Of a DNA stretch of 64,000 bases, positions 1 through 64,000 are shown piece after piece. How positions within the stretch are numbered: the first letter of the stretch is position 1; each line of letters begins with the position of its first letter. This DNA is from Amoebophrya sp. A120 (lineage: Eukaryota; Protista; Dinoflagellata). Location: positions 1,509,216 to 1,573,215 of the forward strand of contig CAJINV010000011.1 in NCBI GenBank assembly GCA_905178155.1, given 5' to 3'. The translations under genes were made by a program, and so were the position numbers. The notes beneath the pieces were generated by a model. That model was not told the DNA's origin. It made no database searches and saw only the letters and a list, made by a program, of their open reading frames with translations.

Positions 1-3000
1 CTCGTGCAGATGATGAAGATGAACCAGTTCCGCAGGGCGACTCCGCGGATATCATCATCGAAAAGAACAGGAAGATCACGGCGTTGGAGAAACAAGTGAA
101 GGAAGCGCAGGACCAACTGAAAGTGTTGAAACACCGCGACCAGAAGGCGAACAAGGTGCAAAACGAGCTGGCCGCAGACAAGGCGTTGTTGGAAGAGCAA
201 AGGAACGCATTGGAGAAGCGCTTGCAGCAATCGCTTCAGGAATTGAAGAAGGAAGCGGAGAGGAGGACGAACACCAGTGATCTTGGTGGGACGAGTGGTG
301 CTCCTGCTTCAAGTTCCGCGTCCTCGGCTGCTGTCCTACTTCCAGGTGATTCATCTAATGCTGGGCAAGCAGCTCCACTTGCATCTTCCGCTCATCTCTC
401 CTCTGCGTTATCCACAGAAGAGAAAGAAGACGCTTTGAATGAAGAACTTCTCCAGAAAGACGTGCAAGTCAAATCGCTCCAGCGCCAGTTGCAGCTCAAA
501 AGGGTCGAAAACGACGAGCTCCGACTCCGATTTCGGAAAAAGCGCGACGCCGCGCACACTGCCGCAAGGCTCGACGGGTTGCTTGCTGCGGAGAATAACA
601 CGGTGGAACAGGATAAGGACAACACTGCTGGTGGTTCTTCCTCTTCTTTCGCCGGCGGTGTGATCTCCCCTTCGAGTGGAAATCAGGCACAGCAACAAGC
701 GAATATCGCACTACAAAATCAGAACCAGATCGCGTCTGCCACGACGGAACTGCGGCAAGCGATTGAGACGGAGTATCGGCAGGAGCTGGAGCTTTACAAG
801 TCTGAGACGCAGAGCAAAATCGAGAAATTCCAAAAAGCCACGCAGGAGGGGAAGAAACACTCGACGGAGCTCACGAAAAAATTGGAATCCGAGTTGACCC
901 GCCAGCAGGAGGAGGTGAAGGCGCAATTAGCGAAATCGGCGGAATTGGAGGAGGAAGTGGAACGACGGAAGGAAAAGTACCGGAAACTGCAGGAGGAATT
1001 GACGCAAACGCAAAGGGACGCGGAAGAACGGGTGCAACAGAAGTTGGCGGCGCAACACAGTGCTGAAGTGGAGCAACTGAAGGCGGAATTGGAAAGTATG
1101 AAGGGGAAACTGGCGGTTGCTGCACGTGTATCAGGACAACCCAGAAAAAGTTCTTCAGGTTCGGTTCATGCCGTTGATGTCGAAGGAGAAAAAGATCTCG
1201 CGGTTGTTGAAAAAGCGCAAACTCATTTTTCCGAGTCCAAAGAAGGTGATGAAGATGCTGTGGTCGCTGAAGTGGAAGAGGGGGAAGTCGCAGCACCTCC
1301 GGACGCAGCTCCCGATGAAGTTGCGATGGATGTGGACGCTGAAGTAGAGCAGCAACTACAGGAACAACCAAGAAACGAGGAGCAAGTTGTCGATGTCGCA
1401 GCTCAGGAGGGAGAAGTCGCTGCTGGCGCTGAAGCTGTTGCAGTACCAGAGATGGACGGTGAGCAGCAGGAACAGATTCTTGTTGGCACCGTTAACGAAC
1501 AGGAGTTGGATGACCCCGAAGAAGTAGACGCCGACAATATGGAAGTCGAAGTAGATGTTGTCGAAAGTAATCAGCACCTCCAAGTTCAAACAAGCACCGT
1601 CGCGGCCCGGGCTGGTGGTATTGAAGATAGTCACGATGCGGAATCCACGGCCAGGAAGACAACCCAAGTTTTTGCGCCAGACGAGGAAGCGTTGCTCGGC
1701 GGGGATGTCGAAGAGGAAGAGCAGCAAGGGAACGATGAGTTAGCGCCGCGACATGCTTCAGCTCAACAGCCGCGACAAACCGACCTCGCTGCGGCGATAA
1801 ATCTCCAAGACCAACAGGGCCTGCAGGAGCTGGTCGCAGCTCAGGTAGAAGGAGCTGCTGGTGTTGAAAAGCAAGAAGCAGAAACGTCAGCGGCCCCTCC
1901 TCCTCCTGCCGCCACGACCCAAGAATACGAAGTTGCAGCAACGCTCGAGATTCCACAAGTAGATCTTCCGTACGCAGAAGCCGAAAACAATGTCGAGGTA
2001 CACCTAGAGGACGCTGCTGCGAACGTCGCCGCCGAAGTTCAGGAGGAGCTTCAAGCGCTTGACGCGGCCATGCAGGACATTGCGGACGAGGAAAAACGAT
2101 TAGAGCAAAGTGGAGGTGATGGGGATGCGGCAGCAGATGAAGATGCCATCGTTATTGAGGAGGTTGCAGCGGAAGAAGGGCAACAAGACGAAATCAGCGA
2201 GGAGTACCAAATTGAAGAGGTTTTGCCCGACAATGTGGATGATGGAAATAACGCTCCGCAAGAAGCGCCTGCTCCAGAAGCAGCAGAAGCACCGCCACCC
2301 ATGGAACCTGCTGCGCGAGTAGGTGGGGACCACGCGGTTGCAGCTGCGACTGGGGCAGTGCCAGGAGTTCTTCCAGTTGCTGTACCAGGTGCCACTACTA
2401 GCACCATCGTCACCGCAACAACATCACAGGCCGCGCAAGACCCACCTCCAGTTCCCCTGTCCCCAAGGAGCCAACTGCTCAAAACAACGACCACAACGAC
2501 GACAACAATGTTGACTACTAAAGTGGTGGAAATTGTTCAGGAAGAAACCTTGATTAGTGGAGACGAAGCTGCCCCCGCGCCAGTAGATGCACCAGCTTCT
2601 TTAGAGGATCAGCAAGCACCGGACACAACTGCAGATGTGCTGGTACTAGCAGACGAGGGCGCCGTGCAGGAGGACGACCAGGGCGCCGTGCAGGAAGAGG
2701 ACCGTGCTCCACCAGAAGCCGTCCCTGGTGCCGACGAAGCCGGTGCAACGGTAGCCGCTGATGAAAATGAAGCGGAAGTTCAGAACCAAACCCGTCCCCC
2801 CGTGGTATTCGATATGGAAACGCCTGCGGCATTGAAGAGTGAAAGCGAAATCTTCGTCACTCCTCAGGGTGGTGGTGCAGAAGAGCCCGACGAGAAGGAT
2901 CTGGAGGGAAAAGAAGAAGCTGTTGCTGGGCCAGGCAGTGCTTCTGCAGACGTAGACGCGAGTGCTAATGTAGCTGACGTTTTCGAGCCTGAGCTGCCTG

Positions 3001-3212
3001 GAGATCATGCCGCGCACACTGCACTAGAGCCAAATGAGCTGCAGGCTCTCGTCGATACTGCTGCCGCCTCTAGCGGAAGCGGTAGTAGTCTAAAGCGTGC
3101 GTCAGCTCAGCCCGCGGCAGTGGCAGTGGATCAAAGTGCACCCGTCGAAGAGGAAACGGGTGAAGCAGCGAAAAAACAGAAAACTGAAGCTGCTGCTTCT
3201 GACGCTGCATAA
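1..3212 (+). CDS. 5'-partial large coiled-coil/acidic low-complexity protein, function unknown
   Basis: Frame open from position 3 through ORF 84..3212; N-terminal E/K/Q heptad-like stretches, long A/E/D-rich tail, basic KKQK near the C-terminus. Confidence 0.75.
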   Translation, partial: RADDEDEPVPQGDSADIIIEKNRKITALEKQVKEAQDQLKVLKHRDQKANKVQNELAADKALLEEQRNALEKRLQQSLQELKKEAERRTNTSDLGGTSGAPASSSASSAAVLLPGDSSNAGQAAPLASSAHLSSALSTEEKEDALNEELLQKDVQVKSLQRQLQLKRVENDELRLRFRKKRDAAHTAARLDGLLAAENNTVEQDKDNTAGGSSSSFAGGVISPSSGNQAQQQANIALQNQNQIASATTELRQAIETEYRQELELYKSETQSKIEKFQKATQEGKKHSTELTKKLESELTRQQEEVKAQLAKSAELEEEVERRKEKYRKLQEELTQTQRDAEERVQQKLAAQHSAEVEQLKAELESMKGKLAVAARVSGQPRKSSSGSVHAVDVEGEKDLAVVEKAQTHFSESKEGDEDAVVAEVEEGEVAAPPDAAPDEVAMDVDAEVEQQLQEQPRNEEQVVDVAAQEGEVAAGAEAVAVPEMDGEQQEQILVGTVNEQELDDPEEVDADNMEVEVDVVESNQHLQVQTSTVAARAGGIEDSHDAESTARKTTQVFAPDEEALLGGDVEEEEQQGNDELAPRHASAQQPRQTDLAAAINLQDQQGLQELVAAQVEGAAGVEKQEAETSAAPPPPAATTQEYEVAATLEIPQVDLPYAEAENNVEVHLEDAAANVAAEVQEELQALDAAMQDIADEEKRLEQSGGDGDAAADEDAIVIEEVAAEEGQQDEISEEYQIEEVLPDNVDDGNNAPQEAPAPEAAEAPPPMEPAARVGGDHAVAAATGAVPGVLPVAVPGATTSTIVTATTSQAAQDPPPVPLSPRSQLLKTTTTTTTTMLTTKVVEIVQEETLISGDEAAPAPVDAPASLEDQQAPDTTADVLVLADEGAVQEDDQGAVQEEDRAPPEAVPGADEAGATVAADENEAEVQNQTRPPVVFDMETPAALKSESEIFVTPQGGGAEEPDEKDLEGKEEAVAGPGSASADVDASANVADVFEPELPGDHAAHTALEPNELQALVDTAAASSGSGSSLKRASAQPAAVAVDQSAPVEEETGEAAKKQKTEAAASDAA

Positions 3213-4292
3213 GTTGTTTGCTGGCTCCAGCTCGATCAGCTTGAAACATGTTTAATACTAACGCGACATGTGTGTGAATGTGACAAATGAAATTATCAAA
3301 GCGAAAACTCAAACACTCAAAGAAAAAAACATATATACGCACCCTCAATCGCTATATCTTGAGGCGGTCACAAGCTTTACACGAAGCTGTGAGAGAGCGT
3401 TGCTGCTGCAAGAAGGGCGAGCAGTGCTACACTTTCTTGTTCGTCGACGTCTACTTTCTCATATTTCTATTTCATTGTGATCCTATGGTATGTACCTTTT
3501 GCTTTTTCTTTTTCGCTCTAATCCGGAAGCCAGGCTAGATGCTGGGGCACACTGAAACGATCAAAGTACGACCAGAGACATGCTGCACGTGAGGATGTAG
3601 CTTTATTTGCTTTTGGATCTAAACTTTCAATTACATAGTGTACGTCTTCATCGTATTCATGTTGATAATATGAGTCAACCTGCACCTGCTATCCGCTCAG
3701 ATGAAAGAGAGATCTCCATATTATCTCCCCCTCGCGCTAAAGTAAAATGCATTCACGGGGCACCTTCTGTTGCTGGTAATCGCCTGTGCCCCTTGTTGTA
3801 GCAAATTCATAGACGTACTTTGTTTTCATTTCAACGAACCGCACATCACGCACCTCCACAGGACGTAGACAAAGTCTACTGAAAAACGTGATCCCATACT
3901 TTACTCTAACTGAAACTGAAAGGTTTCTAACGAAATCTTTGCATGTGCAGTTAAAGCTAAAGGTAAAAGTCAAACACAAACTCGACAACTTTCGAAAAAA
4001 TAATTTTGTAAAGAGCACTAAGCTGCTGCCTCTCAAATATAAATACTCCTTACAACTAGCAGTAGCGTCATTTCTAAGATTTTTTAAACACAACCGCCTT
4101 TGAAAGTTTCTTTGTTTCTTTGCCCAAATTTCAAGTTGAAACTTGAAAAATAGCATTCAAAAGTACCCGCAGTTGATAGTTCAGAAGTACCACTGTCGAC
4201 AGAGACAGAGTCAGAAACTTTCGGGCTCCGACCGCATTTCATCAATCATTATCCACACTGCTCTCGGCATCAAAAAAAATATTTTCACAAAA

Positions 4293-7200
4293 ATGCCTTT
4301 GTATCTCACCGCCAAGTTCAAGATGATGCCTGCCCTTGTGGCAGCTGCACTTGGGGGCGGCATCACGTCGACCTGTGTAGTAACGGCCTCCAATCCTGTC
4401 CGGCCTGGTCCCGTGGCGAAGGGCAAACCAGCTCCGAAACGACAGAGCAGACGTCCGGGGGAAGAACAGCAGGGGCAACATCAGTTGCACTACACAACCG
4501 GAGCACGCTCCACGGTGCGCGTTGTTGGAAGAAATCGGGCCTCCGGACGAGGTGGACAGCAGCAGCAAGGTCGCGCAAGTAACGGTCAGCTGCGGGCGCA
4601 GGAACAGCAACAGCAAGACCACCTAGACCAGCGTGCAGCCATCCCCATCGACGAGGCATTTGCAGATCGCAACCGCCTCGCCCGGACCCAAGTTTTGAGC
4701 GACCACCTGGACAGAACCCAGCCCCAGAGCATTGCGGACGCGAACCTGCTCCGGGCCTTTGTACGGGTCTTGGAGGACGAACGGCGGACGAACAACGGAG
4801 GTATCCGAGACCAGCAGCAAGGACTGCGTCAGCAATCCTTCAGTGGTCCTGTTCGTCGGACTGCTGGTGCGGGACGTCCAGGCCAGCAAGGTGGACAACA
4901 ACCTGCAGTCTATGAGCAGCCGCGCGACACAATGCTTCTACAATACCCCCAGCAGGAGCAGCCACAACGGGGGGATCAGCTGCCAAGTTTGATTTCTCCC
5001 TCCGGCGGAACAAACTATGCAACCCATTCCCTGCACCAGAACCTGTCTGCTGCAACCGTGACTCGCACCCCGTCGCCGACGGACGAAATTCTGAATCACT
5101 TCAACACGATGGAGGATGAGGAGCACGACAATTGGGGCCGAGACAGCTACAGCTCTGGGTCTGGAGGTTTTTCGTCGCCAGAACAAGTCGAATTCGGCGC
5201 GGAAGAGGATGCTTTCATGCGGTCCTTTGCCTGGAACGAACACGACGACTCGCTGACCATTCCGCCGTTTCAGCATTTTTACATCAACCGAGGCCGCGGC
5301 CACAATGACCATCTGCAGATGAATACCATTTCCTGTCCACCGGGGCTGGAAGCCAGAGCCACTCCCGTGACTACTTCGAGCACCTCCATTTTTCCCCGCA
5401 CCAGCACGCCAGCGATGGTTGTGGCTCCGCAGCCGCAGCGTCAGGGCCTTTTTCTCCCGGACCAAGATGAAGATCCGTTTGCGCTGCAGCTGCCCAACAT
5501 GCAGCAGCCCATGCGTGTGGAGATTTTTGACGGGAAAAAGCAAAGCATGGGTCAACAACGTCCGACAGCCAGTGCCTCCGCGGCGACCTCCTATACGTAC
5601 ACCGCCGGTCAGGAATTCCTGAGCGCTGCCACGGCGACGCCCTCATCTCCAAATGGAGTCACTCCCACTGCAGCGGGAACAGCCGGCGCTCCTGCTATGC
5701 GGGCACCGCCCGGGTTGAGTTTAGATCCCAGCAAGTCGAATGGCAGTGTGAGGATGATGTGGATGTGTGTCCCTGTGCCGTTTGATAACAACAAAAAATC
5801 TACAACTTCCAGCCCCGCCGCGGGCAAAGAAGAAGCAGCTCTTGCCCCAGCGCTGGTCGATGGCCATCTTCTACAGAATCTGCAACTTGTTCAGGATCAT
5901 GCTGGTGGCACCGACATTACGGCTGACTCTACGGACGACGTCGAGCGATTGAAGTCCGAGGTTATCGACTATGGAACTCTCAAACGTTACATTCTCAACT
6001 GTTACATGATTTGTCATGCAAATTTACCACCAAGATCGCCGCGATCAAGCTGCTTCGCATAGCAAATCTGCGAAGGGCTAAACAGCATCGAAATCTGTGC
6101 CAAATCTGTAATGCAAAAGGCGCAATCTTCGCCAGTTCACTTTTGCCGTTCTTGCATGACAAACTTATGGAACAGTTGAGAATGTAACATTTGAGAACGC
6201 CATATCGACATGCTGAGGGATATGGGTGACAACTTTGGCACCCAGCTCTCCGACGCTGAGGCAGTGGCCGCCCTGCAGATTGTCAACGAGCGCCTGGCGA
6301 AGCACTCCGAGGAAGAGATTGCGAAGGCCAGGAATTCCCTCGAAGATGGGCGCGCTGAACAAATGAGGCCGATGAAAGCAATCGGACGAGGAGGAGGACC
6401 AGAAAGCCCCACGACGACTCGTCAACACCGAGCATTAGATCATGCTGAAGCCGGCGGCGCGGCCTTCAGAGCACAAAGAAGTGCGACACAAGTAGAGCCT
6501 TTTTTGTCCTCCTCGCAGACGACTGGGGTCTCGGTCAGCAAAAAAACTGCTCTACCGCTGACGAGGGAAAACCAAAACGTGCAGGCGTCTCAGAGCGCGT
6601 TCCTGGCGAAGACTGCTCCAGCACCGGCGCCCGTCGGCTCCTTGGTGCACAACTTCTACACGCTCGAACCGATGTCTGCACATCAAACCGTAGATCGCGT
6701 GCCGCACCAACAACAGCGTCATGATCATCTGGCGTCGGAACAAGAAGATCATGTTCCACAACCGCCGCAGCCCCACCCGCAGTTGCGCCGCTCGCTGAAC
6801 GTCCAGAGGGGGCAACCGAGAACCCCTGGCCAGCAGCACGATGGTATTATTAACGCGAAGACGAGGAACGAGCACGGCAACATCATTATCGTTTCGAAAG
6901 GCTCCGTCGGGCACCCGCACGCCTGCCAGCAAGCCTGCAAGTACCACGGCAAGAAGAGCGGGTGCAAGGACGGAAAGGACTGCGACCGCTGCCACCTGTG
7001 CTTCTGGACGAGCAAGCTCAGCGGGGGCCGGAACTCGCCCGAAGCGAGGGAGAAGCGAAAGGGGATGAAGGAACAAGGCCTCTTGTCGGGAGGTCGAGGC
7101 GCTGCTTCGGCAGCTGGAACGAACCAAGAACAAGAAGACATTATTACACCACAACCTGGTCATCTCGTCTCTTCATCCTCTCCCGCGAGCAGCCCGAGTC

Positions 7201-7445
7201 AACAACAAGAGAGCATGTTGTACAACAACTCAAGCCCTGCCTCCCCGGCGTCTCCGTGGGTCGGGGTCGCTGATCAGCTGGCGGGAACTCGGGAAGATGG
7301 CGTTTTTCATCCAACAGGCAGTCCTTTCTCGACCAGAGGACAAGAAACTGAATCTGCCGACGTGCTGAACCAGGACATCATTCCATTCGCGACGATGAAG
7401 AAAGGCGCACGCGCAGGCCCGATGCTCCCGGGTCGCGTGTCGTGA
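4293..7445 (+). CDS. Protein with hydrophobic N-terminus and C-terminal CCCH-like Cys/His finger (paralog A); one non-canonical intron
   Basis: ORFs 4143..6062 and 6210..7445 join in frame after removing 240 nt (5970-6209). Motif SKGSVGHPHACQQACKYHGKKSGCKDGKDCDRCHLC. Colinear similarity with the gene at 10783-22921. Confidence 0.75.
5970..6204. mobile_element. TIR introner (family E), TSD TCGAC
   Basis: ~50-bp imperfect TIR tatggaactctcaaacgttacattctcaactg / cagttgagaatgtaacatttgagaacgccata; TCGAC at 5965-5969 and 6205-6209; paralog has a single TCGAC at 20428-20432. Confidence 0.92.
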
Positions 7446-10400
7446 GGAAAATTATGTCGGGCTCAGCATATTAGATATTGACAGGTGGAGGTCATAGTCA
7501 CGAAAGACAGCGGTAGTTGATGTTGTATACTTCATTCGATGTCCCTCCTCTTTGTTTTGTCTGTAAATCGCACCACCGCTGTCCTCAGCAACGAACAGGA
7601 GGAAAACCGCGCCGTGCTATCATGCTCCAGCACAGAAGATAACGCTTCCTCCTTATACCAGTAGTAACGCACCACCAGTTGGAGCTGCTCTCGAAGTGTA
7701 CTATTTTTAGATGGTTGTACAAGAACTAAAGATTTTTTTAAATCCACCTTTGTATCCGGGCATCTCCCGCCTTTTTCTTCTTTTTTGCTGCGTTTCGGAA
7801 AACCGCGCGCATTATGTTATCTCTGATTCTAGTACTACGTACAAAGTATATGATGTTTCTATTTTCTCAAAAGTTGTTTTACAAATATACTTAATTATGA
7901 CCGCCCGACGATGAAATCCACCGGTGTTGATAGACGCTCCTTCTTACGAATGGAAATGCCTCAATAATGCTCATGCAAACGTGGTAATCTGTGCGTGCCC
8001 TTCACCTTCTCTATTTATGCTTCTAGTTCTATGGTCTAACCACTGAATTTATTCGCATTTCACACCTTCTCCACCGCTTGCTTCTCGTTCTATTTTTAGT
8101 CTCGCTGTAAAATTTGATTTTTTCGAAAGCACTTTCATATTTCCCGACCTAAGCACTCCAGAAAAACTGCAAAGAGAAGACAGAAGTAGTTCTGAGTAAC
8201 GCTATGACTATTTGTTGTATTTCTATTTCGCTGCACGATGGTCTTTGAAGAGCTTTTTTCGAATACAGAGCAGCTAGCACACCTAGCCACAGCTTTATTT
8301 GCAACCTTAGAATGCCACGAATATCAATATGATTTTAGATTTTTACGGACCTGACATTAATGTTTGCTAACTGGCACCACTTCCATTTGCAGCTCTATTT
8401 CTCGCCCAATTTTGGAACGGAATTTGTGAATTTGGAAATGCGTTTCCCGACAAACTTTCTGCTATTCGCGCCGGCATTTGCTATTTCTTTTGTTTGAGAT
8501 TTTCATCATTTCTGTGCTCTTGTAGTCACGATTTTTTCAACATGATGAAGGGTGTGTAGAAAAATATATTTCAAAGGAGCAAAATAAATGAGAATCTTCT
8601 GTATTTGCAGTCCTCCCTGTAGCATCGAACATGAGTTCAGCAAGCGTAAAACCTCGTTGTGTATGGCACGACGCCGATTTGGATTGTGTTATCTAACACA
8701 TGAGAATCCAGTAACCCGAACGTGAGTGCAGTATGTACAAGCCAGTACTTCGTGCCCCAATGATCTGTTATTTATTCTACGCCATCATAACTTAACCGCT
8801 TTTACTCACATAAAAACGATAACTCGCTACTTGTTGGCATCAATTGCTTCGAGAGCAGATAACTGCTCCTAAGTGCGCAGGTGAGACGCAGAATAGATGA
8901 CCTCCTCCGAAGAAGTACTTAGATGTTAATGTAGGAATATAGATTTTTTGTTGCTCGTTTTCCGTAGCTATTGCTGTATCCGAAGATCTTTATATTTTTA
9001 CGATCGATGCGACGATCGACGAAGTATGTCCAAAATATTTCGGCTTCGGGAGAGATCGAAAGCCCGCTCGCTTTGTTCGAGTAGGGTACGAGAACCGCCT
9101 GAAAACTACACGTTTATGATTTCTTTCGTCTTGTTGTACTTATCATTTCTGGGGGTAGCAACGATACGAACTTTTTTACGCTGCAAGAGCAGATGCAATT
9201 TACGATAGTATCTATAACTACCACTACTGCTGCAAAAATAAACAAGCGGCTTGTGAAGAGGATCGAGCTTCAGAGCTATTTCCGGACTACACCGAAAAAG
9301 AATACAAGCCGTGAAATGAAAAAAACAAAAAGTAGATATAGAGATATCTGATAAACTCAACCGAGATTTGACAATTTCTCCTTCTGTACTCCACCCTGCA
9401 TTTGTTGTATCTATACAGGAACCGAGTTGTCAAGGGCGCTTGCGCACCGGTGACCGTAGACGATGTCGACACAAACACGGCGTATCCTCGTCGCGCAATC
9501 GACGAGTTCACTTGTTCATTTGCATTTATTCGTGACGCGTTTTTTTGTATCGTGCCTCGCTTGTGGTCTTTGTGTGTGCAGGTGCCCTGATATAATTCGG
9601 TCATGATCTCCAGTCGATCTCGATGCTAGTAAATCGCGGCTCTGGAGGACGAGGACCAGCAGATACGAAGATAGCAATGCGGTTGCGGGGCCAGTAGGTA
9701 AATAATAAAACATGATATAATAATTCGCAGATGGAAATTATATTCTCCGCTTCGTCGTCGTCTTCCTTGTCGTCCTCGCAGCCTCTTTTGTTCATCCACT
9801 TGTTCTTTCTTCATTGCGGCCGGCCGCGATCAAAGCTACGGCGGGTGGATTGTTTCGCCACCAGTGATCTATCATCCGTGCCGGCGAATAAAGCGCTATT
9901 TGTTCTGATTTATTCAGTGTCTGTCGTGTTGTCCAAGTGGCATCTTGTTCCGGCGATCGAGATGATCTATCGAGATCTCAGCATATAATGCCAGACATAC
10001 ACAAGAGCTGCAACGCTTTTGCTATCATGTCGTCTCACACCGATTGATCTACTTGTATTTCCCGTTCCCCCTCACAACTTGTTCTAAGTAATGCGATCAC
10101 GTCCTCGCGAGGGCCGCCTTGATCTCGTCAAGAACTGGGGAGTTGGAGTATTTTGATAATGATATTTTTATATTCTGCACCATCTAACTATTGGGAGGGT
10201 TGGGCTTCGCGGTAAGACTTGACAATGGCATACAAATTTGGGATTTTACTTTTCAAGAACATACAACTTCAAAATACCCACAGCACCGGTCGTGGACAAC
10301 ATAGTCTACTGTCGATCAAAGATTTTTTTACAAGTAATTTATGAACCGAGTCTATATTGATATGGATAAGCATAAGGAGAAAGAGATTACAGAGAGCTTT

Positions 10401-10782
10401 ACTTCAACTCGTTCTGGTTCTCTTGACGTGGTAAAACTAAAACTAGAAGGAAGCAAAATTTGACTTCTAAGTCCTTCCAAAAGGCAACGAAATGAATTCT
10501 CACTACTCAAAGAAACACACCCGACCTTTTTTAGCCGCACTCCCGCCGTTTCAAGCTCAGAACGGTGGAAACATACAAGTACTTCTCAAGAAGCGCCGTA
10601 GTATGTAGGTAGTACTGCAACTACGTGGCTGATATTGATAAATAGTTCACTAGTACAACAGCTCGTACCGCAAAAAGTTTGATTTTTCCTCCCTCATCAA
10701 AGAAATAAAGTCTGCTCGAGGTAGCAGAGAATACAATTACACCTTCCGCCCCCAAAAGAACAAGAGCAAGACCAAGATCAAG

Positions 10783-13700
10783 ATGTCATCCTTCACAGCC
10801 ATCAACGGAACGATGATGGCAGTGGCTGCCTTTATTTTGTTTTTGGCAGCAGCTGGTGGTGTCTTCACTTGTGATGTTGTGATGGGCTCTAGTCCACCAG
10901 CACCTTTGCCAGTTGGACCAGTTGGACCACGTCGAGCATCCGCTCTTGCGAAAGGCAAGGCACCAGCCCCGGAAGGACAATCATCCAGGGGTCGTGGTTC
11001 TTTCTTGCTGCCGCGACCAATACCGCGACCAATATCCAAGAAAAGAAGAGGACCATCTTCACATGAGTCACTATCTTCACTGGATACAACCATATATTAT
11101 TCGCAGGAATAAGATTGTGACATAAATGAACAAATCATGGGGTGGTCGTAAGGTTCTTTGTGTAGAAGTGGTAGTGCTGCTGTCGTCATTCGAGGATACA
11201 TCATTGTCGTCGTGTAGTAGCTCCTTCTCCAGGTGGACAAGGAATTTTTGTTATGTCCGCGGAGATACAAGTGCCACGACCTGTTGCTATTGTTAAGTAT
11301 TTGATTCTTGTGATCAGGTCGTGGGAGATTGATGTTGCGCGGACCGCGGGCTCTGATCAGGATATACATAGTGGTCGCATGACAGGAGAACAACTTATCT
11401 GGTACTACAACATGTCGTTCGACATCAAATTTCCCATGCCAATGAAGTTGCAGTTGGTAGATCTAGATAGTGCTCCTTGTTTAGTGGTGATTTTTTCATT
11501 TTGTTCCATAGCCACGGCCAGAGCCAGACCAGTTTGAGCACCCGACCCCCGGGGCTGCAGGACCCTCGTGGTCCGCCGTTGTTTCGGAGCCTCCGGATCA
11601 CAGACAGATGACCACCAGCCCCGGAACTGCCGGAGTAGTACAGGACGAGACAGTGCACACACCGATGACTACCAGCACCGGAACTGCCGGAGCGCAGGAC
11701 GAGACAGATGGTACTAGAGGAGGTACTAGCAGAACCGGAGCCCCCCAGACAGCACAGACACAGTCACAGCTCGCCTTCGACGTCGGCGAGTCTTCGCAAG
11801 CGACGCTAGGCGAGCAGCGCAACCAAGCCTTCGCACGCCTGAGCGAGTCTGCGCGAAGGAGAATACAGCGTTATCGCGCTTGGCAAGGCGAAAGAAGAAG
11901 AGGACAGCAAGAACAGCGCGCAGAGCTGCAGCTGAGCCGTCTGGCGCAGGATAGTGGTGCTTCAGCGGCGTTGCGCGCTCGCTCGTCTGCGGGGGTTCAT
12001 CTTCCCGGAGGCACTAGTACCTCCACCGAGGTTCTTGTCCCCGAAGCCCAGACACACGACGAGGACCCCGGGCACAGGCTACAGGAGCGTCAGCGAGCTC
12101 CGCAAGCGGATGAAGGACTTCGAGAAGAATGGACAGAACTAGTACACCACCAGCAAGGCAGCCACTGCGAAAATCTATTGACGGAATTGCTTCATGAAAA
12201 AAGTATGCAAGAACTGGGGGTTGCAGCAGCCGTCCGAACCGTTCAAAGATTTTTTATCAAATGCAAATATGTTGTATGTAGTGAGGTCACCGAACGGTTC
12301 TAACCAGGGAGTTTTTTTGACAGCTACCCTGAAAAACGACCGGCAGTTTTCAAGCGGCCGGAAGCGTTTTTGCACATAAAAAATTTGCACTTATCAAGCG
12401 GCCGGGGCTTTGAAGTCAAACAAGCCCGGTGGAAAACTATCGACTCGCACTTGATAAAACGACGCAGGGGAGCCGGCAAAAGGGGCGCCCTTCTGAGGCG
12501 CCCACCGCCTTGGTTTCTGGCGATTTGGGGCGCCCAAAAAGGGGCGCGCAAAGAACGCGCTCAAAATCAGAACAGCGAAACAGCATGGCACGGCCGCGAT
12601 TTCGGAGCACTTTAGGCGGCCGCGAAAGCGGCCGCCTTTTCGCCGGTTTCAGAGCCTGGGAAGCTTTGCAAAAAGCGCCGGCGTGAAAAATAAAAACGCG
12701 AAAAAGAAAAAGCGCCCCAGACGCGCAAAGCCAATCCGCATGCTATGGGCCCGATCTTTCTTCGCTTTTTGGGCGCCCCCCGTAGCACCCGGATCGGCCC
12801 CATAGCATGGGGGCTGGCTTTCGGAAAGGAATTTCGGGAATTCGCCAAAATTTGTGACGTTTCTCAAGTGACCGCCATACCGTGCGGCATAACGTTACTC
12901 ACGGTGGTATGGCGAGCCCAAAAAAAGCAAAGCCGCGGCCAAGTTGGCGGTCGGCAAAAAAACGCCCACGACCTCACTACCCCCGCCCCGGCGGCTATAT
13001 TTCGTAAGTTGTATGGGTCTGGAAGGACGCAACTTGTGATGCTGATTTTGGATTCTACAGAAATTTGTATTGCGTGAGCAGCAACAGGAGTCCAGTGCAT
13101 GGTATGCGGAGGGGGCGGCATTTCTCATGCGGTATATCTATGCATCAGGAAGTACTCCTAAAATCTGTGATGCGAGGGCATACATCACAGACATCATTGG
13201 TCATGCAAAATGTGCATGACAAGTCTTGCAGCCTTCCAGACCCAGACAGATTTGCTATTGATAAGATTCGAAGAGCAGCAAGAAGTGGCATTCGAAGAAG
13301 CCCTCCGAGCCGTTCAACGGTTCGAAGAGCAGCGCTTTTTGTATGGGGGTGTCAGGATGGAAATCGACAAAGTGGAAATGGTTTGTCGTGCATATGAAAA
13401 CCGATCCCAGTTGGGCCCCCAATTACTAAGCGCCGGCGCATGACAAAAAAATTTAGCTGCAGTGAAATCCAACCTGTGATGCTGTTTCGGGCAAAGCAGG
13501 GTACACCTGTCATGCCCCTTCGCAGCTCTATCTCTCCCCGAATCAGGCTCCAGCTCGGTCTCACTTGGCATCCTTGCAAGACAGGCACTTTGTGCCTCGC
13601 ATTTTATGCATCACATAATTATTTCAACTTTGTTGATTTCGGTCCTGACGCTTCCATATTTTGGCGCCGGATTATAGTAATTATATCTCGGGCTTGCGCG

Positions 13701-16700
13701 ATCGCTCATCCCCCGCGGCTTCCGGCACCAGCGACCGTCTGAAAGCTGCGCAAGAGTTTCTACATGAAGCAGAGACACATCTGCAGCAGGCTGAAGCTGC
13801 CGGAGCACAGCTGGCACACGACCGGCGGAAAGCTGCGCAAGAGTTTCTACATGAAGCAGTGACACATCTGCAGCAGGCTGAAGCTGCCGGAGCACAGCTG
13901 GCACACGACTGGCAGAACGATGCGCAAGAGTTTCTACATGAAGCAGAGACACCTCTGCAGCAGGCTGAAGCTGCCGGAGCACAGCTGGCACACGACTGGC
14001 AGAACGATGCCCAAGAACTTACACACGTAGCAGAGGCATGTCTGCAGCGGGCTCAACATATCACATCAAGAAGAGCACATATCGATTTGGGTCGGGAAGG
14101 AGGTTGTCATCATGCTATTTTGTGAAAGCTACTTGAAGATGAACGCATGAGTGCAAATAACATCAAAATTATGCAGATGAGCCAAAAGCATGAGCAGCGC
14201 AAGTTTTTGAGCGGCTCCTTGTTCTTCGGTATATTATCCACCGCATAAAATACTTTATATACTTCGTTTATGCGAGGAAAATGAACACCGTAAGCACTTC
14301 TAGACTTTTTGGACACGACGACACAAGAGCATGATGTTGCGTCACAACCACGACATCGCACAGCAGTGTTGATGTCAGCTGCTGAGAACAAGCAAGCATC
14401 ACAAATGTTGCATTCTTCCAGGCCAGCCAGTCCGATATTTGCAATCCATACAGTTTCTGCAGCGAAATCTACTCGACCAAGAGCTGTACCAGATAAGAAT
14501 ACCCCCGCGCGAGGAACAGCCCCCGGAGGTGGAGGCTGCGTTGCAAACCCTGGGGTGCTTGCGCGATCGCATCGAGAGTACTGCTGGTCCAGACAGCAGC
14601 GCGGAAATTGAGTTGCTCCAAGGTGCTTAATTACTTTTGAGTATGTAATTGTCGAGATTAAGACAAAATACTTTGGCTGCATTATTATATGTAAAATCCC
14701 CGCAAAAATGGTAGTACGTGTTGTCAACGCGAGACTGTAAAGGTAAAATGTGGAGGGATTCTTCCAGTCCACCTCCGTCTTCGTTCTCTGATGGTGTTTC
14801 CGCGAAGTCGACTGGAGGAAGGAACTGTTCCTGCTCGGAAAATTTTATCTTGTTGACGAGCGTCGCTTTCCGCAACCCGAACAAGAACCCAATTGCGCAT
14901 GCAGCCGTAAAGGACTGCTTGGTCCAGTAAATCGGGTCCTGCATTTCTATCAGTTCCTCGAGCATTACTGGCGGAGGCTGGGTGTGTGCGAATAGTCCTT
15001 CTCGTTTCTTCCGCGTGACCAGCTGAGACAGATGAATTTTGTCTGCCGCCCCCAAGTTGCTGCCACCTGGGATCGCTTCTAAACGCGCGACGACAGACCA
15101 TAGATAGTCATCGGCCGTCGCGTAGAAGCTTCGCCCGACCTGATCGCCGACTAATGCCGTGAAAAACAGCGTTGCGTGCTGTCTGGTGATCGGCCATGGT
15201 TTTTTCAAGAAGGCGCACTCCTTGTGCTGCGAAGCCCGTGTGCAAAACTGGAAATAGCACTTCAGCCGAGACTCCTCTGTTGTTGCAGCAGGCCGTCGTG
15301 TCATTTCCTTATGCGCCGCCTGCATGCGTGGAAGGTCGTCAAGGAGTTTGAATACTTCGTCCTTCTGTTTTGTTCGTCGTTGTTTCTCCGGATCGTGTGC
15401 ATCGCGGTAAAGTTGGAGAATGCGCGGATGAGCTGCTACTTCAGAAAAGAACCCGGGCTTGAATTTGGCTGTTGGATCTTTCTCCGAAGGAATAATTCCT
15501 TGTGCCAGAAGTTCCGCGTCTCCGCAAGCTGCGATTGCTGCGGCAAAAACTTCTAGTTCTGTAACTTCCTGGTGCTGGGACTTGGCTGCTGGTGCCGCGG
15601 GGAGAACTGGCGCGGTACAAATCGGGTCGGAGCTTGATCTTTTTCTGGATGGCTGTGCGCGTGACTGCGGGACGATTCCGCACTGCCACTGTAAACTTGC
15701 AGTATCGTTTTCGGCCGATGCTATCGAGAGTACTGCTGGTCCAGACAGCATCGCGGAAATTGAGTTGCTCCAAGGTGTTTTGCGGGTCTTCATGGAGCAA
15801 GAAGACCGCGCGCAGCGTCTTCGACGTTTTTCAGGGCTCGCCGAAGGAGCTTCTGCCGCCGCAGTTGTAGAGGATCAGCAACAAGGACAGCAATTTTTGC
15901 AATCGTCCGTCGGGCATGATACAACTGATACTGGTACGGCGGTATTTTTGCACCAACAACGACAAGAACCTCGTCAGGAAGTGTGGACACAGTCCTCCTT
16001 GTTTTCGTTGCCAGAGGCGGAAGTCGAAGTCGATGATCTTGAAGAGCAGGACGAGCCTTGTTCTTACAGGAAGTGCTTTACCTTTGCCAGTGATGAAGAT
16101 AATGAAGACGGTGAATTAGTGCTATGAGAGTGCACAAGTCGTCCCTCTCCCCCTCATCAGTTGTATGGCACGAACAGCTGCATCTGCAAAAACATCACAG
16201 GTGTCTCCAACACAAGTGGAGTCTGTTTTTTATCATGACAAGTATTACTTCACGTCGCGCCGATTGTAGTTCGTTGTGGTTGTCAAGTTTCCGGTTCGGT
16301 GAATTAATTTGTTTGCCCGGCCGCAAACAGTGCCACAAGGCGGCAACTGGATTTGGGTTGACTTAGCGTGAGAAATCATGATGCATTCAGGGACATGATC
16401 GGGGCGCGTTCCGTTTAGTGCCTTGTTGTGCAGCAGCACCCCATGGACCCGCCCGCACGACCCCTGGGCAGCACAGGCTTTACTCTAGCGCAGCCGCTGC
16501 CGCAGTCTGTTACGCATGACAAATGGAGGGGACGAGGAGGGGACGAGTGCTGCTCTACTTTCATATGAGGATGAAGACTGTCTGACCAGCATCCCCATTC
16601 CGGCCTTTGCCCGTCACCAGGTCGAAGAACAGCACCAGCCGTGCGATCAGACGAGGTCGTCCTCGTCCTGTCCACCCGAAGCTCCAACTCTGCTGCATGC

Positions 16701-19700
16701 CAAAACATCAACTCCAGGTCGTTGCAGTAGGTGTTCTCATCTATCTTCCCGAAATGTTTATTCGAGCACCCGGCGGGAAGCTTTCAGGGTCTTCTGCCAG
16801 TGCGTCCACCATCACCGCGGAAGCGGTGCCAGCGGTGAGTGATTGGGGCGGTGGGTGCGAGAATGAGGCTCGTTTGAAGAGTTCCAAGGGGTCTCGAGGG
16901 GCCTGCGTACCAAGCCCGCACGAGCCGGCTTGCGGCCTTTTTTGGGTCGCGAGTACGCAGGGCCCGGGGCCGCGAAAAAGATGCCCGCCTGCGCCTGTTG
17001 GGCGTGCTGTGAGTGCCCGTGGGTCGCGTCGATCTGCGCAGTGGGGGGGCCACTTTAGTCTATGTCTAGGCTCGTCGGGGTGTTGGCGTGCCTGTTGGTT
17101 CCTCTAGAGCGACGCCTGGGCCGCGTGCAAAAACCCACCAGGGGAGGCAACAGCACTCCTACGCAGGCGCGACCATAAAAACTGCAGCGCCTGCGTTGGC
17201 GCAAAAAAAAAAGGGCAAATCCCGACGGTATGCTGCGAATTTCTTTAGGGATAAGAACAGCGCTGAAGATCACCTATTTCATCTCTATACAGCGGCGAGG
17301 CTACATGGAGCGATGGTGGTGCTGGTTCCGGTTCGGGAGGCCGCGATCTTGGCCTAGCTCCCCGCGGACCCGCTTGTTGGTTTTTTGCTTTCCGCCCTCG
17401 TGGAGCTGTAGCTCGGCCTCGTCGCCAAGCAGTTCGCCCGCCTTTGCCACTGCTTTCGGCCCGGCAAGCTTTACTAGATTTATACACAGGCGCTCCACTG
17501 CTTGCTTCTGTGTCATTCGCGGAGGCCGTTTTTTAGTTTTCTCCCGCTCGAACATGTTCGCGAACCCGTAGCTGCTCTCGTTTTCATCTTCTTCTCTGCC
17601 TGCTGGAACACCGGCGCCAAGACCTCTTTCGCCGCGGAGCGAGTCGTAATTCCCAAAGAGGTCTACCCTGCAATCCTTTTTGAACTGCTCGGCGCGGGCC
17701 CCGAATCCACTGGCGATGGCTTTAAGCTGAAAGGCGCCCGCGTCAGTGCCCGCATTTGCTTCTCGCGCTGTTGTCTTTTCCTTCTGCGTGTTTACTTTCG
17801 GTGGGATCGCAGCCGCAAAAGGCGCGCCCACTCTGGCTTCGACGCTAGAGCTACTGCTGCTAGTGCTGCCGGTCGCGGAGCCCGCTTCCTCAGGTGCTGG
17901 CCTTGCTCGTGATTCCAAGTTCCGTGTCTCGCGACTATTTGCATTCCGAAACGACATCGCAATGGAAGATGACGAAGAGGAGGATGACGGCTGGGCCCGA
18001 TGTCTTTCTCCGATTTCATCGGGTGCTGGCACTGGGAGTGGGCGGGGCGATCTCATCTCCTTCCATAATTCACCACCTTTATTTGCTGAAATTCGAGCTG
18101 CGAACCTGCCTGTTGAACCACGTGGGGCCCGTTTCGACCGGGTGGTGCTGCACACTGCTGCAGCTCACCAGGCTGCTTGTTTTGATGCGCCAAATCCTCT
18201 CCGCACGAAGCTACCTCTCGAGTCGCCGCGTCCGCGTTATGCATCACAAAATGCTGCACTAGAAGTGGAATCCAGAATGCAATTTTTTTCAGAAGCAACA
18301 AGCTCGAGCTGTTTCCTTATAAATATATTTGTCATGCAAAATCGAGCAGCCGTGCGATCAGACGAGTTCGTCCTCGTCCTGTCCACCCGAAGATCTGCTG
18401 GAGGCCCACGCAAGGACGATGCCCTGCACCACGCCGGCGAGGATCCTGACTCCTCCGCTAAGTATTATCCTGTGTAAGAACGTCCCCACCCCATAGTCAA
18501 GATGGGGAATCTGGATCTGCTACACAAATCCATTAGTTTTGGCTGTCGAGCATGACAGGTTCCGGCTCGTAGTGTAATCCTGTTTAGCTAGTAGTGCAAC
18601 CGCATGACAAATTGACTATCTCATCCTGGTTCTAGCATGACAAACTCCCAGACAGCATTAGAAAATGACGCTCATGGGGCTGCGCATGAGAGACATTTTA
18701 GGCTTGCGGATTTGCACGACAGCCATGGGGTGGGGACGTTTTTACATATGATATTCGCCGCAGTGCCAAGAGGACGTTCTGTCTCGTGAGGCTGAGGTTG
18801 ATGTGGGCATGACCATGACGGACAATATTCATGTTGATAAAGTGCTGGGCCCGCTTATTCTTGCCGAGCTGGCCAACTACAGGCAGCGCAGGATCATGCG
18901 GCAGGTGGTCCAGGACCAAGGGTTTGGTCATGGTGCCGGCCAGACCCAGACGAACTACATCAAGGGACGCCAGCTGATGGAAAATAAAACGGAGCCGGGC
19001 ACCAGTGGGGATGATGTTAACGTCGCTTGTTCCACGACGACCACCACGGCGACTGCATACAGCCCCCCCTCCTCTCCCTCGCCTCCTTACATCGTGGCGG
19101 GCCAACAGTTACTATGAATTGCAAAAGTATCGCACTCGTATAAATGCATTACAAATTTCCTCAGCATGAAAAATAAAATTTGTAGTGCTGATTTACCCTA
19201 AAAAAAAATGTATTCATTGCATGATTGCAATACGAGTACGATACTTTTGCACACGATAGTTACTCGATGCCGCGATGTGGTCTCCTAGCGCCAGCCGTGC
19301 TGGTTCAGCCAGTGTATAACCTGCTCAGATGTTGCAACCTCAAGCGTTACAATAGAAATGGAAATTTGTGATGCAAAAAGTGAATAATTGAATGTCTAGT
19401 CTGCTGTCACGAGATTGCGCATGAGAAGTTTTTACAAAGCTCCAAACCCCATGAGAATCTGGCAAAATTTGTATTGCGAAAAGCGCAAAGCTCTGCATGT
19501 TCCACCTCATGCTCTCTATGCAAGACAAATCCCAGAATCTATATGTAACGTTTGAGCAGATTGTAACATCTGAGCAAGCCATACAGTGGTTTTCGTGCTT
19601 CTAGTGTGCGAGCTGTAGTACCCGCCTCCCGGTCAACATTTCTAGGTGTAGAGGAGGACATATGAAAGCCTCAGAATGGAAATTCTCAAAGTGGAAATAA

Positions 19701-22700
19701 TTTGTGATGCATGAAATGCGACACCAAAAAGACTGTATTGCAGAGGACGCAATGGAGGCCGACTATTGTGCTTCTACGGGTTCAGAATTGGGCTGCTGAT
19801 TAGCACGAGAGAAGGGCACACCTTTGCCCTAACTAGCATGACAGACATGTTTTGAGTGCCCGGGAAATTTGTCATGCGCGGCCGATTAGAAATGGCACTT
19901 CAACTGGAATTGTTTTTTTGCATTACAAATCATTTCCACGTTGAGGATTTCCATTCTGAGGCTGTCATAGGACACAGCTTTTGCTGCTGCCACCAGTTCT
20001 TCGAGCGGCAAAAGTGGCAGAATGATGTGGACGTGCGCGCGCGTGCCCCTGAATGACCTCCAAAAGAAGCCGGAGGCCGAGCCCAGCTCGACGTCTCCTG
20101 GCACTACCAAAGGGGCAACAACAACTGCTTGCGGGAGAAGAAAAGAAGATGGCTATAATTTTACGGAGGGGGTTGTTCTTCTTGCGCCGCAGCCGGGTCT
20201 ACCTTGTTTCTCCTTCAGTACCTCACCGCCAACGCTGGTGGACGTGGAGGGGTTCGAAACCCCAGACGCGGATGCTGATTGTGATTTCCCTGCCCGGACC
20301 TCAAGTACGAACAGCATGATGACAGTCCAACAAGATAATGTGCACAATGTACTCATCACGGACACGGAACAAATGAACGAAGACAACATCGTCCCTGCCG
20401 ACGTCGAGCAACTGATGTCCGAGATTATCGACATGCTGAAGCACATGAGCGATTTCGAAATGGAGCACCGGCTTTCCGACGCCGAAGCACAGGTTGCCTT
20501 GCAGATCATCGACGAACGTTTGGCGTTGAGTACGGATAGGGATATCGTGCGAGCCACTGCGCTGTTGCGCAACAAGTGCAAGAAAAGCAAGCGGAACTTC
20601 TTGTGCGAGGACGATGCAAGAACTTGTAGTGCATCAACATCAGAGGCAGTGAGGCTGGAGGACGCCACGCGTCAGTGGCAGCAGAAGCTGCGCGGCCTCA
20701 TTATGTTTATGACCACGAAGACCGATATGGAAGCGTCCGGATTGATGAAATCGACAAAGTTGAAATAATTTCTCATGCATAAATTGCAAGGCATGAAGTT
20801 GCGCCTCTCTTGCAGGGATGGCAAGTGAGGCCGACTGTCAGCCTGTAGTTTGGGGTCTGCGAAATCAGAGCTGCTAAAGTAGCATGACAAAACACGCCCT
20901 CTGTCCCTAAACAGCATGACAAACTGGATTTAGGCGGTGCCGAAAGTATTCGTCATGCACCGCTTGGAAATTGAGCTTCCAACAAGTATCCATTTTATGC
21001 ATCACAAGTTACTTATTTCAGCTTTGTCGATTTCAATTCTGACACTCCCATAACCGAACGCAGTTCTTACCGAGTTCTTCAAGGAGGAGTCGAAAAATGC
21101 GCCAGAAGTATCCCGAGGAAAAACGTCCTCACCCCAGAGTTGTCATGCAAATCCGCATGCCAAAAAATAAAAATTTCTCATGCGGAGCCCCATGAGAACC
21201 ATTTTCTAGTCGTGTTTTGGAATTTGAATTTGTTATGCTAGAATCAGCATGATGTGCTAGATCTATGATGCTTCGGAACTAGCTAAACAGGACTAAACTA
21301 CGAGGGCAAACTTGTCATGCGAAACAGCCAAAGCTGGCTGATTTGTGTAGCAGATTTCCCATTTTGACTCTGGGGTGGGGACATTTTTACTCAGGATAAG
21401 AACTGCGCCAACTTCTGCGACCGCCAGCACAGCGACAGGCTCAGGCGGCGCTGCGTCTTCTTCCTCGACGTCGCAGATGGCTCAGGTACAGAGCACCTCC
21501 AAACCGCCCTTGAAGATGAGCCCGGTATTAAGCAGCATTTCGTCTCAGACTGTCGCGGCGAGGCCCTCCTGCAGCTCCCCAGCAACGGCAGCACAACCAA
21601 AGATTGGCCGGCCCACGAGGAACTTCCTGATCCCGCGGCAGTACAACTACACCAAAAAACTCCCCCCGGCGCAAGGAGAAGTTGTGTTTGCTGCACGGAA
21701 GGCGCATGCGCAAGCCGCGACGTTCTTACAACGATCACCACCAGGAGGGAACAAGCTGCAGAACTCGAGAAGCTACGCGTCTGCCATCCGTGGCCCCCAC
21801 TCGGGGGCCAGCAGCGCCACGAGTAGTACTACTGAACGACTTGCAACAGTGCACGAAAACGTGCCGCAAGATGATCATTCGCCGGAACAGCGGCCCCAAA
21901 CCCCGCAGCTGGAGCCGCGCTCCTCGTGTGATGTTTTCCAAAACTACTGTACTTCGTCGGCCGCCCACGAGGACCATGACGGTAGAAGTGGTGCGACGTC
22001 GTCGTCGTCGCGGCAGGAGGAGCCCGGGGGCTACACCGATGTCGTCTCTAAAGGCTCGCTGGGTCACCCGCATACCTGCTTATGCATTGCAAAACAACAA
22101 GTGTCGCACACGTCGCACTGGTATAAGTAAACAAACTGCTTGGGTGCAATTTATTTCACATCAATGCGAAGGAGAGGCGCTTATTGTATATTTCATTTAT
22201 AAATATGCTGATTAGAAGTGCAGCTGATCATAAAACCAAAGGCGGTGATGGTTCCGCAGTACTATCGCAGTTTTTTACTATATACAACTAGTACGACTAC
22301 GAGTGCGACACGACCACCTTTGAAGTGGATACTGGCAAGCTCCGTGTAAATACAACTGGACAAAAAAGGGCTGCAAGGACGGAAAAAACTGTAACCGCTG
22401 CCATTTGTGCTCCTGGAAAGACTTCTACGGAAAATTTGAAGGCAAGCACCGGCCTCGGTCCCGGTTCCGGTTCTCGGACCCCGATGCCTGTGGTTCCGGT
22501 TCCGCCTCCGCCGAACAAGCTTCGTCCCCTATTACAATGAAAAATGCCCCCACCCCACACTTGGCAGCATTTGTGTTGCAAATCTTTCCAACAGAAACAT
22601 TTCCCGTCTTGCATATCTCAGCATCACAAACTTTCCATGCTGAATAGGTCGAATTTGTGTTGCGAAGGGGCCCAACAGCAGCCGGATCTGTTACGCACAA

Positions 22701-22921
22701 GGCACCTTGCGCACCTAGATTCTGCATCAGAAAGGCTCGCAATCCTTGCATGCAAGACAAAAAGCTTTCATTTGGAAAATTTTGCATGCCAAACTTCTGC
22801 AAATTCCGGGATGGGGGCACTTTTCATTGTAATATCCTCTACTCCCGGGACCACGAGTGGTTCCGGCTCAGCGGATATCAAAAGGAAAAATCCCTTATCA
22901 AAATCAAAACGAAATTTCTGA
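10783..22921 (+). CDS. Paralog B of the CCCH-like finger gene, split by ~15 introns/inserts
   Basis: Exon pieces match paralog A in order (GGVFTCDVVMGS..AKGKAPAP; DRIESTAGPDSIAEIELL; SCPPEDLLEA; AGQQLL; RMMWTCARVP; DVEQLMSEIIDML..LSDAEAQVALQIIDERLA; SKGSLGHPHTCQAPCKY..CKDGKNCNRCHLC). Removing the inserts gives a continuous frame to TGA 22919-22921; a few junctions are approximate. Confidence 0.72.
11093..11510. mobile_element. Probable decayed introner (first intron of paralog B)
   Basis: TAT...CATA ends, internal gcatgac motif; element+5 nt = 423 nt restores frame. TIR/TSD poorly conserved; a GA-AG intron 11107-11511 is an alternative. Confidence 0.35.
12255..13263. mobile_element. TIR introner (family A) expanded by a nested element, TSD AGATT
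   Basis: Ends tatcaaatgcaaatatg / cagatttgctattgata; body resembles 28938, 57572, 58525; AGATT at 12247-12251 and 13264-13268; removing 1017 nt gives VQRF-EEQQ in frame. Confidence 0.85.
12279..12979. mobile_element. Non-autonomous hAT-like element nested in the introner
   Basis: TIR tagtgaggtc / gacctcacta; 8-bp repeat gttgtatg at 12271-12278 and 13008-13015 (right copy displaced by 28 bp); internal inverted ggggcgcccaaaaag / ctttttgggcgcccc. Confidence 0.6.
13342..13658. mobile_element. TIR introner (family B), TSD TTTTG
   Basis: TIR tatgggggtgtcaggatggaaatcgacaaagt / actttgttgatttcggtcctgacgcttccata; 322-nt removal joins QRFL-APDY. Confidence 0.9.
13741..14050 (+). repeat. Coding tandem repeat, 87-bp (29-aa) unit, ~3.5 copies
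   Basis: AQEFLHEAETHLQQAEAAGAQLAHD repeated in ORF 13661..14125. Confidence 0.9.
14059..14450. mobile_element. Degenerate TIR introner (family A-like)
   Basis: Right end gcatcacaaatgttgcattcttccag..tatttgcaatccata matches family A; left tatcac..gcacatatcgatttgggtcgggaagg; element+5 nt (397) restores frame (AQ-FLQR); TSD decayed. Confidence 0.6.
14623..15774 (+). other. 1152-nt GT-AG intron created by a 55-bp exon duplication around foreign DNA
   Basis: Direct repeat 14571-14625 / 15723-15777 (1 mismatch) contains AG|GT; offset 1152 is a multiple of 3; flanks encode the same peptide IESTAGPDS(S/I)AEIELLQG. Confidence 0.8.
14627..15722 (-). pseudogene. Truncated tyrosine recombinase (DIRS/Crypton-like) fragment
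   Basis: ORF 14627..15793: helical SAM-like region (PWPITRQHATLFF..DYLWSV), box-I-like IGFLFGLRKATL, ends at LKSN with the stop formed at the duplication junction; no HxxR/Tyr region. Motif recognition only. Confidence 0.65.
16123..16565. mobile_element. Degenerate TIR introner (family G)
   Basis: Left end tatgagagtgcacaagtcgtccctctccccctcat matches the 41159/61120 TIRs; right gcatgacaaatggagggg..ctttcata; flanking atgaagac repeat (16102/16571, offset 469) restores EDNED-CLTSIPIP. Confidence 0.7.
16656..18366 (+). other. 1711-nt GT-AG intron bounded by a 46-bp exon duplication, filled with captured fragments
   Basis: Direct repeat 16636-16681 / 18347-18392; its single mismatch gives AG|GT in the left copy; splicing yields QTSSSSSCPPEDLLEAHAR, similar to SCPPGLEARAT in paralog A. 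Confidence 0.78.
17346..18237 (-). pseudogene. Captured host-like gene fragment inside the 1.7-kb intron
   Basis: ORF 17301..18155 (284 aa) with Ser-run low-complexity style like local genes; antisense to all real genes; abuts half an introner at 18238-18346. Confidence 0.45.
18466..18753. mobile_element. TIR introner (family C), no intact TSD
   Basis: TIR tatcctgtgtaagaacgtccccacccca / tggggtggggacgtttttacatatgata; 288 bp, removal of the element alone keeps frame; body is the reverse complement of 21109-21398. Confidence 0.8.
19113..19258. mobile_element. TIR introner (family D), TSD GTTAC
   Basis: TIR tatgaattgcaaaagtatcgcactcgtat / atacgagtacgatacttttgcacacgata; near copy of 36390-36538; 151-nt removal restores frame. 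Confidence 0.92.
19315..19583. mobile_element. TIR introner (family E), TSD CAGTG
   Basis: TIR tataacctgctcagatgttgcaa / ttgtaacatctgagcaagccata; 274-nt removal restores frame. Confidence 0.9.
19661..19969. mobile_element. TIR introner (family B-related), TSD GGACA
   Basis: TIR tatgaaagcctcagaatggaaattctcaaagtggaaat / atttccacgttgaggatttccattctgaggctgtcata; 314-nt removal joins to ORF 20022. Confidence 0.92.
20726..21052. mobile_element. TIR introner (family B), TSD ACCGA
   Basis: TIR tatggaagcgtccggattgatgaaatcgacaaagttgaaata / tatttcagctttgtcgatttcaattctgacactcccata; inverted relative to the 13342 copy. Confidence 0.92.
21109..21398. mobile_element. TIR introner (family C), TSD AGAAG/AGAAC
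   Basis: TIR tatcccgaggaaaaacgtcctcaccccagag / ctctggggtggggacatttttactcaggata; 295-nt removal joins CAR-TAPT. Confidence 0.9.
22081..22331. mobile_element. TIR introner (family H) interrupting the Cys/His finger, TSD CTGCT/CTGGC
   Basis: Ends tatgcattgcaaa..gtgtcgcac / gtgcgacac..tttgaagtggata; 256-nt removal restores HPHTCQAPCKY. Confidence 0.85.
22530..22834. mobile_element. TIR introner (family F), TSD TCCCC/TCCTC
   Basis: TIR tattacaatgaaaaatgcccccaccc / gggatgggggcacttttcattgtaata; same ends as 48042-48362. Confidence 0.9.
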
Positions 22922-25361
22922 TGCTGGATTTGGATACACGAGGAGGACTAAAAGTCAAAAGAGCAGCAAATAGGCAGAGAAACATCAAACGATGGTCGGA
23001 ACCATTTCGAACAGGACAGAAATTCGATTGCGTGGCCCGTGCGATTATTCGAACAAGGCGACTGCTACGGAACAGTGTCGAGTGGGAACGTTGGGAAATA
23101 AAAAGCTAATAGTACTCAGAAGATGCTAGAAGATTTGTTATTCTGACAAAGAAGTACTAGAGGTAGAGCCCTTTTCTTTGTCTCAACGTCGTACCAGTTC
23201 AGTGGTCACACACGACCTGGAAGAGAGCAAGCACACCGAATCGGTGCAGCTCCATCAAGAGGCATTTCGTTTTGCATGTGCCTGCTTCTACGCAGCTACT
23301 TACCAGTTCCGGCTGCTTGAGAAGTGCAAGTGTATGAACAGCAATAAAAGCAATGTCGTAAATTCCTAACAACATAAGTTACTTTTTTCCTGCAGACATT
23401 TTTTTTACCCAAGGCCCTCCCCCCTTCTTATTTTGCCTGCAGGTTTCTGATTGTTTGCAGCGACCAAGAAGGCTAGTTGATACATAATACATAGAGGAGT
23501 CAAACCAAGTCTGGAGGTACTACGGGTGACATGAACATGGTTGTCTGTCACTGTGCTTCGAAAGATGTTGTTAATTGACTCGCATCTTCAATACGAGTGC
23601 ATAGAGATCATGCGCCGTGGTCAACACCGCGGCTCTAGATCTTACGATTAATACCGGCCTTAGATCTTACGATAGAAATGATACAAGACCGCGGCCCTAC
23701 TAGAGGACGCTCCTCCTTACGCCTACGCACAGGGAGGACTGCCTCATCACTGCTGATTGGTGCGTGGTGCTTGCAGTGCCTATAACTAATACTACCGTGT
23801 GAAATGAGTGATTCTTTAAATGCTTTAATGATTTTCGATAGGAAGAGTACACAGAAGATTCACGTATACATGTCGTAGCTTTCGCTTTTTCACGCTACTA
23901 GCTTGCTTTACGTGCAAAATTTTCAAAATCCAAAAACCTTCCCTGGTTCTTCTTTCAGGCCTCGGATGAAGAACTTGAACTTTACAGAAAAAACAGCAGA
24001 AAACAGGAATGCCATCGGATATCGGTTGCGATTTCGCAAAACGTGGTGAACGCTCCAAACAAGTGGCGCCATTTTTTCCATTTGTATATTTATTAATATT
24101 TCTTGAAGATCAGCTCTGACACATCCTTGGTCGCTATAATTCGCGCCCCCGGCAACGTGAATTTTTGGTTGCCCTGTAGTGACATAATTTACTTATACAA
24201 CTTCATATGATGTAGATGTATAATTGATTTTTTTTTAGCTGATCATGAAGAGTCTCGTGGGTAGGTCAATGTCGTCTGTATTTCCGGCTGTAGTTCCTCT
24301 CCGTAACTAGAGCACAGTCGGGCGTGTCGTGGATAGTGTTGATGTACGATTGTGCTCAGCATAACCGTCAGAACATATGAAAAGCTGTGAAGAAGAACCA
24401 TCTCAGCCTCATTTCTACTTATCATAATATACAACTACTGACGATGAACACGAATGTTTCGTCCTCGAGAGACTGTTCCTAAGTGCGGTGCAGGACCACC
24501 GTGTTGTTGAAATAGATGACGTTGATCATTCTTTTCCTTGCGCTTGCGCAAAGATTTAGGAAAAGAACTTCTTTTCCATTGTATAGGAAGAGTGCTTCTT
24601 TTAAAGAAGCACTCCGCTTTATAAAGAAACTCTTTTTCCATTGTATTTTGATTATTCCGTTAGCCAATGCCAAACTTTATGCTGATGGAATAGCCCAGCC
24701 TCGCAAGTTCAACACCTTGCTCGACGTTGTTGACGCCGAGTATGTGCGGTGTGAGGCTCCAAAAGTTTTCCTTTTTCTTAACCGCAAATCGCTATGGTAC
24801 GATTACGAAGAGGGCCACGGCCACCAATTCAGAGGTATCATCTGCAGGTGGAGTGATACGAAAACGATAAACCGTGGCCATCACCAAAGGCATGAATATC
24901 ATAAATTAAAAGTACAAGTGGACACAAAGACAATATCAATATCTAAGAAACTCATCCAAAAACTATTTTCATAAAAGACTTAGAGTGGTAAAAATCCTGC
25001 GTTTGTAAAGACTTGTATACAGTTTAGTTTTCAATGTATACACAAAGACAAATTCAAAAACCACGTTGACGCAACTCGCACACGACCGTAGTTGCGCCAC
25101 GAAACACAAAGAAAAGTCGACATCATTTGTGTCGAGATAAAGTCGACCGCAACAGCGCGCTGTTTAGTTCGTGTTTTTTCTTTGTGCTTTTGAGTTTGTG
25201 GAAGTTTTTCTAGTTTTCTTCCTCGTTATTGAAATGGTGGTGACATTATAACATGATGAACGTCTTCTGATCAGGTTTTTCAGTTACTAGCACGACTCCA
25301 TCTTCTTTGTGTTGGTGGAAAAATCCTCCAGATGACTTGAGGCGAGGCTCGAACTGGAAGC

Positions 25362-28300
25362 ATGATGCCCCGTGTTTGTACAACAATAAACATAATGTTC
25401 ACAAGGCTCGTCGTGTTCTGTTTCGTCCGTCATGCAGCGCTGCTGTTTCAGCTCGTTGTCGTTCCCGCGCTACGGCCCCCGACCTCCGCGGCGAGCCAAC
25501 AAGCCACAACTAGCCCATCGTTTAGCGGTCGGGCTGGCGAAGATGCTGATGAACATCAGAGCGTCTTTCTGCAGTCGGACGAAGAGCTGCGCGGGGGTCG
25601 TGGCACAAACGTTGATCTTCCTGCCGGACAACAAGCATCTCAGCAGCATGGCGAGCTGCACAAGAGTCATTTCTCTACCACTAGCACTAGTACTTCTGCA
25701 GTGTTGACAGGGGCTGCGGCTACAACTCATCATCTGGAAGAAGATCATGGTGCACGACACAGTAGCTTTCAACATCAAACCCGGCTCACGAAGAACTCGA
25801 ACTCCACCATCGAAGCCGCAACCTCCGTCAAGGATCGCCTCAAAGCCGGCTGCCACCCCCGGAACCTCGCGCCGGTGCTTTGCGGCAGTCTCTTAGCGTT
25901 GCAAGCGGCGAGCAACGGTCGGCTGGCCGAGGAGTCCGGGAACCCCCTGTTCGCGTCGCTCTGCAGCTCCGTCGTCGGTGGAACCGTGATGCTGGCCTTG
26001 GGCGCGATGTCGGCGGGATCCGATTGTGTGGTGAAGAAGTTGTTGTCGGTGTCGGGGAGGAACGCAGAACAAGAGGAAAGTAGTGCTCAGTCGGAAGAAA
26101 AGAACTCTCCAGAACCAGATCAAGATCCGGAACAACAAGGTGTGTCAAACGACGGCAATGTTTCGCTCACAGCTCCACCCAGAAGTGAGGACACCTGTGC
26201 AGCAGCGCGGTCGAAAAATCACCGCGGGAACGAGCACAGAGAGGAAGATCCGCTCGCAGACGCGCGGGGCCTTGGCTTTGGGCAACAAGTGGTCGGCGTG
26301 TCGGAAGGTAACAGGCCACGGTGGAACTCGCACAACGTCGGAGTGGCGTCGTCATCCGTGCCTCCTGTGGGATCATCTTGTTTGAAGGCCGCCGTGGTGC
26401 CTTCAGGTTTAGCTGAACCTGAACAAGTCGACGTTGCGCGTAGTGCACGACCTACCACCAGCACGGACAGCTCCCCCTCCTCCTGTCCCGGGCCACGGGA
26501 CGTTTTAAACGCCTTAGCGAGCGTGGAGGAGGAGCAAATGCAGGATGCGCTGCTGCTGAGTATCAACGCCGCCTGCTTGGATTTTATGGGCCAGGACGAG
26601 GTGGTTGACGAGCATTCCAGGACGGTGCGGCAACAGATTGCGTACGAGCCTATCGAGGAAGGTGCAGCCGGGTTTGAAGACCAGTACAACTCCAATCCAG
26701 AATCGGATCTAAGCACCAGCGGCGAGGCTACATGGAGCGATAGTGGTGCTGGTTCCGGTTCGGCAGGCCGCGGCGGGCACTTGTTCCGGACTTCTTCTGC
26801 TTCGGGGGCAACAAGAATATTAACCGCGGACAAAGTCGCGAGATGGAATGTCGCGTGGGCCATGGCGAGGGGGGAAGGCGACGAAGAGGCAGAGGGAGGT
26901 AAACAATCCAACAGCGGTCCTCGTCGTGTACTACGATCTGCAGTCGACGCAAACGCGATGGACACAGACGATCAAGAAGAACAAAGTGGATCGGAAGCGA
27001 ATGACCAAGAAGATGATCGAGGGAAATCGAAATTGGTCGAAATTGAAGAGAACTACGTAGGGAAGCTGCCTGGGCTGCCTGGACCACGACCGTCGGAATT
27101 GCCAGCCGCTTGTTATTCTGGCGCAACACAAGTTCTTGACGAAACCTCCACAAGAAGGCTGCCTGATCCGGAACAGCAGCGATTACACTCTATCTTCGGA
27201 GACGATGATGATCACGTGTTGATGGGGCAGCACCACCACCACGACCGGAGCGGAGTCTCACCCCCGTCCACTTCACCAAACAGAGCAAGCCGCGCCACGG
27301 GCTGTACAACTAGCAGTTCCAGTAGCAGCGCACGGCCGCCTGCTCGGATGTTCTCCACAGCCTCCCCACGAATAACTGACTGGATGCGGCAAAAGGCGCG
27401 TGGAGGTCTGAACAAGGAAGCAGACGGCGAAGGCCGTTTTAGAGCTACGACTTCCTATGACAAGAAATCCAATTTTTCATTTTCTCTCCACCCACGCCGG
27501 AAGCCTGCAATCGACGACCCTTTTGGCGACGATGCTGGAGGTGGGGACACGTCCGCGTCAGATTTTGAAGGAACAACGGAAATGATCCTCAATTTGGACG
27601 ACGATAGTCCTAGCAGAAGTGACTTCAACAACGTTGCGCCCGTGGTGCTCGGGAAACGCACTTCACCTAGACTGTCACACGAAAGCAACACGCATGTTCT
27701 GAAGGGTGTTGCCCTTCGGAAAGCCGATGGCGGGACAGATGGTAAGACGCAACAAATAATTGGCCAGCACAAGAAGCGGCATGGTGGGCAGCGTGATGTA
27801 GTTGCAGATGGCTTTGCCCTGGCGTCGGTGCACCAGCAACTGCAACAACAGGGCGATTTTGCTTCTACGAGCAATAAAGAACAAGAAACAACCACCACCC
27901 CGAGCAAAAGCGCGAACCGCAGACGACCGTTTAATTTTTTCCCGCCAACATCTTCTTCCTCCGCTCGTCAGGCAGCGCAGCAGTTTCTCGATTTGTTCCG
28001 AGCCAAGAGCACGAAGCAGCTGCAAGCGGCAAGAAAGCTTTTCTACGAGCTGAAACACACGAAAAACAAGAGGAAAAAGCTCTGGTTCCTCCGCCGGTTC
28101 CTGTCCCGCCTGGTGCTCGGCGGCCCGGTCGCCGCCAGTGCGGTGGCGCTCGCCTGCATGGCCGTACCGAAAACGGGCGTTTTGAGCTACACCATGGCCT
28201 GGATTGTTGGGCAGATGTTCGTGTCCGCAGCCGTGGACCACCGGGGGAGCATGGGCATCAAGCGGAAAATGACGGGAAAAAAGTGCCTCGCCTCCCTCCT

Positions 28301-29302
28301 CGCCCCCGTCGGCCTGTTAGTGGCCGCCGCGGGGCAAACGGGAACTCGCTCCCCAGCAGGAGAAACAGATCAGAGTCAGTTGGAAGCACTGGTGAAGGTT
28401 TTAATCCCCTCGAACGACAAAGCGCTCTACCTTCTCGCGGCGATGTTGAGTGGCGGCTTGATGCCGGTCGCTCGCGTCTCTCTCGTGCAGTTGAACGCGC
28501 TCTTACCGAACCGCATGCTAACAACCGGGGGGATTGCGTATGTGTCCGGTGCGTTGGCGCAATTTCTATTCCTTGTGATACTGTCCAAACCATTGGGTTT
28601 GACGACAGCGAGCGAACTCTTCGATGGTTTGTTCGACGGGAATGACGATCCATCATCCGACTTTGGTTTTGCTAGCACGGCGGGAACTACTAGCGCAACA
28701 AATTTCACGACTTCTACTATTGCACCAACAGCAGCTGCACAGCTTGCCGTAGAAGCTTCCTCGTTCAGTAGCAGCAAAAGCCTAGAAGCACTTCTCGTCC
28801 GCCTGCCGCTGATTACCTGGTGTGGCGGCTTCGTGGGCGCGGTGCAGTTTTTTTCTATTCTACTCTTCCAGAAGAAGATCGGCGCTTTGCGGTACTTTCT
28901 CCTCGTGTTGCTCGGACAACTGTCCACCAGTCTGCCTTATAGATTGCAAAAATGTGTGGGTCTGAAAGAATACAAACTTGTGATGCGCATTTCAGAACAC
29001 AGAAAAATCTCTCATGCATAGGTAGCAAAAGCTGCCCACATTCTGTCCCCAAAGCGGGGGATTTGTCATGCGGATTCGGCATTGCGGAAGCTTCTCGAAA
29101 CCTGTGATGCTAGAGCTTCCATGCCAGACCTTCTGCGTCATGCAAAAATAGCACGACTCTTCTAGACACAGACATTTTTGCATTTGATATGCCTCTGGAC
29201 CACTACGGACTGCTGGGCTTCGAAAGACGCGAGGTCACAGCGTATCCGGTGGCGGGGGTGGTGTTGGTGTTGCTGAGTGTGCTGTTCAACCAAGCGCTGT
29301 GA
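25362..29302 (+). CDS. DMT-superfamily (YdcZ-like) membrane transporter with very long low-complexity insertions
   Basis: GSLLALQAASNGRLAE..NPLFASLCSSVVG; GQMFVSAAVDH; WCGGFVGA; after intron removal GQLSTSLPLDHYGLLGFERR..VAGVVLVLLSV, the typical YdcZ-type repeat ending. Confidence 0.8.
28938..29189. mobile_element. TIR introner (family A), TSD TGCCT
   Basis: TIR tatagattgcaaaaatgtgtgggtct / agacacagacatttttgcatttgata; 257-nt removal restores the conserved DHYG motif. Confidence 0.93.
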
Positions 29303-29572
29303 AGATCCTGAACTAGGGCCAGTTGCAATCCATCGTGGTTCTGGTTGTCTGCAGCTTGAACCCAAAACGCCAACTCCATATCCTTGTACCAGCACCAGCT
29401 GTGCATTTTGAGAATAAAGTCTGCACAAAAATAGATTTTGAATTGCCTGAATTTTGCTTTTCATTTCGTTTTGAGCACCAGGTTTGCTTTTTGATGAAGA
29501 AGATCTGCAACTTTTTGGGAACATGAACAACCGATTGCGGTACTAAAATAGGGAGAACATATACAAGAACAT

Positions 29573-31516
29573 GGCATGAGCGCAAATAACAGCAATAGCA
29601 TCGTGATTGGTGTTTTTGGTCTAGATGAGAGCAAAACTGCGAAACCCACCACGACCGAGCGCAACCCACCGCAACCCACCGCAACCCACCGCAACCCACC
29701 GCAACCCACCGCAACCCACCGCAACCCACCGCAACCCACCGCAACCCTCCGCAACCCTCCGCAACCCTCCGCAACCCTCCACAACCCTCCACAACCCTCC
29801 ACAACCCTCCACAACCCTCCGCAACCCTCCGCAACCCTCCGCAACCCCCCACAACCCTCCGCAACCCTCCGCAACCCTCCTCCCCCCGCTCCGCTGGTGC
29901 TTCCTTACCCCCCCCCGCTTCTTATGTGTGATCTGCCATGTGTGCAGTGGCTTTGTTTTCTTTTTTTGGGAGAATGAAAAAAGTATAAAGCAGGAGCCCT
30001 CCGGAACCCCCCTCCCCCCGCAACGCTGGTGCTTCCTTACTCCCCCCGCTTCTTATATGTGATCTGCTATGTATATAGTAGCTTTGTTTTCCTTTTTTGA
30101 AAGAATGAAAAAAAGTATAAAGCATAAGCCCGCTGCAACCCTCCTCGCCCCCACCGCTCCGCTGGTGTTTCCTTACTCCCCCCGCTTGTTACATGTGATC
30201 TGCTATGTATGTAGTTAGCCTTGCTGTCTTTTTTTGAAAGAAAAAGAATGAGAAAAAGTATAACGCGCAAAGTAAATTATGAGGCTGCAGCGATCGGTTG
30301 CGTTGGTTATGGCTTCTGGATCTACCCAGATCGCTGCAGCCCCATAGCGCCCTTCCTTGTTATGTTGTATACTTTCTTTCATTCAGCAGAGTTGCCATTA
30401 GCATAGCGCGCCACATATAACAAGTGAGGGGAGTAAGTAAGGAAACACCAGAGGAGCGGGGGGAGGAGGGTTGCGGCGGGTTGTGGAGGGTTGTGGTGGG
30501 TTGTGGAGGGTTGCGGCGGGTTGCGCTGGTTTCTGGATCTACCCAGATCGCTGCAGCCTCGACACTGTATGCTTGTGCTTTGTGCTTTTTTTCGTTCTTA
30601 AAAAAAAAAGGAAAAAGCACGACTATATACATAGCGCATCACATAGAACAAGGGGGGGAGTAAGGAAACACCAGGGGAGCGGAGGGAGGGGGGTTGTGGA
30701 GGGTTGCGGGGGGTTGCGCTGGTTTCTGGTTCTACGTCTACCCAGATCATGGCAGCCTCATCGCTTACTTATGCTCTATACTTCTTTTTAGATATTCTTT
30801 CAAAAAAAGATGAAAAAGCCTCTATATACATAGCAGACCACATACAACAAGCGGAGAGAGTAAGGAAACACCAGGGGAGCGGGGGGAGGAGGGTTGCGGA
30901 GGGTTATGGAGGGTTGCGGAGGGTTGCGGAGGGTTGATGTGGTGGATTGCAGATTTCTGGCGTGTATTCTAGTACTTTCTTTTTTTTTTATTCGTTCAAA
31001 AAAAAAAAAACAAAGCTACTATACACGTAGCAGATCACATATAACAAGCGGGGGGAGTATGGAAACACCAGGGAGCGGGGGGAGGAGCGGGGGTTGCGGT
31101 GGGTTGCGGTGGATTGCAGATTTATGGTGTGCATTATAGTGCTACTTTATTTTTTTTCATTCTTTAAAAAAAAAAATAAAAAACAAAGCGGAGGGTTGCG
31201 GTGGGTTGTAGATTTATGGTGTGTATTATAGTACTACTTTACTTTTTTTAATGTTGTTATACTAATATATATTAGATTATAATATAATACTATTATATAT
31301 TCTACTAATATAATAGCACTAATAAAATACTAGTAGTGCTAGTATGTGTATGCATATATGCGGGGGGGGAAGAGGTTCGCCCGGGCGCGGAATTCGGCTT
31401 TTTGCCTTTTTTCTCAAAATTGAGGAACACGCCGGGGATCCAATTCGTTGCAGTTCTTGCACAAGTAGGAAAAAAATGCAAATCACGATGCTACTGCTGC
31501 TATTTGCTCTCATACC
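29573..31516. mobile_element. ~1.95-kb foldback-type (possibly MULE-related) non-autonomous DNA transposon
   Basis: ~45-bp TIR ggcatgagcgcaaataacagcaatagcatcgtgatt / aatcacgatgctactgctgctatttgctctcatacc; flanking repeat caagaacatgg at 29564-29574 and 31516-31526 (8-10 bp TSD depending on boundary); internal modules mirrored about ~30300. Confidence 0.8.
29660..29880 (+). repeat. 10-bp tandem array GCAACCC(A/T)CC, ~22 copies
   Basis: Directly visible; reverse-complement units (GGGTTGCGGA) recur at ~30470-30520, 30690, 30890-30935, 31090, 31190. Confidence 0.95.
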
Positions 31517-31911
31517 AAGAACATGGGATAATTGATTGAGTGCATGCTGTAAACCGGAAGAAAAGAGTTAAGTGCATCGCTCGGCAAAGAAGTGATGGAT
31601 ATAGTGTTCGTCAACATGTCGTAGAAGTCTTTAGGCATGTTCATAACTCGTTGTCTTACTCAAATTCGTGTGAAATAGCTAGGGGATGAGAGAATCGCTG
31701 CTTGTTCAGTTGCTCATCGCCGTCGAATGTTCGTGATCGTAGTAACTTCGCTATTCTTGTTGGTTATACTTCGGTGGACGAAATCCGCCATCTGAACCGG
31801 AATCATAGGTGCGTGAAGATCGTGAAGTTGCCAAACAAAAATCGTATGTCGTTTATCGCAGCGGACAACTAACTTTCATCGACGAAGGCAGTTTCATATG
31901 TCAAGTATACC

Positions 31912-34900
31912 ATGGCCAGCACAGGCACAGCAAGGATGAACTCCAACATGCTAGAAGAGGACGCGGCAGCGTCGCTCTTTCTCTCTAGCAGTAGGGCCGA
32001 CCATGTGAAGGCACCAGGCGCATCACAACTTGCAGGCTCGTCGGAGACCACGATTTTGGAGGCAGCTTCAGGCGGAAGAAGTAGCAGCGAAAGTACTATT
32101 ACCAGCAAGTTGCACAAGCTCAACCCTTTGTTGCAGAGTTGTACAAGCAAGAGTTCGACGACGTCCAGCTCCACCAGCTACGGTACTTGCCACGAGCTGA
32201 CCACTTTCACTGACCCCAACGTGACCGGAAATGCTCAAGCAGCAGGTGGCGCCACTCCGAATTTTTCCGCGTCCTTGCGAGCGACTGTAGACCAAAAACA
32301 ACATCACCCACTTTACTCCAGCACGCGGGCCCGGTTTTTCAAGAAGACAATCGCCTGGATTCCCTTGTTGGCGCCGTCTAATTCATCTCAACCGAGCAGC
32401 ACAGCTTCCTCTTCAGCAGCAGCGTCATCATGCGGAGCATCGTCAACCAAAAGCGCGCTTGTAGTTCCTGGCTCTGTCGAAGAAACCACGGCTCAGTACC
32501 TGGAGCAGGAACGCGCCCGGGTACGGTCCCGCTTCGTGATCCTCTGCTGTTTCCTCACCGTGTACCTGACCTCTGTGCTGACCCAGTACATCCTGGTCGG
32601 CGGTCCCATGTGCGTAATTTGGTCGAAACAACGTGGGTTTCTGCTTACCACAACGGACAAGTGCGACGACACAAGCAGCATTCTGGACGAAGAAATTACT
32701 GCTGGACTTCTACTACAGGGAGCAAAAACTACGTCGAAACAAGAACCAGTTTCGACCACCCAGATGACTTCTTCTTTCGGGCGCCCCCGCCTCACCACGA
32801 GCGCCGGAACGCCGCAGAACTTGCGGGGAAGTGCGACAGCAGCGCTGAACGCTTTTTCCGAAGTAATCAAAGAGGATCTCCAGCATGACTGGAACGTGAT
32901 GACTGGTGCGGAAGACAAGAACGCTGGTGTGACCCAAAATGTAAATGCGGTTAGCGTTAGCGGTGGAGCTGCAGCAGGGCCGGCTTCAGCCGAACAAGGA
33001 GGAGCTGATAAACAAGGCACCAGCGATTCTTCTTTTCCCAAAAAAGAAATCGTCGACTACCGCATTGCGGACGCGGGTGACCGGTGGTGTGTGAGCTTTA
33101 GCGGGATCCTGTGGTTGCCGCAGCCCTGCCGCCTCGGCGGCGACGACTCCTGGTTTGTCAACGGGGCGATAACCGAGGTGGGGAGGAAGGTGGACAGGAT
33201 GAACAAACAAACTGCATCAAATGTGCGGCACGACGTTCTTGCGCAACAAGAAGCCGGTGCTGTTGAGCACCAAGGACAGCCACAATTATCGCAGGACCAA
33301 TCGCAGCTCCCGCCGAGCGCCTTCTACTTCCCGACCCCGAATGCCTTCAGTCTGATGAACTTCCAGGATCCGGCGCGACAGCAGGAAATGGACATGCAGC
33401 AGTTTCAACCAGCAGGTGGAACTGGTGCTGGTCGTCGTGTGGGGGACGATCCCACGTCCGAAGCGTCCTCCTCGGTGATCCAGCTGGCGGCGAGCGAGGA
33501 TGTGAATTCTGTGCCTGTTCGCACGATGATGCACGATGCTGATACGATTGGCGGTTCGAGTACTAGCACTAGTATCATGCAGCTGGGGGAGGAACACGAA
33601 CAGGAACAGCGTGTGGAAGTCGAAGTGCAAGACCAAGTCGCCGCTAGTACTGCTCACCAGCAATACAAACTAGCCTCTTCGCGGCACTTCTCGAGTAGTT
33701 CTGCGGCAGAGCAGCAGCAAAAACGGAAGTTGTACGAGAAGGCATTGCGGATGCAGAAGCGAGAGCGGGAGTTGGAGAAAGTGGATGAAGGAGGAGACCG
33801 CGGTAGTCTGGAGAGCGACCTCGATTTGGGGGACGTGGACGAGGGAGTGCGTGCTCAGAAACCAGAAGGAAGCGGCATGGTCCCCGTCGCGAAGGATTTT
33901 CCCTTGATCTCGCAGCTCCGGATGCGCACTCCTCGGTCCGATGTCGCAGAAGGAGGGAGCGAGGCTCACTTTTACGGCGTTTACGGTGTACCGGGAGCGG
34001 TCACAGGGCTCACGGGTGATACGGAGTTTCAACGACCGTGTCTCGCGGAAAGCCAAATTCCTGCACTGCTGAACGCCGGCTTAGTAGCTCGGCAAGACTT
34101 CGTATATCAAAGCTTGAGCTCTTCGTGTTGATCTTTATCTATTGGGTAAAACATCAAGTACAAACAAAAATACAGAGATCAAAATAGAAATCTTGCGTCG
34201 CGCCGCCCCCACTTGATATTGAAAAGCACACCAAAAAACAGAACCGCCAGGACGCGTCGCTCACGTGGTTCGAGTTGCTGTTTTCGACGGCAAAGCCAAA
34301 TCAGTTCCTTCTTCACTACACCTACCGTGTCAGTGTGCCCGACGGTAGCGGGAAGGGTGCTGCCGGAAATCCGACTGGTTTGAGTCGCGTTGTCGTTGTC
34401 GACTGCAACGTGCCTGGAGGAAAGTGCAAAGACAGCACAAAGCTACCAGTGTGGACAATTAACGGTGGAAAAGCAATCCAAGTTGCAGACGAAGTTGCGA
34501 GTTTAAGCGTCAAAATGGCATCGGAGGAGGAGGTAGCAGAACCTGTTAGTTGATTATTTATTAGGTTTGTCGCGTCCGCTTCGGATGAGGTCAGCTCGAG
34601 TGTTGGAATGTCTCTACTAACCTTGATAGCGATATGAATGACGAAGAAAATCAAAACATGGGCTAAAATCCAGATCTCTGTCTCACAAAATCTCGTACAG
34701 ATGGACAATGCGGCCACGGAGCCGGACAAAGCGTGGAAGAACGGTTACTACAAGGACACGCTCAAGCCGGAGCAAGACTTTGCGTTTGGAAACCGCGAAG
34801 AGCGGATGGAAAAAAATGAGTACCCCTACTTCGAACTGAGCATCAAAAAACTTGAAGACGGCGCTACTGTCCCGGACGAGCCAAAACCCGATGACGCGGA

Positions 34901-34967
34901 CGTGAATGAGCTTGACCAACCCAAAACGGTAACGGGAGTGTGCGGTTCGGGCTCGGGGGCTTCGTAG
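31912..34967 (+). CDS. Unknown protein with one predicted TM segment; probably 2 introns
   Basis: 739-aa ORF with hydrophobic FVILCCFLTVYLTSVLTQYILVGG; in-frame GA-AG intron 34096-34250 (tentative) and GT-AG intron 34533-34700. Confidence 0.6.
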
Positions 34968-35852
34968 TTCCGATTACATGGTTGTTCACATTCTTTTTTC
35001 TTGCACCCTGACGATCATACCCTTGCTTATTCTTGATGTATGATTTGTAGTTTTGATATGTATACTCTACTTCTGCGTCTTGTGTTACGTTTCAATATGG
35101 ACACAAAAGCAATAATGGCAGCTGCACGTGTACCTACCTGCCTTCGACCAAAGTTTCAAAGAATCAAATGGCAGTCCCGCGGTACCCAGTATGCTAAATG
35201 TAAATCTTCATCTGATACGTCGGACAACTGTAGTTGGAAAGCCCATCCTTACTAAGTCAAAGTGTGCTGCTCTTCGAAAATAAGTGTCAGAGACAACCAC
35301 ATGAGACACCGTTGAAAGAATTCTTGTAGCACTTGAGATAACTACGGGGACGGTGCCCAAATCAAAATCTGTTCATCGCCTTGACCTGCTTTCCAGATGC
35401 GATTACTCGCGCAGTGACTGTTCGAGGCATGATGTGCGAGTACATGGAGCGAAGCGTGCAAATCTTCAAGGAAAAGCGAGGAAGCTAGTAACTCCCGTGT
35501 AATTGCTTTTGCTATTGCTTATCATTTTCCGAGCGTCACTGGTGTATCCTCATGATAGAAACGACTTGCGAGTCGTTGTTATTCTTTTGTTTCGGTGGTA
35601 CTACAGCAAACTCTTCGCAATTTTTGAGCACAAACAAGAAGAGGCATCGGCATGAACGCAAAGAGCGCCACCAGCACAACCACAATGAGCTAGTTGATAT
35701 TCGGGAGCAAACCGGCTAAATGTAAACCAGGCTCAGCGTAAAGTGGCCGCGCTAACATAGGATAGCCAAATAACGAAGTACAAGTATTGTTTTTTCTGAG
35801 GACGAGCTTGGTGGAACCCTACTAGAAGCAGGAGCTTCTGAAGTACAGAAGA

Positions 35853-38800
35853 ATGTTTGGAAGACCTCAGGGCTCCGCATCCAGCTCCACCCGGCCGCCG
35901 CCGCGAGCAGTACCGAAGATTTGTGTTGCGCTTTTAACATGCACATGCGATATGAAACAGCACTTGAAACCTCAGGTCTGCAAGTTATGTTGTACTTGAA
36001 CTTCTTTTGGTTTCAATATCAGGCCTCCGCCGGCGGCACCGGTCTAGTGCACCGCGACGAGGAGAGCATCGAGCGGAAACTCCAAGAGGGTCTGCAGCGT
36101 CTGGAAGACGCCCGGTCACTGGTTTCCGCAGCGGCTGCGCGCGGGGGTGCGACAACCCCCGGCGCGGCGAGTGCCCGCTCGCAGTCTACTTTCCACCCAA
36201 CAATTTCACAGCACAACAAGTCCGCGTCGCACAACTTTAATATCTCCGCAAGTCCGGCCTCCTCCGTCGGAACAACACAGCAGCACCCGCACATCATTTC
36301 TAGCAACGGACCAACTACTTCTAGATTTGGCGGCGTCGCAGGCGGATCGAGTTCGTCCAGTGTACGTGCCACCCCGGTGAGACCCTACATATGCATTGCA
36401 AAAATATCGTACATACTTGTATAAATGCATTACAAATTGCCTCAGCATGAGAAAGAAAGTTTGTAATGCTGATGTACCATAAGAAAAGGACTTGTAATGC
36501 ATGATTGCAATACGAGTACGATGCTTTTGCAGTGGATACTACAACCAGCAGATCGACTTGTTGAACTCTTCTACCGCGTCGCACAGTTTGTTGCACAACG
36601 GGATGAATAATGGTGGGGGAGGTGCACCTCCACTCGGTGGAAGTGGAACGTCCATGACTTCGGGCTCGCACAGCACAACTAGCATTGTCTCCGCGAACCA
36701 CGCTGCCTGGAGAGCGAACGGGTACGACCCGCAGGCTTCGCGGATGGCGCTGCAAAACCTCGCGCCAGAATTCAACATCAGCACGACTTTTGATACGTCG
36801 ATTAACCACTCGGTGAACGCATCCGCTGCGGTAAACCGACCACCGTTCTTCGCCACACTGAGCAGTGACCCAGATGTCGTTGCGGGAAAGTCTTTGTTGG
36901 AGCGAACGAAGGTATAGAAAATTTGCAACATCATGATCGTAAATCTAAATCTAGATAAATTTTACAATTTTGGAAGCTGCACGCAAAAACAGGAGCGAGA
37001 TGCATCTGTGTGTGCGTCACGCATGAAGGCATGGTTCACTTAGAATGATGGTATAATTCGGGGGAACGAAGCTGCTTGGCTCAGCTACAAGAATAGTAGA
37101 AAATGCGAAAGCATCTGGATCACTCACCCCTGCAGCCCGAGTTCCTCCGCAACCAGGAGGGCCGGATCAAGCAGATGGAGTACGAAATCAAAGTCCGCCG
37201 GCTCGAGGACGAGGTCGAGGGGCTTTCAAAACATTCGAACGACTACCAGGCAAAACTCGAAAAGACGCAGGAGCAGCTGCACAACACCCGCCACGAGGCG
37301 CAGGTCCTGCAGCGGGAGAACGAAATCATGCTGGAAAAAACGGAGCAGTTGGAGGAGGAATTGAACCGGGTGCAGGCGTATGCATCGCAAAACTATCAGC
37401 ACTAGCGAAAATAGCACTACAAATTTTTTGTGGAACAGAAATGCAGTTTGTCATGGAGATTTCGCTGAAAAACCAAGTCTGTCATGCATGGTTGCTGCAA
37501 TTACAATTAGTACGAGTGCGATACCTTTGCAATGTATTAGGCGTTTGCCGACGGGTATTCTTCGGAGAAGAAGGATTTTGAGGAAAATGTGAAGAACTTG
37601 GAGAACCAAGTTACAGTCCTGACCGCATCCGAGGAGACGCTTACCAAAGAGCTTACCGCGATAAAAGCCCACGCGACGGAGCTCGAACAAGAGTGCACCG
37701 GGCAGTCAGCGGAAGTGGTGCAGCTGAGGCAGAAATTGGAGGAGACACAGGTAAAATATCATGACGAGTTGCTGCAGCACTGAATGTCTATGCCTTGCAA
37801 GGATCTCGTATTCCCGCAGCTGCAGCTACGGATAAGAATGCGTTTGTCTGATTTTTAAGGCGCAGTCCTATGCTATTTACCACTTAAAACTGGAGGAAAA
37901 AATCCTCAACCCCAATCCTTCGTCCCATCCACCAGGCCGCCCTCTGTGCCGCAACCAACCGCTGTGAGTCCTACCACGCGGAGTCTAGTAGTCTCCGGTC
38001 GGATCTCGACGCCCAGAAGGCGCTGCAGGTCCAGCTAGAGTACCAGCTGCAACTAGAGCGGAACAAGAGCGACAAGGCCAGACAGGACAAAAAGCGTTCC
38101 GCGGATACCGTTAGCGAGTTGCGGTCCGAGTTATCCGAACTGGAGCAGCAGGCGCACATTTTGGAAGCGCAGTTGGAGCATTCGCACACCCGAAACGCGG
38201 ACCTCTGCAAGGAGCTGACGGTCAGCGGAAGCACAGGGGTGAAGGTGAAGTCTAGAGCGGCAAAGTGGGCAAAAGAGGTACTACGTGATTCCTCGCGATA
38301 TTTGATTGCATAGCAAATAGCGAGCATCTCATTGGTTTGTGGAAGCCTCAGCCTATCGGTGTAAAGCTAGGGACGAAAATCTAGGCCAACATCTTGCCCT
38401 GCTAACGAATCTTAATTTACATTCCTGTCACTATCAGGTCGAGGCTTTGCACAAGTGGAAGGGCAAAGCGCTGATTACGATCCACGCACTGCAATCCGAG
38501 GTGAAGCAGATCCAAGGCAAATACCAAAAATATTTGCAGTACGCACACAAACTCCACCAGGAAAAGGATTGCTCCTCAACCAGGGACGTTTCCGCGTCCT
38601 CTGCATCTGTCGGTGCTACAACCGCACAACAGCAAGCGTGTACAACTGGTGAATTTTTGATGTTGTTTTGAACTTGAGGATGAAGTAAACAAAGCGTCTG
38701 TCATTATTGCCGATCAAACCATGGTGCATGACGTTATTCTGCACGGCATGCTTCAAGACATCAAGGCGAAAATTCTGATTGTTCCAAAAACAGCCGCCGT

Positions 38801-39002
38801 GTATCCCCCAGCGGGGGGTGCCGCGAATGTTACGAGCAAGAGCGTCTTGTTACCGAACTTCTCAAATCCTTTGTTGGCCGCGAGTCTGAAGGAAAGTCGG
38901 GAATTACTGGCAGCAGCGGCCGCTGCAGAAATGAACCAGGCCAGTAGTGACGAGGACGACGTCAGTTTTCAGGACCTGCGGCCGGCCTCGCTGCGCGCGT
39001 GA
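35853..39002 (+). CDS. Coiled-coil protein, 8 exons
   Basis: Phase-consistent GT-AG introns 35910-36022, 36912-37135, 37751-37935, 38278-38437, 38649-38793 plus introners at 36390 and 37379; start codon tentative. Confidence 0.7.
36390..36538. mobile_element. TIR introner (family D), TSD CTACA
   Basis: tatgcattgcaaaaatatcgtac / gtacgatgcttttgcagtggata; 154-nt removal gives VRPY-NQQ. Confidence 0.92.
37379..37538. mobile_element. TIR introner (family D-like), TSD AGGCG
   Basis: tatgcatcgcaaaactatcagcact / agtgcgatacctttgcaatgtatt; 165-nt removal in frame; the TSD also allows GC-AG ends (37376-37540). Confidence 0.85.
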
Positions 39003-39637
39003 GTGGCGGATTTCGGCTCTTAGAACAGAGTTGGATTCGCTTCTTCTGGAGAAACGAAAGCTATTGACATTGTTGCACCACACAGAACTACTGTGTGAAT
39101 GCCACAGACATGATGATGGTTTCTATTCAGCTCGACAATTTTTGTCCTTTTGTTCCCTCAGGACAAGGTCAAGGACTAAGGATTCATTAATTGGAAAGCG
39201 CAGTGCCAGTGGAACAGAAAAACGCAACCGCAAAAAGCTGTTTAGTTAAGTACATTCATTGTTGTGTTGCTGTTGCAGAAACAAACTTCCGAATGATTTT
39301 CAAGTTGTGTTGATAGAGACAAACGTCCCGGCTCAATCAAACTGTGGATCATCTTCAGCAAGGCGATAGAGCTTCAAAACGGTTGCTTCCCACGATTCTT
39401 CAAAAAATGCACGTGGTGCTCGTCTGCAATTTTCACCGATCCTTTCATTTATGTCTTTTGAAAAAACTACTGTGCGGAAGACCGTGTCACAACTCTTCAA
39501 AAAGCTATAGTAGTTTTAGCTGTGAACAAGGTAAGTAGGTTAAGGTTAAGCTTAAGCAGATCTTCCCTGATTGAAGAAAGACCACCACTTTTCCTGTCGT
39601 AACCGCATCAAAAACTACATCACATCGTGCGTAGAAA

Positions 39638-42600
39638 ATGACGTCAAGCAGATGGGGGAGTCGGTACAAGCCGCACCAGGAGGGGCGCGCTGGTACATCG
39701 AGCTCTTCCTCTACGTCTACCAGGAGCAAAAGCTCTTCAAGTAGACCTCCCTCCAGTTCGTCTTCTTCTTCCTCCGCCTACGACCAGATTTGGACCAAAC
39801 GGTGGGAACCGGAACTCAGAGCCAAGATCGAAAAAGCGCAGGAACCGTTGGTGCAGAGTGTTTTTAGGCAGGTTTTTGGGAGACAGCATGGTACCAGGAT
39901 CATGTCCTCAAGTTCGTCCAGCTCTTCGAGCAGCTCGTTCATCGGAGGGGCATCTTCAAACGTCGGCGCGAAGTCCTCGTCCCAACTTCCGTTGTTCTCA
40001 GGAGCTGCACCCGCTGAAGCGAAAGTTGCGTACCTACCCTGCAGCTTTGTGGACGAACGGGCTGCGCTGCGACGCTTGGCACAGGAGTACTTGTGACGAT
40101 GATGATGTGTCGTAGTTTCGTGCAACAAGATGGACTGAGATTTGTGTGAATTATTTCTAGTAAGTAGCCAAAGTCTTCGAATTATGAGCGTGTTCTTGAA
40201 CGGAACGATAACGAAGTACACGTGTGCAATTTTCTGTACAACATCAAAACAAACCTCTCACACAGGGCACGCAGCTCCACCCGAATCGGCATCCGCCCGG
40301 TTTTCATGGTGCTACGAAACCGATATCACTCCCTCGCGGAGCTGGTAAATGAATTGCTACACCGGTATCCAAATCATTCCAATCTCTTCGAGGTCTTGCA
40401 CAGCTGGAGTTTTCACTCGCGTGCACTGGAGACAAGTTGCGATTATAATGGGATGCTGTCACCGTCAGATTCGGAGTCAGAGGAGGACGAGTTTGTCGAC
40501 GCTATGGAAGTTGACGACGACGACGAAGTTGGAATGCGGGAGGCACACCGTGGAAAAAATAAGTACAAGCAGAACTACAACACCACCGCCAAGCAGCCGC
40601 AACGCGTAGTCATCTTTGTCCTCACCGACACTGCCGATCTTCCCGAGCCGGTGATGTCCGAGTTCCTGCAAGCGCTGCAGCTGATCAGCAGAGCAAGCAG
40701 TTGTCAAATCAAACTGCTTCACTCGACCCCGCTCGCCCCCCGGTGCAGCGAAGCCTTCCAGCATTTGTCTCGTTCCGCGTGGCTGCCGGTGGCGGGTAAA
40801 GGACTCGATCAGATTGACATGGGCAGTGCCACAGAGGTGTTCGCGGTGAGTGAAGAAACGAAAAAGGATTTGGTCCGGGAAATGCTGCAGATGGTGGCGA
40901 CGGATGTTTTTGTGCCGCTCATTGTGAGTCCCGGGACGATACGTGAAGTGTACATGATTTGGTGTTAAGTTTCGACGTGGATGTCGAAGTAGACGAGAAA
41001 TTCAAATTATACGAAATCGCATTGTATCCCAATGTTGACGCCGTCATGATTATTTTGAATTTAATGCGAATATCTGAATCATGATCATCATCATGAAGAA
41101 AAAAACACAGCTGGACCGCCGTCCAAGAATCGCACGGTTGTAGCTGCGTTTGGCTTCTTATGACAGTGCACAACTCCCCCTCCCCCTCATTTGTGATGCA
41201 AATTACCCAATCCACGCCATGCCTTGAAGCACTGTTTGCATCGCAAGTTCTGGCCGTCCAAATAGCATTACACCCCTGTGCAGATTTGTCATGCAAATCC
41301 TGCTGCATTCTTGCTGACGCTTGTATTGCTGTTCATGCCATAGCCATACCCATACAAATGAGCGGGAGGGGGAGTTGTGCACAGTCATACTTCTGGACCG
41401 GTTGTCTTCGCTTGTAAAAACCGCCTGTGCTGCAGCCGGCACCTCCGGGCCTTTCCCAGCGGAGAGATTTCTGATCCCGATGCGGTTACCTGAGGATAGT
41501 CCAGAGTTCAGCCTGCAGGGTATTTGCAACAGCGACTCGCCAGCATCCTCTTGGTCGATGTTGAAGGACGACAAAAAACGGAACTCGTTCGGTGAAATTT
41601 TTGAGGAGCAGAACAAACTTTACTGGCGTGAGGTGTTTACCGAGCTGGGCTCGCTGCTCGGTTTGGATAAATCAAAGTTCGAGGAAGCGTGCGAGAAATG
41701 CGGAAGAGATCCAGAAGCGGCGCGACAACTTCTCGCGGAGGCAGAAGAGTTGGACCACATAGGAGAGACGAATTCCAATCTGCTAGTATCCGGCCGAGGA
41801 ACAGCAGCTTCTGCTGCTCTAGACACGATGGAGCGCAGCCGGGCAGGAGCAGAAGGAAAGAAGGAGAAGCAGAGCAACACACCACTACTGAAACCGCGGC
41901 CCGGCGGCAAGATGACAAAGACGCCCACCAGAAAAACTCCGCAACGCAAAACGTCGAAGAGTAGCAAGGCGGGGGCTTCGCAGGCGGAACAAAAACAAGC
42001 AGAAATCAGCTCAAAACCAACACCAACTATGAGCAACCTCATCAATCCAGAAGCCGCTTTGCTCGAAGAAAGACTTACAGCGCTCGCGGTTCAGCTATTT
42101 GGAGATCATGACAAAATATCATTTTCGAAACTCGCAAACCCGAGCCCCTCTGCGCTAACAGTGATCCTCGCGCAAATGTGCAACGCGATTACGGATTTGA
42201 CGCAATGGCGGATGGCTCTGCTGAAGGACTTTTTCGATTTGCATCTCGACCAGCTGAAGCGAGCGGGCGACTGCGTCTTCGATCTGTTCCTCTCCGTCTG
42301 GGAAGCGGCACTGGGGATGGCAACAACGAGAAACATCATCGCGAGAACAACAACCAGGAAAGACTCTACTTCTTCCTCTGTTTTGACGACCAAAAATGGC
42401 AAACAGCCTCTTGCAGCTGCTTCCTCTTCAACTTCTACCGGCTTGGATTCGACGACGTCGGCAAGAGCAAGCTTCTCTTTCTTCTCGCTGAAACTCTCAG
42501 AAAGCATCCCGAAGGAGGAGGAACGGAAGGGCTGGATGGGAATCTTTGAAGGCGAGGAGAGTGTCCTGAAGCCAGTTCCGAGCGCGTTGCTGCACTTCTT

Positions 42601-43466
42601 CTGCGATCGGCACGTCTTGTCTAAGGAAGCGCTGAAGGCTTGTGGCAGCTCCTGTGCGGAAACCGAGATTGGTGTTGATCCTGCCGTTGCTTTATCTTCG
42701 CAAGTAGAGAAGATGAAGCGGCGCGTTGCGCTCTTCGAGCCGACACAGGCGGGACAGGAGCTGCTGCTGTCGTGCTGCTCGGAAGCGGAATGGCGGGTAC
42801 TTACGTAACAAACGTCCACTTGCGCTACTGTCGTAAGTATGCAAATGTTTTTTTTTGCGTTTGTTAGCTCGTGAAATACTTCCACATGAGTTGCAAGGAG
42901 AAGATGAAACATCAAATCTATACTAGGTGAGCGCCGCCCTAGCTCCGGGAGACATTGGGTTCGCCAGCCGCTTGGTCGAAATGTCGGGGAGCCGCATTGG
43001 GGTGAACGAACTGAGTACCCCCGCGTTGATGGCCCTGAGCTACTGGGGCTTGACGAATCCCCCATCGCGCGCCCGCACGGTGCAGAAGCTGGGTTTCGGA
43101 CGCTTCTGGTACGTGGAAAAGCCGTCGGTTGTGGACTCCTGGGAGGATGAGCTCGGAACTGGAACTGGAACTGGGGAGAACGGGAATAAGGAAAAAGCAG
43201 GACTAGGGGGAATTTTCGATAGCAACGTCGCGATATTGGACGACGCGGGAGAGCTTGCGCTGCTGCAAGATCGGGAGTACCAGCTGCGGGCGCGCAGTCA
43301 AACGCCCGGTGCGCAAGGACGCAGACCCGTGAACAAGACGCCCCAGCCAGTGGCGATGAAGAAGGCTCCGGCGTCGGCCCCCGCGAAGAAGCGGACCCCC
43401 GGCGCGGGCAATCGGGGAAGAGGGAGGAATTGCGGAATCAAAGCGGCGCCCGCGGGGCTCTGGTAG
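39638..43466 (+). CDS. Divergent protein, possibly origin recognition complex subunit 3 (ORC3)-like
   Basis: Introns 40087-40265, 40950-41110, introner 41159, 42797-42926 are phase-consistent. RVVIFVLTDTADLPEPVMSEFLQAL and C-terminal ALMALSYWGL recall the ORC3 degenerate AAA+ and winged-helix segments; by eye only. Confidence 0.5.
41159..41389. mobile_element. TIR introner (family G), TSD CTTCT
   Basis: TIR tatgacagtgcacaactccccctccc / gggagggggagttgtgcacagtcata; 236-nt removal restores frame. Confidence 0.93.
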
Positions 43467-45489
43467 TGTTGAGCGACGTGAAGTTGATGTTTATGGTAAA
43501 AGAAGTGGTCCATGTCACTGTCAGTTTGATTACCGTTTAAGTTTACACGAGCATTCACTTTGATGCGTATGGTCAGTCGTTGCCCTGAACCTAAGGTCTA
43601 GCGCTAGTGCGGAAGAGAAATAGCGACAACTGAGACAGAAGCAACTTTAAGGTTCCTCACAACTTTTTGAATAAAAAACGTGTTCCGTTTCTGCAGTTGT
43701 CCGTGTTGGCGGGATGTCTTCTGCTCAAGTACGGGACTTCAGCACTCTTCCCAAACCGGACAGAAGTTCGCAAGTATGTGAGAACGAGCACGAAGATGCT
43801 CCGGCCCAGCCCGGCGGCGTCCAGGTTGATGAGGGCGATAGCCCGAAGGAGTACGCGGCCAAGGTCTGGGCCTTCCTCGTCCCGGAATTACTTCCGAAAT
43901 TGGACAGCCTGAAGAATTCCCGCGCGGCGAATGTTGCGAAGGAGGACGCCGGGCCTCTTGCTAAGCGCCTGCGGCTGCGTCTGTCCGGCCAAGACCAGCA
44001 GGGGGCTTGTGCAAAATTCCCGAAAGATGGAGCCTGTATGTATGGCGCGACGTGCAAATATTCGCACGCGGTTCCTGAGGGTGAGGACCACATCCGGAGG
44101 GCCGTCGATGCCATCGGCTGGACCGGCTTCGGTGTTGCCGTCTCGTGGAAGATCCGCGGCCGGCTGCCTGTGCCAATACCGTAGCAGCGCAGCGCGCAAC
44201 CCCGTCTGCCCGCAAAGGCTAGCGGCCACGCGTGGGGCGTCCGGCTGTGAGTTCGCCGGCGCCCCGAAGCGAAAAGGCGAGCGGCCCAGGCGGCGCGCGC
44301 CGGCGACCACGCCGGCGGGCCCATATCCGGGCGGCGCGCGAAGGAGCTCGACGGCGCGGCGCCGTTGCGCGGGTTCGTGCGTAATCCGTCGCGGCCCTGT
44401 GGCGCGCGGCCGTGGTGTGCCCGCTGTATTTCCGGGGCAGGGTTGTCGGTCCTTCCAGTTTGGGGGCAGCCGGGGAAGCTGTCGCGCGGCCCATTGGCCC
44501 CCGCGCCCCCGGGCAAACTGCCTGCGCCGGCGCTTGGGGATGTCGGTGGACGGATCCCGCCGGGCGGGCGGGCCGCCTACCTTTGCGGCGACGCGGTCGG
44601 TGGCGCGCGGGGATGCCATCGGGGAAGTGTGGAGCCACCTCAACCGCCGCAGATACCGCCCAGAGCCCCCTCCTGCTGCTCGTGGTGGACAGGCATAAGC
44701 GGACGAAGGGGGCCCGCGCCCAACTCCTCGCCCGCTCGGGGAGGAACGAAGGCGGGCGCGGAACGGAAAGCAAAGCAGCGCGCCCGCCGGCCCCGTTGCA
44801 ATAAAGGCGGGAAGCGGGAAGGGTGTGAGCCGGGCGGTGGTCGCCGGCCGGGCGGGCCGGGGCAGGCAGCAAGTTCTATCTGTGAAAGTCTGCGCGGCCG
44901 CCCGTCCGTCGCGGCCGGCCCCGCGCGTGCAGGCATTCCCTCGCGGCGGGGCGGCGCCCTTTGCCCACGGTACCTGAAGGCGCGCAGGGGCGGCCGTTCG
45001 GAGGTTCGCCAAAGAAGCTGCCTTGCGCCATCAAAAGCGAAACAACCGAAGGCAAGCGGCCGCGCGATCGAAGGAACACTGCCGAGGGAATGGATTGCCT
45101 GCAAATCCTTGCCGCCCCCACTGGCCCGCTCGACTCCCGCCCTTCCCTGTTTGCTTTCCCTGCCGCTGGCCCGCGCGCCCGGGCTTTGGTGGTGGCCGCG
45201 TGTCTTTCCTCTCTGGCCCCCGGCCGGGCCTTGCCTGCTAGTTAGGCGGGCCCGGGCCGGGCGGCCGGTTTGCCGGTTGCGTTCGTTGCCGGCCCGGGCC
45301 GTATCTTTCTGGCTGGGTGCCGTGTGTGCGCGGCCGCCTGCCTATTAATTGTTTCGCACCGGCCGGCCACCGGGCAAGCACGCAGGTGCGCGCTTTGCTT
45401 GCCTAGGGGCGCCGCCTCCCTCTGTGGTTCGTGCGCCCTTCCCACGGCAGTTCCGCCGTCTGTCATGGCCTCCTGCGGATAGATTGCTT

Positions 45490-46713
45490 CAGGCAGAGAG
45501 CCCGCGGGCCGCGGGGGGCACTAAATCGCAGCTAATTTTTGCGGGATTTCCCCGAAGCCCTTAGGTGGGGCGGTGGTTTTCCTCCCTGGGCGTTGAAGGC
45601 CCCCGGGCACGCAGGGTTCCGTCCTTTTCCACAGCGCCCGGGGACCCGGGTTTTTTTCGAGTCCCCCGCTGGCCCCGCATGCTTTTTTAAATGAAAAGGC
45701 ATGGCGGGAATTAAAATTTAAAAATTCGGGCCGTTTTCAGGGGATTCGAAATTTCGAACGCCGCGGGGGCTTCTTTGGTATTTCCGCGCCCGGGTGGTTC
45801 CGAAGGTGGTGGGCAGCGCTCGCGGTCTTGCTTTCCTGGGGGCCCTCGGGCTTTCGGATTGGGTTGCGAAGACCCTGGCCGCGAGGCCAATGATGAAATC
45901 CCTCCATCCTATCATTGTTTCGCTCTTTCGCAAAGCCATTGTCGTTTGGCTTTTCGAAAGCATTGCCAGGGGTCCCGATTATCTCGTGTTCTGTTTTGGA
46001 CTTCTAAATGTGCTCGCTGTTTTGTTTTCTATTTTTCTGCGGGATTCGTGTGTTCGGCAGCTGTCTCTTCAACTTCTATTTTTCGCGACACTGGAGATTT
46101 CCAAAGGAAATCCGCCAAAACGCGAATTTAGAAGTTGAAAAACAGCCGCCCGAACATGCGAATCCCGCAAAAAATAGAAAGCAAAATAGAAGCACGATTT
46201 AGAAGCCAAAATAGAATACGACTTAGAACATGGAATTAAAAGCGAAAATAGAACACGATTTAGAATACGAAAATAGAAGCAAAATTAGAAGCAAAAATAG
46301 AACCCAGAAATAGAAACAAAAATAGAAGCAAAATTAGCCGCGGAATTAGCAGCGAAAACACCCGCCCGCGGGGGGTGTTCCGTATGGGTGTAACTGGGTG
46401 GGGTGTTCGATGGGTGGCGTTGTTTTTCGGCCGGCTTTGGGATTTGGGGTCTTGGTTTGTGGGAATTCACCCTGTGTGAGGTTGCCGGCGCTGCCATGTT
46501 CCATGTGTAGAAGACGGCCTGCTTCTCATTGTTTTCTTTTTCTTGTCCTGAATTCCCTTTCCTGATTGCTTTGGGACCTCGTGTGCGGCAACTTGGGTTG
46601 TCGCTTTTTCGGGTTTGGGCCTTCAACTATTATCCCGGACGCCGGGGTTTGAAAAAATCCCGCAAAAATTAGCTGGGAATTAGCGGCCGCCACCGCCCCG
46701 GGGTTTCTGACTG
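45490..46713. mobile_element. Non-autonomous hAT-like element nested in the relic
   Basis: CAG...CTG termini, TIR incl. cagctaatttttgcgggattt / aaatcccgcaaaaattagctg; 8-bp TSD gattgctt (45482-45489) / aattgctt (46714-46721). Confidence 0.75.
46170..46345 (+). repeat. Degenerate ~12-bp tandem repeat (AAAATAGAAGC-like)
   Basis: Repeated aaaatagaa/ttagaa units inside the hAT-like element. Confidence 0.8.
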
Positions 46714-47415
46714 AATTGCTTGGCTGAGTCATTTTTTTGGTGGCGCGTTTGGTCGCTTACGCAAGGAAGCGCACTGAAGCCTGCCTCTTTAGTTGCCTTT
46801 GATTGGTTTGCCGCGGCCAGGGCCACAGTCAGAAAAGCTACCAACATGCAATTTATAGCATTAGGCACCGGGCGAAACCAATGCCCGCATACACCAGAGT
46901 CGTCAACCGGCGGGAATCACGATAGTTGACGCTTGTTCCCAGAGGGTTAGCAGGCACGCAGCGACGCGGGGGCGAATGCCGAGTCTGATCCTTCGCCCGC
47001 CGCGTGTTCGTTGGTTCGCTTTTTTCTTTCGTTTTTCAAGTGTGGTCAGCGTGTGACCGTGTCAGCGCAGGGATCTTTTTTTTTTTGTCATGGATGAGTC
47101 TACTTCGTGCGTGGCCCACATGCGGTCACAAAGGTCTTTATCTGATGACCCATGTTCACAAAATCAACAAAACAGTTGTACCGCCGCGCTAAGCTGCGAG
47201 TATGCCAAAACGGTAAAACTCCAGCTCTAGTAATGACCGAGCAAAAGCTGAAGCCTTGAGCGCTTTTTTTAGCTCAGACAAACATAATTTCTTCGAAAGT
47301 GAAACACCTCGACCCGTTCTCGCTACTGTGCGTAGAAGCAGGCGTGCGCAAGCTGCTTGCAATTTCTATACTTCTCTGTCCAAATAAAAAAAAGCCCAAG
47401 CGACCTGCCCCGTTC

Positions 47416-48752
47416 ATGATGATTCCCCGCGCGCCAACGCGGATAAAGCTCGTGCTGGAAGATGCTCAGGAGTATGGTAAGTGGTTAAAGCAAAAGGGCG
47501 GACATCAAGCTGCAGGAATTGTTCACAGCGCTTCTTCATCTTCTTCTGGAGGCTGCAACGTCATCAATCCTGACAGCAACGAACCCATGAACAGCAACGG
47601 CGCAAACCTCCCCCCACACCAGCGCATCTTCGGTGGAGGAGGAACCGCATTACAACACGGCGATCACGGAACAATTATAGCACCCAATACGACCCGCGGC
47701 CCCGCAGGCGTTGTAATCCAGCAACGCCAGCAACACGGTAGTAGAACCGGCGCCTTCGGAGGCGCATTCATCGGGAGCAGCAACTTTGGAGGCAGTGCCA
47801 GCGACGACATGATCAGCGAAATCCCGCACGAGGCGGAGTACCACGGGGTTTTGCGCAGAGGACAACTGTTGCAGCCACCAGGAATGGGTAACACCTTTTC
47901 TAATCAGGGTCACCACCATCAGCAGAGACCAAGCAGGAACCGCAATGGTGCCGGGATTGCGGACGACGAAGACGACGTGGAGGCTATGCTCTTGAATGAC
48001 CAAGCGATGATGATGGATGACCGCAGCCAGATGGAGGACATTATCAAAGTGAAAAAAGCCCCCACCCCATATCGGAAACGGAAGATGCGCGAATTTGTGA
48101 TGCTGTATTCGAGTACACAAATCGACTTGTATTGCTAGAAGTCCAAGCGACGAAGCTGCGGCCTAAATTGCAGGCAATCTGTCATGCTGTTTCCCACTTC
48201 CAGTTGCCTCCTGTCATCCTGGAGCTGCAAGGCTTTCCCACGCTTGGCAGCACTACAGTCCGCATCTTTTGCGTTCTAGCATCACAAAGCTGATTTGTGA
48301 CCACAAATCTGCATCACAGATTTCCGCTTTGATATGGGGAGGGGGCATTTTTCATTGTAATAGACATCTCGCATTCCTTAGAGGAGTTCGGACAACCAAA
48401 TCCCGGAAGCGCGTCCAACATCGAGCACCACAACATCATGCAAGGCTTCAGTGCCTCCGAAGCGGACAGCAGCGGGGGCACACCGTTAGTTAGCCCGGGG
48501 GATGTGGTGGTAGTGCAACCTTCCGATGGAGGTGGACCGATGGGTCAGCAGCAGCAGCAGGAACTACCACCACAACCACTCCAACAGCAGCTACATCATG
48601 TTCCTGCGAGTACTTCTATACTAAGCTCGGAGGAGGAGCGCCGGGTGCAGGAACTCCTCGGTTTAGGATTTGCACGACAAGACGCGGAACGAGCGTTGCG
48701 GATGGTAGAGGGAGACGTGCAAAGGGCTGCTGCGCTGCTGATGGACAATTGA
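47416..48752 (+). CDS. Protein with Cdc26 (APC/C)-like N-terminal motif and C-terminal UBA domain
   Basis: MIPRAPTRIKLVLEDAQEY resembles Cdc26 MLRRKPTRLELKLDDIEEF; C-terminal VQELLGLGFARQDAERALRMVEGDVQRAAALLM is UBA-like; joined across introner 48042. Confidence 0.65.
48042..48362. mobile_element. TIR introner (family F), TSD GACAT
   Basis: tatcaaagtgaaaaaagcccccaccccatatc / gatatggggagggggcatttttcattgtaata; 326-nt removal joins ORFs 47299 and 48438. Confidence 0.92.
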
Positions 48753-49797
48753 CACTGACAAGATGGATTTGTTGATTGGCTGCACTTCTTCTTCAACACA
48801 AAGCTGAACAGGACAAGCCGAAGGGGGCGTTGTTCTCCGCTCTCACTGCCGGGTCTGTTCTTTCTCGCGACATGATGGCAAGAATCGCAAAAAGTGCTAG
48901 AAGTGCACAACTTCAGGCTTTCGTTTATTTTTGAAGCACAGGAATCAGAATCTCCACAATGTTCGCCAACGTTTGTTCTTCTTTTTTCCAAGTGCAGCAT
49001 GCGGCCGCTCGATGTGGATGATCCAGCTCAGGACGTGATCAAGTATTGCGAGTTACAGGTCGTCTCCATGGACGACCGCGTCAGAAGGATCTATCGTTTG
49101 CTAGGAAAAAACGAAGCGTTTGAAGCGATAATGTGCCCCCGATGCCGAGTCTTCACCTCGATTGCGTCATTGTAAGGAATTTCAGTTCGTTTTCCACAGA
49201 TAAGTAACTTACGACGTCGAAGACGACCACGAGGCTGAACTCTGATTCTTGCATTGAACTTGAAGATCATTCCATTGGGAAATAAACACCAACTTCCAGC
49301 AGGACTAGATTTTTACTAAAGCTTTTCAATAAGCCTAACGGTATCTGTCTAAAGATTTACCGACCTTCAACCTTTGAGCGCGGACCTTCCTTGCCGACAC
49401 ATGGGTGGTACACTGTGTAAATTCTATAGTGCAGTGCCAGTACCGAAGATTGAATCTCAGTTGTGAATTTTTTCTACACGAGGACGTCGGAACCACGCGA
49501 AGTGGTCCTTGTTTGTTTTCTATCTCGTTTATTTTCATTCGTACTATTCGTTTCCTTCCGCACCGAACCAAAAGCTGAAGCTCTGCCTATGTCAGTTGTT
49601 CAAGGAAGTAGAATCCAGAAGCACATCACGTCCTCTCGGGAGGACCGTGCGAGAACCGTGCACCACTTTTTTTGAAACGCGGCCCCGCCCCTTCTTTGTT
49701 GATAAGTCAATCGAACACGAATTGTTCGGTAAAAAAAGTCTAGTTACAAGACGAGCCCCTTACTTCGCCGCCCAAGCCGCGGAATAAAACGAAAAGC

Positions 49798-52700
49798 ATG
49801 TTACCTTTAGCAGCAGCACTGGCAGTTTTTTCCGCAACTTGTCCAATCTCCTCCATGGCCGCCGATTTGGGCAAAGCTAATAAAGCTGGCGGCGCAACTT
49901 CTGCGGAGAAAAACATTCCGACTCTCGGTGGTACTACAGGAGCTGCTGCTCCGGTCGCGTTTTACCATGACCCGGAGTTGTCCAGCACATCGGGCGCCGG
50001 TGGCGGGAGCAGTACTACTACAACGTCGGGTCATCAAGTAGATTCATCGGTCTCCACGCCCTACACACCTTCTCTCGAAGCTGCGCGGTTTGCAGCGGCG
50101 TTTACAACGCCTGGAAGTGGGCAGGGATCAAACCAGCAACATCTTCACCACACGATGTTCCACTCCGGTGGTTCTTCCTCCGCCTCCTCTTCGAGCAAGG
50201 ATTTACCGCAACGCATTCTCCCTCCGCAAGACGCCACCAGCCAAGGTTTTTACCAGGGTGCCATGGATGCCGCTTTGGCCGGTCACCCGGTGATCAAACC
50301 CCAGTCGTTTTCCTTTGTGGAGCACATGATGCGGACCGGGGGGTTCTTCAACAGCCACATTCCGCAGTCTAGTACCCAGATGACCATCAACATTCAGGTG
50401 CATTTGGACGAGTTACCCGACCGGGACCAGCTGAAGGAATTACTACGGGAACAGTGGGTGAAAAAGCACGCGCGGGTTCGCAGCGTAGCGCATCCGCAAA
50501 CAGGCGTATTCACTATGCTTCCGGAGTTCGAACCCGAGGGGGCGGTCTTGGATTGGGACTACCACTTGAAGGGCCCGATTCATTTGGACCAGAACGAGAA
50601 TGAAGAGGAGAACATGACCGTGACGGATTTTGTCTCTCTGTTGTATCAAGGACGATACGACAAAACGGGAAAAACGCGGGTGCGAGGAGGTCTGAAGATG
50701 AAAAACAACATCTTTCGCGATCCACGCGGCAACGCCGCGAGGAAGGACAGCGGTTTGTCTTTTTCCGATTTAGCGTCCCAAAACGCGGAGCTGGACCCGT
50801 GGCAGCCGTTGTGGCAGGTGTGGATGTTGCGGGGGAAGCCGGGGGCGGCGTTTTCGGCTAGGATTGACTTGCTCGAGCCGAAGTACAAGCGTGTGAACAT
50901 TTTGATCTTTCGCGTGCACCACGCTTTGGCCGACGGACTGCGGATCGCGCTTGCGGGGTCGAGCGGATTCGTGACCCAGCCGGACGGCAGCCCCGCGGAT
51001 TTCGGGAAATTTATCGAGGAACAGAAGCAGAAATTTCTAGCGAAAATGGCCGGGAAAAAAGTTGATAATGATCCGGAAACAACAAGACCTGAAGTGAGCT
51101 CATCTTCGTGTTCCGCAGGCGGTCCTGAAGGCCACCGTGCCAGAAACAAGACCTGCTCCATGAGCAGCTTCAAGCTCCTGAACGCTTTGACGATGGATCT
51201 GCGCAAACTGCCCGGCCGCCTCCTCAACTTCGCTGGCAGTCTCGGCGCGCTCGCCCAGCACATGTTTTTCCTGCCGAAGCAAACCTTGACCACCTTCTCC
51301 GGTAGAAAAACCAGCACTGACCACATGTGCGAGGGTTTGACGAAACGAAAGTTTCTGTACTTTCCGACGTTAGATTTGGACATCGTGAAACTCGTGAAGA
51401 ACATTCTTTCCCGTCCGGAAGACCCGGCGAGGGTGTACTGGGAGCCGGAACAGGAGGACTTGATCGGTAATGGAAGCCGACATTCCACTGCGAAGACGTC
51501 TAATAAAGGGGCCGCAAAAGCTGGCTTGCGGCTGCGGCGACCGCTGTCGCCGAGGCAGCTAGCGGAACTGGAGATGAACAGGACGAGTGGGGGGCGACAG
51601 GGAACAAGTGGCGCTGCTGGTTCTAGTCCTGCTACTGGCAGTGGCAACACGAACACAATCGCTCCTGGGGAAGCAACACCCGCCGCTTCTCCCCAGCACA
51701 ACGCGGGACAAGGAGCTTCTGGTGCACGACCCTCGAACCTGCAGTCCAGGACAACCGGCCTCCCCCGCATGGTTTCGAGAACGGTCCGCGCGCTGTCCCG
51801 GAGCCCGGAGTTTCTAAAACGCTTTTTTGGAAATTTGTTGCGGAAAACGTACAACAAAATCGCCGCGGCCCGGAAGGCGCCGAACGTGATCTCTGTGAAT
51901 GACGTTTTGCAGAGCTGCCTGTACGGTGCGATCGCGCGCTACATGCTAGAAACCCGGCAGGACCCGGCGGTCGGGGGGAATGGGGAGGACGACGGAACCG
52001 GAAGCGGGGATGACGGTAGTGGCAGTGACTGGACCATGAGCAGTGGTGAAAATCAAAAAAAATTGGTGTTGCAGCGCATGAAAGAGCAAGCCGCGGGAGT
52101 GAAGAAGCCAGTGAACAATGATGACCAAGAGGATCACTTCACAGTGTCGCCTTCCGCGCTCCTGCTCCCCTCCTCTTCGTCGTCTTCCACCGATAAGAAT
52201 GTGGTCGTCGGCGGAGCTGCAACTGCTGCCCTTCCAAACATCAAACCGGGAAAAACCAGCTTTGTCCAGAAGTGCCTCGCCCGGCTGAAATCCTGCGCAG
52301 TTAGTCGGAAAAAGACCGTAAAACTGCACTCCGCCACCTTCATGGGGTTTCCGGACATGAGTACTTCTGTGCCGAAAGGGCAGGGAGAGTCAACATCTTC
52401 CTATCATAATGTGCAAGAAAAGGTGTCGGCGCCGTAGTACTGACTTCTCTCGCACTTATGCATGACACGTTGCACGACCAGTTTTGGAGTTGAAAAAATT
52501 TGTAATGCAGCTATTTATACTAAAAAAAAAAACTAAGACCGGCTACAACGACACTGTTCCTTTTGCAATGCATACTTCCCAATCCGTGTCTTCCTTCGTG
52601 GACAAGGAGAACAAAAAGCAGAACCAGCTCTACAACGACTGGGTGACCTGTCTCGGCGCGTCGATTCCGGTGTGGAACACGAAGCAGCACCGGCTCTACA

Positions 52701-53452
52701 CCCCGCTCGAGCGGTTAACTCTGACTAAACAGTCCGGGGACTGGTACAAGTCCCACGCGTACCCCTTCGTGCTCCGGTGGCTGTTGCGCAACGCGCTGTG
52801 GTATCGACAGTAAATGATTTCCCGTACTACACGTACAAATGCGGTCTTCGCATGACAAAACTTGGCTTCGATCCTAGTTTAGCATGACAAGTTTTTCGCT
52901 CCAAATTCGTGAAATTTGTGATGCATCTTGTACACGTACGGAAAATTTGTACTGCATATGTGGATGCTGGGCCCGTTTGCCAACCGGCAGGTTTTGTCGC
53001 ACTGCTTCTCGCGGCACAGCCTGCTCTTGTCCAACGTGCCGGGGTACAACGACGGCCCGATCAATTTGCTGGGCAAGCGCGTGCAGGCGATTTACGTGCC
53101 GATGCCCCAGATTCTGAACTACGCCATGATCTTGACCTACAACCAAAAAGTTTTCGTCACCATGGCCGTGAACGAGATCACGGTGACGAAATCGGACACG
53201 ATCCTGAAGCATTTCCGGGCGGAATTCACGGAATTGGTGCACGCGGCGTGGGAGAAAACGGAGGACGAAGCGGAGCGGGAGAAGCTAGCTGCGTTTTTGC
53301 TCGCGGAGGAGAGTTCGACTTTTGCGGCGGAGGGAGAAGATCTTCATGAAGGGGGTGAAAGCTGTGAAGATGAGCGGGACACTTTCTCTGCGGCGGGATT
53401 AGCGTCGCAAATGATGGGAAGAGGAGTCAGTGAAGATTACGAGAAGTTGTAG
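49798..53452 (+). CDS. Wax ester synthase/diacylglycerol acyltransferase (WS/DGAT) family
   Basis: QPLWQVW..FRVHHALADG (HHxxxDG active site), SVNDVLQSCLYGAIARY, C-terminal LSNVPG; hydrophobic N-terminus; two introners removed in frame. Confidence 0.85.
52402..52574. mobile_element. TIR introner (family H), TSD CTTCC
   Basis: tatcataatgtgcaagaaaaggtgtcg / cgacactgttccttttgcaatgcata; 178-nt removal restores frame. Confidence 0.88.
52802..52958. mobile_element. TIR introner, TSD TGTGG
   Basis: tatcgacagtaaatgatttcccgtac / gtacggaaaatttgtactgcata; 162-nt removal gives NALW-MLGP. Confidence 0.88.
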
Positions 53453-53809
53453 AAGAGGCGGGCGAAGATGAGGATGAGGAAGCGAATAGGAGATTCTTTG
53501 ATGATAACTCCAGGAGCGAGTAGACTTGGAGTTGGACGACTTAGAGGCGGTGGAAGTGTCGACGAACAAAAATGGAGAAGGATGAAGAAATATATAAATC
53601 TGAAGATTGAGGTTCTTGATCCTGTCTTCACCTTCCGCCTCAACGTTCTTTTTTGACTTTTTACCAAACAAAACTGAAACTTGATACACCAGAGAATAGA
53701 GAAATTTCGGGTCTTTGAAACTACAGAACACAATTGGCATCGTTGCAGTGAGGAACAGGAACTACAAATGATCCTTATTTTACTTGTAACGCGGAACCGG
53801 AAGTAGCAC

Positions 53810-55720
53810 CTACGCCTACCCGCCTAAGAAAAGTACATAATGCGGGGGAGTTTTTGGTAGCGGGCTTCGAGTCGCTGCCCATGCAGCGGCTGCGGAATGT
53901 CAATAGTTATAGTGTTCGACTACCACGAGGAAGACGGCCGGCGCACGTGCCTGAGGACAGAAAGCAAGCGCGCAAATTCTTATAGGGCTACGTCGATGAC
54001 AGGGGCGCGATTCAGCGGGGGCATATTTGTTCCGCAGCCGCTTCCCAGTGCGGGGGGCCGCGCTGTTATGGGTGTGGTTCCGATAGCGAAGCTGCTCGGG
54101 GGCCTTCCCCCGGATCGCAAAAAGGCTCCAGGCAAATCATGGCGCGCGTGGCGACGCTGACAGCGGCCCGCCCCGCGCGAAGCTGCGGAGCAGGAACAAG
54201 CGGCGGCGGCTTCGTTGCTGCGCAGCCCTCTCGTGCACCTCTTGCAGGGGCTTCCGGGGTTCCGGCGCATGTATCAGATAACTGAGGACCGAGCTGGCCC
54301 GCATGGTGGGGCACGCGTCGCGGTGATTGAAGGGCCCCGGGCTGCCCCTTTGTGTTTGTCGCGTCTTTCTTGGAGCTGGGCCACGAGCCGCGGTCTCGGC
54401 GTGATGTGAGATTGTTGCTGCGGGTTGTGGCAATCAATGGAATTGTAGCGAACTCGTCGCCGAAGGGGAAGCCGGCCGGCGCGCCCCGGGGGGGCGGTGA
54501 ATCGGCCGCGAGCGGGGTCGCGATTGCAGCAGGGCGTCCCCGAGCATGGTTGTCGCGCAGGCGCCCCGCGTGCCATGTGTTTGGCTTGGAGGCGTTTTAT
54601 GTTTGGGCGGGCGGTTTTGGGGGCGCACGCCCGCCGCTGCCGGGGCGGCCCCCCCTTCCTTCGGCAAGGGCACCGCCCCCATTTGCGCCAAGCATCATGA
54701 AGGCCCCTATCTGCTTCCAGAATTGTGGAGCCGATGCCCGGGCGAGTGTCTAACCTGTGAAAGCCTTGCGCCCTGGCTTTCCGGCGGGCCGGCGGCGGCG
54801 TTGTGCGTCGGGTTTGCCGGTTTGCCAGGGCTGCCGCGCGTCCCTCCTTCCGGGCGGCAAGGATGCCCTGGCCCTTGTGGTCGGCGGACGGGCGGCGCGT
54901 GTGAGAGACCGACGGGTGCCTGAGCGTCGCCGTCGAGTCCTTTAGGGGTTAGGCGCGTGCGGGAGTTTTGCAGGGGTCAGGCGTGTCGCCGCCTTTCTTG
55001 GTGGGCTCTGGGGCCTGCCATCTTGGGCCCCCCCCTACTTGTCGGCGCGCCGCCGCTACGCAGCGCCCGCCGCGCCGCCACGCCGGTCCGTCGGGCCAGC
55101 GTGTGGGCCGGCCGGCCGCTCGGTCGGTTGCTTCTGTCTCGCGGCCCCCGCCGTGCTCGGTGGGCGACTGTGTTGCCGGCCTTTCCTTTCGTTCATTCTT
55201 GCGCCGTGGAAATCCCGTTAAAGCAATACGTGGGGCCCGTGGCCAAGCAACGCCTTCGGCTTCGTACGCCCGGGGCGGCAAGCTTGGTTGGGGCGGCGCC
55301 CGCTGTCAGCCCCGTCTGCCGGCGGGCGTCTACCTCGGCTCTTTCGCGCGGGCGTGCCGGCCGTCGCTTCGCCGCGCAGGCAGGCGCCCGCGGCTTTTGA
55401 ACGGTGGGCGCCGCGCGACCGCTGGGGCCCGGCGGGCCGGCCCTTGCCGCGAAGCGCAAGCAGTGAGTCAATCTGTTGAAGTCTGTGATGATCTCGATTG
55501 TGTCGCGAAGTAATATTTTGCTTGTCTTGTGTAGCGGCCGGCCCCGGCCCGTGTGTCCTTGCGTTGGTGCTCTCATCAGAGATTTGTCTATCTGGCAGAA
55601 GAGGCGATAGAAGTGGGGCGCGTCCCGTATTTTTCCAATTGCGGGCCGTGTGTCTTCAGATGGTAGCTCCATTCCCGACAGTGACTTATTCTTGTAGCAG
55701 TAGGTCTAGGTGGTCGTAGG
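53810..55720. mobile_element. GC-rich degenerate intergenic segment, probable transposon relic
   Basis: Same extreme GC texture as 44100-45700; weak inverted ends cctacgcctacc / ggtggtcgtagg; no recognisable protein. Confidence 0.35.
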
Positions 55721-56034
55721 CATGGGATTGCTTGGTGCATGACATAGCTATCAAATTTTCATTTTACTTGCACGGCTCCGGATGATGAGACGCAGTTTCG
55801 TGATTGCATTGGTATTCCTGGTTGGACGAGTGGGAGCGTCTTGAGCGCTTTTTGTGGTGTCATTGGTACTACGTCATTATTCCGACGGCGACTTGCTTCT
55901 ACTAAGTGCGAGGCTCTTTTGTCCACCGCCCGTCTAACATTCTTGCTACGACATACCTGACGCTGTCAATTTTTTTCTCAGTATTTCTATTTCCCTTTGG
56001 CTCCGTGCCCGCGGCCCCAGCCCCATCGTTCAGG

Positions 56035-58903
56035 ATGCGCAAGGTCGCACAGAGATGCTGGACCCGAGGACAACGGGGCTCGACGTCATCTCTTCGCTTT
56101 CCTATCCCGCCCCAAGTTCATCTCGCCTGCCGCACACGGGGCCCCTTACTTACTCCGGGAGCTGCGCGACCTTTCTCAACGGCATCTTCGCGGCCGGCGT
56201 TCTCACCAGAGCATTCCTCTGCGCCTCAACCGAGAAAAACATCAGCTTCCAAGTTTTCCGGCCGATCCGACATTCTCGTTGAGCCAACCGACACTCCGCA
56301 CACACTTTACCAGAAGCTCGTCGACCGCGGGGAGCTCAAGACGGATGCGGAACAGGAAAAAACCGTGGAAATGCTTACAGCTATCTTCCACTCCGTTCTG
56401 GGCAGCAAGAAAGAATCTACTCCTGCTACTCCCCCTCGCGGCCTGTACATCTACGGTCCGGCTGGTTCCGGGAAGTCTCTCTGCATGGACCTGTTTCACC
56501 TTTGCATCTCGCAGCAGAGACCGAATACCGAACGAACCCACTTTCACGAGTTCGTGTACCGGCTGCACCGCAGGTTGAACGAATTGTCCAAGGGCGAAAA
56601 TATTAGCAACAGCTCATCAACAAGCACTTTCGCCGGCATCCCGAAACAAACTGACACTACGAGGCAGAGGATCGAGAGAGTCGCAAAGGAAGTCGCGGAG
56701 CACAGTGAGGGGTTGCTGTGTTTTGACGAGTTTGCGATTACCACGATCCAGGATTGTACGATGCTGTGTGTGTTGTTTCAGGAACTGTTCCGACAGAACG
56801 TGGTGTTCATCACGACGTCCAATCGGGCACCGCAAGATTTGTACGAGGACGGTTTGAACCGGCATTTGTACTTACCGGATTTCTTAAATTTATTGCACAC
56901 CAACTGCGACATCCGGTCAGTGGGGTTTGAAACCGGGATCGACTACCGACAGGCGGGTTATAATTCGTTAGGGCAAGAATTAGGCAGGCTGGTGGACGAG
57001 GAGGGGACAGGCGAGGGCGGTGATTCAGGCGCTTACGTGGTCCACGAGTTGTATTTTCCCGACCCGGAGGTTGCGGATGCAGGAGCAGGTGAAGGTGTGA
57101 ATATTAAACTACCAAACCGCGAGCAGGCTTTCGCCTGGGCCAGTTCAACATCTTCACTCGAGCCGATAGCGGACTTCGATTTATCATCTGCAGCAGCTTC
57201 CACGTCCTCGACGGTGACAGGAAGTTCCACCCCGATCCAGATCCCCATCAGTTATGGGCGAACCTTGGAGTGCAAAACCTCCGGTCCCGGCTGGGTCTTG
57301 TTCGATTTCCGCGAGCTTTTCGGCGGAACCGGTGGCGACACGGAGCGGAAGCTGAGTCCGCGTGACAGCAAAGAACGACCCCGACATTCCTCCACTGCCT
57401 ACGGGCACTACAGTGCGGACGATTTCAACGCGATCTGCCGCCAGTTCCACACGGTTTTGCTCGAAAATATTCCGAAATTAACCACGGAAGAACACAACGA
57501 GGCGAAGCGGTTCACGAATTTTCTCGACTGCGCGTACGAAAACCACTGTCGGTTGGTGTTGCTGAACATGCTATGCACTGCAAATATGTCTGGGTCTGGA
57601 AGATTGCAACTCGTCATGCTGTTTCTGGACCCCAAATAAAATTTGTATTGCGTGACCAGCAAGAGGGGTACAGTTTTTGGTACACGGACACGGCATTTCT
57701 CATGCGGAAGGTGCATCAGGAAGCCCTCTAAAAGTCTGCGATGCTAGTTCATGCATTACAGGCATCATGGGTCATGAGAAATATGCACGACAAATCTTGC
57801 ATTCTTCGTCTTCCAGACCCAGACACTTTTGCATTTGATACATGCACTGCGCAAAGGTTGCTGACGTTTTTCAGGAGCTGCGGTCCTTAGAGTCCTTGCG
57901 GATGGCGGACTTTGGACAGCACGAGATTCCGGCCGGCGCGGCAGATCAGGACACGACGAAAGACGCATCCGCGATTGTGCAGGCGATAAAAAAGCTGAAG
58001 GAGCGGAATGTCGGGCTCGAGCAACTCGAAAAGGATAAGGGGGAGACGGAGCCGCACGTTGAAAAATCGTCGGAGGATCAGCAGGTCACCAGTGGCGCTG
58101 GGTCAAGCACAGGTTTGTAGTTGATGGAGTACCTGCTTGATTTGAGAACGCGTAAAGGTCTTGCATTGACTTTGTTCTTTCTGCTTTTGGAGCATCTTGG
58201 AGGATGCGATAGTAGATACTGGTACTGCAGAGCCAGAACATAAAAAAGTTTCGCCACAAAAAAAACATTCAGGCTCACCACCTTCCCAACGAGGACCTTC
58301 GTCTCTGAAGAGCGACATGAAACACCCGATGAGCCTTTCAGATTTCGACCCCGAAAAGGATATGCAAATCTGGAAGCAGGACGCGCAGGGCATGCCGCAA
58401 GTCACCAAATCCTGGGATGAGCGACGCCGAGCGAGTCAGTTTCTCTGGGAAGCAGCGGATCCCACCGCGGAACAGCAGACTTTCAAAGGCGTGTTCGCCG
58501 CGGCAATTGCGTCGTTGCACGAGATAAGCGTTGCAAATATGTCTGGGTCTGGAACATGCCAACTTGCGATGCTGCATTTGCATTCCAAAAAAATCTGTAT
58601 TGCATGAGCAGCAAAAGGAGTCCGACTTTTGTTACGCGGAGAGGGCATTTGTCATGCGGGATAGGCATCAAGAAGCTGTCCTAACAAATCTGTGATGCTA
58701 GGGCATGCATCGCAGACAACATGGCTCATGCAAAACGTGCATGACAAGTGTTGCAACCTCCCAGACCCAGACCCAGACATATTTACGTTTTATACGAGAC
58801 GGGGTTTGCAGTGAAACGCGCGGTCTCCAGGTTGCACGAGATGCAGAGTCGGAGATACTTGGAGGTGTGGCAGGACAAGCGCGGGGGCGAGACGAAGAAG
58901 TAG
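56035..58903 (+). CDS. AFG1: AFG1/LACE1/ZapE-family ATPase, probably mitochondrial
   Basis: GLYIYGPAGSGKSLCMDLF (Walker A), HFHEF, LCFDEF (Walker B), TSNRAPQDLY, NEAKRFTNFLDCAYE; last exon after intron removal ETGFAVKRAVSRLHEMQS; Arg/Ser-rich leader. Confidence 0.92.
57572..57840. mobile_element. TIR introner (family A), TSD CATGC
   Basis: tatgcactgcaaatatgtctgggtctggaaga / tcttccagacccagacacttttgcatttgata; 274-nt removal restores frame. Confidence 0.93.
58525..58794. mobile_element. TIR introner (family A), TSD CGAGA
   Basis: taagcgttgcaaatatgtctgggtctgg / ccagacccagacatatttacgttttata; 275-nt removal restores the conserved AFG1 C-terminal motif. Confidence 0.93.
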
Positions 58904-59489
58904 GAGTTTTTATTAGTACCTAACAAGAAGAACATACACCTCAACGCAATCGCAATGTAGTATGTAGCAGCTCGAGCTCCTTGTTTCGTGTGCAGATAGT
59001 ACAGCTGTTGTATGATCGAAATTTTGCTGGCTCATTCTCATATTTGCCAGCGGGGGTTTCTTCATAGAGTATTTTGGAAAAAAATGCACGCACAAGGTTT
59101 TATGTGACCAGAATCCAAGTCGAGTTTCATGATTGTGCCGCGACTTGCGCATAGGGTTGCAGTTGCACCAACCACACCGAGCCAGACTTCCTTCATTGTC
59201 TTGTTCGTTTCTCGTTTTCATCGATTCTCGTTTTGAGAAATATCTTCGTGTTTTGCCACAGAAATAGATGTCCGCTGATCACTCTGTAGCCAGAGCGAGT
59301 AGCGTTTGAGAGCGTGAGAGCCGCATCGTGTTTGTGTCTGGACGTCGATTTCATCCTGTTTGATAGTTGGTTCTGTGGCAATTACTTAGCAGACATAAGA
59401 AGAAATAGAAAAAAATCTGTACCAAATGTAAACCCTCCGTGAATAAATTATAAACAGAAAATCCTCTCGGTCTCGAAAACAACCTCAAA

Positions 59490-61772
59490 ATGCCAGTGAC
59501 TTCTCCGAAGCACCAGGACAATGCGCGGTTCTATTCCGTGGAGCGCCGGATGGGCCGCATGTCCGACGACCGCGGATACGACAGGCAGCGGTTTGAAAAC
59601 TATTCCGCCTGGATCGACAACCAGACCAGGGCCATGCAAAAGTCCGAGGCGTTTTTTTTCGGGAGGCAGTCGAGTAAACCGCTGTACGGGTTCGAGGCGA
59701 AAAGACCGGTGATAGACAAACCAAGAGACGTCAAGACGTTTTACGTTCAGGTAAAGAATTAGTGTGTGAGATTACTATTTTCACTTGTTCATTTGTCACG
59801 AAGAAAATGAAAATCTATCACCGCCACCATGACCTGGAGCTGCAACTGCATCATTCGTAGACGTAAGTGGACCTAGTTCTCAAGTCTGAGCCAAACCATC
59901 TTCAACAACGTGTGGACAACTGTTGCGCATTCTATTCTACACCATTCTCAGGAACCAACCTTCACGTCGCAAACGGTGTGCGCGAGAAAATACGACCAGA
60001 ATTACAAGGTCGTGGAAGATCCGTTAGAAGACCTCCGTGCCGATCCCTACCACGAGCCGAACTTTCTTGCGGTTGGAGAAAAAGATCACTATGGAGATCA
60101 AAGGTACAGGGTGCTGCTTGAATTTGATTTGCCAGCGCATTTTTGTTTATCACACGTCTACGTGGCAGCTATCTCGCATGACGGAGTGTTGTCGTTGTGC
60201 TTTTCGTGCTGCAACGATCATCGCCGTATTCTATTCATCAATCAATGAAATTGATCGGAAACCACCACCACCAGGTCTGGTTCCCAACACCCAGAAAAGA
60301 ACCGACTACCCAAACTCTGGCGGCCAATGGACAAAGAGTTACGGAAAGCAGTGCCACAGGAGCTCGTCGATAGCTGGATGCGATCCATGGGTGGGGACAG
60401 CAGGAGAGTAGACCCGAAGGTATATTAGTAGAGATTGATGAGCTGCGTGCATCTTTTTGTAGACAATTTTATTTTGTCAGGAGAGACAACAGAGGCATGA
60501 CAAATGTGCTATTTCATCTTTTACTTTTTGCACGACCCGCATCACAAAAAAATCTCTTCCTTTCAGGATCCGACCTTCCAAGTGCTTTTCAAAAACGACA
60601 TTGACGTGGTAAAAAACTCTTCCGCGAAGGGAATCAAGGAACTGAACCTCGACTCCTCGGTCTTCCACCTACCCCACTACCTGGAAGAAGAGAAGAAGGA
60701 CCTCCCACCCCCGCCAGAACCCCCAGTAATCGGGGAGGACAGTCTGCTCCCGATCGAAAAAACGGGAAGAGTGTTCAAGAACCGGGAGGAAGCGCGGGTG
60801 TTAGTCAGACCGGATACGAGGTTTGAAGGGGAACTAGACCAGCTGGAACAACCGCCACTACCGGAAAGTCCGAAATCCCAGATGTCACCCCGCAACATCG
60901 GCCGGAAATTCGGCGACTCGCCCGTGCCGTCCGCCGCGACTGGTGCTGCGGCGGCCATGATGGACGAATTGCTGGGGAGGTCACCGGATGGAATAGCAAA
61001 GCCGTACACGCGGCCGGTGCAGGGCATTGTGCAGCCGGACAAGAGTCTGATGAACTTGTCCATGGAGGAGAGATTAGGGGAGTGGAAGGCGCTGAAGAAA
61101 CAGGACGCGCGGGGGAAAATATGACAGTGCACAACTCCCCCACCTTCCCCTCATTTGTTATGCAAAATCCCAAATCCAGTCGGTGCCTTGTGGCACTGCG
61201 TGCATGACAAATTCTGGAAGCCCAAACAGTACAACTAGATTAGGTGCGTAAATTATTTGTCATGCATGGGCTCCACGCGTGCGGGTGCTTGTATTGCTGT
61301 TCATGCCACACAAATGAGGGGGAGGGGGAGTTGTGCACTCTCATAGAAAATCCGGGGAGACGTGAAGGAGATTTTGAAGCAGTCGAGCATCCTGTTAAAA
61401 GTCCAGCAGCACCCGCCAGTGGTACCGAGAAAGATCTTCGTGTCCGCAGAAGACAGATACAACAATAACTGGGATCGGGACATGCACAGGGTCAGGATGC
61501 GTTATCCGGGAGGTACAATACTGTTCAGTGGATGTTAATTTTGGTTTTTTGTCTTTGTTTCGTCATGCGTGCGGAAGATCAATACGGATTGTCATTGTCA
61601 TTGTCCCGTATTACGCGTGTTTTCGTTGTGCATGAGCAATGTCAGGTTCCAGAATTATGATGAAATAGAAATCTTGCGTCGAAAACAACTACAGGCACGC
61701 GCGCCACCGAGGGCATGGCAGGGACTTGGGCCCCGGAAGGCGGGGGTATCGCTGCGTTGGCGCCGCCCGTGA
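59490..61772 (+). CDS. Unknown protein, ~6 exons
   Basis: Phase-consistent GT-AG introns 59751-59951, 60104-60274, 60420-60566, introner 61120, and a probable last intron 61491-61652 (3' end tentative). Confidence 0.6.
61120..61345. mobile_element. TIR introner (family G), TSD GAAAA
   Basis: tatgacagtgcacaactccccc / gggggagttgtgcactctcata; 231-nt removal keeps frame and removes the TGA at 61122-61124. Confidence 0.93.
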
Positions 61773-62717
61773 ACATGTCCGTCGCGTCCGCGGTCTACCG
61801 CGGTGGGAAGTAGGGGCGGGAGCGTGATGGTGGATCTTCACACGACCAGGAGGTTTGTGGATGAAGACAGGAGAATTTGTCATGAATTGAAAAATGATGA
61901 ACCCAAAGACAAGGCACAACCGAAGAACACCACCAGCTTTGCCAATCAACGTAACATTATGCAACGTATACCTTCCAGTTTCAACGTCGATTTGAGACTC
62001 TTAGAATTAAATGCTACCAATTTATTATATCGCAAAGTCAGCAAAAGATGAGAGATGTCTGAATGAATCAATAATGTGCTACATCAAAGAGGAGAGTTGT
62101 CGATAAAGCTGAATCGCTAACACAGACAGCGATTGCGATGAGCATCTACAAATGTACTTCTACAGAGAACTACCGTTTTCAAACTAAATGCTCCAAAACG
62201 AACTCTATTCTGGCTACTTGTACAATGATGTCAAGAATAAAAATGTATCATGGAACTTCTGTTGCTCGTTTGCTTTCTTGCAGCCTGTGCCCCTGTGCAC
62301 GAGCACGACTTATTTTCCACGACTGTCGAGAATTATGATCATGATGTTGTTCTTGTTCTTCTAGATGTTGTCACAATTTTTCGTGCGATTTTTACTCATG
62401 AATCTGTCCGCGCTCATCTCTGAAAAGTACTGTGCCGTCGTGTTTGGTGAACTTTTAGTATAGTACGAGGAGCGAGGGAAAGAAGCAAGACTCACGACGT
62501 GCCTACGCACGTGGCCAAAGGGATGAAAAGGAGACAAAATCGCGCAGAGCTGTCAAAACTTTGCGTTGTTGAGTGGTCAAAAACTGAAATTGATGATTCA
62601 AACAAAGGCCAAAGAAATAAATCTGAAGTCGAACAACAAAGGGGGCTGCAGTATTAAGAGAAGCTGCAACTAACTGGTGCTGTAGACGAGATCTTCTGCA
62701 GAGCATCAACGTACTAA

Positions 62718-64000
62718 ATGGCAGATCGTCTCCAGCTGCTGCGAAAAAAGCACCCCACTTTGGGGTCGCCTGATGTGAAATCTTCCAAAAAGCCAAAGAC
62801 AGAAGGACAAGTGGTGGAGCAAGAAGGTGGCGTAACGCAAGGACAACAACCACCTCCTGATCAAGCACCACCCGAACGACCGCAAAGCAACCTGTTCGGA
62901 GCTGGCTTCGGGAGCCATCCCGATGCAGCTTCTGGGGCGACATCCTCTTCCTCGTCAAGCTCAAATGTTCTCGCAGCAGCAGGTCCTTCTGCCACCGTGT
63001 CTTCCTCTTCGTCCTCGAATCGCGGCCCAGGGAGCAGGGGACTACAGCCTAATGCTCCACATTCCGCTGGAGATCATCGAGGCGATCCTGGTACAACTCG
63101 CGGTCGACCGCGTTCTGCTTCCGCAAGGAATCGAGATCCAGCCGCTCGAGCCGCCGCCACTTCAGCTCGACCAGGGAACCAAAGCGCAAGACCAGCACGG
63201 GAGCCGACGCCGACCGGGCCTAGGACTGCTCTAGTTGTTCCGGATATCCTCGCCGACCGCGCGAAGCCGGTGCGGACGGAGCTGGCTACTAAATTACCCC
63301 CGCGGAAGGATCAAGTGGTGGTTTCCGCGCCGCAAAAAGTGAAGTTCACGGTGGATTCACGCATCGACACCGGGCTGCGCGGGGACTGGAAGAGCAAATT
63401 GGATGAAAGCCGGGCGCGGTCCAGGGACCGCTCTAGGATCATCGAAGAGCACATCCAGGGGCAGAAATTCGTCCCAGTGCGAGCACCTAGTCGGGAGAGG
63501 GACGAGAGCCAGTTTTGGAGAAGCCGGAACCACAGGGGGGATGCAAGTCACTTGGAAAGCAGTAGACCTGGCGGTGACAATTCCTCACACAACGAGGAGG
63601 TTTTTGTCTCCCCGCAGCAGTCCCCGGAGCAGAACCAACAGGGAGAAATAGGTGAACGCGAAGACCAAGCAGCGCAACAAGCGGAAGAGCGCAGCGTAAA
63701 TCTCGGCTCTTTTTTTGCACGCCAGAACAATCCGGCGGATGATGATGACGTTAAGATGGGCGACAGCCACGATTTCGTCGAGGCGAATGCGAATGTATCA
63801 TCTCTGGCAGCAGCAGCATCGGGAGATGAACCAGCTGCCGGACCGGGTGCGGCGAATGATCAACATGTTGAGCAACATCATTCCGAAGGCCGTTCCGTTG
63901 CACCGCCACCGTCAACAGGTGCACAAGCCACCTCATCCTCGTCCGCGGGACAACATCAAACCGTCGACACCGACGACCTGAATCCGTTCTACGTGATGCC
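62718..64000 (+). CDS. 3'-partial low-complexity protein (MADRLQLLRKKHP...)
   Basis: Frame from ATG 62718 appears open to the window end (absent from the ORF track, presumably for lack of a stop); composition like the other genes. Confidence 0.6.
   Translation, partial: MADRLQLLRKKHPTLGSPDVKSSKKPKTEGQVVEQEGGVTQGQQPPPDQAPPERPQSNLFGAGFGSHPDAASGATSSSSSSSNVLAAAGPSATVSSSSSSNRGPGSRGLQPNAPHSAGDHRGDPGTTRGRPRSASARNRDPAARAAATSARPGNQSARPAREPTPTGPRTALVVPDILADRAKPVRTELATKLPPRKDQVVVSAPQKVKFTVDSRIDTGLRGDWKSKLDESRARSRDRSRIIEEHIQGQKFVPVRAPSRERDESQFWRSRNHRGDASHLESSRPGGDNSSHNEEVFVSPQQSPEQNQQGEIGEREDQAAQQAEERSVNLGSFFARQNNPADDDDVKMGDSHDFVEANANVSSLAAAASGDEPAAGPGAANDQHVEQHHSEGRSVAPPPSTGAQATSSSSAGQHQTVDTDDLNPFYVM

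What the first reader, a model, noticed from the sequence alone, without database searches (positions are those of the whole stretch)
5965..61350. About 23 TAT...ATA inverted-repeat elements with 5-bp target duplications act as non-GT-AG introns
Seen: at least 8 sequence families share one grammar, [5-bp TSD] TAT-TIR ... TIR-ATA [5-bp TSD]. Every copy found lies in coding sequence. Lengths cover all three phases, yet deleting element+one TSD generally rejoins the ORFs and rebuilds conserved motifs (AFG1 RAVSRLHEMQS, YdcZ DHYG, Cys finger). TSD sequences are arbitrary, so most have no GT/GC/GA-AG ends. Established: inverted-repeat introners are reported in Amoebophrya, so the phenomenon may not be new. 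Inference: removal is guided by the element ends or hairpin rather than standard splice dinucleotides. TAT termini plus a 5-bp TSD match no eukaryotic transposon superfamily I can name, and no mobilising enzyme is in this window.
Basis: partly seen in the sequence, partly recalled or inferred. Interest (0 to 1): 0.9.

Follow-up and report, generated by a model that had tools for sequence, protein, structure and literature searches.

The report
Amoebophrya TAT introners, fixed cut offset
Genes of the marine parasite Amoebophrya are interrupted by small transposon-like inserts that lack normal splice signals yet are missing from likely-RNA contigs at one fixed offset from their ends; the inserts are already published, and this offset likely explains how they are removed without damaging the genes.

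Summary
Real, and largely published. The window holds 23 TAT...ATA inverted-repeat elements; 16 have an exact 5-bp duplication. A window protein is 100% identical to one annotated as Amoebophrya sp. A120. Farhat 2021 already describes that strain's introners: TAT-start inverted repeats, 3-5-nt direct repeats, non-GT-AG ends. Gozashti 2025 files one A120 family as Ginger with '5-bp TSD, TA/TA termini', so 'no nameable superfamily' is overstated.

All 11 joints fit one cut only: exon|N-TAT...ATA-NNNN|exon. The cut holds where the duplication is decayed or displaced, so it is measured from the element ends. The offsets 1+4 equal the 5-bp duplication, which restores the pre-insertion message in any phase or orientation. 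Farhat calls the border variable or unknown, although their Table S4 sites are all NT-NN.

The machinery is untested: a U1-less spliceosome is my best guess, and a Euglena-like dedicated pathway is the main rival. This scan noted similar introns in other protist genomes (unchecked).

The parts
5970..6204 (+). TAT...ATA element, 235 nt, exact 5-bp duplication; predicted intron 5969-6208
   Evidence: X1 and X2 contigs join 5962 to 6203 with no letters between; the paralog near 20420 holds the empty site with one copy of the 5-mer
12255..13263 (+). Composite element, 1009 nt, of the 57572 family, with a nested ~730-nt repeat (12279-13007); original duplication displaced by three extra T
   Evidence: X2 joint 12252-13267 skips 1014 nt, measured from TAT
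13342..13658 (+). Element, 317 nt, exact duplication; opposite orientation to family members 19661 and 20726
   Evidence: X2 joint 13336-13659
14059..14450 (+). Decayed element or intron, 392 nt, weak inverted repeat, flanks differ at 3 of 5; left end defined partly from the RNA joint
   Evidence: Joint 14057-14455 with no ambiguity in X1 and X2; the pair was among several candidates; end-pairing probability near 0
16123..16565 (+). Element, 443 nt, ends related to the 41159/61120 family, no duplication left
   Evidence: X1 joint 16120-16569, ambiguity 1; an X3 contig spans it unbroken
18466..18753 (+). Element, 288 nt, 21109 family in opposite orientation, no duplication; removal does not rejoin the upstream frame
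   Evidence: no RNA joint listed
19113..19258 (+). Element, 146 nt, exact duplication, high-copy family
   Evidence: 139 X3 contigs diverge before its first base; no RNA joint listed
19315..19583 (+). Element, 269 nt, exact duplication
   Evidence: no RNA joint listed
19661..19969 (+). Element, 309 nt, exact duplication
   Evidence: X1 joint 19654-19969 with only 24 letters on the short side
20726..21052 (+). Element, 327 nt, exact duplication
   Evidence: X1 joint 20720-21053
21109..21398 (+). Element, 290 nt, duplication differs at base 5
   Evidence: X1 joint 21103-21399 keeps base 5 of the right copy
22081..22331 (+). Element, 251 nt, duplication differs at bases 4 and 5; lies in a Cys-rich finger
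   Evidence: X2 joint 22079-22336 with no ambiguity; only this cut keeps the Cys without a stop; the paralog's empty site matches the product; an X3 contig spans it unbroken
22530..22834 (+). Element, 305 nt, duplication differs at base 4
   Evidence: X1 and X2 joint 22528-22839 keeps base 4 of the left copy
28938..29189 (+). Element, 252 nt, exact duplication, near the end of the DMT_YdcZ gene
   Evidence: X8 joint 28932-29190
36390..36538 (+). Element, 149 nt, 19113 family, exact duplication
37379..37538 (+). Element, 160 nt, 19113 family, exact duplication, last base mutated
41159..41389 (+). Element, 231 nt, exact duplication
48042..48362 (+). Element, 321 nt, exact duplication, upstream of a UBA-domain exon
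52402..52574 (+). Element, 173 nt, exact duplication, weak inverted repeat
52802..52958 (+). Element, 157 nt, exact duplication, upstream of a WS/DGAT C-terminal exon
57572..57840 (+). Element, 269 nt, exact duplication, in the AFG1 gene
   Evidence: absent from annotated protein P0001
58525..58794 (+). Element, 270 nt, exact duplication, third base mutated, in the AFG1 gene
   Evidence: absent from P0001
61120..61345 (+). Element, 226 nt, exact duplication, 41159 family
56035..58904 (+). AFG1-like ATPase host gene, 719 aa: two element introns and one canonical GT-AG intron (58113-58272)
   Evidence: The product with these three introns removed is found in full in P0001, annotated as Amoebophrya sp. 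A120

Best explanation
These are the introner elements of Amoebophrya sp. A120: short inverted-repeat inserts with TAT...ATA ends, likely non-autonomous DNA transposons, that are missing from likely-RNA contigs at one fixed offset from their ends and are likely removed by a divergent spliceosome. Spread (inferred): an integrase-like DDE transposase of Ginger or GingerRoot type, encoded elsewhere, binds the ends and probably the repeated inner motif GCAT(G/C/T)ACAAA, and inserts with a 5-nt staggered cut that duplicates 5 bp. Removal (offset shown, machinery inferred): the 5' cut is 1 nt before TAT and the 3' cut is 4 nt after ATA. The intron therefore reads N-U-A-U...A-U-A-N-N-N-N. Its +2 U and +3 A match a canonical GUA donor, while +1 and the last two bases are free. 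Because 1+4 equals the 5-bp duplication, the pre-insertion message is restored in any phase, and because both ends are alike, in either orientation. End pairing probably helps but is not strictly required.
For: Organism: P0001, annotated as A120, is 100% identical to the window's AFG1 and lacks both elements plus 5 nt each. [quoted passage not shown] Insertion: empty sites with a single 5-mer in paralogs. In 20 outside loci, 93 of 135 pairs chosen without regard to flanks have an exact 5-bp repeat, 123 of 135 at most one mismatch, 1 a 4-bp and 0 a 6-9-bp repeat. Removal: 11 of 14 elements in 5500-29550 are skipped in X1/X2/X8 contigs; X3 has even depth near 45 and keeps them, with unbroken contigs across 16123 and 22081. 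The cuts allowed by the 11 joints intersect in one position; two joints fix it alone. Six joints are informative; if cuts were drawn evenly from the six positions, the chance that all fit this one is 60/46656 = 0.0013 (my arithmetic; under 0.008 allowing any position). All 9 predominant A120 non-canonical sites in Farhat Table S4 have T at +2, as do all 9 for A25. Orientation: 13342 is skipped as well as its opposite-orientation relatives 19661 and 20726; in outside loci five families occur both ways round, for example 7 vs 15 and 12 vs 6. No sequence need at the free positions: +1 is A30 C23 G25 T16 and the 3' end is AG in 7 of 94. A120 retains nearly all spliceosomal proteins and U2/U4/U5/U6 but no detected U1.
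Against: X1, X2 and X8 are one sample, assembled contigs, and 'RNA' is the tool's guess; no canonical intron joint was seen as an internal RNA control. They may not be independent of the published data. For 8 of the 10 joints the tool marks 'between: not known', and one has only 24 letters on its short side. The fixed cut rests on six joints, and the left end of 14059 was chosen after seeing its joint. Farhat's Fig. [quoted passage not shown] Nothing here tests the spliceosome: the conserved +2 U may only reflect the transposon terminus, position +5 is C more often than G (53 vs 34 of 94), and no AG or strand-biased branch motif exists (176 vs 193, P = 0.40). No transposase was found in 44 window ORFs; Farhat found none in A120; the Ginger label in print concerns one family, which shows no homology to known Gingers. 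18466 does not fit.
Confidence: 0.6

Rival explanations
1. Same elements and same fixed cut, but removal is by a dedicated non-spliceosomal pathway, as proposed for Euglena nonconventional introns: a factor recognises the paired or TAT/ATA-marked ends and cuts and ligates at set spacer lengths, perhaps releasing a circle.
For: Euglena introns use fixed spacers of 3 nt and 5-6 nt around paired CAG/CTG ends, shown by knock-ins, and the authors favour non-spliceosomal factors. Here both splice dinucleotides are free apart from +2, the signals are symmetric, 17 of 22 folded elements have z at or below -4 and 17 of 22 pair their terminal triplets, and U1 was not detected in A120.
Against: Intron 14058-14454 is cut at the same offset with near-zero predicted end pairing. 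+2 is T in the predominant sites of both A120 and A25 although their termini differ. Canonical GT-AG introns sit in the same genes, so a spliceosome is already at work there.
Confidence: 0.3
2. The elements are excised from DNA in some life stage, like ciliate internal eliminated sequences, and X1/X2/X8 show that DNA or its transcripts.
For: X1/X2/X8 are not on record as RNA. Elements with inverted repeats are natural transposase substrates.
Against: X3 keeps the elements at even depth, and no empty-site joint is among its 15 listed joints (529 not shown). X1/X2/X8 cover the stretch patchily, with empty bins. The cut is asymmetric (1 and 4) in the same sense at all six informative joints, all in + strand genes, which a symmetric DNA element would not be expected to give. 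Farhat reports 66,565 RNA-seq-supported introns, over 60% non-canonical.
Confidence: 0.05
3. The joints are reverse-transcriptase template-switch artefacts: the enzyme jumps across a hairpin between short direct repeats, and the true messages keep the elements.
For: A hairpin flanked by direct repeats is the classic setting for such jumps (recalled, not from a call). Five of the 11 joints lie within intact duplications.
Against: Joints 14057-14455 and 22079-22336 have no shared letters at the junction and 16120-16569 has one, yet all fall at the same offset. At 22081 a jump inside the shared three letters would give Trp, not the observed Cys product. Retention puts a stop or frameshift into all 23. 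In outside loci, removal of 17 elements yields one 1052-codon frame and of 15 a 681-codon frame.
Confidence: 0.02

Closest known systems
Introner elements (IEs) of Amoebophrya sp. A120 (Farhat et al. 2021, PMC7789003)
   Same: Same organism by a 100% protein match. Inverted repeats starting TAT with an A run about seven bases later, 3-5-nt direct repeats (5 bp in their Fig. S19 legend), non-GT-AG ends, many families, no internal transposase, mean non-canonical intron length about 240 nt.
   Different: [quoted passage not shown] 3 legend). Here one offset fits all 11 joints and does not need the direct repeat. The shared inner motif and the use of both orientations are not mentioned in the sections I read.
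A120 introner family 38 and other A120 TIR introners (Gozashti et al. 2025, PMC12130899)
   Same: TIR DNA elements; family 38 is listed as Ginger with '5-bp TSD, TA/TA Termini' and has Copia/Gypsy-like ORFs.
   Different: Family 38 is about 810 nt with ORFs; the 23 elements here carry none that I detected. Whether any belongs to family 38 was not tested. Their automated TSD and splice-site calls vary by family (20 rows).
Ginger1, Ginger2/TDD (PMC2836005) and GingerRoot (PMC6839031) integrase-type DNA transposons
   Same: Terminal inverted repeats; TDD-4/5 make 5-bp duplications; GingerRoot ends are TA...TA with little target preference.
   Different: Ginger ends are TGT; GingerRoot makes 6-bp duplications. 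TAT with 5 bp fits none exactly, and no transposase was found here.
Euglena nonconventional introns (Nomura et al. 2025, PMC12501133)
   Same: Works alike: MITE-like origin, paired ends, cuts at fixed spacer lengths from an end motif, free junction dinucleotides.
   Different: Euglena uses N3-CDG...CH'G-N5-6 followed by a purine; here N1-TAT...ATA-N4 with any following base. Unrelated lineage and sequence.
Fritillaria borealis non-canonical introns (seen only in review PMC11282704)
   Same: Transposon-derived, with inverted repeats and duplications, removed by an adapted spliceosome according to the review.
   Different: Those have preferred ends (AG-AC, AG-AT); here only +2 T is fixed.

Membership tests
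Amoebophrya A120 introner elements (Farhat 2021) | Found in Amoebophrya sp. A120 | tested here: met
   Window AFG1 is 100% identical to a protein annotated as A120; the A25 orthologue is 43%
Amoebophrya A120 introner elements (Farhat 2021) | Inverted repeat starts TAT, about seven variable bases, then at least three A | tested here: met
   Terminus profiles of 36 window ends and 94 outside elements against the text; TAT itself was required by the scans, and some families have CAG or CAC in place of the A run
Amoebophrya A120 introner elements (Farhat 2021) | Direct repeat of 3-5 nt at the borders | tested here: met
   16 of 23 exact 5 bp in the window; 93 of 135 in outside loci
Amoebophrya A120 introner elements (Farhat 2021) | Removed from RNA without GT-AG | tested here: met
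   11 of 14 laid elements skipped in probable-RNA contigs; 0 of 23 allow GT-AG
Amoebophrya A120 introner elements (Farhat 2021) | Repeated families without an internal transposase | tested here: met
   Families; summed X3 depth up to about 150,000 on element bins against about 45 elsewhere (not a copy number); no transposase family among 44 ORFs
Ginger1 / Ginger2-TDD transposons | TGT...ACA termini | tested here: not met
   Termini are TAT...ATA; Ginger pattern TGTNR
Ginger1 / Ginger2-TDD transposons | 4-bp (most) or 5-bp (TDD-4/5) duplication | tested here: met
   5 bp as in TDD-4/5
GingerRoot transposons | TA...TA termini | tested here: met
GingerRoot transposons | 6-bp duplication | tested here: not met
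   0 of 135 with a 6-bp repeat
Ginger / GingerRoot transposons | Autonomous copy encoding an integrase-like DDE transposase | not testable with these tools
   No whole genome held; none seen in the window
U2-type spliceosomal introns | GT/GC...AG ends | tested here: not met
   At the fixed cut, 5' is CT6 TT6 AT6 GT5 and 3' is spread over 16 dinucleotides
U2-type spliceosomal introns | U at +2 of the intron | tested here: met
   23 of 23 at the fixed cut, partly by construction; all 18 predominant sites in Farhat Table S4
U2-type spliceosomal introns | Branch point and lariat intermediate | not testable with these tools
   No raw reads of this strain; the inner motif has no strand bias
Euglena nonconventional introns | N3-CDG...CH'G-N5-6 followed by a purine | tested here: not met
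   N1-TAT...ATA-N4, next base unbiased
Euglena nonconventional introns | Cuts at fixed spacer lengths from paired end motifs | tested here: met
   One offset for 11 of 11 joints; pairing predicted for 17 of 22
Euglena nonconventional introns | Released as circular RNA | not testable with these tools
   Needs RNase R or circular-junction reads
Ciliate-type internal eliminated sequences (features recalled) | Excised from DNA in a somatic or stage-specific genome | tested here: inconclusive
   One DNA-like run keeps the elements; other life stages not examined

The most novel reading that the evidence does not exclude
Most A120 introns obey a simple, so far unstated splicing code, exon|N-UAU...AUA-N4|exon, read from the transposon's own ends by a ruler whose two offsets add up to the 5-bp duplication. 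The host has thus evolved a U1-less or wholly non-spliceosomal machine that makes one transposon lineage invisible in mRNA at any site, phase and orientation. Euglena's 3+5 spacers may be an independent case of the same logic.
Probability: 0.55. Interest if true: 0.72.

Novelty: already known. Interest (0 to 1): 0.45.

Why it matters
The elements are known, but how A120 removes tens of thousands of introns without GT-AG and without a detected U1 is an open question in the source paper. A fixed offset from TAT/ATA turns 'no clear splicing signature' into a rule that can be tested with existing RNA-seq and with minigenes. It predicts where a branch point or a cutting enzyme must act, gives gene finders a usable model for this genome, and explains why these transposons are tolerated inside exons: the splice offsets cancel the target duplication exactly.

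Tried and rejected
No whole genome is held, so no genome-wide clustering or search for autonomous copies was possible. The repeat finder was swamped by the tandem array at 29.6-31.1 kb. No listed holder of the stretch is on record as RNA. A search for the full-length product of the 18752-22918 gene found nothing, which is weak evidence. Two terminal patterns gave 0 matches in viral contigs. Idea that the inner motif is a branch point: no strand bias, so I read it as a probable transposase site; not proven. Idea that +1 drifts to G or the 3' end to AG: not seen in base counts; only 3 of 6 oriented base-5 mismatches have G on the intron side, inconclusive. No long ORF-bearing copy was seen in the outside loci, but the output was cut and one search was limited to 600 nt. 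Dropped rows: L016 (overlaps L015); 56 of 150 outside elements whose host strand could not be called; 24 of 94 not assigned to a family; composite 12255 was not folded. Chance pairs from relaxed scans (for example 3468, 7526, 18326, 19913, 31227) were rejected because they overlap real elements or have weak inverted repeats and few inner motifs. Roy 2023 (Curr Biol) is not held; its preprint was seen only in a listing, with 0 hits for Amoebophrya.

Full report
OBSERVATION. A strict scan for an exact 5-bp repeat around TAT...ATA with at least 10 of 14 complementary end bases found 12 elements, against 0-1 in each of 10 block shuffles. Allowing one mismatch in flank or terminus, and using a terminus profile, added more; with an end-alignment score of 20 or more there were 17 hits against 0 in 5 shuffles (one of the 17 is a chance pair). 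An RNA joint defined the last one. The final set is 23: 16 with an exact duplication, 2 with one mismatch, 1 with two, and 4 with none adjacent. They form six BLAST groups plus singletons. Removing element plus 5 nt joins a long + strand frame for 22 of 23, and keeping any one gives a stop or frameshift. The exception is 18466-18753. All 23 junctions touch stop-free runs of 100 codons or more, which cover 71% of the element-free window.

ORGANISM AND PRIOR WORK. The first AFG1 exon is 100% identical to P0001, annotated as Amoebophrya sp. A120. The 719-aa product predicted by removing elements 57572 and 58525 and a GT-AG intron at 58113-58272 is found in full in P0001. Farhat et al. 2021 (PMC7789003; I read the abstract, sections 10, 11, 12, 16, 25 and 32, and supplement passages; no figures) report that over 60% of RNA-supported A120 introns are non-canonical, that 29,850 are repeated introners in 1,954 families, that their inverted repeats start with TAT, that direct repeats are 3-5 nt, that U1 was not detected and that no transposase was found in A120. 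Gozashti et al. 2025 (PMC12130899; main-text passages, 23 of 58 A120 rows of one table, two supplement files not searched) list A120 family 38 as Ginger with '5-bp TSD, TA/TA Termini', while the text says it has Copia/Gypsy-like ORFs and no homology to known Gingers. The phenomenon, the TAT ends and the 5-bp duplication are therefore in print.

THEY ARE INSERTIONS. Two paralogous genes in the window give empty sites: the site of 5970 is present near 20420 with one copy of the 5-mer, and the site of 22081 near 6925. A metagenome-collection scan with one family's end returned 21 loci of one record set, 143 kb. After dropping one overlapping locus, 135 end pairs chosen without looking at flanks showed exact 5-bp repeats in 93, at most one mismatch in 123, a 4-bp repeat in 1 and 6-9-bp repeats in 0. 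In run X3, element bins have summed depth up to about 150,000 against about 45 elsewhere, and 139 contigs diverge just before the first base of 19113. All 94 oriented outside elements carry the inner motif GCAT(G/C/T)A(C/G)AAA with at most one mismatch, on both strands equally (176 vs 193) and starting 40-60 nt from each end; in the window 53 of 94 matches lie in 15 elements that cover 3.9 kb. I read it as a shared transposase site (inference).

THEY ARE REMOVED. Contigs of X1, X2 and X8 (one sample; RNA by the tool's guess; patchy cover) skip 11 of the 14 elements in 5500-29550, and every joint listed is an element. X3, with even cover, keeps them, with unbroken contigs across 16123 and 22081, both skipped in X1 or X2. 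No equivalent cut gives GT-AG for any of 23; two allow GA-AG or GC-AG.

THE CUT IS FIXED. With an intact duplication the cut cannot be placed, but six joints have unequal flanks. Counting how many of the five left flank bases stay in the exon, the allowed values are 4 only (14059), 4 only (22081), 3-4 (16123), 0-4 (21109), 4-7 (22530) and 3-5 (12255). The intersection over all 11 joints is 4. The intron is therefore N-TAT...ATA-NNNN. Three points show that the ends set the cut and the duplication does not. 16123 and 14059 have no duplication left. At 12255 three extra T separate the old duplication from TAT, and the joint skips 1014 nt, as measured from TAT, not 1017. At 22081 only this cut keeps the finger cysteine without a stop, and both diverged bases fall in the copies this cut makes intronic, judged by the paralog. 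[quoted passage not shown] The same paper's Fig. 3 legend calls the sites variable and the border unknown. Four literature searches and passages of PMC12005148, PMC11282704, PMC11453091 and PMC9860276 showed no statement of a fixed offset; figures and subscription papers were out of reach, so it may be in print.

NO OTHER SEQUENCE NEED. In 94 host-oriented outside elements the +1 base is A30 C23 G25 T16 and the last two bases are AG in 7. Families occur in both orientations (7/15, 12/6, 6/4, 6/2, 2/2), and in the window 13342 is skipped like its opposite-orientation relatives. Host strand there was called from frame length after removal, so those long frames (1052 codons over 17 elements in L008, 681 over 15 in L001) support removal but are not an independent test of the offset. 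Seventeen of 22 folded elements pair their terminal triplets, but 14059 does not and is still cut correctly (crude shuffles).

MECHANISM. Shown: insertion with 5-bp duplication, absence from probable-RNA contigs, one offset, both orientations. Inferred: spread by an integrase-like DDE transposase, since TA...TA ends occur in GingerRoot and 5-bp duplications in Ginger2/TDD (passages of PMC6839031 and PMC2836005), though neither family fits both features. Inferred: removal by a divergent spliceosome that keeps the +2 U/+3 A of a GUA donor, ignores +1, and places the 3' cut four bases after AUA. I give the whole account 0.6; the identification as A120 introners alone is near certain. The main rival (0.3) is a separate pathway as proposed for Euglena, whose introns use fixed 3-nt and 5-6-nt spacers (PMC12501133; abstract and sections 8 and 12). 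DNA excision (0.05) and template switching (0.02) are unlikely for the reasons given under the rivals.

LIMITS. Earlier notes of this scan describe similar hairpin-bounded or position-defined introns in other protist genomes; none exists for this genome. I did not check them.

VERDICT. Observation confirmed; system already known; a probably unstated fixed-offset rule makes the open question of its splicing testable. Interest 0.45.

Noticed in passing
window 19661-19774 (run X5): Raw RNA reads under the same species label but of another strain (90-95% alike) hit only this family. 251 reads carry what looks like a template-switch adapter (recalled) at about 19774, so one RNA seems to start inside an element copy and run out through its end into a flank not in this window. 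It could be an element-borne start site or a splicing intermediate.
   Followed up: no
window 12279-13007: A second multi-copy repeat is nested in element 12255. It has 10-bp inverted ends starting TAG (12279-12288 and 12970-12979), a 28-nt tail, and an 8-bp direct repeat around the whole. X3 depth is about 21,000; it also matches L010 near 4792-4872. The whole 1014-nt intron is still skipped.
   Followed up: partly
window 4140-7445 and 18752-22918: Two diverged paralogous genes with a C-terminal Cys/His finger carry elements at different sites (one vs seven), and each supplies an empty site for the other.
   Followed up: partly
window 60420-60566 and 61513-61645: Two predicted canonical GT-AG introns contain the elements' inner motif (2 of 6 introns printed); they may be old elements turned canonical, or chance.
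   Followed up: no
window 29640-31210: Array of 10-bp tandem units and longer units in inverted arrangement between two genes.
   Followed up: no
window 43700-46500 and 54000-55700: Two GC-rich stretches (about 65% GC) with long overlapping frames. Only a CCCH-like zinc finger at 43675-44181 scored in Pfam, below the curated cut-offs. Possibly remnants of other mobile elements.
   Followed up: partly
window 6971-9406 and 23244-25060: Probable-RNA contigs run about 2 kb past the predicted stop codons of two genes, suggesting long 3' untranslated regions or read-through.
   Followed up: no
window 13732-14056: Coding tandem repeat of 87 nt (29 codons) just upstream of intron 14058-14454.
   Followed up: no
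window 14571-18400: Short 49-58-nt near-identical duplicates (14571/15723, 16636/18347, 17290/26717) and a moderately repeated segment near 16600-17300 suggest local rearrangement upstream of element 18466, which may explain why that element does not rejoin a frame.
   Followed up: no
L001-L021: All 21 metagenome-collection matches come from one record set and carry the same element families, 68-91% alike to window copies among the longest matches, at up to 19 elements in 8.6 kb. Whether this is the same strain or a relative was not examined.
   Followed up: partly
window 22876-22920: A solitary element-like end with no partner lies 40 nt after element 22530, near the predicted stop of that gene.
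   Followed up: no

What the first reader, a model, noticed from the sequence alone, without database searches (positions are those of the whole stretch)
13342..21398. Same introner family sits in both orientations within one gene
Seen: family B copies 13342-13658 and 20726-21052 have reverse-complementary interiors (ctcggtctcacttggcatccttgcaagacaggcac vs gcgcctctcttgcagggatggcaagtgaggccgac); both have perfect TSDs and restore frame. Family C copies 18466 and 21109 are likewise inverted. Inference: excision is orientation-independent, which a branch point plus polypyrimidine tract cannot easily explain; it implies symmetric signals in the TIRs or recognition of a long RNA stem.
Basis: partly seen in the sequence, partly recalled or inferred. 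Interest (0 to 1): 0.8.

Follow-up and report, generated by a model that had tools for sequence, protein, structure and literature searches.

The report
Reversible hairpin introns with fixed cuts
In the parasitic dinoflagellate Amoebophrya A120, copies of one small transposon family are missing from assembled transcripts whichever way round they lie, likely because both of their mirror-image ends carry the same short signal that sets the cut at a fixed distance without the usual GT-AG rule.

Summary
The inversion is real and both orientations of family B are removed from RNA. 'One gene' is not established.

These are the published Amoebophrya A120 introner elements: TAT…ATA inverted ends, 5-bp target duplication, no GT-AG. 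B1 (13342-13658) aligns with B2 and with a third copy (19661-19969) only as reverse complement; so do C1 and C2. RNA-type contigs skip B1, B2, B3 and C2. C1 has no duplication and no listed joint.

Both-orientation introners are already in print (Polarella, Aureococcus), where they are spliceosomal, so orientation alone does not exclude a spliceosome.

The new point is a fixed register. All 12 element skips read here fit one cut, exon|N-TAT…ATA-NNNN|exon. Two skips allow only this register, a shared register by chance has p about 0.04, and the published A120 splice-site table (9 of 9 top pairs NT-NN) agrees. Some skipped copies have no predicted terminal pairing, so the end motifs likely fix the cut while the stem brings the ends together. 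The layout parallels the Euglena code (N3-CDG…CHG-N5-6). The machinery is untested.

The parts
13342..13658 (+). Family B element B1 (TAT…ATA, 5-bp duplication); inferred intron 13341-13662; reverse orientation to B2 and B3
   Evidence: skipped in X2, joint 13336>13659; fold z -7.6
20726..21052 (+). Family B element B2; inferred intron 20725-21056
   Evidence: joint 20720>21053 in X1; absent from model P0001; fold z -7.8
19661..19969 (+).
   Evidence: joint 19654>19969 in X1
18466..18753 (+). Family C element C1: intact inverted ends, no target duplication, removal not shown; the common cut would end the upstream frame at 18786
   Evidence: no joint listed
21109..21398 (+). Family C element C2, reverse of C1; duplication 4 of 5; inferred intron 21108-21402
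   Evidence: joint 21103>21399 in X1; excludes register 0/5
14058..14454 (+). Decayed TAT…ATA intron whose joint allows only the 1/4 register
   Evidence: joint 14057>14455 in X1 and X2 with no ambiguity
22080..22335 (+). Decayed TAT…ATA intron whose joint allows only the 1/4 register
   Evidence: joint 22079>22336 in X2 with no ambiguity
12254..13267 (+). Family A element with a nested insert, skipped whole (1014 nt)
   Evidence: joint 12252>13267 in X2
16122..16569 (+). Family G-like element, weakly reverse to the copy at 61120-61345; skipped
   Evidence: joint 16120>16569 in X1; core score 40 reversed, shuffle maximum 25
22529..22838 (+). Family E element; its joint excludes cuts more than 1 nt before the left repeat
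   Evidence: joint 22528>22839 in X1 and X2
19113..19583 (+). Two further elements (D 19113-19258, F 19315-19583) with perfect duplications; removal predicted, no joint listed
   Evidence: paralog P0002 aligns across the D junction
11512..18786 (+). Upstream reading frame holding B1 (646 aa if four elements and two GT-AG-like inserts are removed); no relatives found
   Evidence: searches 75 and 76 blank
18758..22918 (+). Downstream reading frame (743 aa after seven removals) holding B3, B2 and C2; member of a small A120 paralog family

Best explanation
These are Amoebophrya A120 transposon-derived introns that are missing from RNA-type contigs in either orientation, and they are likely cut by a rule read from their mirror-image ends: one base before the 5' UAU and four bases after the 3' AUA. 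Shown: inverted copies of family B are skipped; no skip can be placed at GT..AG; all 12 skips fit this register. Inferred: because the ends are inverted repeats, each strand presents UAU…AUA, so the interior and its direction do not matter. The cut removes the element plus exactly one duplication length (1 + 4 = 5 nt), so any insertion restores the old coding sequence whatever the target bases are. The stem likely holds the ends together while the two triplets set the exact positions. Untested: the machinery. I favour a structure-guided route of the Euglena type over a re-tuned U2 spliceosome only slightly, about 55 to 45.
For: 9 of 15 joints listed are exact element skips (9 of the 12 elements in 11500-24000). 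Their allowed registers intersect only at 1/4, and two allow nothing else. Three more skips read from contig pieces are compatible but do not discriminate. Simulated chance of a shared register is 0.037. Farhat Table S4 lists 9 predominant A120 non-canonical pairs, all NT-NN, as a cut one base before TAT predicts. First intron base, last two intron bases and first exon base are unbiased in 49 elements. X3 behaves as DNA: even depth of about 42 on single-copy parts, cover of intergenic bins, and one 4543-nt contig running through the element at 52402 that X1 and X2 skip. X1, X2 and X8 are blank over 44168-46835. Family B in confidently stranded hosts is 5 against 7 orientations (one borderline hit dropped). 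Opposite copies lie in one frame in L006 (family B) and L003 (family D).
Against: The register rests on 6 informative joints, each seen in one contig per run at depth 3-6; B1 is seen in one contig only. B1, B2 and B3 have perfect duplications, so their own register is not readable. C1 does not fit: no duplication, no joint, and the common cut breaks the long frame. Four of 49 elements lack an exact TAT or ATA at the ends I called; their removal was not seen in RNA. TAT…ATA could be invariant because the transposase needs it, not the splicing machinery. Table S4 pairs may be biased by aligners towards GT or AG. Contigs give no strand; strand comes from frames, codon scores and the public models.
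Confidence: 0.68

Rival explanations
1. A modified U2 spliceosome reads the ends as linear signals: N-UAU(G) as a donor with a relaxed first base, and an adenosine of the terminal AUA as a branch point with the acceptor set 5-7 bases on. The hairpin is incidental or only juxtaposes the ends. This agrees with the register and differs only in machinery.
For: Donor positions +2 to +4 are UAU in 22 of 22 window elements and +5 is G in 12 of 22, like the GUAUGU donor (recalled). A120 keeps almost all spliceosomal proteins and U2, U4, U5 and U6. Three skipped copies lack predicted terminal pairing. Spliceosomal both-orientation introners exist.
Against: No conserved first or last intron bases. A branch-type motif is absent from the last 50 nt of B3, C1 and both G copies. 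In most copies both ends are predicted buried in a very stable stem. U1 snRNA was not found in A120.
Confidence: 0.3
2. The skips are reverse-transcriptase template switches across hairpins flanked by short direct repeats, and are not splicing.
For: Direct repeats plus structure are the known signature of such artefacts (PMC4176328 passages). All RNA evidence here is presumably cDNA-derived, and the library type of X1 and X2 is not on record.
Against: Two joints have no repeat at the junction and weak stems, yet share the register. All 12 elements in the region carry stops in all three frames, so retention would kill the genes. The paralog P0002 aligns across the junctions.
Confidence: 0.04
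3. The elements are removed from DNA (empty alleles or stage-specific elimination), and the contigs report that DNA.
For: X1 and X2 are only guessed to be RNA. The DNA control was laid on 41500-61480, not on B1 or B2. 93 joint rows were hidden.
Against: X3 contigs run into or through the elements at single-copy depth, and X1 and X2 lack intergenic cover. Exon pieces have 0 differences from the window while several old elements are skipped together.
Confidence: 0.04

Closest known systems
Amoebophrya A120 introner elements (Farhat et al. 2021, PMC7789003)
   Same: Same organism (P0001 is 100% identical and labelled A120). Inverted repeats starting with TAT, 3-5 nt direct repeats, hairpin, non-canonical borders, repeated families.
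   Different: In the sections, legends and supplement text I read, orientation of copies is not discussed, and the splice site relative to the hairpin is called variable or unknown. Here it resolves to one register. Figures were not visible and may already hint at it.
Euglena non-conventional introns, code N3-CDG…CH'G-N5-6|R (PMC12501133)
   Same: A self-complementary triplet pair at the base of a terminal stem, fixed unequal spacers with the 3' one longer, no GT-AG, suspected MITE origin.
   Different: Triplets are TAT/ATA, spacers 1 and 4, no purine rule at the first exon base (27 of 49). Unrelated lineage. The Euglena rule was tested by knock-ins; this one is not.
Both-orientation spliceosomal introners of Polarella glacialis and Aureococcus (bioRxiv 10.1101/2020.10.14.339549)
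   Same: DNA-transposon introns that create introns in either orientation.
   Different: They carry or recruit G(T/C/A) and AG sites from the element or the duplication, which restricts targets. The A120 elements need no such bases.
Fritillaria borealis MITE-derived non-canonical introns (review PMC11282704)
   Same: Inverted ends, target duplication, non-GT-AG borders; reported to be handled by an adapted spliceosome.
   Different: Preferred AG-AC or AG-AT borders; no preferred dinucleotides at the inferred borders here apart from T at +2.

Membership tests
Amoebophrya A120 introner elements | Terminal inverted repeats beginning TAT | tested here: met
   B1, B2, B3, C1, C2
Amoebophrya A120 introner elements | 3-5 nt direct repeat at the borders, for B1, B2, B3 and C2 | tested here: met
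   5 of 5 for the B copies, 4 of 5 for C2
Amoebophrya A120 introner elements | Direct repeat and RNA-supported removal for C1 | tested here: inconclusive
   0 of 5 duplication; no joint listed at low cover
Amoebophrya A120 introner elements | Non-GT-AG intron supported by RNA | tested here: met
   skips in X1 and X2; no GT..AG placement on either strand for 12 of 12
Amoebophrya A120 introner elements | Repeated family | tested here: met
   3 B copies in the window; B copies in 13 of 14 loci
Spliceosomal both-orientation introners (Polarella, Aureococcus) | G(T/C/A) donor and AG acceptor from element or duplication | tested here: not met
   no GT..AG option in 12; B3 could be read GA..AG, and this is the only G(T/C/A)..AG option among the 12
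Spliceosomal both-orientation introners (Polarella, Aureococcus) | Lariat formation and snRNP dependence | not testable with these tools
   needs lariat sequencing or inhibition
Euglena non-conventional introns | CDG…CHG triplets with 3 and 5-6 nt spacers | tested here: not met
   TAT…ATA with 1 and 4 nt
Euglena non-conventional introns | Purine as first base of the next exon | tested here: not met
   27 of 49
Euglena non-conventional introns | Terminal stem joining the intron ends | tested here: met
   predicted only: z -7.6 and -7.8 for B1 and B2; absent or shifted in 3 skipped copies
Euglena non-conventional introns | Pairing required for removal; excised as full-length circle | not testable with these tools
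   needs reporters and circular-RNA assay
MITE (non-autonomous inverted-repeat transposon) | Short, inverted ends, fixed-length duplication, no coding capacity | tested here: met
   5-bp duplications, stops in all + frames; empty site in the paralog of the 5970 element
MITE (non-autonomous inverted-repeat transposon) | Cognate autonomous transposase | not tested
   no whole genome held

The most novel reading that the evidence does not exclude
Amoebophrya A120 has a second, non-spliceosomal mRNA splicing system. It recognises a paired UAU/AUA stem base and cuts 1 and 4 bases away, making its transposons removable at any site and in either direction. This would be an independent origin of a Euglena-like splicing code in an alveolate, tuned so that the cut equals the 5-bp target duplication.
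Probability: 0.33. Interest if true: 0.85.

Novelty: new variant of a known kind. Interest (0 to 1): 0.55.

Why it matters
How Amoebophrya removes tens of thousands of non-canonical introns, apparently without U1 snRNA, is an open question in the paper that described them. A fixed register turns it into a direct test: it predicts every junction, allows the A120 introns to be re-annotated, and says which six bases and which spacers to mutate. It also explains why the elements spread so far: a cut that needs nothing from the target site or the orientation, and removes exactly one duplication, makes nearly every insertion harmless to the protein.

Tried and rejected
No whole genome is held, so no genome-wide orientation count was possible. 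The 2026 raw-read runs X5 and X6 cover 2 of 30 bins, only as other copies of families B and C; they say nothing on splicing efficiency. No listed run is on record as an RNA holder. Six joints lie inside elements with 25-37 letters on the short side and were set aside as other family copies. In one search the DNA run filled the joint table (93 rows hidden), so my written predictions for 57572 and 61120 could not be read; two RNA-type contigs leave the window at 57565, the leftmost placement of the predicted skip, but their other pieces are not listed. Uncovered interiors of the two long inserts are no proof that they are introns. Pfam names nothing in three exons of the downstream frame. L013 (no element) and L008 (near-copy of L003) were dropped before counting; L002, L010, L011 and L012 were left out as uncertain in strand; one borderline hit (48042, score 40) was dropped from family B. 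Huff et al. 2016 is not held. Earlier findings of this scan: none.
Full report
Observation. The window holds many 150-450-bp elements with inverted ends TAT…ATA and 5-bp target duplications. B1 (13342-13658) aligns with B2 (20726-21052) end to end only as reverse complement (71%, E 6e-33), and so does C1 (18466-18753) with C2 (21109-21398) (74%, E 2e-46). With the terminal repeats cut away, the cores score 123 and 143 reversed against 23 and 22 forward; the best of 100 shuffles is 32 and 31. A third B copy (19661-19969) lies like B2. B1, B2 and B3 have perfect duplications, C2 matches 4 of 5, and C1 0 of 5.

Identity. An exon between B3 and B2 is 100% identical to a partial protein labelled Amoebophrya sp. 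A120, and two paralogs carry the same label. Farhat et al. 2021 (PMC7789003; I read the abstract, section 10, the last third of Results, section 16, term passages, and part 3 plus passages of the supplement, but no figures) describe these introner elements: inverted repeats starting TAT, 3-5 nt direct repeats, predicted hairpins, over 60% non-canonical introns, U1 snRNA not found. The elements are therefore a known kind.

Removal in RNA. Laying four runs on 11500-24000 gave 15 joints, of which 9 skip a whole element plus 5 nt. These include B1 (X2), and B2, B3 and C2 (X1); C1, D and F have no listed joint. One X1 contig joins 20202-20720 to 21399-21990 across a 51-nt exon with no differing letter. 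The second lay shows what the runs are. X3 covers all 30 bins, at about 42 on single-copy parts, and its contigs run into or through the elements. X1, X2 and X8 are blank over 44168-46835. X1 and X2 skip 48037-48362 and, as inferred from a 222-nt gap in their records, two more elements. All 12 elements of the region carry stops in all three frames. Template switching, a known source of false introns at hairpins with direct repeats (PMC4176328 passages), is unlikely because two joints have no repeat at the junction.

One gene? Not shown. B3, B2 and C2 share a 743-aa frame and the public partial model. B1 lies upstream, beyond two inserts of 1152 and 1711 nt flanked by 58- and 49-nt exon duplications, and beyond C1. 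With the common cut at C1 there are two frames (646 and 744 aa); a single 1381-aa frame needs a 288- or 294-nt cut. Both are on the + strand by frame and codon score, so B1 and B2 are opposite relative to transcription either way. In a related assembly found with a family B end pattern (14 loci), family B is 5 against 7 orientations in confidently stranded hosts, counting the three window copies. Opposite copies lie in one frame in L006 (B) and L003 (D). That evidence is frame restoration only, with no RNA.

The register. For each of the 9 skips I listed every placement that gives the same product. The only one common to all is 1 base before the 5' TAT and 4 bases after the 3' ATA, and the joints at 14058-14454 and 22080-22335 allow nothing else. 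The three later skips are compatible but uninformative. If registers were independent, a common one would arise in 3.7% of simulations. Independent support: the 9 predominant A120 non-canonical pairs in Farhat Table S4 all have T second, though aligner bias may add to this. No skip can be placed at GT..AG on either strand. In 49 elements the first intron base, last two bases and first exon base are unbiased, TAT is present in 46 and ATA in 48, and pairing is 46-49 of 49 at stem positions 1-3, 25-32 at positions 4-7, and 40-48 at positions 8-14. B1 and B2 fold into long end-to-end stems (z -7.6 and -7.8). Three skipped copies have near-zero predicted terminal pairing or a shifted stem, one of them with the exact register.

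Mechanism. Shown: skipping in both orientations for family B, no canonical borders, one compatible register. Inferred: the inverted ends present the same UAU…AUA on either strand; the triplets set the cut; the stem brings them together; 1 + 4 bases equal one duplication, so the old exon is restored. Untested: the catalyst. A structure-guided route is suggested by the Euglena code N3-CDG…CH'G-N5-6|R, where motifs and pairing were both needed in knock-ins (PMC12501133, section 11 and passages), and by a review's statement that euglenid introns leave as full-length circles (PMC11282704, section 6). A re-tuned spliceosome remains nearly as likely: N-UAU(G) resembles the GUAUGU donor (recalled), and an A lies 5 and 7 bases before the acceptor.

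Novelty. Either-orientation introners are in print for Polarella and Aureococcus (bioRxiv 10.1101/2020.10.14.339549, passages; the journal version and Huff 2016 were not read). One survey allowed opposite-orientation copies and a later one required the same orientation (PMC9860276 and PMC12130899 passages). I found no statement of orientation independence or of a fixed register for Amoebophrya in searches, or in passages of PMC12005148, PMC11453091, PMC12787238, PMC12621601 and PMC13326754. Farhat's legends call the splice position variable or unknown and place the repeats 1-5 nt from the sites. Their Fig. 3 and Figs. S19-S25, which I could not see, may already show part of this, and subscription papers are not searched.

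Verdict. A known element with a confirmed inversion, an unproven 'one gene', and a probably unreported fixed splicing register that makes an open question testable. Interest 0.55.

Noticed in passing
window 14571-15780 and 16636-18395: Two inserts of 1152 and 1711 nt are flanked by 58- and 49-nt duplications of exon sequence that contain AG|GT, so they read as GT-AG introns (14623-15774, 16656-18366) of the tandem-duplication type. Their interiors carry minus-strand frames (415 and 287 aa) with no Pfam hit above cut-off. No joint was seen.
   Followed up: partly
window 17290-17345 and 26717-26772: A 56-nt stretch of the second insert recurs at 96% inside a downstream gene; 16678-17288 also matches another locus in run X1, as if the insert were a patchwork of captured pieces.
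   Followed up: no
window 12255-13263; L001 505-1608: Elements with nested inserts about 1 kb long; the window copy is still skipped whole.
   Followed up: partly
window 19661-19774, run X5: About 510 raw reads of another family B locus run from an adapter-like end (identification recalled) at 19774 out through the terminal repeat into foreign flank. It may be an RNA starting inside an unspliced element, about 115 bases before its end, or one amplified fragment.
   Followed up: no
window 37379-37538 and 58527-58794; L005 878; L011 1104; L014 1120: Elements with one altered terminal triplet but matching duplications: natural tests of the code if their junctions are read.
   Followed up: no
window 4140-7442: Paralog of the downstream gene (P0004) with an element at 5970-6204 where the downstream gene has a single copy of the 5-bp target: a clean empty site.
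   Followed up: yes
window 29580-31300 and 45980-46370: Large arrays of short tandem and nested inverted repeats unlike the introners.
   Followed up: no
window 55906-57564 and 25341-28931: AFG1-like ATPase and DMT/YdcZ-type transporter genes on the + strand, both followed by family A elements.
   Followed up: no

What the first reader, a model, noticed from the sequence alone, without database searches (positions are those of the whole stretch)
16636..18392. Second long-direct-repeat intron; the single repeat mismatch is the GT donor
Seen: 46-bp duplication 1711 nt apart. The only difference (gagGtcg vs gagTtcg) supplies GT at 16656, paired with AG at 18365-18366. The spliced product matches paralog A (SCPP.LEA). 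Inference: a compensatory mutation or selection rescued the gene by making the insert spliceable. Two such events within 4 kb suggest a recurrent process.
Basis: partly seen in the sequence, partly recalled or inferred. Interest (0 to 1): 0.72.

Follow-up and report, generated by a model that had tools for sequence, protein, structure and literature searches.

The report
Break-repair patchwork insert, possible nascent intron
In a parasitic marine dinoflagellate, a 1.7-kb patchwork of foreign DNA sits inside a gene between two copies of a 46-base stretch; the one letter that differs creates a possible splice signal and also perfects a small DNA hairpin, so it likely arose as a by-product of break repair, and whether the insert is spliced out is untested.

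Summary
The 46-nt repeats lie 1,711 nt apart with one mismatch (G16656/T18367), and DNA contigs carry both copies unchanged. A close paralog (P0016, labelled Amoebophrya sp. A120) has one copy, no insert and Ser at that codon, so this is an insertion with target duplication and the G is derived. The insert is a patchwork: a 608-nt multicopy element, 56 nt matching a gene 9.4 kb downstream, and 1 kb of single-copy DNA. The neighbouring 55-nt-repeat insert is a truncated tyrosine-recombinase-like gene. Neither is an introner. No RNA contig shows junction 16655^18367. The G is the only one of 276 substitutions that gives an in-register GT-AG. But it also perfects a hairpin on which the repeat is centred, and the first event's mismatch lengthens a hairpin too while not being a splice site. 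43 of 46 in-frame GT-AG pairs need no G. Best reading: capture of loose DNA at a staggered break, with a fold-back-templated change; compensatory selection is possible but not required. The scan noted a similar patchwork insert with an 87-bp duplication in Ostreococcus. New variant of a known kind; interest 0.42.

The parts
16636..16681 (+). Left copy of the duplicated 46-nt exon stretch; carries the derived G16656
   Evidence: X1 contig with 0 differences
16650..16667 (.). Quasi-palindrome at the exact centre of the repeat: 7-bp stem with the G, 6-bp stem in the right copy
16656..18366 (+). Predicted 1,711-nt GT-AG intron (in-register removal); junction not observed
   Evidence: one search shows no such joint
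16682..17289 (.). Piece E: multicopy element of unknown class; other copies about 93% alike stop matching at 16678-16685 and 17288-17290
   Evidence: X1 depth 201-929 against 42-50 in single-copy bins; X3, X5, X6 records; no Rfam match
17290..17345 (+). 56-nt copy (2 mismatches) of coding sequence of the downstream gene
26717..26772 (+). Matching site of the 56-nt piece inside the 1,226-codon ORF 25341-29021 (uninterrupted in the window)
17346..18346 (-). Piece F: single-copy DNA with a minus-strand open frame (17301-18164, 287 aa, unidentified) that runs out into the 56-nt piece; introner-like motifs at 18241 and 18329
18347..18392 (+). Right copy of the 46-nt stretch, ancestral T18367; the exon frame continues from it
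14571..14625 (+). First event: left 55-nt copy; native AG|GT at 14622/14623; derived G14599 lengthens a 5-bp stem to 6 bp
   Evidence: G14599 present in X3 contig 14455-14600
14626..15722 (-). First insert: single-copy 5' part of a tyrosine-recombinase-like gene, cut at residue 336 of 442 of its relative, at the left repeat
15723..15777 (+). First event: right 55-nt copy
16121..16568 (+). Neighbouring non-canonical intron (GC..GA), joined across by a contig of run X3
   Evidence: table 5
10783..22528 (+). Host gene B (approximate span), low-complexity protein of unknown function, paralog of P0016 and of the gene at 4293-7445
   Evidence: X3/X4 contigs

Best explanation
A 1,665-nt patchwork of three unrelated DNA pieces sits in an exon between two copies of a 46-nt target, likely captured by end-joining at a staggered break, and the derived G that makes the GT likely arose by fold-back-templated change of the hairpin in that target; it would allow exact splicing, which is untested. 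Shown: duplication, empty-site paralog, direction of the change, patchwork make-up, hairpin geometry, transcription on both sides. Inferred: two nicks about 46 nt apart around the hairpin, ligation of loose fragments, gap filling that duplicates the target, and origin of the G during that single-stranded phase. Selection may have kept the allele afterwards but is not needed to explain the letter.
For: Empty site: P0016 is collinear across both inserts and an X5 contig joins 16659 to 18409 with 34 paralog letters between. Patchwork. F and the first insert have single-copy depth and unbroken X1 contigs, which fits moved or foreign fragments rather than copying from an existing locus. Repeat centred on a 6-bp stem, seen in 0.4% of 20,512 coding windows. 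The T>G is 1 of 4 of 138 substitutions that lengthen the longest stem and ranks 1 of 138 in DNA folding gain (-2.83 kcal/mol); in the first event the T>G is 1 of 4 of 165 (rank 17 of 165). The first event's mismatch is not a splice dinucleotide and is kept in an X3 contig. 43 of 46 in-frame GT-AG pairs need no G. Precedents: PMC4202315, PMC8002553, PMC3820800 (passages).
Against: The splice reading has equal post hoc odds: 1 of 276 for the G, times 0.12 for a native AGGT in the 55-nt repeat, about 0.0004, against about 0.0007 for two stem-lengthening changes. The G lies at the inner end of the stem, which a simple intra-strand template switch does not explain (inference). The two mismatches of the 56-nt pair do not improve folding (ranks 93 and 127 of 168), and the first repeat is not centred on its stem. 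The stems are short (5-7 bp). Only two flanking repeats were available. Only 16655^18367 restores the exact sequence.
Confidence: 0.45

Rival explanations
1. One reading: the insertion disrupted the gene, and a later independent T>G created a GT donor that was selected because it restores exact splicing.
For: G is derived; 1 of 276 substitutions does this; the first event has a native in-register AG|GT, found in 11.7% of 55-nt coding windows; frame intact after removal; X3 reads through the competing donor at 16621 up to 16640.
Against: Junction not shown. The acceptor is GAG with CAG competitors 5 and 17 nt upstream that are out of frame with this donor. 37 of 40 in-frame pairs beyond 16640 need no G. 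In this lineage about two thirds of introns are not GT-AG and U1 was not detected (PMC7789003), and the adjacent intron is GC..GA. The G is also explained by the hairpin.
Confidence: 0.22
2. The insert is not efficiently spliced: gene B is a recently broken paralog, tolerated because a close paralog is intact, and the GT is incidental.
For: Read-through stops at 16840; an intact paralog exists; two inserts and two extra 87-nt exon copies have piled up in B; at 1,711 nt it is far above the median intron of 247 nt (PMC7789003 Table 1 passage).
Against: B-specific contigs with 0 differences in X3/X4 lie on both sides, with other introns removed; no stop or frameshift seen in exons 14455-18464, though a young insert leaves little time for decay.
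Confidence: 0.2
3. Circle hop (concerns origin, compatible with the best explanation): an earlier insert in the downstream gene, flanked by 56-nt repeats, looped out as a circle with one repeat and re-entered gene B opened elsewhere, giving the order E, 56 nt, F.
For: The 56-nt piece is in the same size class as the 46- and 55-nt repeats and sits exactly between two foreign pieces in the permuted order; F is single-copy and the downstream gene is uninterrupted.
Against: The X3 copy of E has a left flank unlike the end of F; no allele with an insert at 26717 was seen; a short templated snippet from a nearby locus explains the piece as well.
Confidence: 0.2
4. Retrotransposition with an unusually long target-site duplication and template jumps.
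For: Long duplications and template-jump fillers are described for a LINE (PMC2666801 passages); E depth rises toward one end; a 4-nt overlap at the left junction with another E copy; Amoebophrya A120 has retro-derived introners (PMC12130899 passages).
Against: No poly(A) tail at either end; no reverse-transcriptase family in the frames scanned; F holds introner-like motifs, so looks genomic; the first insert is cut in mid-ORF at its 3' end.
Confidence: 0.1

Closest known systems
[quoted passage not shown]
   Same: Foreign insert in an exon, direct repeat of adjacent exon bases at the other end, mosaic inserts, source unknown.
   Different: Daphnia junction repeats are 4-12 bp and introns about 78 bp, AT-rich, cDNA-verified; here 46-55 nt repeats, 1.1-1.7 kb, GC 47-58%, splicing unverified.
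NHEJ-like integration in Ostreococcus tauri (PMC8002553, passages read)
   Same: Insert with extra 55-83-bp pieces, flanked in one line by a long direct duplication of the target gene.
   Different: Laboratory vector, 518-bp duplication, no intron claim.
Amoebophrya introner elements (PMC7789003; sections 10 and 16, passages and supplement passages read)
   Same: Same lineage; inserts in exons with direct repeats at the ends; such elements fill the other introns of this gene.
   Different: Introners have 8-20-nt terminal inverted repeats and 3-5-nt direct repeats; these inserts have no terminal inverted repeat and 46-55-nt direct repeats. That study analysed introns of 40-1,000 bp only.
Intron gain by duplication of a proto-splice site AGGT (transposon insertion / tandem genomic duplication; PMC3443670, passages read)
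   Same: The first event has a native AG|GT in both copies.
   Different: The second event had AG|TT and needs a one-base change; the intervening DNA is foreign.
Quasi-palindrome mutations (PMC3820800, passages read)
   Same: A change that extends identity between arms of an imperfect inverted repeat, in 2 of 2 flanking repeats.
   Different: Single-base changes, short stems, one at the inner end of the stem; no genetic test.

Membership tests
Amoebophrya introner element | Terminal inverted repeat of 8-20 nt | tested here: not met
   14-18 of 45 terminal matches against a null median of 15; four well-bounded neighbouring introns 28-33. RNA duplex of ends -21.4 kcal/mol against null 5% point -27.7; 4 of 5 control introns -37 to -55, one -19.0.
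Amoebophrya introner element | Direct repeat of 3-5 nt at the boundaries | tested here: not met
   46 nt.
Amoebophrya introner element | Whole element repeated in the genome | tested here: not met
   Only piece E is multicopy; F has single-copy depth.
Break-repair-derived new intron | Insert absent from a homologous empty site | tested here: met
   P0016 and X5 contig; a paralog, not an allele.
Break-repair-derived new intron | Direct repeat of adjacent exon at the other end | tested here: met
   longer than the 4-12 bp in PMC4202315.
Break-repair-derived new intron | Removal from the mRNA shown | tested here: inconclusive
   No joint across the insert from gene B in the runs laid; contigs only, depth 2-6.
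Proto-splice-site (AGGT) duplication intron | AGGT present in the target before duplication | tested here: not met
   No native register in the 46-nt repeat; one in the 55-nt repeat; paralog Ser.
Quasi-palindrome mutation | Change extends arm complementarity | tested here: met
   2 of 2 flanking repeats; 0 of 2 mismatches in the 56-nt pair.
Quasi-palindrome mutation | Arises by template switch | not testable with these tools
   Geometry fits the first event (outer end), less so the second (inner end); inference.
Non-LTR retrotransposition with long TSD | 3' tail and RT-coding remnant or partner | tested here: inconclusive
   No tail, no RT family; the genome was not available to look for a partner.
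Tyrosine-recombinase element (first insert only) | YR fold with R, HxxR, H/W, Y motifs | tested here: met
   Met for the full-length relative P0001 (alignment; Atlas structure matches to integrases, TM about 0.5; weak PF00589 in 2 of 15 relatives). The window copy lacks the last 106 residues. Motif names are recalled.
Tyrosine-recombinase element (first insert only) | Element class (DIRS/Ngaro, Crypton, Polinton-like) | not testable with these tools
   No genomic context of relatives obtained.

The most novel reading that the evidence does not exclude
Amoebophrya has a second, introner-independent route of intron birth: breaks around short palindromes capture loose or circle-borne DNA with duplications of about 50 nt; the palindrome templates the change that writes the splice donor, and the duplicated palindrome pairs left copy with right copy (predicted duplex -38.6 kcal/mol) right across both splice sites, standing in for the introner hairpin in a lineage where U1 was not found. 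Inserts can loop out between their repeats and hop to neighbouring genes.
Probability: 0.12. Interest if true: 0.8.

Novelty: new variant of a known kind. Interest (0 to 1): 0.42.

Why it matters
Intron births with a readable history are rare. Here the empty site, the direction of the splice-site change and two neighbouring events are all in hand, in a lineage with unusual splicing. If the junction is confirmed, it is a case where a mutation bias (hairpin perfection) rather than compensation may have written a donor, and it gives a simple genome-wide test. If it is not spliced, it is an ordinary repair scar in a redundant paralog.

Tried and rejected
No whole genome is held, so the genome-wide repeat survey was not run. 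No listed run was on record as an RNA holder. RNA junction: X3 and X4 (RNA by guess; spliced joints seen) have no cover over 16641-16677 or 17340-18470, nor over most of the first insert; this is neither evidence for nor against splicing. The base at the mismatch could not be read from the X5 paralog contig (only 1 of its 8 differences was shown, and its 34 between-letters are one short of the P0016 reading). No protein model of gene B was found in two searches; weak evidence. Programmed DNA excision with long pointers: X1 contigs run unbroken through three of the four flanks of each kind and no such joint is among the 15 of 309 joints shown; contigs drop rare forms, so it is unlikely but not excluded. 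Piece E: no Rfam match, no exact match in metagenome contigs, none in earlier notes. Piece F: no Pfam family at cut-off, Atlas uninformative, no viral locus. Loci of recombinase relatives: none confirmed. The hexamer-type coding score favoured the minus frames of F and the first insert only weakly. All four mismatches have G in the left copy; a T>G lesion-bypass bias (mentioned in PMC3820800) was considered and cannot be tested on four sites. Searches listed no paper describing 46-56-nt-repeat inserts in Amoebophrya; I read passages of seven papers only, subscription papers are largely missing from the library, and figures were not visible.
Full report
1. Observation. The stretch 16636-16681 recurs at 18347-18392 with one difference, G16656 against T18367; GT stands at 16656-57 and AG at 18365-66. 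In 30 of 30 Markov-resampled windows no exact repeat reached 20 nt. Contigs of run X1 cover 14457-16707 and 17261-18502 without a differing letter, so both copies and the G are real in that DNA; X1 may be the window's own source. Taking out 1,711 nt leaves a stop-free frame over 14455-18464, while read-through stops at 16840.

2. Setting. The nearest named proteins are labelled Amoebophrya sp. A120 by their sources, and the window is full of short introns with terminal inverted repeats beginning TAT and ending ATA, as described for that lineage (PMC7789003; I read sections 10 and 16, passages and supplement passages). There about two thirds of introns are not GT-AG, U1 snRNA was not detected, introners have 3-5-nt direct repeats, and only introns of 40-1,000 bp were analysed. 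Host gene B spans about 10783-22528. Contigs of X3 and X4 (RNA by guess) match it without differences on both sides of the insert and join across other introns, among them 16120^16569 with GC..GA ends.

3. Empty site and direction of change. P0016 (686 aa) is collinear with gene B and lacks both inserts. At the repeat it reads DQTSS like the right copy, not DQTRS like the left. A contig of X5 joins 16659 to 18409 with 34 letters that encode the P0016 reading. At the first event P0016 has Val where the right copy has Ile and the left Ser, so that T>G is probably derived in the left copy as well.

4. What the insert is. It has three parts. E (16682-17289) is multicopy (X1 depth 201-929 against 42-50), with other copies about 93% alike. 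Next come 56 nt matching 26717-26772 in the downstream gene with two mismatches. F (17346-18346) is single-copy and holds an unidentified minus-strand frame. The first insert (14626-15722) is single-copy and encodes the first three quarters of a tyrosine-recombinase-like protein, 61% identical to P0001 and cut at the left repeat. Neither insert has terminal inverted repeats above background. Outside tandem arrays, the only near-identical repeat pairs of 45 nt or more in the 64 kb are these three, all touching gene B: a local cluster, perhaps one episode, not a window-wide process.

5. Is the G compensatory? For: it is the only 1 of 276 single substitutions that creates an in-register GT-AG, and the first repeat carries a native AG|GT that 11.7% of 55-nt coding windows would have. 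Against: the 46-nt repeat is centred exactly on a 6-bp stem (0.4% of 20,512 coding windows), and the G lengthens it to 7 bp, 1 of 4 of 138 substitutions that do so and the best of 138 for DNA folding. The first event's mismatch also lengthens its longest stem (1 of 4 of 165), is not a splice dinucleotide, and is kept in an X3 contig. The two mismatches of the 56-nt pair do not improve folding. Changes that extend imperfect inverted repeats are a known mutation class (PMC3820800, passages). The two readings have similar post hoc odds (about 0.0004 and 0.0007) and are not exclusive. The G is not needed for an in-frame product: 43 of 46 stop-free GT-AG pairs do without it, 37 of 40 among donors beyond 16640, the last base covered by X3; only 16655^18367 restores the exact sequence. 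Its acceptor is GAG, with CAG sites 5 and 17 nt upstream.

6. Is it spliced? Not shown. No joint of gene B across either insert appeared in the six runs laid of ten listed. I put the chance of useful splicing at or near this junction at about one half.

7. Mechanism. Most likely (0.45): nicks about 46 nt apart, perhaps guided by the hairpin, opened a staggered break; loose fragments were ligated in; gap filling duplicated the target; the fold-back of the single-stranded target produced the G. All steps of this sentence are inferred. Single-copy depth of F and of the recombinase piece favours capture of moved or foreign DNA over copying. The order E, 56 nt, F is what a circle excised between 56-nt repeats in the downstream gene would give on re-entry (0.2; insertion through circles is described, PMC7188851, of which I saw only the search listing). 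Rivals: later compensatory mutation (0.22), unspliced broken paralog (0.2), retrotransposition with long duplication (0.1; PMC2666801 and PMC12130899, passages).

8. Known kin. It works like break-repair intron gain in Daphnia (PMC4202315, passages; PMC3443670, passages) and like integration with long target duplication in Ostreococcus (PMC8002553, passages). It differs in repeat length, insert size and the hairpin-linked mismatch. It fails the introner tests.

9. Verdict. Real feature, new variant of a known kind, interest 0.42. The boldest open reading (palindrome-guided intron birth with hopping circles) has probability 0.12 and would merit 0.8.

Noticed in passing
window 13732-14056: Exonic 87-nt unit in three full copies plus a diverged fourth; P0016 has about two units, so gene B has had further short duplications.
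   Followed up: partly
window 15775 (X3 record 2): An X3 contig begins exactly at the in-register acceptor of the first insert; may be chance.
   Followed up: no
window 13342-13658, 18466-18753, 19113-19258, 19661-19969, 21109-21398, 41159-41389, 61120-61345: Many introner-like elements with TAT...ATA ends and a recurring GCAT(G/C)ACAA motif; some reach very high DNA depth.
   Followed up: partly
P0001-P0015: A family of 15 tyrosine-recombinase-like proteins that Pfam barely recognises (2 of 15 weak PF00589); element class unknown.
   Followed up: partly
window 4293-7445 and 22324-22528: Paralog A and gene B share a Cys/His-rich C-terminal motif, possibly a zinc finger; no Pfam match.
   Followed up: no
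window 25341-29021: 1,226-codon ORF with DMT_YdcZ exporter matches (E 1.8e-25), a family described as inner-membrane exporters.
   Followed up: no
window 29581-31250: 10-nt tandem array and larger 130-200-nt repeats in two opposed blocks.
   Followed up: no
window 44001-46000 and 54001-56000: GC-rich segments (0.60-0.72) unlike the rest of the window, possibly element ends.
   Followed up: no
window 17292-17296 / 17340-17344: The 56-nt piece is bounded by a 5-bp inverted repeat symmetric about its centre.
   Followed up: no
window 55906-57639: AFG1-like ATPase (E 1.2e-49).
   Followed up: no
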